Positions 1-20,000 of a stretch of 20,000 nt of DNA are shown piece by piece. This DNA comes from an uncultured virus (IMG/VR IMGVR_UViG_3300020159_003425) (taxonomy: Duplodnaviria > Heunggongvirae > Uroviricota > Caudoviricetes). The notes under the pieces were generated by a model, which ran no database searches, was not told the DNA's origin, and saw only the letters and a list, made by a program, of their open reading frames with translations. Within the stretch, counting starts at the first letter, position 1; the number at the start of each line of letters is the position of its first letter. The DNA is taken from the IMG/VR virus record IMGVR_UViG_3300020159_003425. The stretch is one strand, 5' to 3'. The position numbers and the translations under genes are program-made.

Positions 1-1
1 T

Positions 2-886
2 ACTGTAACACTCGCAACAACTGCTTCATCAAGCAACACCGCATATGTTGGGCAAGAGTTCTGGATCGTCAATGGATCAGAAGCAAGTGTCATTTCAATA
101 CCTATCGGCCAGAAGGCAACAATTTCAAGTTACAATGGTGTAACTAAAGTGGCAACACTGAGCAGAAATGTGATTGCAAAAACTGGTGAAACCTATTCTA
201 TTGGATCTCTGACAACAAACGAAGTTGGATCTGTGTCTGGTGTCTTTAACTGCCCTGGCGGTTACTTCCACGTGGGTGAAAGAACTTTCAGAATAGACAA
301 TAGAATTGTTACGGAAGGTGCAACAGACTTCTTCTACAACAAAGGAACTGAAACTACATCCTGTGAGGCAACATTCTTTGCACAAGGAATCTCAACATCT
401 TCTCAGAAAATTAATTACTCTGCAAGTATTTCTGGTCAAGCAAACACAATCACGACCATAAAGACTGCTAATGATGTTGTAACAAACACTCAAAGAATTC
501 AAAGTGGTGGTGGCGGCGGTTGCTGTGTTATTTCTACCGCAATGTCTGATATGGGTATCTGGTCATCAGATCAGAAGTTCGATCTGATCGAATGGTGTGA
601 GAAGTATCTGCACAACAAGACAATCGGTGAATGCTTCCGTCGTGGTTATCAAGTCATTGGTTCCAAGATTGCAGTACCATTGTTGAGAGATCAGGGTATT
701 ATTGGTAAGATTGCTAGACCTTATGGTAACTGGGCATTCACCAACGGCACAAACATGGTTCGTGGTAAGAAGTTCTCATGGTTGTCTGTACCAAACTCTA
801 TAGTCTGGATCGCAGGTTTCATGGCAGTTGGTGCAGTTGTGACAACAAAGTATGCAAACAAGTGCTGGAAAAAACTGTACAAATAA
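2..886 (+). CDS. 5'-truncated large virion structural protein (DUF4815/VrlC-like, N-terminal part), ending in a Gly5-Cys-Cys / CFI-box-CTERM-like domain with hydrophobic segment and basic tail
   Basis: The frame is open from position 2 (TVTLATTASSSNTAYVGQEFW...), so the GTG at 149 in the ORF track is not the real start. SGVFNCP..F.VGERTFRI..N...ATFFAQG resembles T4-like phage DUF4815 proteins. It is followed by GGGGG-CCVISTAM...ECFRRGYQVIG and then IVWIAGFMAVGAVVTTK..KCWKKLYK. Confidence 0.7.
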   Translation, partial: TVTLATTASSSNTAYVGQEFWIVNGSEASVISIPIGQKATISSYNGVTKVATLSRNVIAKTGETYSIGSLTTNEVGSVSGVFNCPGGYFHVGERTFRIDNRIVTEGATDFFYNKGTETTSCEATFFAQGISTSSQKINYSASISGQANTITTIKTANDVVTNTQRIQSGGGGGCCVISTAMSDMGIWSSDQKFDLIEWCEKYLHNKTIGECFRRGYQVIGSKIAVPLLRDQGIIGKIARPYGNWAFTNGTNMVRGKKFSWLSVPNSIVWIAGFMAVGAVVTTKYANKCWKKLYK

Positions 887-889
887 ATC

Positions 890-1339
890 ATGGGACTAAG
901 TGTAGCTGAATATTTTGCACAAAAGGAGGCCTGTGCCTCCTGTGTGGATCATGGTACAGAAGAACATTGTGTAACTACACTGTTAAGCAGAAAAGAAAAC
1001 TGTTTTGTTTATAGTATCATTCACAATCAAATAGGTGAGTATAAACAACAAGAGATCGAACTTCTCCGAAAAATGAGAGAAGATTGTTCAGAAGAAGAAA
1101 ATGTAATTTATTATGTTAGAGGTGAAAATATAATTGAAAAGATGGACCTGATGAATAAACCTTTTTACGAACAGGTTTCTATTTTCAGTTATATAAATTA
1201 CAAATATATTAAAACTGTTGTCGAAGCATTGGTTCAAAAAAGAACAGATGATGCAAAACGTCTAATAAATACTATGTTAGAAGTTCTTGAAAAAGAGAAT
1301 AACATACCGAAGGAATTAAATGAGTTCAAGTACTATTGA
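890..1339 (+). CDS. Hypothetical 149-aa protein resembling a stand-alone CFI-box-CTERM-like domain
   Basis: ATG lies 3 nt after the upstream stop, in the same frame. The pattern CFV...EIELLRKMRED...YYVRGENIIEKM...YIKTVVEAL...DAKRLINTMLE resembles the CF(I/L)TTA...ELxxLRxFRD...YY...IV pattern as I recall it. The N-terminus is Cys-rich (CASC, HC). Confidence 0.55.
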   Translation: MGLSVAEYFAQKEACASCVDHGTEEHCVTTLLSRKENCFVYSIIHNQIGEYKQQEIELLRKMREDCSEEENVIYYVRGENIIEKMDLMNKPFYEQVSIFSYINYKYIKTVVEALVQKRTDDAKRLINTMLEVLEKENNIPKELNEFKYY

Positions 1340-2975
1340 TCCAGTAGCGCAAACATTTATCATAGATGGTCAAAATTTTCCATCTGGAGCTTTCTTAAGT
1401 TCTGTTAATTTGTTTTTTAGAACAAAGCCATCGACGAGCGTACCTGTTCGCCTTTGCATATTATCAACTATCAATGGTTATCCAACTGGGCAACCTCTAG
1501 AGTATTCTATTGTTAGTTTGCCATCCACTTCTGTTAATGTATCCGAAACACCGCATTACCTGAATTCAAGTACGTATACGAATTTTGCTTTTTCGGCACC
1601 GGTTTATATTAATCCAGACCAATTGTATGCAATAGTTGTTCAGTCTTCTTCAGATGATTATACACTGTGGTGTTCACAACAAGGTGATTCTGCATTGTTA
1701 TCAACATCAAAAGCTTTACCAACAGACGTTAATCCATCAACACCAACAAAGATTGTTACCACTCCTTATGTTGGTGATTTGTTCGAATCTCAGAATGGAT
1801 TAACTTGGACTGCCGACTTATTAAAAGACTTGATGTTTACGATCAATAGATGTAAGTTTGATACAAATACATCGCCTTCAATGTCATTTGTTGTACCGGC
1901 AGGATTACCAGAGAGAAGAACAATTGAATCGGATACATCTCTTGCTACATCCAATTCTATATACGATCTATTCAACCTATCCACAACAGACTTAACACCA
2001 CCAGGAACCACTCTTTCATATCAGTATACAACAACACTAGAGTCTGGTTCAGCTGATGGTCCATATAACGTGGTACCAGGAAAATATGGTACACCAAAAT
2101 CGGAAGATGTGGCTTTGAATGACAACAAGGGATCGAGAGTATTAAACTATACCGCAAACGATTCATTTAAATTGCAAGCCACTTTATCTACAGACAACGA
2201 TGCTGTCAGCCCAATTATTTCGGAAGACGGATTGAGCCTATGGACAATTCGTTATAGAATTAATAACATGGGTATTTCAAACGATGATATTTTCCTTATT
2301 TCTGGTGGCCGAGGATACTTAGCCAATGCGAACGGAACAATTTCTTATCCTCAAATTAGCGTTTCTGCACCAGATTTGGGTGGTGGTGAACAAGCTTACG
2401 TTTCTGCCAACATCCAATCTGGAAATATTGTCAGTGTATATGTTACATCAGAAGGTTCTGGATATCTGACAACACCATCAATCACCATTTCAAATACATC
2501 AAACGTGTCGGCGAACGTGATTATTGCTGGTGAAACATCACCCGCCGGCGGAAACGGCAGAGCCAAATATATAACACAGGTTGTCACCTTGGCAGAAGGT
2601 AGTGATTCTGGTGACCTAAGAGTCTACACAACAGCTTATAGACCACCAAATTCAGACATTCATGTTTATTATAAGATTGTGGCCAGAGATGACACACAAA
2701 AAATTGAACAAGGTGATTGGAAATTGATGACAATTACAACTGGTGCCGGAAGATACTCGACAAGTTTTTCCGATATCGTTGAATATGAATTTTCACCAGG
2801 CACATTAAACGTTGCAGATGAATTTGTGAGTTATACCAGTAAAGCTAACGGGCTTTCCTATACATCATTCTACCAGTTTGTAATTAAAGTTGTTATGTCG
2901 TCTTCCGATTCGACGTTTGCACCATTCTTGGATGACATAAGAGCAATTGCTCTGCCGCCAGGAACAGGACTATAA
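1320..2975 (+). CDS. Virion structural protein, C-terminal part of a DUF4815/VrlC-like protein
   Basis: 551 aa with AAGGA SD at 1310-1314. Motifs DPVAQTF, GAFLSSVNLFFRTKP, NGYPT, F.F.APVY, YAIVV, GDLFESQNG.TWT...DLMF.I.RC.F, AKYIT..VTL and FVIKVVM...P...DIRAIAL are typical of this T4-like phage protein. Confidence 0.75.
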   Translation: MSSSTIDPVAQTFIIDGQNFPSGAFLSSVNLFFRTKPSTSVPVRLCILSTINGYPTGQPLEYSIVSLPSTSVNVSETPHYLNSSTYTNFAFSAPVYINPDQLYAIVVQSSSDDYTLWCSQQGDSALLSTSKALPTDVNPSTPTKIVTTPYVGDLFESQNGLTWTADLLKDLMFTINRCKFDTNTSPSMSFVVPAGLPERRTIESDTSLATSNSIYDLFNLSTTDLTPPGTTLSYQYTTTLESGSADGPYNVVPGKYGTPKSEDVALNDNKGSRVLNYTANDSFKLQATLSTDNDAVSPIISEDGLSLWTIRYRINNMGISNDDIFLISGGRGYLANANGTISYPQISVSAPDLGGGEQAYVSANIQSGNIVSVYVTSEGSGYLTTPSITISNTSNVSANVIIAGETSPAGGNGRAKYITQVVTLAEGSDSGDLRVYTTAYRPPNSDIHVYYKIVARDDTQKIEQGDWKLMTITTGAGRYSTSFSDIVEYEFSPGTLNVADEFVSYTSKANGLSYTSFYQFVIKVVMSSSDSTFAPFLDDIRAIALPPGTGL

Positions 2976-2976
2976 G

Positions 2977-3204
2977 ATGTTAGTCAAAGTAGAAGGTACA
3001 AATCTGTATCGCGATACAGAAACTATGGCTTTAATTAATAGAGACACAAAAGAAAAAAACGATTACGTAATGAAGTCTCGTTTAATTAAGAACCAAAAAG
3101 ATCAAATAAATACCGTCAAAGAAGAAATAGAAGTCATCAAAGGTGAAATGTCTGAGATTAAACAATTGATGATAAAACTACTCGAAAAAGGTTCAAATGG
3201 CTAA
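2977..3204 (+). CDS. Small phage protein (75 aa) with C-terminal coiled coil, of the kind commonly found after DUF4815 genes in T4-like phages
   Basis: Likely start is ATG 2977, 1 nt after the upstream TAA, rather than 2947. Sequence MLVKVEGTNLYRD..TMALIN...EIEVIKGEMSEIKQLMIKLL. Its end overlaps the fibre start by 8 nt. Confidence 0.7.
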   Translation: MLVKVEGTNLYRDTETMALINRDTKEKNDYVMKSRLIKNQKDQINTVKEEIEVIKGEMSEIKQLMIKLLEKGSNG

Positions 3205-6200
3205 TACAGTTACATCGTTAAGTTACGCAAACACATTTGGTGAGTGGGTTGTTGCGACAAATAGTCTTATTAGAGAAAATAATGATCTTGCGGCAAACGA
3301 CTATGTTAAAAGCACAGGTACACTTTACCTGAATGAAACTACACAAAACTCTCTTCAAGCAAACGGTACCGTAATTATACAGAAACAGTTACTTGTACAA
3401 GGTACAGGTTCATCTGCTACTGTACAGAACAACATGAACGTTGGTAGTCAACTATATTTGACAAATGGTTCTTTAAGTTTAGTTGCTTCTGGTCAAGCAA
3501 ACGTTGCTGGGCAGATTAACGGGCAAGCTTCTGGTATTGGTCTATTCATTGCAAATAATGCACATATTGGTGGCAACACAGTTTCTGCGGTAAGAGTTAC
3601 GACAGGTATCTTGCAAGCAAACTCTTCTGTTAATACATCGAACGCTTCAATTGTTAACACAGTATTCACCAAAGATTTACAGGCAAACTCTACAGTTAAC
3701 ACAGCAACAGCTTCTGTAACTGGTACTACATTTACTAACGTATTACAAGCCAACACATCAACAAATACAAGCAACGCTTCGATTGTTGGAACAACATATA
3801 CTGGTATTTTACAGGCAAATACTTCTGCAACTGTTGGTACATTACAAGCTAATACATCAACAAATACTGCCACAGCATCCGTAACAGGTACCACATTTAC
3901 GAATGTATTGCAAGCAAATACATCAACAAATACTGCCACAGCATCTGTAACAGGTACCACATTTACTGGTGTACTGCAAGCCAACACCTCTACAAATACT
4001 GCCACAGCTTCTGTAACTGGCACCACATTTACAAATGTGTTACAATCCAATACGTCTGTTAATACAGCAACAGCGTCCATAACAGGCACCACTTTCACTA
4101 ATGTATTACAAGCCAATACATCAACAAATACAGCAACAGCATCCGTAACAGGCACCACATTTACTGGTACACTACAAGCTAATACTTCTGCAACTGTTGG
4201 TACACTACAAGCTAATACTTCTACAAATACAGCAACAGCATCTGTGACGGGCACCACATTTACAAATGTGTTACAATCCAATACGTCTGTTAATACAGCA
4301 ACAGCTTCTGTAACTGGCACCACTTTCACTAATGTATTACAAGCCAATACCTCTGTAAATTCACCATTGGTTGTCGCAAACAATATCACTTCAAACAATA
4401 CAATTACAGCAAATAATATTTCGTTGTCTAATGTATTGAATGGTAACACTGCCACAGGATACTTCAACAGTATTCAAGTTCAAGGTGGTGGTTTAACCAT
4501 TAACGGTAACTTTGTAATAACTGGCACAACAGTTTACACTGCGAACACTTTCATACTTTCTTCAGACGTTTCGTCTGGTATTTCGAGTTACTATAATGTA
4601 GATAGGGGTTCTTCTGGTGTAGATGCTGCATTCCGTTGGAATGAACTATCTTTGTACTGGGACATGTTGAATGTCACATCGAACGTATACTATCGTGTTC
4701 TAACGAATGAGTATTTTAATGATACGTTAACATCTACCAGCACCACATTAGTTGCAACCGCAAACGCAGTCAATGCATTAAATACACTTTATAATACATC
4801 AAATACATTCTTGCAAGCTGGTGTTGTTTCGAATGGTTTATATGCAAACGCAGCATTCTTAAGAGCTAACGCAGCATATGGTTCACAAAATACCACCGGC
4901 ACATACGCAAACTCTGCATATGCACAAGCCAACACTGCAACCAATAATGCAGCAGGAGCGTCCTTGTATGCAAACGGAGCTTTCATTCAAGCAAACGCAG
5001 CATTCTTAAGAGCCAATACACCAGATGCTATAGCTAACTCGGCAGCACTCTACGCTAATGGAGCTTTCACTCAAGCAAATTCTGGATATAATCAAGCGAA
5101 CACTGCTACAAACAATGCTGCAACAGCAGATTCTAAAGCAGTAACAGCTGGTTCTTATGCAAACTCAGCATATACACAAGCAAACACCGCGACCAATAAT
5201 GCGGCTGGCGCATCACTATATGCAAATGGTGCATTCATTCAAGCTAATGCAGCATTCTTAAGAGCCAATACACCAGATGCTATAGCTAACTCAGCAGCAC
5301 TTTATGCAAATGGTGCTTTCGTACAGGCTAACGCTGGTTATACACAAGCCAACACTGCAACTAATAATGCAGCTGGTGCCTCATTATATGCCAATGGTGC
5401 TTTTGTACAAGCCAATGCTGCTTATGCTCAAGCAAATACAGCAACCAATAATGCAGCAGGAGCATCTTTGTATGCTAATGGCGCTTTTAGACAAGCCAAT
5501 GCTGCTTATGCTCAAGCTAACACCACTGCATCTTCAGCTACAAACGCTAGTAATCTTTCAAGTGGCACCGTACCTCTTGCTAGACTGAGTGGAATAACAA
5601 CGACACAACTTAGTGCGTCTGCTGCTATTACAAATTCACAGTTAGCAAGCAGCACAATATCTGGTGTCTCCTTGGGTGGAACTTTACCATCACACACAGC
5701 TGGATCTTATTTGGTTGGTAGTGCTTATAATGGCAGTACAGGTCAAACATGGTCTGTTAACGCGACAACTACAAATACTTTTAGTGCAATTGCAGCAAGA
5801 GATGGTGCAGGTGACATATATGCAACAGTCTTCAGAGGACTTGCAACTAGTGCCAACTACGCCGACTTGGCAGAAAAATATCTAGCTGATAAAGAGTATG
5901 AAGTTGGAACAGTTGTTTCTGTTGGTGGTGAAGCTGAAGTTACTGCTAGTTCATATGGTGAGAGAGCAATCGGAGTAGTATCCGCTCATCCTGCTTATAT
6001 GATGAATAGTGAATTGGAAGGTGGAACTTACATTGCACTTAAAGGTAGGGTTCCAGTGAAAGTTACTGGCACTATACGCAAAGGGCAACGTTTGGTTGCA
6101 TACAACAATGGCACAGCAGTTGCAGCAGTACCACATGCAAGTGACGTTTTTGGTATTGCGTTAGAATCCAGTGATGATACTGGAACAAAACTAATTGAAG

Positions 6201-6214
6201 CAGTGATTTTATAA
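3197..6214 (+). CDS. Tail fibre/appendage protein (1005 aa) with internal repeats and a C-terminal intramolecular chaperone / autocleavage (Peptidase_G2-like) domain
   Basis: N-terminus MANTVTSLSYANTFGEW. The body is rich in Ala/Thr/Asn/Ser with two repeat blocks. The C-terminus ANYADLAEKY...GTVV..GG..EV...IGVVS..PAYMMN...IALKGRVPVKV.G.I.KG..LV is the IMC-type signature of phage fibres. Confidence 0.85.
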   Translation: MANTVTSLSYANTFGEWVVATNSLIRENNDLAANDYVKSTGTLYLNETTQNSLQANGTVIIQKQLLVQGTGSSATVQNNMNVGSQLYLTNGSLSLVASGQANVAGQINGQASGIGLFIANNAHIGGNTVSAVRVTTGILQANSSVNTSNASIVNTVFTKDLQANSTVNTATASVTGTTFTNVLQANTSTNTSNASIVGTTYTGILQANTSATVGTLQANTSTNTATASVTGTTFTNVLQANTSTNTATASVTGTTFTGVLQANTSTNTATASVTGTTFTNVLQSNTSVNTATASITGTTFTNVLQANTSTNTATASVTGTTFTGTLQANTSATVGTLQANTSTNTATASVTGTTFTNVLQSNTSVNTATASVTGTTFTNVLQANTSVNSPLVVANNITSNNTITANNISLSNVLNGNTATGYFNSIQVQGGGLTINGNFVITGTTVYTANTFILSSDVSSGISSYYNVDRGSSGVDAAFRWNELSLYWDMLNVTSNVYYRVLTNEYFNDTLTSTSTTLVATANAVNALNTLYNTSNTFLQAGVVSNGLYANAAFLRANAAYGSQNTTGTYANSAYAQANTATNNAAGASLYANGAFIQANAAFLRANTPDAIANSAALYANGAFTQANSGYNQANTATNNAATADSKAVTAGSYANSAYTQANTATNNAAGASLYANGAFIQANAAFLRANTPDAIANSAALYANGAFVQANAGYTQANTATNNAAGASLYANGAFVQANAAYAQANTATNNAAGASLYANGAFRQANAAYAQANTTASSATNASNLSSGTVPLARLSGITTTQLSASAAITNSQLASSTISGVSLGGTLPSHTAGSYLVGSAYNGSTGQTWSVNATTTNTFSAIAARDGAGDIYATVFRGLATSANYADLAEKYLADKEYEVGTVVSVGGEAEVTASSYGERAIGVVSAHPAYMMNSELEGGTYIALKGRVPVKVTGTIRKGQRLVAYNNGTAVAAVPHASDVFGIALESSDDTGTKLIEAVIL
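3611..4360 (+). repeat. Coding tandem repeat with 22-aa unit (LQANTSTNTATASVTGTTFTNV) and 11-aa half units (LQANTSATVGT)
   Basis: Visible in the translation. An identical 56-nt stretch occurs at 4019-4074 and 4250-4305 (offset 231 nt = 7 x 11 aa). Confidence 0.9.
4831..5530 (+). repeat. Coding heptad-based repeat (AN-x-A-x-x-x; units such as NAAGASLYANGAFxQANAAYAQANTATN)
   Basis: Visible in the translation. An identical 44-nt stretch occurs at 4997-5040 and 5249-5292 (offset 252 nt = 12 x 7 aa). Confidence 0.9.
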
Positions 6215-6218
6215 ATTT

Positions 6219-6290
6219 CGAAAATTTTCGTTCCGGCTCCTGAAAAATCTCCGCGAGCTTCAGGAGTCCAAAAGCTCATTTTACTTTTTG
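6219..6290 (+). terminator. Intergenic palindrome plus stem-loop at the structural/enzyme-island boundary; possible terminator or RNA processing/regulatory element
   Basis: Perfect palindrome CGAAAATTTTCG at 6219-6230. GGCTCCTGAA (6235-6244) pairs with TTCAGGAGTC (6259-6268) with one G-U. T-rich tract TTTTACTTTTT at 6279-6289 is not directly adjacent to the stem. Confidence 0.45.
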
Positions 6291-6292
6291 AC

Positions 6293-6778
6293 ATGATAAC
6301 ATTAAATGAATTTGAAAACTTCTTGTACACCGATTTGGTTTATGAACAGAAAATAGTTTCGGTAATTGACGATCAACATAGGCAGATATTGATTGAAAAT
6401 ATCCGGCAGTTACATGATTATACCAACTGCACCATAAAATTGGAACAAATGGAAAAATACAATGAAGGTATTTTCCAGAAGTGTCAAGAGTTGAGGAAGA
6501 AATACTCACATCCAGGTCCAGTAACCTGCCACGCATTTCTTGCGTTCAAAGGTTCCAAAAGTTTTGGTGTACACACTGACCCAGATAATGTTATAATAGA
6601 ATGTCTTTTTGGTTCAAAAACATTATATGTTGCAACCAAAAATGATAGAAGACATGTGCTCAAACAAGGCGAATATATATTCATACCAGCCAATACAGAA
6701 CATGAAATCATTAATGAAGAAAAGTCATTGATATTGAGTTTTGGATTTGAAAATTTTATACTGAAAAACTTAAATTAA
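6293..6778 (+). CDS. JmjC/cupin-fold Fe(II)/2-oxoglutarate oxygenase (Cupin_4-like)
   Basis: SFGVHTDPDNVII (HxD), GSKT, and LKQGEYIFIPANTEH (distal His) form the facial triad arrangement of JmjC/cupin hydroxylases. Confidence 0.75.
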   Translation: MITLNEFENFLYTDLVYEQKIVSVIDDQHRQILIENIRQLHDYTNCTIKLEQMEKYNEGIFQKCQELRKKYSHPGPVTCHAFLAFKGSKSFGVHTDPDNVIIECLFGSKTLYVATKNDRRHVLKQGEYIFIPANTEHEIINEEKSLILSFGFENFILKNLN

Positions 6779-6781
6779 ATT

Positions 6782-7831
6782 ATGGAATCGATGTTCTACC
6801 TCAAGACGACAGAAACTTGTAACCTAGACTGTCTTCACTGTTTCACAAGTGGTTCCAAAGGTGCAAAAATTTATTGGAATCATGTCAAGGTTGCTGACTG
6901 GTTACGAAAACTTTCGGCAAAAACACCACACATAACACACGCACATTTCGAATTTCATGGTGGTGAACCTTTCTTAGCAGACATTGCCTCCCTACAATAC
7001 GTATACGACAATTGCCAAAACCTTTGGCAGAGTCAAAGTTGGGGTGTCACAACCAATCTGACGTTCAAACTAGATCAAGAAAAGATAGATTTTATAATGG
7101 GTCCATTGGATGGTAGAGTTGGTACCAGTTGGGATCCAGACATACGATTTGCAAATCCAAAGCAATACGACTTGTGGAGAAAGAACGTACAAACACTGGT
7201 TGATTTGGGTGTTGTAATTAAACTGTTCATCAGTGTAACCAAGGGTACGATTGCAATAGAACCAATAGACTTACTAGAGTGGGTGAAATCTCTTGGTGTA
7301 AAAGAAATGGCATTAGAACGTTTAACAATGAACGGCAGTGCAAAGCAGAACTTACATATCTTTCCCACAAATATCGAACAAGACAAGTGGTTTTTGAAAA
7401 TGCACCAACAAAGTGAAGAACATGGTGCAAGAGACTGGTTCGTAAATGAATTTATGAAAACCGTATACGACAAATTCGAAACAGGATTTACAGGCGGCGG
7501 AACATTCTGTAGAGATTGTGAAGAGAAATTATTCACTGTGAATGCTGACGGCACCGTATCGGGATGTCCAAATTCTGCACCAGAATTTCAATTTGGCACC
7601 ATAGATGATGATATAGATGCGTTATTATCCAATCCTCAGAGATTGGAGAACATTGCTTGTGAAAGAGCAAGAGATCCAAGGTGTTACACATGTGAGGTGT
7701 TTCAGTATTGCAATAGTGATTGTCATCAGTTGGAATGGCAAGATGATATTTGTGGTGCACCAAAAAGTCTAATGATGGACTTGGCAAAAATAAATAAAAA
7801 ACATCCAGTTTTCAACCTTTTGCAGGTCTGA
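6782..7831 (+). CDS. Radical SAM/SPASM-domain protein (rSAM-1)
   Basis: CNLDCLHC (CX3CX2C) and FHGGEPF. SPASM-like CRDC...TVNADGTVSGCP and CYTCEVFQYCNSDC...C. Confidence 0.92.
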   Translation: MESMFYLKTTETCNLDCLHCFTSGSKGAKIYWNHVKVADWLRKLSAKTPHITHAHFEFHGGEPFLADIASLQYVYDNCQNLWQSQSWGVTTNLTFKLDQEKIDFIMGPLDGRVGTSWDPDIRFANPKQYDLWRKNVQTLVDLGVVIKLFISVTKGTIAIEPIDLLEWVKSLGVKEMALERLTMNGSAKQNLHIFPTNIEQDKWFLKMHQQSEEHGARDWFVNEFMKTVYDKFETGFTGGGTFCRDCEEKLFTVNADGTVSGCPNSAPEFQFGTIDDDIDALLSNPQRLENIACERARDPRCYTCEVFQYCNSDCHQLEWQDDICGAPKSLMMDLAKINKKHPVFNLLQV

Positions 7832-7832
7832 T

Positions 7833-8858
7833 GTGTTAACAAGAACAAAACCATACTCCACCGCATACGATCAGTACGGAGATCCATATAAACTTGTGGA
7901 ATTTCGTATGATGGTGTTGAACAACTGTTCTATGGACTGCAAAGGTTGTTTCTACAAAAGGACAGACAACAACTTCAATGATTTCAAGAGTTCAAGAAAT
8001 TTGGCAGAAGACATGCAGTCAAATGGATATAGACTGGAAACTTGTTATCTACTACCAACAGACATATTCGATAACAAAGACAACTATTCATTATTCGATA
8101 ATGAAGATTTTGCAAAAACGGTATCTCAATTTGCGTACCTGGGCATAGCATCAACATTGGAAGATGGTTTTGATACCAAATTCTTCGACATAGTTTATGG
8201 GTTAAATGATCATATCAAGATTGAATTGCAGGTGAATCTTCTCATCAATAGATTGTTTGATATAAACTATCAAATGATACTCAAACACAATGTAAACCGA
8301 ATCAAAAATCTATACAAGGATAGAGTAGTAATTAATCTGGCAATCAATACCGGATTCTCACTCGACACTAAGGAAAAGGATAAGATTAAATCGATGTTGA
8401 AATACCTTAGTGAAGATGGTATTGTCGAATTAAACTTCACTTTCCTATACAACAAAGATATTTCTGAGGAAAAGAAACAAAAGATGATGAAGGATAGCAT
8501 CAGAATCATTCAAGATTTTGGTGATTTCTACCAGGAAGATGAATCCTTTGTCACTAAATACAATATGCGTACATTTTTACGCAAACCATCTTTCGTTTTC
8601 GTTGGAGAACCAAACACAGTATACGTCAATCCAATAGTTCCTTTTGATGAATATGTGTATATCAAAAAAGATAGATACATTGTACAGACTCCAACATATG
8701 ATGGTTTTTTAAATTCTTATGGTAAAATAACTGAGATAAATACACCAGTAGTGGACGCCTGTGAGTCATGTGAAAACTTAACTCATTGTATGGGCAAGTT
8801 TTACTTTGCTATATCGAATGATTTTGACTTGGGGTGTTTCTTAAATCTGAAGGAATGA
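7833..8858 (+). CDS. Atypical radical SAM protein (rSAM-2) with C-terminal CX2CX5C cluster
   Basis: CSMDCKGC (CX3CX2C). LLPTDIF sits where GGEP is expected. C-terminal CESCENLTHC...C. The GTG start is 1 nt after the upstream stop and is uncertain. Confidence 0.75.
   Translation: MLTRTKPYSTAYDQYGDPYKLVEFRMMVLNNCSMDCKGCFYKRTDNNFNDFKSSRNLAEDMQSNGYRLETCYLLPTDIFDNKDNYSLFDNEDFAKTVSQFAYLGIASTLEDGFDTKFFDIVYGLNDHIKIELQVNLLINRLFDINYQMILKHNVNRIKNLYKDRVVINLAINTGFSLDTKEKDKIKSMLKYLSEDGIVELNFTFLYNKDISEEKKQKMMKDSIRIIQDFGDFYQEDESFVTKYNMRTFLRKPSFVFVGEPNTVYVNPIVPFDEYVYIKKDRYIVQTPTYDGFLNSYGKITEINTPVVDACESCENLTHCMGKFYFAISNDFDLGCFLNLKE
8736..8742 (+). promoter_or_regulatory. Possible T4-type late promoter (ATAAATA) upstream of the CHSS-repeat gene
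   Basis: gATAAATAc lies about 127 nt before ATG 8869. The 7-mer is common by chance in AT-rich DNA. Confidence 0.25.
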
Positions 8859-8868
8859 TGGAGAAAAA

Positions 8869-9408
8869 ATGGCAAATTCTGGTTCATTAATTACAAAACA
8901 AAGTATAGTAGATGATTACTATGCGTATATTCGGAATCCTGCTTATAACGCAGTAGTCTTTTGGTCCGGAGATAACCCAGGACCAACCAGAATTAACACT
9001 GGCGCACTTGGACCCAGAGATTTTAGTGCTAATTTGGCAACTGGCAACATAACAGATTCTGTTGTAACTGCTGCAACCATCATCAATCAGGTTAGGGCTT
9101 TTGCTGTATATACCACTGCTGCAAGAAGAGCGAGAAGTGGTTTCATAGTGGATGATTTTTCACCAGACAATCCACCATATACAATTGATGATAGAACCGA
9201 TGTTTGCCGCTTGACGGATTCTTATCTAATTAGTTACACTTATGGTGGAAGTGTGAGTAATCCTGTGGGCGCAACAAACATCAATCAATTCTACACTAAT
9301 ATTAGAGCAACTGCTCAGAATGCACAGACAACGGCCGATGTAGTAGATTTACGTGTGTGTCACAGTTCATGTCACAGTTCATGTCACTCATCAAGAGGAA
9401 GAAGATAA
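8869..9408 (+). CDS. Putative precursor/substrate protein (179 aa) with C-terminal (CHSS)3-RGRR tail and virion-protein-like body
   Basis: GGAG SD at 8860-8863. Ends VVDLRVCHSSCHSSCHSSRGRR. It has one Lys and no Glu, and all three His are in the tail. It lies amid radical SAM genes. Confidence 0.75.
   Translation: MANSGSLITKQSIVDDYYAYIRNPAYNAVVFWSGDNPGPTRINTGALGPRDFSANLATGNITDSVVTAATIINQVRAFAVYTTAARRARSGFIVDDFSPDNPPYTIDDRTDVCRLTDSYLISYTYGGSVSNPVGATNINQFYTNIRATAQNAQTTADVVDLRVCHSSCHSSCHSSRGRR
9358..9393 (+). repeat. 12-bp tandem repeat encoding CHSS x3
   Basis: tgtcacagttca tgtcacagttca tgtcactcatca. Confidence 0.95.
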
Positions 9409-10467
9409 ATGTTTCATATTGCTAACAGAGTGTATTTGGAATACGACTACAAATTTCATCAACAGTACCCATATATTGTTGCATCGAGTAGATGGAAAGA
9501 TCATCCAATAACTATATCGAAAAGTGAACTGATTGCTCAGGTACCGAGTTTTCAAGAACTATTATCTGAGAGATATAATAATAACATTGAAACCTTTTGG
9601 TCATCGTTATTATCAGAAACTAGAAAACTTATTGTTTTCGTTGATCCAGAAACCATGGCAAAGTTACAGTTCCAGTATTGGAAAAGTATTTTCAAAGATG
9701 ACATAAAGGCGGAAGACTTACACAAGTTGCACGCCAGTTGGATAGAAAGTAACAGATTGTCTAGTTACTACTCCTTAATTGGTTCATGGGACAGAGGCAC
9801 AAATTCATGGTCTAAATCCAATGCATTCACCGAGTTGGCAATACCGACTTTGGCGGATTCTACCAAATTATTCAATGAAACTGTTGCATCGAATACCATC
9901 AAATCGATGAACAAATCATCCATCAGTTTTGAATATTTGATGGCCGAGTTCTTTCACAACAATGCATCCAATTATAAACAAGAATTACTAAAAAGAATTG
10001 AGTTTCTAACTTGGGATAACTGGTTGGACGAACTGGAACACTTGAAATATGAAATCATTTCCGGCAATATCGATGCCGGTAAATTGGATACATCTCTAAG
10101 AATGAGTATTGGCAACATCGAAAGTGAACTGGCCAAAAGCGACTTGTTAAAATGGACTGTCGATCCAGCTTTTACCAATGATGCCGAGTATATTAAAGCA
10201 AATTATGATCCACAAATTTTCGTTAACTGTTATATCAAATTAGCAGAAGTATGGCAACACGACTACGATGACATGTCACAACTCAGCAGACTAATTAATG
10301 AGAAACAATATGAAGAATTGTTAAACAGAGATGTTAATAGAAACTATGGTTGCTCTTATACACGCACACGATTCTTTGCAAAATCCAACCATGTATTTGC
10401 CACATGGTGTTACGACTTGAAGAGAAAAGGACAAACTTCTCAGTTGGCACCATTCGTTCTACGTTAA
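9409..10467 (+). CDS. Hypothetical protein (352 aa), coupled to the CHSS-repeat gene
   Basis: TAA-ATG abutment at 9406-9411. Long ORF with no motif I recognise. Confidence 0.8.
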   Translation: MFHIANRVYLEYDYKFHQQYPYIVASSRWKDHPITISKSELIAQVPSFQELLSERYNNNIETFWSSLLSETRKLIVFVDPETMAKLQFQYWKSIFKDDIKAEDLHKLHASWIESNRLSSYYSLIGSWDRGTNSWSKSNAFTELAIPTLADSTKLFNETVASNTIKSMNKSSISFEYLMAEFFHNNASNYKQELLKRIEFLTWDNWLDELEHLKYEIISGNIDAGKLDTSLRMSIGNIESELAKSDLLKWTVDPAFTNDAEYIKANYDPQIFVNCYIKLAEVWQHDYDDMSQLSRLINEKQYEELLNRDVNRNYGCSYTRTRFFAKSNHVFATWCYDLKRKGQTSQLAPFVLR

Positions 10468-10504
10468 TGTAATATTTTATTGTTTGTGACTATTTAATTA
10501 TAAT

Positions 10505-11626
10505 ATGTATTCTGTATTTTCAAATGAATTCAATGTCGTTTACCTTAGAGTGGTTCAGGGGTGCAATTTAAATTGCACACATTGTTTCACATTAGGCAAT
10601 AAAGATCCTGTCATGTTTACGGAGTTATCCGTTTTGGAAAAGTTCTTAACGTCCATACGAAACAATGTGAACCCACAGAAAGTCACATTTTACATTCATG
10701 GTGGTGAAACATTTTTAGCTCCACTAAAATATCTATCGAGTGTGAATGATTTAATTCGGGAAAAGTTTCCTGATATAAAGATGGATATAATTCCACAAAC
10801 AAACTTAATCTACAAAGTGGACCAAGAGTTTGTGGAATTTATCAAAAAAGAATACAGAGGCACGATAGGTGTTAGTTGGGATGCCGATATACGATTCGGA
10901 TCGGTAGCCATCAACAAAAAATCTGAACAAGAAGAAGTGTTCTTTAAGAACCTCCGATATCTGATCGACAATGGCATCAAAGTACATATTGCTATCACTG
11001 CACAAAAGAATTTATTGAACTATGATCCAATAGAGATCGTAGAAAAATTTGATGGTGTTGATAGTATAGACTTTGAATTGTTAACTACATTCGATGATCA
11101 AACAAGAAGTCTACGACCAAACAATTTGAAATGGGCAAACTGGTTGGATAAATTGGTAACATATTATGAAGACAATAATACCACTTGGTGTTTGCCACAA
11201 ATTGATCTGTTTACCAAAACACTAATGACTGGAAAAATGTTTGATTGTAAATGCAATTGTTGCGACAAACGAACATTCACTTTAAATCCAAATGGTACCG
11301 TTGGTTTATGTCCAGACATGACTTATGTTGAACCATTCAGTACAGTGGACGAAATGTCAACGGATTGGCCAGCATTTGAATCCAAGTCTCTGGATCTGAT
11401 AATAAAGAAGATCACTGCACAACAAGAACATGAGATGTGTTTCAAGTGCGAACATTATGACATATGCGGTGGTAATTGCGACTCTTCTTTGTTCGATGAC
11501 ACCGAAGAGTGTCCATTAAGTAAGAAGGTAATTGGTCGTATAAGAGGCAATATAAATAAATTTATTCGACTTTATGAACAAAAAGCCAAATTTAATTTGA
11601 CAGAACTGAGAGAAAATTATGAATAA
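10505..11626 (+). CDS. Radical SAM/SPASM-domain protein (rSAM-3), paralog of rSAM-1
   Basis: CNLNCTHC, IHGGETF and GVSWDADIRF. SPASM-like CKCNCC...TLNPNGTVGLCP and CFKCEHYDICGGNC...CP. Confidence 0.92.
   Translation: MYSVFSNEFNVVYLRVVQGCNLNCTHCFTLGNKDPVMFTELSVLEKFLTSIRNNVNPQKVTFYIHGGETFLAPLKYLSSVNDLIREKFPDIKMDIIPQTNLIYKVDQEFVEFIKKEYRGTIGVSWDADIRFGSVAINKKSEQEEVFFKNLRYLIDNGIKVHIAITAQKNLLNYDPIEIVEKFDGVDSIDFELLTTFDDQTRSLRPNNLKWANWLDKLVTYYEDNNTTWCLPQIDLFTKTLMTGKMFDCKCNCCDKRTFTLNPNGTVGLCPDMTYVEPFSTVDEMSTDWPAFESKSLDLIIKKITAQQEHEMCFKCEHYDICGGNCDSSLFDDTEECPLSKKVIGRIRGNINKFIRLYEQKAKFNLTELRENYE
11551..11558 (+). promoter_or_regulatory. T4 late promoter consensus TATAAATA
   Basis: Exact match, 60 nt upstream of ATG 11619 and inside the 3' end of rSAM-3. 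It is the only perfect copy I spotted. Confidence 0.4.
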
Positions 11627-12365
11627 GATCCGAGAAACTGTGGCACCTTTGCCAATTGAAACAATCAAAGAATATTTTCACGACAAAGAAATTTCTTTCT
11701 TGGTTGATTATGAAAACTCTAAGATTGCAGATAAAATTTTCTTAACATATGTTTCAAATCTGGACATACCGTTAGATATCAAATTAAGAAAAGACTTTCC
11801 CAAAGAAAAATTGTTCTCGTTGATTGATGCATATATGGATATGAAAACAATATGTGATGTTAAAACTTTAAGTATGATGGTAGTACACATTCTACTCAAA
11901 GCAATCGGCGTAAACACGAAAGAGTCATTGTCAAATACTTTTATGACAGAAGAATTGGTTGATGAATTCATTGAAACAAGAAAAGAAAAAGTTTCAAGGT
12001 GGGCTCACTTTTTGGATTCTTCAATGTTGTTTCTGATTTATTCTTACAAAGATTTGAATGAAAAAATAAAAGTCGAAGAATCATTTCCTAAAATAGAAGA
12101 TGCAAACTATGTCGGTTTGAACATCGTAAACCTATTCAGTGTTCCTGGTTTTATGAATTGTTATTTCAGTGCGGGTCCAACACCAAGTATGAGTTTCTTC
12201 ACCGAACAATTCACCAAGTATATGTTCAAAGGTAAAAACCTATTTGATTATTTCAACAACGAAGAGAATATGTTTGTACCACTACTGGTTGGGCTTGTCG
12301 AAAAGAAGTTACATATGGATCCAAGAGAACAATTCAAGGACGATTTGAGTCTGGAAGTAAAATAA
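11619..12365 (+). CDS. Hypothetical protein (248 aa)
   Basis: Overlaps the rSAM-3 stop by 8 nt. Long ORF in operon context with no recognised motif. Confidence 0.8.
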   Translation: MNKIRETVAPLPIETIKEYFHDKEISFLVDYENSKIADKIFLTYVSNLDIPLDIKLRKDFPKEKLFSLIDAYMDMKTICDVKTLSMMVVHILLKAIGVNTKESLSNTFMTEELVDEFIETRKEKVSRWAHFLDSSMLFLIYSYKDLNEKIKVEESFPKIEDANYVGLNIVNLFSVPGFMNCYFSAGPTPSMSFFTEQFTKYMFKGKNLFDYFNNEENMFVPLLVGLVEKKLHMDPREQFKDDLSLEVK

Positions 12366-12366
12366 A

Positions 12367-13470
12367 ATGGACGCTTATTTGGCATCAGGTAGTCTTAAAG
12401 ACTCCTTCAATTTTTACTTCAACTTAAACTTTGAATTCTTAAATGGATGCCAGTTTAGTTGTAAGGGTTGCCACGTAAATAAAAATGGTGCTGAAGCTTT
12501 CGATGATGATAGTTATACACAATTGAAGAAAATTATGGAGAGTTTTAGTGAAGGCAACTCCTATAAACCCTTCATTGCATTCATTGCACCCACCGATTTC
12601 TTAAGTGCAACAAATACCGAATCTGTTTTATCTGATCCACGTGTGGTAGAAATCTTAAACAAATTCAAACGCATCAGTTTACAAACAACATACTTGGACA
12701 TTAACAGAGCTGAGAGTATTGGTAATATTTTACGCAAACACTATTCAAATATGGAATTGGAAATCAATGTCATCATTGAACCAGAAAAAATTGAAAATGA
12801 AAAATACCTTTCAGTATTAAAACGCAATCAAGGTTATGTAATTAGAAAAATGAACTGGCCAACACCAGTAAGAAGTTTTGGTATAATGAATGTGTATGAT
12901 TATGATACAACAAAAATGGCAGAGTTATTGAGAGACTATGACTTCTTGCACAAAAAGGTAGAACATCTTTTTGAAACCACAATCGATTTCAATTTCAGTT
13001 TGGGTAGAAAAGATGAACAGTTAACCTCTGAAGAATTTTTCTCTGCTGCACAAAAGATCAAAGACATGTTTAATGGTAGTGTTGTCTCGGAAGAAAAGGG
13101 ACAATACTTGAGATTTAGTTTTGGTCGACTGAATGATTCTCTAATCGAGAAACAGTACAACTGGAAAAATGGAGAGTTCTATTACAGTCCACTTCTCTAT
13201 GAGAGATATGTAAGTTTTGTAAGTGGTTTAAAAATACCAATCAAAGACTTCAACTTTAAAGAATTTGAAGAGTATGAAGAACAAATACAACTTAGCCAGT
13301 ATACTAATGTGGATGACAAGACAGAATGCGGAGACTGTCCCTTACTAGGTTCATGTGTTGACAGAGGCATTCTTCATCTTATGGATATTCACGGCATTAA
13401 GGATTGCTTAGTAGCCAAAAATGCCATGGATGTTGTCAATGCTATGGGAACACTACCCTATGGCCATTGA
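12367..13470 (+). CDS. Atypical radical SAM protein (rSAM-4), paralog of rSAM-2
   Basis: CQFSCKGC (CX3CX2C). IAPTDFL sits in place of GGEP. C-terminal CGDCPLLGSC...C. Confidence 0.8.
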   Translation: MDAYLASGSLKDSFNFYFNLNFEFLNGCQFSCKGCHVNKNGAEAFDDDSYTQLKKIMESFSEGNSYKPFIAFIAPTDFLSATNTESVLSDPRVVEILNKFKRISLQTTYLDINRAESIGNILRKHYSNMELEINVIIEPEKIENEKYLSVLKRNQGYVIRKMNWPTPVRSFGIMNVYDYDTTKMAELLRDYDFLHKKVEHLFETTIDFNFSLGRKDEQLTSEEFFSAAQKIKDMFNGSVVSEEKGQYLRFSFGRLNDSLIEKQYNWKNGEFYYSPLLYERYVSFVSGLKIPIKDFNFKEFEEYEEQIQLSQYTNVDDKTECGDCPLLGSCVDRGILHLMDIHGIKDCLVAKNAMDVVNAMGTLPYGH

Positions 13471-14203
13471 TTTACTGTATCTCGCAAACAATATCACCGA
13501 TCAAGAGTTTGCCAAGTTAGTAGTATCTTCTGGAGATTATTTTCCTGGTTTCTACAGATTCACTATGGGTGATAGAAACCACGAGCGCAAGCAATTGAGT
13601 CTAAAAGGATTGATTGCTTGTTATTTCGATCAAGAAGTCAATTCAAAAAAATACACCAGAGAACAGTGGACTACATACACTAAAGAACGTCATCATGTTT
13701 TAGATGCAAGAAATTCTTCCAGATCAGACAGTTGGGTTTATGAAATGTTGGACCAAGGTTATCTAAAATGGATGACAGAAGCAAGAGAGTATGACATTGC
13801 ACTGATCGAAATAGATTCTGGTGTAGATAGAATTGCACTAGATGAAACGTACTTCTTTATGGGAAGTTTGATTCGCTTTGAAAAAAATTCTTTATCTTTG
13901 GGATTTGATTTGTTGAGAAACGAATCAGTCTTGACTATTGAAACGGATACATCCGAACTGATTGAATATACCGAGAAAATGTATCAATCGCATCTGAAAG
14001 ATTTCTTTTTACCCGCAGATTGTGTTGCATCCTTAAAGATGAATGATAATCTAGGAACACTTTCAATGTCAGACAAAACTGTTGCTAGAGCAATGACTTC
14101 AGACAGTAACACAGTGGTGATCGCATCAAATAGAAATGTTAGTAAACAAATTCCTATTCGTTGGGCTAAAGATATAATATTGACAGAAGTAAATGAATTA
14201 TGA
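13460..14203 (+). CDS. Hypothetical protein (~247 aa)
   Basis: Likely start is ATG 13460 (MAIDLLYL; 11-nt overlap with rSAM-4) rather than 13421. No recognised motif. Confidence 0.75.
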   Translation: MAIDLLYLANNITDQEFAKLVVSSGDYFPGFYRFTMGDRNHERKQLSLKGLIACYFDQEVNSKKYTREQWTTYTKERHHVLDARNSSRSDSWVYEMLDQGYLKWMTEAREYDIALIEIDSGVDRIALDETYFFMGSLIRFEKNSLSLGFDLLRNESVLTIETDTSELIEYTEKMYQSHLKDFFLPADCVASLKMNDNLGTLSMSDKTVARAMTSDSNTVVIASNRNVSKQIPIRWAKDIILTEVNEL

Positions 14204-14619
14204 AACTACAAGATGAACATGATCATTTTCTGAAATGTGTACCCGATTTATTCAACTCTTGCACAATCACGAAGGTGAGTGAAGATGGTCTGGCACAGGT
14301 TGAATATGAATATTTCAAGAAAGCATTGTTTCCCATATCAACCATAGTGTTCTATGAACATGGTGATAAGTATTATTATCCATTGGCAATGGAGTTTCGT
14401 TTAATTGATAACAACATACTCTACTTGACAGAAGAACTGAGTGTGAATTCGGCTGAAGAATTGTTCCGAATACTGACCAGTTCGATGAACAAAGAAGAAA
14501 AATGGAGTAACGAATTCAAACTATGCGTTGTGCATACAAAGTCCAAACCAAAATATTGTTTACAATTAAAAGATGACTTCAACATATCGAATGTAAACGT
14601 GGAGCATGTGTATGAGTGA
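14200..14619 (+). CDS. Hypothetical protein (139 aa)
   Basis: ATGA 4-nt overlap with the upstream gene. Confidence 0.75.
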   Translation: MKLQDEHDHFLKCVPDLFNSCTITKVSEDGLAQVEYEYFKKALFPISTIVFYEHGDKYYYPLAMEFRLIDNNILYLTEELSVNSAEELFRILTSSMNKEEKWSNEFKLCVVHTKSKPKYCLQLKDDFNISNVNVEHVYE

Positions 14620-15664
14620 ATTTTTAAAACACGTATTGAAAGATAAAGTTCCAGACTCTACAGAAATTGAATTGCACCTTTTTGAGTTTTGCAATCTGAG
14701 TTGTAGTTTCTGTGGGCAAGACCATGATAGCGAAGAGGGTCTGAATACCGTATCAGAAAAGGCCAAACAAGTAATAGACTTTATGCAAAAGTCTGGCAAA
14801 ACCAGCCACATTGTCAACAGCATGGGTGGAGAAATATTTAATGATCTGGTACCTGACGAAACACTCTCACAATACTGGGATTTTTATACTGAAATAAATG
14901 ATTGGTGTATCAGTAACAACCATAAAGTCAGATTCAATTGGGTAACAAATTTAATATTCCAAAAAAGTGAACGTGTTCTAGATTTGATTACACGTATGAG
15001 AAATGTGAGTGGCAATGCATACATTTCCACCAGTTATGACTTTGCTGGGCGTGGATTGGACATAAACAAAACAATCCAGTTTGATGCCAACCTCAAAAAA
15101 TTTGGTGATTGGATTACTGTGATAGGTTTCGTTATGACAAAGCCTGCCATAAGAAAAATTCTGACGAAGACTGATAAATTTTTTAGTGAAAACTTATACA
15201 AGAATTATACATTGTACTTTGATTACTATGTTCCTGAACTGAGATCAGATAAAAACATGCCGAGTGAACAAGAGATGTTGGACTGCATGTTGTTTATTGC
15301 AAAGAACTATCCTAACATTTATCCAATCAAAGATTTGATTGTTAATGAACACAACAAGATGACATGTTATAGCATGAACAAGGTAACTATTCTTCCCAGT
15401 GGCAAAGAGGTTACATGTCGATACTTGGATTACGAACCAGTTCAGTTCATAAATAAAATTGACTATAAGTCAAATAGCAATATAATAGAAGCTCATTTGG
15501 AAAGAAACAAATGTCTGGGATGTAAATGGTTTGACCGTTGTGCATTCAGGTGTTTTGTTCAGGCAGATTGGGCAGAATTGGAACGAACAAAAGAATGTCT
15601 TTTTAGGGAATTCTTTAATCAAGTGAATGAATTGGGCATGTTAAAATATGGATCTAATAATTAA
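14612..15664 (+). CDS. Radical SAM/SPASM-like protein (rSAM-5)
   Basis: GGAG at 14601-14604 favours ATG 14612. CNLSCSFC and MGGEIF. C-terminal CYSMNKVTILPSGKEVTC and CLGCKWFDRCAFRC...C. Confidence 0.9.
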   Translation: MSEFLKHVLKDKVPDSTEIELHLFEFCNLSCSFCGQDHDSEEGLNTVSEKAKQVIDFMQKSGKTSHIVNSMGGEIFNDLVPDETLSQYWDFYTEINDWCISNNHKVRFNWVTNLIFQKSERVLDLITRMRNVSGNAYISTSYDFAGRGLDINKTIQFDANLKKFGDWITVIGFVMTKPAIRKILTKTDKFFSENLYKNYTLYFDYYVPELRSDKNMPSEQEMLDCMLFIAKNYPNIYPIKDLIVNEHNKMTCYSMNKVTILPSGKEVTCRYLDYEPVQFINKIDYKSNSNIIEAHLERNKCLGCKWFDRCAFRCFVQADWAELERTKECLFREFFNQVNELGMLKYGSNN

Positions 15665-16715
15665 ACCAACGGAAAGATGCAATTTCAAATGCACTTTTTG
15701 TTCCAGCACACACATCACCGAAGATAAGACTGCTGAATTAGATCACGAATACATCTTCAAGTTTCTCAAAAGATATCCAGAAACACAAACAATCATAGTC
15801 AATGGTGGGGATCCACTAATGATGCATCCGGATTATTACTGGAAAATAATAGAACACTTGGATGAGATCAACAGTCCTGCTAGCATAAGTTTCACTAGCA
15901 ACCTTTGGCCATTCTATAAAAATCCCGAAAAGTGGATTGACCTCTTCAGACACCCTCGCATGGGTATTACAACCAGTTTTCAATACGGTGGCGGTAGGTT
16001 GAAGGGAGACCTATCCGAATTCACAGAAGAAGACTTTTGGTCCGTCAGTGACATGATGTCGGAACTGGTAGGATACAGACCAGATTTTATTGCGGTAATT
16101 ACCGAAGAGAATGAAAAAGATGCCATTAAGAATGTGGAACTGGCAAAAAGAATGAACGTTGTATGCAAATTAAATTATGCATTGAGCAGTGGACCTCCTG
16201 TAAAATTCAAAAATATTGTAATGGGACAAGAAGGTCGTCCATATATGTTATCAAAAATATATGAAATCTATGTTGATATATGGAAAAAGAATCTTGCACC
16301 TTGGGAATACAACACAACACAAATGATTCGTAGATTGAGTCAAGGCAATACAACTTGCCCACAAAATCGAAACTGCGATTCGGGAATCAGAACATTACAA
16401 CCTAGTGGAGACTATTATAGTTGTGGTGCATTTGGTGATGACAATCTATACAAGATAGATTTCGAAAAAGAAATGTCCGGTAAAAAGATATTTCCATTGA
16501 AGTATCAACAAGAATTGCAAAGTTTAAAACAATCTTGTTTCACCTGTCCCATGTTTGAGATATGCAATGGTTGCAAAAAGACAATTAAAGATTTGAAAGA
16601 TTATAATATGGTGGAAGATCATTGCTTCAGAATGAAAAAGATTGCACCTGATATCATAGAAGCCAATGGATTAACCGGTATTTTGGAACCAACACCGTAT
16701 GTCAAAGAATATTAA
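15648..16715 (+). CDS. Radical SAM/SPASM-domain protein (rSAM-6)
   Basis: IIKPTERCNFKCTFC and NGGDPL. CPQNRNC...LQPSGDYYSCG and CFTCPMFEICNGC...HC. Confidence 0.92.
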   Translation: MDLIIKPTERCNFKCTFCSSTHITEDKTAELDHEYIFKFLKRYPETQTIIVNGGDPLMMHPDYYWKIIEHLDEINSPASISFTSNLWPFYKNPEKWIDLFRHPRMGITTSFQYGGGRLKGDLSEFTEEDFWSVSDMMSELVGYRPDFIAVITEENEKDAIKNVELAKRMNVVCKLNYALSSGPPVKFKNIVMGQEGRPYMLSKIYEIYVDIWKKNLAPWEYNTTQMIRRLSQGNTTCPQNRNCDSGIRTLQPSGDYYSCGAFGDDNLYKIDFEKEMSGKKIFPLKYQQELQSLKQSCFTCPMFEICNGCKKTIKDLKDYNMVEDHCFRMKKIAPDIIEANGLTGILEPTPYVKEY

Positions 16716-17403
16716 TATACTGGCTCCCAGTTCATATCAAATAAAAGTTGATGTAAAAGCTTATGCGGAAGACCGAATCGACTATGAGAAAGCCATAAAA
16801 TATAGATGCCCAAATTTTTTACACAAGAATGGAAAAATATATGCATCAAAGCTTGGTGAACCCTATGTAGCCGTGACTGTTAGCCCATATCATATAAATT
16901 TTCAGTCTCAGATAGAAGAACCTGTTTGGCCAGTTGTAAAAGGATTAGTTGACAAAGGTTATTTGCCAGTAAGTAGTTGTGGTGGACATACGGATCCTTG
17001 GTGGGAATATTATTTTATGATTGCGGTTGGTACAGAAGAACAGGTTGAAGAAATTACAAATGCATTCAACAATGTTCCGAACACGCACATAGATGTTTAT
17101 CACAGTGTGGCTAACGTACATCAATACTACGAACACGGCAAATTTAAGTATCGACCTCTAGAGGAGTTGGAAGGAACAAACAAAGGTGAATGTCGTGATT
17201 TAAATATTTTATTGAATAGAAACTATTCAAACTATTTTTTCATTAGAGTTAGATTCAAACACGAAACATTTGCACTCATTTTTAATCCTTTCAATATTTT
17301 TGCACCACACTTCTTTCATAAACGAGAAATTGAAGAGTTTGATTTGTGGAAAAAGAATCTTTTGAATTATGTAGAGAATAAAATTGAATACTTTTATGGA
17401 TAA
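16699..17403 (+). CDS. Hypothetical protein (234 aa) with an SSCGGH motif
   Basis: 17-nt overlap with rSAM-6. Contains IEEPVWPVVKGLVDKGYLPVSSCGGH. Confidence 0.75.
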   Translation: MSKNINILAPSSYQIKVDVKAYAEDRIDYEKAIKYRCPNFLHKNGKIYASKLGEPYVAVTVSPYHINFQSQIEEPVWPVVKGLVDKGYLPVSSCGGHTDPWWEYYFMIAVGTEEQVEEITNAFNNVPNTHIDVYHSVANVHQYYEHGKFKYRPLEELEGTNKGECRDLNILLNRNYSNYFFIRVRFKHETFALIFNPFNIFAPHFFHKREIEEFDLWKKNLLNYVENKIEYFYG

Positions 17404-18316
17404 ACCAATTACTGTTTCAGTTAATCCAAGTTACTTCTGCAACTTCAGGTGTGACTTTTGTTATCTGACAGAAGAACAGTTGTCGGACCAAAAGAAAATA
17501 GAACTGGAAAAACTGGATGATTTACTCTCACAGATACCAAACATAGAACACATTGATCTATATGGTGGTGAAATTGGTGCGTTAAAGAAAGACTATTTCT
17601 ATGGGCTTAAAGACACCATTCGAAAACACTATGATGGTAAAATTAACATCATCACAAACTATTCGATGTTGCATGAAGGATTCTACGAGGATGATTTCTA
17701 CCTAAGTGTCAGTTACGATTGGGATGCAAGGGAAAAGTCGGATCGTGTCTATCAAAATATGTTGATGAGCCCGGTACCAATAGCGGTACTGGTTCTTGCC
17801 AGCCCTAAAGTCATAGAGATGAATGTGGACGAATTGATTATGAGCTTGAATCTTTGCAACAGTGTGAAGAGTGTGGAGATAAAACCATACAGTGACAATC
17901 AAGCCAATCAACACAGAGTCACACACAAAGAATATGAAGAGTTTGTAAAACGTTGGATAGAAAGCCCAATACAAAAGAATTTCGAGTTCATTAATGAGTA
18001 TTATTTGGAAGATGTATTAGATGATAACAGAAACGCATTCAGTGATGATCACATCTACATCACACCCAATGGTAAGTTTGCCGTTCTGGAGTTTGATCTA
18101 AATGACAACGAATACTTCTTGGAGTTGGATAGTTGGGACGATTACATTGCCTGGACCAAAAAAGAAAAGAAGAGTAACGTAAGTGACATTTGTAGGAGTT
18201 GTGAATTTTATGGTAAGTGCCTGACAGAACACTATCGTTATGTCAAGGATCTAAATAACAGTTGTAATGGTTATAAATTTTTAATAGAGTGGTATCGTGA
18301 ACGAGTGGAAAATTAG
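17396..18316 (+). CDS. Radical SAM protein (rSAM-7) with reduced C-terminal Cys cluster
   Basis: Likely start is ATG 17396. VNPSYFCNFRCDFC and YGGEIG. C-terminal CRSCEFYGKCLTEH...SC. Confidence 0.9.
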   Translation: MDKPITVSVNPSYFCNFRCDFCYLTEEQLSDQKKIELEKLDDLLSQIPNIEHIDLYGGEIGALKKDYFYGLKDTIRKHYDGKINIITNYSMLHEGFYEDDFYLSVSYDWDAREKSDRVYQNMLMSPVPIAVLVLASPKVIEMNVDELIMSLNLCNSVKSVEIKPYSDNQANQHRVTHKEYEEFVKRWIESPIQKNFEFINEYYLEDVLDDNRNAFSDDHIYITPNGKFAVLEFDLNDNEYFLELDSWDDYIAWTKKEKKSNVSDICRSCEFYGKCLTEHYRYVKDLNNSCNGYKFLIEWYRERVEN

Positions 18317-18695
18317 ACAAGAAATATATCACAGACTGAACACAGATTTTGATGATGATTTGAACACCAAAGAAGTTGAGTTTTCAGATGAGATAGTGCA
18401 TAATGCAGTTCGTTATTTCACCGAACGTGATATTGGATGGATATATCCAGCCAAGAGTTACATGGTTGGCATTTGTTATGCACGCTGGTTGTCTGAATAC
18501 TTTGGTGGTAATCCAATAGAATACCTGGACGAACAAGACTTACTCCACGGAAACGATCCTTACTTCAAAAAATACAGTGAGGCCAAAGAAATCTATGATG
18601 AAATAATGATCAAGATCAATGACTGGAATTTTGATGAATCTGCCGGTATGGTACCAGATGTAAAAGGTTATTTTATGGAAGAATTTATGTTATGA
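18297..18695 (+). CDS. Hypothetical acidic protein (132 aa)
   Basis: GTG start overlaps rSAM-7 by 20 nt and the stop overlaps the next ATG (ATGA). Contains YPAKSY and GNDPYF motifs of unknown meaning. Confidence 0.7.
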   Translation: MNEWKIRQEIYHRLNTDFDDDLNTKEVEFSDEIVHNAVRYFTERDIGWIYPAKSYMVGICYARWLSEYFGGNPIEYLDEQDLLHGNDPYFKKYSEAKEIYDEIMIKINDWNFDESAGMVPDVKGYFMEEFML

Positions 18696-19264
18696 TTCAA
18701 AATCTTTGGCCGACACCTTTCTTGAAAACACAAATTTCGGAAGAAATAAAAACCGATTTAGTAAATTATTTGTTAACAAAGTATGATTTCTTCAATGCAT
18801 CCGGTGAACTGAGTAATGTAAATGTCTTAGATGATGATTCGGATGTGATTGAAAATTTTAATCAAAAAGTTGCACTTCCATTGTTTGATAATTTTTTAAA
18901 AGATTCTCTCGGTAAAGATATCTCATGTTGGAAAGATTTTAAATTAAAGGGCTGGTTGACTGGGACAGGAAAAAACTATTCATCAATACCACATAATCAT
19001 AAAGGTGCCAGTCTTTCGGCCGTATTTTATATTTTTTGTGAAGAAATAGATAGGGGTGGTGAGATATATTTCACCGATCCAAGACAAAATTCAAACAGGG
19101 GTTATGACAATCAATTTTCTTCTTGGTTTGAGTCACTATCTTTCACACCAAAAAGTGGTGATGTTGTAATTTTTCCAAGTTTTTTGTATCATTATGTTGC
19201 AACCTATAGAGGAAATATCAGAATAGCTATGCCTGTTGACCTTTTCCTCTATACAAATGAGTGA
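18692..19264 (+). CDS. 2OG-Fe(II) oxygenase (TIGR02466 / 2OG-FeII_Oxy_5-like)
   Basis: LWPTP N-terminus, PHNHKGASLSAVFY (HxH), GEIYFTDPR, and PKSGDVVIFPSFLYHYV...RI (distal His, 2OG-binding Arg). Confidence 0.85.
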   Translation: MIQNLWPTPFLKTQISEEIKTDLVNYLLTKYDFFNASGELSNVNVLDDDSDVIENFNQKVALPLFDNFLKDSLGKDISCWKDFKLKGWLTGTGKNYSSIPHNHKGASLSAVFYIFCEEIDRGGEIYFTDPRQNSNRGYDNQFSSWFESLSFTPKSGDVVIFPSFLYHYVATYRGNIRIAMPVDLFLYTNE

Positions 19265-19282
19265 CGATAAGACCAAAATGTC

Positions 19283-19317
19283 CTAAATATTTTAGTGTTT
19301 TCCACACATGATAAATA
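19283..19317 (+). promoter_or_regulatory. Probable T4-type late promoter(s) restarting the structural operon
   Basis: CTAAATA at 19283-19289 and ATAAATA at 19311-19317 lie in the 84-nt intergenic gap before a structural gene, followed by an AAGGT SD-like sequence. Confidence 0.45.
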
Positions 19318-19348
19318 CCGATATAATAATAAAAGGTAGAAATAACTC

Positions 19349-19690
19349 ATGGCAGCAGGATATCAAGAATTATTCATTGAACAAGGCGCAGATTTCTCAA
19401 CCTCCATCACATTGGATGATGTAGACAATGAACCTTTCGATTTAACTGGTTACCAAGCAAAAAGCCAGATAAAGAAGTCATACTATTCAACGAATGCATC
19501 AGCTCAATTTACCATCACCATTCCTACACCAGTGAATGGTGTCTTAAGCATGGCTATAAGTGCAGCAAATACAGCAAACATATCTGCGGGAAGATATGTT
19601 TATGACGTTTTAATTAAGAACTCAAGCAATAATACCACCAGAGTTTTGGAAGGTATCGTCAATATTGTGCCACAAGTTACTAAATTTTAA
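19349..19690 (+). CDS. Small virion structural protein (113 aa, Ig-like/baseplate-associated type common in T4-like phages)
   Basis: LFIEQGADFS..ITL...DLTGY.AKSQIKKSY...GRYVYDV...RVLEGIVNIVPQVT. Confidence 0.75.
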   Translation: MAAGYQELFIEQGADFSTSITLDDVDNEPFDLTGYQAKSQIKKSYYSTNASAQFTITIPTPVNGVLSMAISAANTANISAGRYVYDVLIKNSSNNTTRVLEGIVNIVPQVTKF

Positions 19691-19699
19691 AGGATAGAG

Positions 19700-20000
19700 A
19701 TGCCTACGGTAACTGTCACACAACCAAATGTAATAAGAGTCAAAATTGATAGTCAACAGACTAAGGTTAGTACTATCAGTTATGCAGCAAAATCATTAAA
19801 GAATGATTCAGATGTGGACATGACTGGTGCACTCACCGGTGATGTACTTGTATACAATGCAAACACACAAATTTTTAGTGCTAGAAGAATTGGTTCTGCA
19901 ACACCAGTTACGGGAGCATTGGTACCAACATCTACAAGAGCTTTCGACATTGGTACTACAACCAGAAGATTTAGAAGTATATATTTGAGTGGAAATACCA
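19700..20000 (+). CDS. 3'-truncated virion/tail fibre-like protein (not in the ORF track)
   Basis: AAGGA SD then ATG 19700. Translates MPTVTVTQPNVIRVKIDSQQTKVSTISYAAKSLKNDSDVDMTGALTGDVLVYNANTQIF...GALVPTSTRAFDIGTTTRRFRSIYLSGNT, open to the window end. SDVD...GDVLVYN and FDIG...RFRSIYLS are fibre-type motifs. Confidence 0.75.
   Translation, partial: MPTVTVTQPNVIRVKIDSQQTKVSTISYAAKSLKNDSDVDMTGALTGDVLVYNANTQIFSARRIGSATPVTGALVPTSTRAFDIGTTTRRFRSIYLSGNT

What the first reader, a model, noticed from the sequence alone, without database searches (positions are those of the whole stretch)
6293..19264. Phage-encoded 16-gene island with seven radical SAM enzymes, two Fe/2OG oxygenases and a CHSS-repeat substrate: candidate RiPP-like modification system
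Seen in sequence: seven ORFs carry CX3CX2C plus C-terminal Cys clusters. They are bracketed by a JmjC/cupin gene and a 2OG-Fe(II) oxygenase gene, include six unknown ORFs, and nearly all overlap or abut. The block sits between tail fibre and baseplate-type genes. Established: radical SAM/SPASM enzymes mature peptides and proteins (ranthipeptide/sactipeptide thioethers, cyclophanes, anaerobic sulfatase maturases), and JmjC/2OG enzymes hydroxylate proteins and RiPPs. Some large phages, such as Campylobacter CP220-like phages, are known to carry multiple radical SAM genes of unclear function. Inference: this is one pathway that heavily modifies the 179-aa protein. Seven rSAMs for one short core is far more than in typical bacterial RiPP clusters, and I know of no characterised phage pathway like it.
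Basis: partly seen in the sequence, partly recalled or inferred. Interest (0 to 1): 0.95.

Follow-up and report, generated by a model that had tools for sequence, protein, structure and literature searches.

The report
Radical-SAM kit maturing Cys-His-tailed virion protein
A freshwater phage carries, behind its tail-fibre gene, sixteen tightly packed genes (seven radical-SAM enzymes, two iron oxygenases, six unknowns) around a small protein with an invariant Cys-His-x-Ser x3 tail; this unstudied kit recurs in hundreds of phages and in predatory bacteria and probably rebuilds that tail on a virus-particle protein.

Summary
Window 6293-19264 has 16 same-strand genes, each 37 nt or less from the next or overlapping it. 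They are a JmjC-like cupin, seven CX3CX2C proteins, six unknowns, a 2OG oxygenase and a 179-aa protein ending VCHSSCHSSCHSSRGRR.

Of the seven CX3CX2C proteins, five have family-level radical SAM (rSAM) hits of their own. R4's family is rSAM through its members. R2 rests on the motif only.

The cassette is not unique. The tail motif was found at 123 or more places in viral contigs. Every one of the 85 loci of at least 8 kb also has CX3CX2C genes. Among 80 loci chosen by R1 homology alone, 69 of 69 testable ones carry the tail gene right after R1. It also occurs in jumbo phages (RSL2/RSF1, FLC6/8, S13, Atu_ph07, Phosso, DT01) and in 26 Bdellovibrionota genomes.

In Atu_ph07 the homologue is gp170, matched by exact mass. 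It was detected in purified virions and ran anomalously high on the gel; none of the enzymes was detected.

My best reading is enzymatic maturation of a fibre-module virion protein's C-terminal tail, not a released RiPP. The chemistry has not been shown.

The closest characterised system is the HXS antiphage system (HxS repeats, two rSAMs). It is an analogue; this cassette is not a member.

This scan has found the same cassette before on other DNA (8 notes). I found no paper describing it.

The parts
3197..6214 (+). FIB: 1005-aa repeat-rich tail-fibre-like protein. Its last ~125 aa (nt ~5828-6214) form the only part conserved next to the cassette in other phages.
   Evidence: PHROG tail fibre families match residues 855-993. 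Peptidase_G2 IMC domain scores E 1.5e-4, below cut-off. The C-terminal domain lies at the C-terminus of upstream proteins of 128-1819 aa in 57 ORFs of other loci.
6293..6778 (+). Cupin / JmjC-like Fe(II) oxygenase
   Evidence: Cupin_2 E 3.6e-7, JmjC_2 E 2.7e-6. phrog_8014. H94, D96 and H137 are invariant in 57 homologues.
6782..7831 (+). R1: radical SAM/SPASM enzyme. It lies immediately upstream of the tail protein in most loci.
   Evidence: SPASM TIGR04085 scores 32.1 bits against a cut-off of 27. CX3CX2C and the full 7-Cys SPASM motif are invariant in 46 sequences. Best solved relative is anSME 4k37, E 1e-10, aligned over the full length.
7833..8858 (+). R2: probable divergent radical SAM protein, found only in the expanded form of the cassette
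   Evidence: CSMDCKGC and a C-terminal CxxCx5C...C are invariant in 16 sequences. No Pfam, NCBIfam or PDB hit. hhalign against R1 gives E 1.5e-3, probability 16%.
8869..9408 (+). TAIL: 179-aa protein. A folded alpha/beta N-domain is followed by the invariant C-terminal (CHxS)x3-RxRR (nt 9358-9405).
   Evidence: DNA read directly. The AF2 model has pLDDT 85.7, with the tail at low confidence. No PDB fold match. C, H and R positions are invariant and S nearly so. Its Atu_ph07 homologue is virion protein gp170.
9409..10467 (+). U1: unknown protein, mostly in the expanded form
   Evidence: phrog_36207. No Pfam hit. Present in Bdellovibrionota loci and L002-L006.
10505..11626 (+). R3: radical SAM/SPASM enzyme (expanded form)
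   Evidence: Radical_SAM E 1.9e-6. SPASM TIGR04085 28.0 bits against a cut-off of 27. DynA, anSME and YhhB models score E 1e-13 to 1e-17, far below their cut-offs.
11619..12365 (+). U2: conserved unknown protein that follows the tail gene in most loci
   Evidence: phrog_20767 E 2e-64. Found in 67 of 85 loci. The AF2 model has pLDDT 92.7 with no PDB match: Foldseek E >= 0.15, VIA best Z 4.7 over 54 aa.
12367..13470 (+). R4: divergent radical SAM protein. The family expands to 4-5 tandem copies in some phages.
   Evidence: phrog_31457 E 4e-94. CX3CX2C is kept in 113 of 114 members. 13 of 25 members hit Pfam Radical_SAM.
13421..14203 (+). U3: unknown protein (expanded form)
   Evidence: No family hit. 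Homologues occur only in L002-L006 and Bdellovibrionota loci.
14200..14619 (+). U4: unknown protein (expanded form)
   Evidence: No family hit. Its distribution matches that of U3.
14606..15664 (+). R5: radical SAM/SPASM-like enzyme (core)
   Evidence: phrog_1802 E 7e-44. Radical_SAM E 9e-4. Found in 68 of 85 loci. 56% identical to the RSL2 homologue.
15648..16715 (+). R6: radical SAM/SPASM enzyme (core). It is the most conserved gene of the cassette.
   Evidence: Radical_SAM E 8e-10, above cut-off. 57-65% identical in all 15 isolate-phage records.
16699..17403 (+). U5: unknown protein
   Evidence: No family hit. Homologues in 17 of 85 loci.
17384..18316 (+). R7: radical SAM enzyme with one C-terminal CxxCx5C...C cluster (core)
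   Evidence: Radical_SAM E 3.7e-7, above cut-off. phrog_1802. Found in 56 of 85 loci.
18297..18695 (+). U6: small conserved unknown protein (core)
   Evidence: phrog_20737 E 1.5e-53. Mean column identity is 41% in 46 sequences. No PDB sequence hit. No useful Atlas hit.
18692..19264 (+). Fe(II)/2OG oxygenase
   Evidence: 2OG-FeII_Oxy_5 E 1.9e-11. phrog_81. H101, H103, H167 and R177 are invariant in 46 homologues.
19349..19690 (+). LtfC-like tail-fibre assembly protein (downstream flank)
   Evidence: PF23926 LtfC E 9.5e-7. phrog_3304, L-shaped tail fibre assembly.

Best explanation
This is a self-contained, mobile maturation cassette for a virion protein of the tail-fibre module.

The 179-aa protein (TAIL) has a folded N-terminal domain and a flexible, invariant 16-residue end, (Cys-His-x-Ser)x3-Arg-x-Arg-Arg. 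I propose the following sequence of events:
- During late infection, the co-encoded anSME-sized SPASM radical SAM paralogues each abstract a hydrogen from a defined residue of that tail. The core set is R1, R5, R6 and R7; this window adds R2, R3 and R4.
- These reactions install C-S and/or C-C cross-links on Cys, His and Ser. The His-x-Ser unit is the kind of three-residue motif that cyclophane-forming rSAMs and the HXS enzymes act on.
- The JmjC-like cupin and the 2OG oxygenase add hydroxylations, with His and Arg as the likely targets.
- U2 and U6 are helper or recognition proteins of unknown fold.
- The finished protein is built into the particle next to the fibre. The enzymes are not.

Shown: the gene content, the strict co-occurrence, the invariance of the tail, and virion residence of the Atu_ph07 homologue.
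Inferred: that the tail is the substrate, which chemistry is used, and what the modified tail does. Candidates for the last are a rigid metal- or DNA-binding knob, or a covalent link that gives the SDS-stable high-mass form.
For: 1. Strict linkage.
- 9 of 9 loci found through R4 or U2 homologues have a + strand ORF ending CHxxCHxxCHxxR[GS]RR.
- All 85 motif-bearing loci of at least 8 kb have 1-8 CX3CX2C ORFs on the same strand.
- 69 of 69 testable loci picked only by R1 homology carry the tail ORF, which starts a median of about 30 nt after R1. Eleven of the 80 loci were left out because they have under 1200 nt downstream.

2. Contrast in conservation. The C, H and R positions of the tail are invariant across 148 distinct tail proteins, while the N-domain averages 27% column identity. 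That set was selected by the motif. The independent sets are those in point 1.

3. Enzyme type.
- R1 keeps CX3CX2C and the complete SPASM 7-Cys motif.
- Its best solved relative is the protein-modifying anSME, aligned over the full length.
- NCBIfam best hits are anSME, PapB, DynA, DarE, YhhB, HxsB and HxsC, all peptide or protein maturases.

4. The oxygenases keep their metal triads.

5. Virion evidence. Atu_ph07 Table S5 lists gp170 at 31.89 kDa (8 peptides, 35% coverage, bands 1-9, peak in band 1), gp176 at 66.07 kDa and gp177 at 21.66 kDa (PMC6102473 supplement).
- My computed masses for the TAIL, FIB and neighbouring ORFs of L007 are 31.89, 66.07 and 21.66 kDa.
- None of the eight enzyme or helper masses appears in that table.
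- By my reading of the table, other 25-40 kDa proteins peak in bands 4-13. Only gp170, gp321 and the single-peptide gp616 peak in band 1.

6. Position. The cassette sits directly behind a fibre protein with a shared C-terminal domain in many lineages.

7. Precedent. In HXS, two rSAMs mature a protein with HxS repeats (abstract and sections 9-10 of PMC13128918). An rSAM, HtkB, makes a His-C2 to Lys-C-beta cross-link (abstract listing of PMC11499958).
Against: - No mass shift or cross-link has been measured on any TAIL homologue. The Atu_ph07 table gives no peptide-level data.
- gp170's high gel position could be an ordinary SDS-resistant fibre oligomer.
- The window's TAIL N-domain is only about 20-30% identical to distant homologues, so virion residence in this phage is inferred from homology.
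- None of the enzymes reaches any curated equivalog cut-off, so the chemistry cannot be read from homology.
- No RiPP-recognition (RRE) domain was detected.
- R2 is rSAM by motif only.
- The cassette also occurs in Bdellovibrionota chromosomes, which have no virions. The function therefore cannot be strictly about virions.
Confidence: 0.55

Rival explanations
1. Classical RiPP. TAIL is a long-leader precursor. After modification, the 16-residue core is cut off and acts as a free peptide, for example a metallophore, toxin or signal.
For: The core is C-terminal and sits behind a long variable N-terminal part. The enzymes are SPASM rSAMs of the peptide-maturase type. The precursor gene is duplicated in tandem in some loci, as in many RiPP clusters.
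Against: No protease or transporter family was detected among the 16 proteins. The N-part is a confidently folded 160-aa domain (pLDDT 85.7), not a leader-like peptide. The Atu_ph07 homologue is in virions as a protein with 35% coverage. No RRE domain was found.
Confidence: 0.12
2. TAIL is not the substrate. Its Cys/His tail binds a metal or Fe-S cluster and serves as a scaffold, carrier or structural metal site. The enzymes act on another target, such as the neighbouring fibre protein or a small molecule.
For: Cys-His pairs are classical metal ligands. A fibre protein with a conserved C-terminal domain travels with the cassette. Multi-rSAM sets are known for metallocofactor assembly (recalled: HydE/HydG, NifB). 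There is no direct evidence that TAIL is modified.
Against: The Ser or Asn at position 4 of each repeat and the terminal RxRR are also nearly invariant, which metal ligation alone does not explain. The fibre's conserved domain looks like an auto-chaperone that is removed: gp176 (66 kDa) peaks in band 4 with 50-56 kDa proteins. The fibre is missing next to many cassettes, for example in Bdellovibrionota and RSL2, whereas TAIL never is.
Confidence: 0.15
3. A functional variant of the main reading. The matured His/Arg-rich tail works at the host envelope on DNA passage. It would mirror or counter the bacterial HXS defence, whose rSAM-matured HxS-repeat protein binds incoming phage DNA in the periplasm.
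For: The tail shares an HxS repeat logic and a basic character with HxsA. TAIL is carried in particles. The cassette also occurs in bacteria that invade the periplasm of prey.
Against: The enzymes are no closer to HxsB or HxsC than to other SPASM maturases: 29 bits against cut-offs of 370 and 268. There is no HxsD match, and TAIL has no peptidoglycan-binding domain or signal peptide. The idea rests on analogy only.
Confidence: 0.1
4. The enzymes are auxiliary metabolic, nucleotide- or DNA-modifying enzymes (viperin-like, hypermodification, or anaerobic metabolism as was proposed for CP220) and have nothing to do with TAIL.
For: Weak N-terminal similarity to viperin models (R7 E 1.4e-9; pVip). 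Phage rSAMs are known in thymidine hypermodification (abstract listing of PMC8989533).
Against: The viperin matches cover only the cluster-binding N-terminus and lie far below cut-off (37.5 bits against 180). The C-terminal domains are SPASM-type. There are no nucleotide-metabolism neighbours. The cassette always sits with TAIL in the fibre region.
Confidence: 0.04

Closest known systems
HXS antiphage system (HxsA-D; Li et al., Nat Commun 2026, PMC13128918; abstract and sections 9-10 read)
   Same: A ribosomal protein with tandem His-x-Ser units is matured in the cytoplasm by more than one radical SAM enzyme plus a small helper. The modification (+8 Da on SHRSS) maps to His and Ser of a repeat. 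The product is a functional protein, not a released peptide.
   Different: - Here each repeat starts with an invariant Cys, there are three repeats at the extreme C-terminus, and they are followed by RxRR.
- There are 4-8 rSAMs plus Fe/2OG oxygenases, not two rSAMs.
- There is no peptidoglycan-binding domain, signal peptide or HxsD match.
- The enzymes score about 29 bits against HxsB and HxsC cut-offs of 370 and 268.
- The carriers are phages and Bdellovibrionota, not Gammaproteobacteria defence islands.
Anaerobic sulfatase-maturating enzyme (anSME; TIGR03942; PDB 4k37)
   Same: It is the best solved and best NCBIfam relative of R1, R3 and R6. It has the same size and domain plan: an rSAM core plus SPASM, with no RRE. 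It acts on Cys or Ser of a protein rather than of a leader-bearing peptide.
   Different: Scores are 45-62 bits against a cut-off of 349. The tail lacks the C/S-x-P/A-x-R sulfatase motif; only the last repeat reads C-H-x-S-R. There is no sulfatase gene nearby.
Three-residue cyclophane (triceptide) and darobactin/dynobactin-type rSAM/SPASM maturases (YhhB, XyeB, GrrM, FxsB, HtkB/HaaB, DarE, DynA)
   Same: These are SPASM rSAMs that cross-link an aromatic residue, His included, to the beta-carbon of the residue two positions on. His-x-Ser inside CHxS fits that pattern. Weak full-length hits exist: DynA E 1.8e-17 and YhhB E 1.3e-13 for R3. The His-C2 to Lys-C-beta case is from the abstract listing of PMC11499958.
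   Different: All scores are far below the curated cut-offs. The substrate is a folded 126-434-aa virion-associated protein. No protease or exporter is present. Several paralogous enzymes serve each substrate.
Multiple radical SAM genes of Campylobacter phages CP220/CPt10 (PMC2853527, passages read)
   Same: Large phages with many rSAM genes (11-12), including a five-gene module of unknown function.
   Different: No similarity was found with R1 (tblastn E <= 1e-20) or R6 (E <= 1e-5) in the phage collection. Only 15 records matched, none from Campylobacter phages. I did not test whether those phages carry a CHxS-tailed gene.

Membership tests
Radical SAM superfamily (PF04055) | CX3CX2C cluster motif near the N-terminus of a partial TIM barrel | tested here: met
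   The motif is present in all seven window proteins. It is kept in 108/108, 17/18, 16/17, 113/114, 106/106, 88/88 and 82/82 family members.
Radical SAM superfamily (PF04055) | Profile match at the curated threshold | tested here: inconclusive
   R6 (39.6 bits) and R7 (30.9 bits) are above the 29.5 cut-off. R1, R3 and R5 are below it (20-29 bits). R2 and R4 have no hit. 13 of 25 R4 relatives hit at E <= 0.01. R2 matches only by hhalign, E 1.5e-3.
SPASM domain rSAMs (TIGR04085 / PF13186) | Seven-Cys motif CX9-15GX4C ... CX2CX5CX3C ... C binding two auxiliary clusters | tested here: met
   In R1, C246..G257..C262, C301/C304/C310/C314 and C324 are invariant in 46 sequences. TIGR04085 scores are R1 32.1 and R3 28.0 (cut-off 27) and R6 26.2, just below. 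R2, R4 and R7 keep only CxxCx5C...C, which suggests one auxiliary cluster.
Anaerobic sulfatase maturase (TIGR03942) | Equivalog score and a C/S-x-P/A-x-R substrate motif | tested here: not met
   Scores are 45.4 (R1), 62.2 (R3) and 46.8 (R6) bits against a cut-off of 349.45. The tail has no Pro or Ala at position +2.
HXS system (HxsA/B/C/D; TIGR03976-03979) | HxsB and HxsC equivalog rSAMs, the HxsD partner, and HxsA with HxS repeats and a peptidoglycan-binding domain | tested here: not met
   HxsB scores 29.1 bits (cut-off 370) for R1. HxsC scores 29.4 bits (cut-off 267.9) for R6. No NCBIfam hit for TAIL or any U protein. There are no PG-binding Pfam hits. Only the H-x-S unit is shared.
RiPP biosynthetic cluster | Short precursor with leader and core, recognition element (RRE), leader protease and/or exporter, released peptide product | tested here: inconclusive
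   A gene-encoded substrate candidate and maturase-type enzymes are present. No RRE, protease or transporter family was detected. The homologue persists as a protein in virions. Whether a peptide is released was not testable.
CXXX-repeat peptide maturase system (TIGR04119) | Equivalog-domain score of the maturase | tested here: not met
   R3 scores 19.5 bits against a cut-off of 150. The name of the companion target family is recalled, not tested.
JmjC / cupin Fe(II)-2OG oxygenases | HxD/E...H facial triad in a double-stranded beta-helix | tested here: met
   Cupin_2 scores 30.2 bits (cut-off 27.2) and JmjC_2 27.4 bits (cut-off 22). H94, D96 and H137 are invariant in 57 sequences. The substrate was not testable.
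2OG-FeII_Oxy_5 (PF13759) | Profile match at threshold and conserved His/Arg ligands | tested here: met
   44.7 bits against a cut-off of 27. H101, H103, H167 and R177 are invariant in 46 sequences.
Viperin / pVip | Equivalog score over the full length | tested here: not met
   The best case is R7: 37.5 bits against a cut-off of 180, covering residues 18-102 only. PADLOC pVip hits are likewise limited mostly to the N-terminus.

The most novel reading that the evidence does not exclude
Phages of several unrelated lineages and predatory Bdellovibrionota share a radical-SAM-built, multiply cross-linked Cys/His/Arg module on a particle- or fibre-associated protein. They would use it at the envelope of the cell they invade, for example as a covalent or metal-locked tip, or as a DNA- or periplasm-directed device that mirrors or counters the bacterial HXS defence. 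That would be the first radical-SAM modification of a virion structural protein, made by chemistry that needs four to eight dedicated enzymes and has no characterised equivalent.
Probability: 0.2. Interest if true: 0.9.

Novelty: new variant of a known kind. Interest (0 to 1): 0.8.

Why it matters
If the reading holds, virus particles can be chemically finished by radical SAM enzymes. That class of post-translational chemistry is so far known for small peptides, sulfatases and, since 2026, one bacterial defence protein.

The system is abundant. It is present in cultured, tractable phages (Atu_ph07, DT01), so it can be tested directly with existing material.

Four to eight paralogous enzymes acting on 16 invariant residues promise new cross-link chemistry on Cys, His and Ser.

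The presence of the cassette in predatory bacteria as well as phages suggests a shared device for attacking Gram-negative envelopes.

Tried and rejected
- Complex prediction of R1 (A4) with TAIL (A1): no verdict, ipSAE 0.01 and 0.02 against a mark of 0.32; the controls were not run. This is not evidence either way.
- Fold searches with the TAIL model: Foldseek best E 0.46. VIA wide best Z 3.9, with noise-level rows for TssK, IglD and the phage Milano baseplate. No fold was assigned.
- Fold searches with the U2 model: Foldseek best E 0.15. VIA best Z 4.7 over 54 aa, plus weak rSAM half-barrel rows for TokK, CysS and ChlB at Z 3.3-3.9. This is a lead only.
- Profile searches of U2, U6, R4 and R2 against PDB sequences gave nothing meaningful.
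- The ESM Atlas gave no usable hit for U2 or U6.
- megablast of the island and tblastn of TAIL against isolated phages gave no match. The low-complexity filter and divergence are the likely reasons. The homologues were reached through neighbouring genes instead.
- hhalign of R4 against R1 aligned only the C-terminal Cys region (probability 18%).
- PADLOC gave only generic pVip and 2OG matches.
- The promoter and terminator scan was at chance level: 51 found against 56 expected, and 7 against 6.8.
- No whole genome is held for the window.
- Sequencing runs: no RNA holder was listed, so nothing can be said on expression.
- The RSL2/RSF1 virion proteome paper (Bhunchoth 2016, recalled) is not in the library, so ORF068 could not be checked. 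The FLC6, S13 and RP12/RP31 papers only list the cupin, rSAM and 2OG annotations (passages).
- The glycyl-radical idea for the RGRR end was rejected because the Gly is replaced by Ser, Ala or Asn in 19 of 148 tails.
- The R6 tree is a quick, midpoint-rooted tree with long branches. I draw no direction of transfer from it.

Full report
**What is there**

The window is phage-like, with all long ORFs on the + strand. From 6293 to 19264 there are 16 genes. Fourteen of the 15 junctions are overlaps or gaps of 10 nt or less; the largest gap is 37 nt. In order they are:
- a cupin/JmjC-like protein (6293-6778);
- R1 (6782-7831) and R2 (7833-8858);
- the 179-aa protein I call TAIL (8869-9408);
- U1 (9409-10467), R3 (10505-11626), U2 (11619-12365), R4 (12367-13470);
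- U3 (13421-14203), U4 (14200-14619), R5 (14606-15664), R6 (15648-16715);
- U5 (16699-17403), R7 (17384-18316), U6 (18297-18695);
- a 2OG-FeII_Oxy_5 oxygenase (18692-19264).

TAIL ends V-C-H-S-S-C-H-S-S-C-H-S-S-R-G-R-R followed by a stop, read directly from the DNA. Upstream is a 1005-aa repeat-rich fibre-like protein (PHROG tail-fibre families). Its last ~125 residues weakly match the Peptidase_G2 auto-chaperone domain (E 1.5e-4, below cut-off). Downstream is an LtfC-like tail-fibre assembly protein.

**Are there seven radical SAM enzymes?**

All seven R proteins carry CX3CX2C near the N-terminus and Cys clusters near the C-terminus.
- R1, R3, R5, R6 and R7 hit Pfam Radical_SAM and/or NCBIfam rSAM/SPASM models. 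R6 and R7 are above the Pfam cut-off. R1 and R3 are above the SPASM TIGR04085 cut-off.
- An alignment of 46 R1 homologues keeps the CX3CX2C motif and the complete seven-Cys SPASM signature invariant.
- The R1 profile's best solved relative is the anaerobic sulfatase-maturating enzyme, aligned end to end (4k37, E 1e-10).
- R4 has no hit of its own, but 13 of 25 relatives hit Radical_SAM.
- R2 has no family or PDB hit. It has invariant Cys motifs and a weak profile match to R1 (E 1.5e-3, probability 16%).
- Across homologues over 250 aa, the motif is kept in 108/108, 17/18, 16/17, 113/114, 106/106, 88/88 and 82/82 members of the seven families.

My tally is six well supported and one probable.

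The cupin keeps an invariant H-x-D...H triad. The 2OG enzyme keeps invariant His and Arg ligands.

**The cassette is conserved and widespread**

Homologues of R4 and U2 led to Ralstonia phages RSL2 and RSF1, Burkholderia phages FLC6, FLC8 and S13, Agrobacterium phage Atu_ph07, Sinorhizobium phage Phosso and Pseudomonas phage pPa_SNUABM_DT01. R1 and R6 find the same 15 records. RSL2 is syntenic with the window.

In all nine loci reached through these other genes (L001-L009), a + strand ORF ends CHxxCHxxCHxxR[GS]RR.

Of the 133 sources then held, 125 contain such an ORF. All 85 loci of at least 8 kb have between one and eight CX3CX2C ORFs on the same strand.

Because that set was chosen by the motif, I ran the reverse test. 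Of these, 69 of the 69 with at least 1200 nt downstream carry the strict tail ORF, which starts a median of about 30 nt after R1. The other 11 are too short to judge.

The usual gene order is [fibre]-cupin-R1-TAIL-U2-(a ~340-390-aa protein)-R5-R6-R7-U6-2OG. The window has an expanded form with R2, U1, R3, U3 and U4. Some phages have two tandem short TAIL genes and four to five R4 paralogues.

**Conservation pattern**

In 148 distinct tail proteins the C, H and R positions are fixed. This is by construction of that set, but they are equally fixed in the independent sets above. Position 4 of each repeat is Ser in 118-129 of 148, otherwise mostly Asn or Ala. The residue between the arginines is Gly in 129.

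The N-terminal domain is far more variable: mean column identity is 27%. R6 is 57-65% identical between this freshwater phage and the jumbo phages of soil bacteria. A variable body on an invariant tail, with highly constrained enzymes, is what an enzyme-substrate relation at the tail predicts.

**Beyond phages**

The same pattern scan of one genome per prokaryotic species gave 47 stretches, and 37 have a complete ORF ending in the motif.
- 26 of the 37 are in records labelled Bdellovibrionota (Bdellovibrio, Pseudobdellovibrio, Bacteriovorax, Halobacteriovorax relatives), on contigs of up to 2.8 Mb.
- Several of these have the window's exact expanded order, R1-R2-TAIL-U1-R3-U2-R4-U3-U4-R5-R6 (L146, L154).
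- Flanks include housekeeping genes (LolA, signal peptidase II) in one locus. In two of the four loci examined they include fibre-like proteins with the Peptidase_S74 auto-chaperone.
- U2 was found in 11 of 301 sampled genomes of that phylum, so it is an accessory trait there.
- The remaining 11 records are phage-like contigs binned into marine MAGs, plus single Bacilli, Dysosmobacter, Flavobacteriaceae and unclassified records.
- A quick, midpoint-rooted R6 tree nests the phage sequences among Bdellovibrionota ones. The window groups with other phage contigs. I draw no direction of transfer from that tree.

**Experimental anchor**

The Atu_ph07 paper reports an ESI-MS/MS virion proteome (PMC6102473; passages, Supplementary Table S5 read). 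It lists:
- gp170: 31.89 kDa, 8 unique peptides, 35.16% coverage, bands 1-9, most abundant in band 1;
- gp176: 66.07 kDa, most abundant in band 4;
- gp177: 21.66 kDa.

I computed the masses of the Atu_ph07 ORFs in locus L007. The TAIL homologue is 31.89 kDa, the fibre homologue 66.07 kDa and the ORF before it 21.66 kDa. All three match to two decimals, so gp170 is the TAIL homologue.

The cupin, R1, U2 and the other cassette products have masses of 22.26, 40.87, 30.4, 42.59, 13.29, 34.34, 40.68 and 27.52 kDa. None of these is in the table.

By my reading of the table, 25-40 kDa proteins otherwise peak in bands 4-13. Only gp170, gp321 and the single-peptide gp616 peak in band 1. gp176 peaks with 50-56 kDa proteins, which fits loss of its ~125-aa C-terminal domain.

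TAIL's homologue is therefore a particle protein that survives boiling in SDS in a high-mass form, and the enzymes stay behind. This fits covalent cross-linking but does not prove it; SDS-resistant fibre oligomers are an alternative.

**Structure**

TAIL modelled with 51 homologues gives a confident alpha/beta domain (pLDDT 85.7) with a low-confidence tail. No convincing PDB match was found. U2 gives a very confident model (pLDDT 92.7), again without a match. U6 and U2 have no PDB sequence relatives. A complex prediction of R1 with TAIL gave no verdict and counts for nothing.

**Mechanism I commit to**

The cassette matures the C-terminal tail of a fibre-module virion protein.
- The enzymes are anSME-sized SPASM rSAMs without a recognisable RRE, a plan suited to protein substrates.
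- Their weak but consistent best hits are anSME, PapB, DynA, DarE, YhhB, HxsB and HxsC. All of these abstract hydrogen from a side chain or C-alpha of a peptide and form C-S, C-C or C-O links, or oxidise Cys or Ser.
- Each CHxS unit offers a thiol and a His-x-Ser triad.
- His-to-beta-carbon cyclophanes are made by related enzymes (abstract listing of PMC11499958).
- In the HXS defence system, two rSAMs put a +8 Da change on the His and Ser of an SHRSS repeat of a protein effector (PMC13128918, abstract and sections 9-10).
- JmjC_2-type oxygenases hydroxylate His and Arg in ribosomal proteins. This point is recalled, not tested.

I put 0.55 on [quoted passage not shown]. I put less, about 0.35, on Cys/His/Ser cross-linking as the chemistry. 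The purpose remains open: a rigid metal- or DNA-binding end, or a covalent lock.

**Comparison and novelty**

No curated NCBIfam, Pfam or PADLOC model covers TAIL, U1-U6 or any R protein at equivalog level. PHROGs has families for them, labelled unknown or generic. The papers on the isolated phages only list the annotations. My literature searches found no description of the system.

The closest characterised system, HXS, shares the logic but fails every membership feature tested.

Earlier notes of this scan describe the same cassette eight times on other DNA with the same reading. They gave me the HXS paper, which I then read myself. I had reached the Atu_ph07 and Bdellovibrionota results before that look-up. 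One note calls the cassette virus-only, which my genome scan contradicts.

I class this as a new variant of a known kind, namely rSAM maturation of a gene-encoded protein. It comes with unknown chemistry and a new biological setting.

**Ecology of this copy**

Near-identical DNA occurs in freshwater and lake metagenome runs of 11 studies. Two further runs may be the source itself. No RNA run was listed.

Noticed in passing
window 3493-4467 (- strand): A 324-aa ORF lies antisense to the fibre gene's repeat region. It mirrors the repeats (phmmer match to the fibre protein itself) and is almost certainly a shadow ORF, not a gene.
   Followed up: partly
window 3197-6214: The fibre protein contains two long families of tandem peptide repeats: ~21-aa 'NTATASVTGTTFTNVLQANTS'-type units, and 'ANGAFxQANAA...NNAAGASLY' units further along. 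Only its last ~125 aa are shared with fibres next to other cassettes.
   Followed up: partly
L007 (Atu_ph07) 8617-10440: The fibre homologue gp176 (66.07 kDa) peaks in gel band 4 together with 50-56 kDa proteins. This suggests removal of its ~125-aa Peptidase_G2-like C-terminal domain in the mature particle.
   Followed up: partly
L161 (Dysosmobacter contig) and L166 (Bacilli MAG): The tail motif and rSAM neighbours also occur in two Gram-positive-labelled records. L161's 119-aa protein carries two (CHxS)x3 blocks in a row. Some proteins (L032, L042, L162, L170) have four repeats instead of three.
   Followed up: no
L146 3077-4204 and L153 169-1410: In two of the four Bdellovibrionota loci examined, a Peptidase_S74 (endosialidase-chaperone) fibre-like protein lies near the cassette. 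This echoes the fibre linkage seen in phages.
   Followed up: partly
window 11619-12365 (U2 model m6d0b518aca28): The first ~60-130 residues of the U2 model weakly resemble the half-barrel of rSAM enzymes (TokK, CysS, ChlB; Z 3.3-3.9). U2 could be a degenerate, cluster-less rSAM paralogue acting as a substrate-holding partner.
   Followed up: no
window 2-886 and 1320-2975: The upstream ORFs match phrog_358 and phrog_877, large virion proteins of unknown function. The first ends in a Gly5-Cys-Cys stretch and a hydrophobic C-terminus. The same S1-S5 genes flank the cassette in L018.
   Followed up: no
window 6293-16292: Near-identical DNA is held by freshwater and lake metagenome runs from 11 studies (2019-2025), so this phage lineage recurs in lakes.
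   Followed up: no

What the first reader, a model, noticed from the sequence alone, without database searches (positions are those of the whole stretch)
9358..9408. (CHSS)3-RGRR C-terminal tail: likely modified core peptide
Seen in sequence: a 12-bp repeat encodes CHSSCHSSCHSS followed by RGRR-stop, and it holds all the His and three of the four Cys of the protein. The third copy uses a different Ser codon family (TCA vs AGT) yet keeps the peptide, which suggests selection at the protein level. Established: Cys every fourth residue is the pattern of SCIFF/ranthipeptide and CXXX-repeat rSAM substrates, and His-Xaa-Ser is the repeat of HxsA substrates of HxsB/HxsC rSAM maturases. Inference: this tail merges both motifs and could receive Cys-to-carbon thioethers and/or His-Ser crosslinks, or form a metal-binding site. 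RGRR could be a recognition or cleavage signal.
Basis: partly seen in the sequence, partly recalled or inferred. Interest (0 to 1): 0.88.

Follow-up and report, generated by a model that had tools for sequence, protein, structure and literature searches.

The report
Enzyme-tailored Cys-His tail on fibre protein
A small phage particle protein ends in a nearly invariant cysteine-histidine-arginine tail that travels with a set of radical-SAM enzymes beside adhesive-fibre genes, in phages and in predatory bacteria, so it is probably a chemically modified part of the apparatus that grips the victim cell.

Summary
Confirmed: 9358-9408 encodes CHSSCHSSCHSSRGRR-stop on a 179-aa protein. It is not chance: a search using only a homologue's body returned 119 of 120 proteins with three Cys-His units and 120 of 120 ending R-x-R-R. 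The gene lies in a 13-kb cassette with seven radical SAM genes behind a tail-fibre gene. The link holds both ways (81 of 81 tail loci; 58 of 62 enzyme loci; control gene 4 of 15). The Atu_ph07 homologue gp170 is in purified particles; its enzymes are not. This scan found the family before on other DNA. Added here: in predatory Bdellovibrionota the cassette lies within 17 kb of an S74-chaperone fibre gene (19 of 28 genomes, about 1 expected); glycine-rich domains are fused or inserted into the protein; and one phage lineage lacks RGRR together with enzyme S5. Best reading: a fibre-associated protein whose tail stays attached and is cross-linked by radical SAM enzymes, not an excised peptide. 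No modification has been observed; the chemistry is inferred. It fails the HXS membership tests. My paper searches found no description.

The parts
9358..9408 (+). (CHxS)3-RGRR tail and stop; inferred modification site
   Evidence: C164 H165 C168 H169 C172 H173 invariant in A1 and A3; body-only search 119 of 120
8869..9408 (+). 179-aa tail-bearing protein (PRE): three helices, each after a similar 'xxTAxxI' motif, plus a long beta-hairpin; inferred fibre-associated virion protein
   Evidence: PHROG 35144; homologue Atu_ph07 gp170 in virions
8736..8743 (+). ATAAATAC, T4-type late-promoter-like element 133 nt before PRE (consensus recalled); the other three copies in the window precede structural ORFs (1265, 3106, 19311)
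   Evidence: kept in L001 and L021
9394..9399 (+). AGAGGA inside the RGRR codons, Shine-Dalgarno-like for the gene at 9409
   Evidence: spacing to next ATG
3197..6214 (+). Tail fibre (TF), left border of the cassette
   Evidence: PHROG 19602 tail fibre; no Pfam S74 hit
6293..6778 (+). Cupin/JmjC-like oxygenase, optional
   Evidence: found in 4 of 20 predator genomes
6782..7831 (+). S1, radical SAM/SPASM, core enzyme
   Evidence: kept in the minimal cassette
7833..8858 (+). dA, divergent radical SAM-like protein (CX3CX2C intact), rare subtype shared with Bdellovibrionota
9409..10467 (+). U1, conserved unknown protein
   Evidence: PHROG 36207
10505..11626 (+). S2, radical SAM/SPASM, rare subtype shared with Bdellovibrionota
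11619..12365 (+). U2, tightly linked unknown protein, candidate helper
   Evidence: within three genes downstream in 100 of 105 loci; model pLDDT 94.7
12367..13470 (+). dB, divergent radical SAM-like protein (CX3CX2C intact)
   Evidence: PHROG 31457
13421..14619 (+). U3 and U4, unknown, rare subtype shared with Bdellovibrionota
14606..15664 (+). S3, radical SAM/SPASM
   Evidence: tree
15648..16715 (+). S4, radical SAM/SPASM, core enzyme, 57-65% identical in cultured jumbo phages
16699..17403 (+). U5, unknown, optional
17384..18316 (+). S5, radical SAM with a short C-terminal Cys cluster; candidate for acting on the Arg end
18297..18695 (+). U6, small partner that follows S5
   Evidence: PHROG 20737
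18692..19264 (+). 2OG-Fe(II) oxygenase
19349..19690 (+). LtfC-like fibre assembly gene, right border of the cassette
   Evidence: follows TF directly or after one ORF in many relatives without the cassette

Best explanation
The tail is the substrate end of a late, fibre-associated particle protein and stays attached. Shown: conservation, two-way linkage to the enzymes, position beside fibre genes, presence of a homologue in virions. Inferred: before assembly S1 and S4 (the only two SPASM-type enzymes kept in the minimal cassette), helped by U2/U1, use the 5'-deoxyadenosyl radical to cross-link each Cys-His-x-(Ser/Asn/Ala/Asp) unit, most simply a Cys-to-carbon thioether or a His-containing bridge; S5 with U6 (perhaps S3) acts on the R-x-R-R end; oxygenases and dA/dB/S2 are optional decorators. 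The matured protein then works at the end of a trimeric fibre as an adhesin platform, in the role that gp38 plays in T2-like phages, in both phages and predatory bacteria. My odds: tail modified by the cassette 0.7; fibre-associated adhesion role 0.5; thioether chemistry specifically 0.35.
For: Tail far more conserved than body (mean top-residue frequency 0.89 vs 0.40; partly circular) and non-circular body-only tests (119 of 120; 89 of 90). Radical SAM gene in 81 of 81 viral tail loci, three or more in 47 of 48 with full flanks. Reverse: tail near S1 in 62 of 68 loci (58 of 62 with enough flank), near S4 in 61 of 80 (56 of 61); control structural gene 4 of 32 (4 of 15). Atu_ph07 gp170: 8 peptides, 35% coverage, gp165-169, 171, 172 absent (PMC6102473 Table S5). 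ATAAATA within 160 nt upstream: PRE 56 of 162, TF 81 of 146, S1/S4/S5 5 of 116, 4 of 90, 1 of 80, background 0.03. TF-family gene upstream in 49 of 67 viral loci. S74 fibre gene within 17 kb in 19 of 28 predator-type genomes, 0.94 expected. Gly_rich_2 domain fused (P0108) or inserted, splitting the gene (L251). RGRR-less lineage: no S5, S3, U6 or cupin orthologue on 12 of 12 contigs tested, both controls positive; S5 in 20 of 20 RxRR-bearing predator genomes. Precedents: radical SAM enzymes modify folded proteins at SHRSS (PMC13128918) and install thioethers (PMC13692751).
Against: No modification has been observed; gene neighbourhood is not catalysis. The virion prep was PEG-purified and gp170 is a distant homologue (hhalign covers only the last 72 columns; fold TM 0.54). 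None of 7 enzymes reaches a known maturase cut-off and none has room for an N-terminal RRE (motif at residue 11-32). 18 of 67 viral loci lack a TF-family gene upstream and G003 has no S74 gene nearby on a long contig. The RGRR-less contigs are 7-41% complete and probably one lineage, so one event. Predator PRE proteins begin without an evident signal peptide (read by eye), so export is unexplained. Genomes and loci are related, so counts are not independent.
Confidence: 0.55

Rival explanations
1. The enzymes join tails between subunits, building a covalent oligomer or filament of the protein on the particle rather than rings within one tail.
For: 31.9-kDa gp170 is most abundant in gel band 1, where 87-139 kDa proteins peak, and spreads over bands 1-9, while the adjacent fibre gp176 peaks in band 4.
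Against: The loading buffer lists no reductant, so disulfides or aggregation explain it too; gp321 (36 kDa) also peaks in band 1.
Confidence: 0.15
2. The tail is an unmodified Cys3His3 metal site (Zn, Fe or an Fe-S cluster); the cassette loads or builds a metal centre on it, or makes a separate small molecule.
For: Exactly the metal ligands Cys and His are invariant; marine T4-like phages carry many Fe-S genes (PMC5332604 passages); tail pLDDT falls to 73 then 45.
Against: The Ser/Asn/Ala position and the Arg end are also conserved; loss of RGRR goes with loss of S5; repeat number varies from 3 upward, unlike a fixed site; several SPASM enzymes suit peptide chemistry better.
Confidence: 0.17
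3. Classical RiPP: the body is a long leader, the tail is cut off after modification and acts as a small molecule.
For: Variable body with invariant C-terminal motif beside SPASM enzymes; long folded leaders exist in proteusins (search listing).
Against: Homologue in virions without its enzymes; late-promoter-like element; adhesin-type fusions; no peptidase or transporter recognised; one protein has the repeats internally (P0198).
Confidence: 0.08
4. RGRR is kept only because its codons supply the ribosome-binding site of the next gene.
For: AGA-GGA is the commonest codon pair (129 and 104 of 203) and the next ATG overlaps or follows the stop within a few bases in most loci (78 of 192 at -1).
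Against: 58 of 203 tails use CGN for the first Arg, and the second residue varies (S, I, T, N) while the three Arg stay (120 of 120).
Confidence: 0.05

Closest known systems
HXS antiphage system (HxsA, HxsB, HxsC, HxsD; PMC13128918, abstract and section 9 read)
   Same: Folded protein with His-x-Ser repeats and basic residues, matured by a pair of radical SAM enzymes plus a small helper. In HxsA's SHRSS the first Ser, the His and the C-terminal Ser are essential; here positions 1, 2 and 5 of C-H-x-S-C are the invariant ones.
   Different: Enzymes score 29 bits against HxsB/HxsC cut-offs of 370 and 268; repeats are C-terminal and contain Cys; no peptidoglycan-binding domain; encoded by the attacker and found in virions, not a periplasmic defence.
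CrpA/CrpC of Methanococcus voltae (PMC13692751, abstract and discussion read); ranthipeptide maturases PapB and SCIFF CteB
   Same: SPASM radical SAM enzyme beside a Cys-patterned substrate; CrpA is a whole protein; Cys every fourth residue.
   Different: One enzyme with an RRE there, up to seven without an evident RRE here; no Asp/Glu acceptor pattern; PapB model 45 bits vs cut-off 340, SCIFF 20 vs 425.
Gp38 adhesin of T2/T6/S16-like phages (PMC12032242, passages read)
   Same: Small monomeric protein encoded after the fibre gene, with an attachment domain and a glycine-rich receptor-binding part; PRE variants carry Gly_rich_2 domains (that this Pfam family is the gp38-type polyglycine fold is recalled, not tested).
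   Different: No sequence or fold match to gp38 was found; gp38 has no Cys-His tail or enzyme cassette.
MAT fibres of Bdellovibrio bacteriovorus (PMC10769870, passages read)
   Same: S74-chaperone, phage-like trimeric fibres used by a predator to recognise prey.
   Different: The S74 proteins beside the cassette are 330-410 aa with a prepilin-type N-terminus (N_methyl hit in 7 of 11, 4 over cut-off), not ~1000-aa MATs; 'radical' does not occur in that paper's text.

Membership tests
HXS system | HxsB (TIGR03978) and HxsC (TIGR03977) orthologues | tested here: not met
   best scores 29.1 and 29.4 bits vs cut-offs 370 and 267.9
HXS system | His-Xaa-Ser repeats in the substrate | tested here: met
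   H-x-S in all three units here; Ser 175, 147 and 166 of 189 in homologues
HXS system | HxsA family match, peptidoglycan-binding domain, periplasmic export | tested here: not met
   no NCBIfam or Pfam match for the protein or consistent match among 119 homologues
HXS system | +8 Da modification on the motif | not testable with these tools
   needs mass spectrometry
Ranthipeptide/sactipeptide (SCIFF, PapB, CXXX-repeat) | Radical SAM enzyme with SPASM-type auxiliary Cys | tested here: met
   TIGR04085 over cut-off for S1 (32.1) and S2 (28); Cys maps
Ranthipeptide/sactipeptide (SCIFF, PapB, CXXX-repeat) | Maturase family cut-off | tested here: not met
   PapB 45/340, SCIFF 20/425, CXXX 19.5/150
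Ranthipeptide/sactipeptide (SCIFF, PapB, CXXX-repeat) | Cys-to-carbon thioether in the product | not testable with these tools
   needs MS with alkylation and desulfurisation
Classical RiPP | Leader removed by a peptidase, product exported | tested here: inconclusive
   no peptidase or transporter recognised among cassette genes, but six are of unknown function
Gp38-type adhesin | Three-domain gp38 fold | tested here: inconclusive
Gp38-type adhesin | Encoded behind the fibre gene, present in the virion | tested here: met
c-type cytochrome | CxxCH haem motif and export | tested here: not met
   spacing is C-x3-C-H throughout; no cytochrome family match

The most novel reading that the evidence does not exclude
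Phages and predatory bacteria share, and repeatedly exchange, a dedicated multi-enzyme radical SAM pathway that converts a 16-residue Cys-His-Arg tail into a new cross-linked chemical group on a fibre-tip adhesin: one conserved, enzyme-built grip (possibly metal-chelating) for Gram-negative prey surfaces, with separate enzymes for the CHxS rings (S1, S4) and the Arg end (S5).
Probability: 0.3. Interest if true: 0.92.

Novelty: new variant of a known kind. Interest (0 to 1): 0.77.

Why it matters
Radical SAM clusters in large phages have been listed as DNA-repair or metabolic extras (PMC8541153, PMC5332604 passages). This gives them a concrete candidate substrate, in cultured phages where it can be tested at once (Atu_ph07 gp170, pPa_SNUABM_DT01 gp65). 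If true it is RiPP-like chemistry on a virion protein, up to seven unstudied enzymes for one 16-residue tail, and a shared attachment module between two unrelated kinds of bacterial predator. The natural RGRR-less variant suggests which enzymes do what.

Full report
Observation. Window 9358-9408 encodes CHSSCHSSCHSSRGRR-stop at the end of a 179-aa ORF, 8869-9408. All three His and three of four Cys are in the tail. The motif CHxxCHxxCH occurs once in the window and never in 300 shuffles.

Conservation. All six Cys/His are invariant in the first 47 sequences. A profile found 759 clusters at 50% identity; of the 192 proteins held then, 189 had the three Cys-His units and 135 ended in the exact RGRR form. 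To avoid circularity I searched with the body only: 338 hits, best 120 examined, 119 with three units, 120 ending R-x-R-R. A body-only profile over loci fetched by neighbouring genes gave 90 distinct complete proteins: 88 full tails, one without RxRR, one half of a split gene.

Surroundings. The window is the tail region of a T4-like phage (PHROG hits). Between the tail fibre (3197-6214) and an LtfC-like gene (19349) lie 16 genes: PRE, five radical SAM enzymes of PHROG 1802 (S1-S5), two divergent proteins with intact CX3CX2C (dA, dB), a cupin, a 2OG oxygenase and six unknowns. Relatives fetched by a structural gene mostly lack the block, with LtfC following the fibre, so it is an insertion. 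Of 81 loci with flanks (some share a contig) 81 hold a radical SAM family gene, 47 of 48 with full flanks hold three or more, and U2 follows within three genes in 100 of 105 loci of all kinds. In reverse, S1 loci hold the tail in 62 of 68 (58 of 62 with enough flank) and S4 loci in 61 of 80 (56 of 61); the misses with enough flank are rearranged or split cassettes; the control gene gives 4 of 32 (4 of 15).

What the protein is. The model is confident for the body (pLDDT 87.7) and weak for the last residues. No solved fold matches; BFVD gives four phage proteins at E<=0.001, among them the 296-aa Atu_ph07 protein. S4 finds the cassette in 15 records of cultured jumbo phages; in the four I translated the gene after S1 ends in the tail. 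The Atu_ph07 one is gp170. Table S5 of PMC6102473 (supplement part 3 read) lists gp170 in particles with 8 peptides and 35% coverage, most abundant in the top gel band, and none of gp165-169, 171, 172; the prep was PEG-purified and the buffer lists no reductant. A late-promoter-like ATAAATA (consensus recalled) precedes PRE in 56 of 162 and the fibre in 81 of 146 cases, but S1, S4, S5 in at most 4%, near the 3% background. Two variants tie the protein to glycine-rich domains: a fusion (P0108) and an insertion that splits the gene (L251; L008 shows the same layout).

Predatory bacteria. In one genome per species, the pattern gave 47 hits, 37 in-frame tails, 26 of them titled Bdellovibrionota (my count of the titles). 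Flanks read are housekeeping genes, not prophage. In 28 predator-type genomes (26 so titled, one untitled, one titled Flavobacteriaceae) an S74-chaperone gene lies on the same contig within 17 kb in 19; eight misses are on contigs of 22 kb or less and one (G003) is a true miss; 0.94 would be expected from 0-13 S74 genes per genome (genomes are related). These S74 proteins have prepilin-type starts. So in both kinds of predator the cassette sits beside a fibre gene. This window's subtype is closest to predator cassettes.

A natural variant. Twenty-four viral loci end CHGS(I/L)-stop. In the three read in full the block runs fibre, S1, PRE, U2, two U1-like genes, S4, a B12 radical SAM, one or two AspH-like oxygenases, next fibre. 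No S5, S3, U6 or cupin orthologue was found on 12 of 12 contigs tested (of 24; 7-41% complete), with both controls positive. S5 is present in 20 of 20 RxRR-bearing predator genomes tested, the cupin in 4 of 20. This is probably one evolutionary event, but it points to S1+S4 for the Cys-His units and S5 for the Arg end.

How it most likely works. Late expression; S1 and S4 with U1/U2 cross-link the three Cys-His-x-Ser units by radical chemistry; S5/U6 treat the Arg end; the tail stays on a folded protein that joins the particle at a fibre and serves in adhesion or its stabilisation. Linkage, conservation and virion presence are shown; the chemistry, the division of labour and the position on the fibre are inferred (0.55 overall). 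Rivals: an unmodified metal site (0.17), inter-subunit covalent polymer (0.15), released peptide (0.08), RGRR as a mere ribosome-binding site (0.05).

Comparison. It works most like HXS (PMC13128918, abstract and section 9) and CrpA/CrpC (PMC13692751, abstract and discussion), but fails the HxsB/HxsC, PapB, SCIFF and CXXX cut-offs and has no HxsA match. In role it resembles gp38 (PMC12032242 passages) and sits near MAT-like biology (PMC10769870 passages), without membership in either. Papers on the cultured phages only list the enzymes (passages: PMC11898562, PMC8066314, PMC8541153). Searches found no description; subscription journals and bioRxiv supplements were not visible. This scan reported the family on other DNA; I took the virion, HXS, late-gene and predator leads from those notes and checked them; a look-up for the S74/pilin link returned nothing.

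Verdict. A real, widespread, apparently undescribed radical SAM cassette with its probable substrate tail. New variant of a known kind (radical SAM maturation of a folded protein); interest 0.77.

Noticed in passing
L352:14933-21521 and L353: A different cassette at the same site behind the tail fibre: four radical SAM genes and a 199-aa protein ending in a Cys-every-fourth tail with Gln instead of His. Only a 13-column, low-probability match to the PRE profile; no match in cultured phages.
   Followed up: partly
L327, L330 versus window 6293-19264: Phages 91-92% identical to this one in the structural ORF at 1320 carry another cassette subtype (no dA, RSRR tail), so cassettes are swapped between close relatives.
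   Followed up: partly
window 7833-15664; L021, L132, L136-L138, L146, L157, L164: This window's rare subtype (dA, S2, U3, U4) is shared mostly with Bdellovibrionota; S3 groups with L021, RSL2-like phages and 8 Bdellovibrionota (SH-aLRT 99, quick tree, 82 rows). Predator sequences fall at several places in the tree. No donor was tested.
   Followed up: partly
L129, L135, L145, L154, L155, L170, L381, L382: Short proteins joining a prepilin-type N-terminus to a C-terminal S74 chaperone, often three in a row with a conserved ~200-aa gene: possibly pilus-borne fibres of predators.
   Followed up: partly
L357:1113-4438: The RGRR-less cassette carries a B12-binding radical SAM gene and two AspH-like hydroxylases before the next S74 fibre; a similar B12 enzyme lies beside predator cassette L132.
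   Followed up: partly
L002, L020, L026 and similar: A subtype with two tandem 125-140 aa tail proteins and four or more dB paralogues; S1, S4, S5 lie in a separate block.
   Followed up: no
L153:3907-4266; L158:7371-8051: Tail proteins in two Bacillota genomes; the Dysosmobacter one has about eleven Cys-His units with spacers.
   Followed up: no
window 149-1339: A 245-aa ORF with a Gly-linker and a separate C-terminal domain plus a 149-aa ORF interrupt what looks like one long structural gene (PHROG 358 pieces at 149 and 1320); relatives have a single ~1690-aa ORF upstream.
   Followed up: no
P0197, P0198: Long variants: a 533-aa protein with a large insert before the last helix, and a 415-aa protein with internal Cys-His repeats followed by Thr/Gln/Pro repeats and another domain.
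   Followed up: partly
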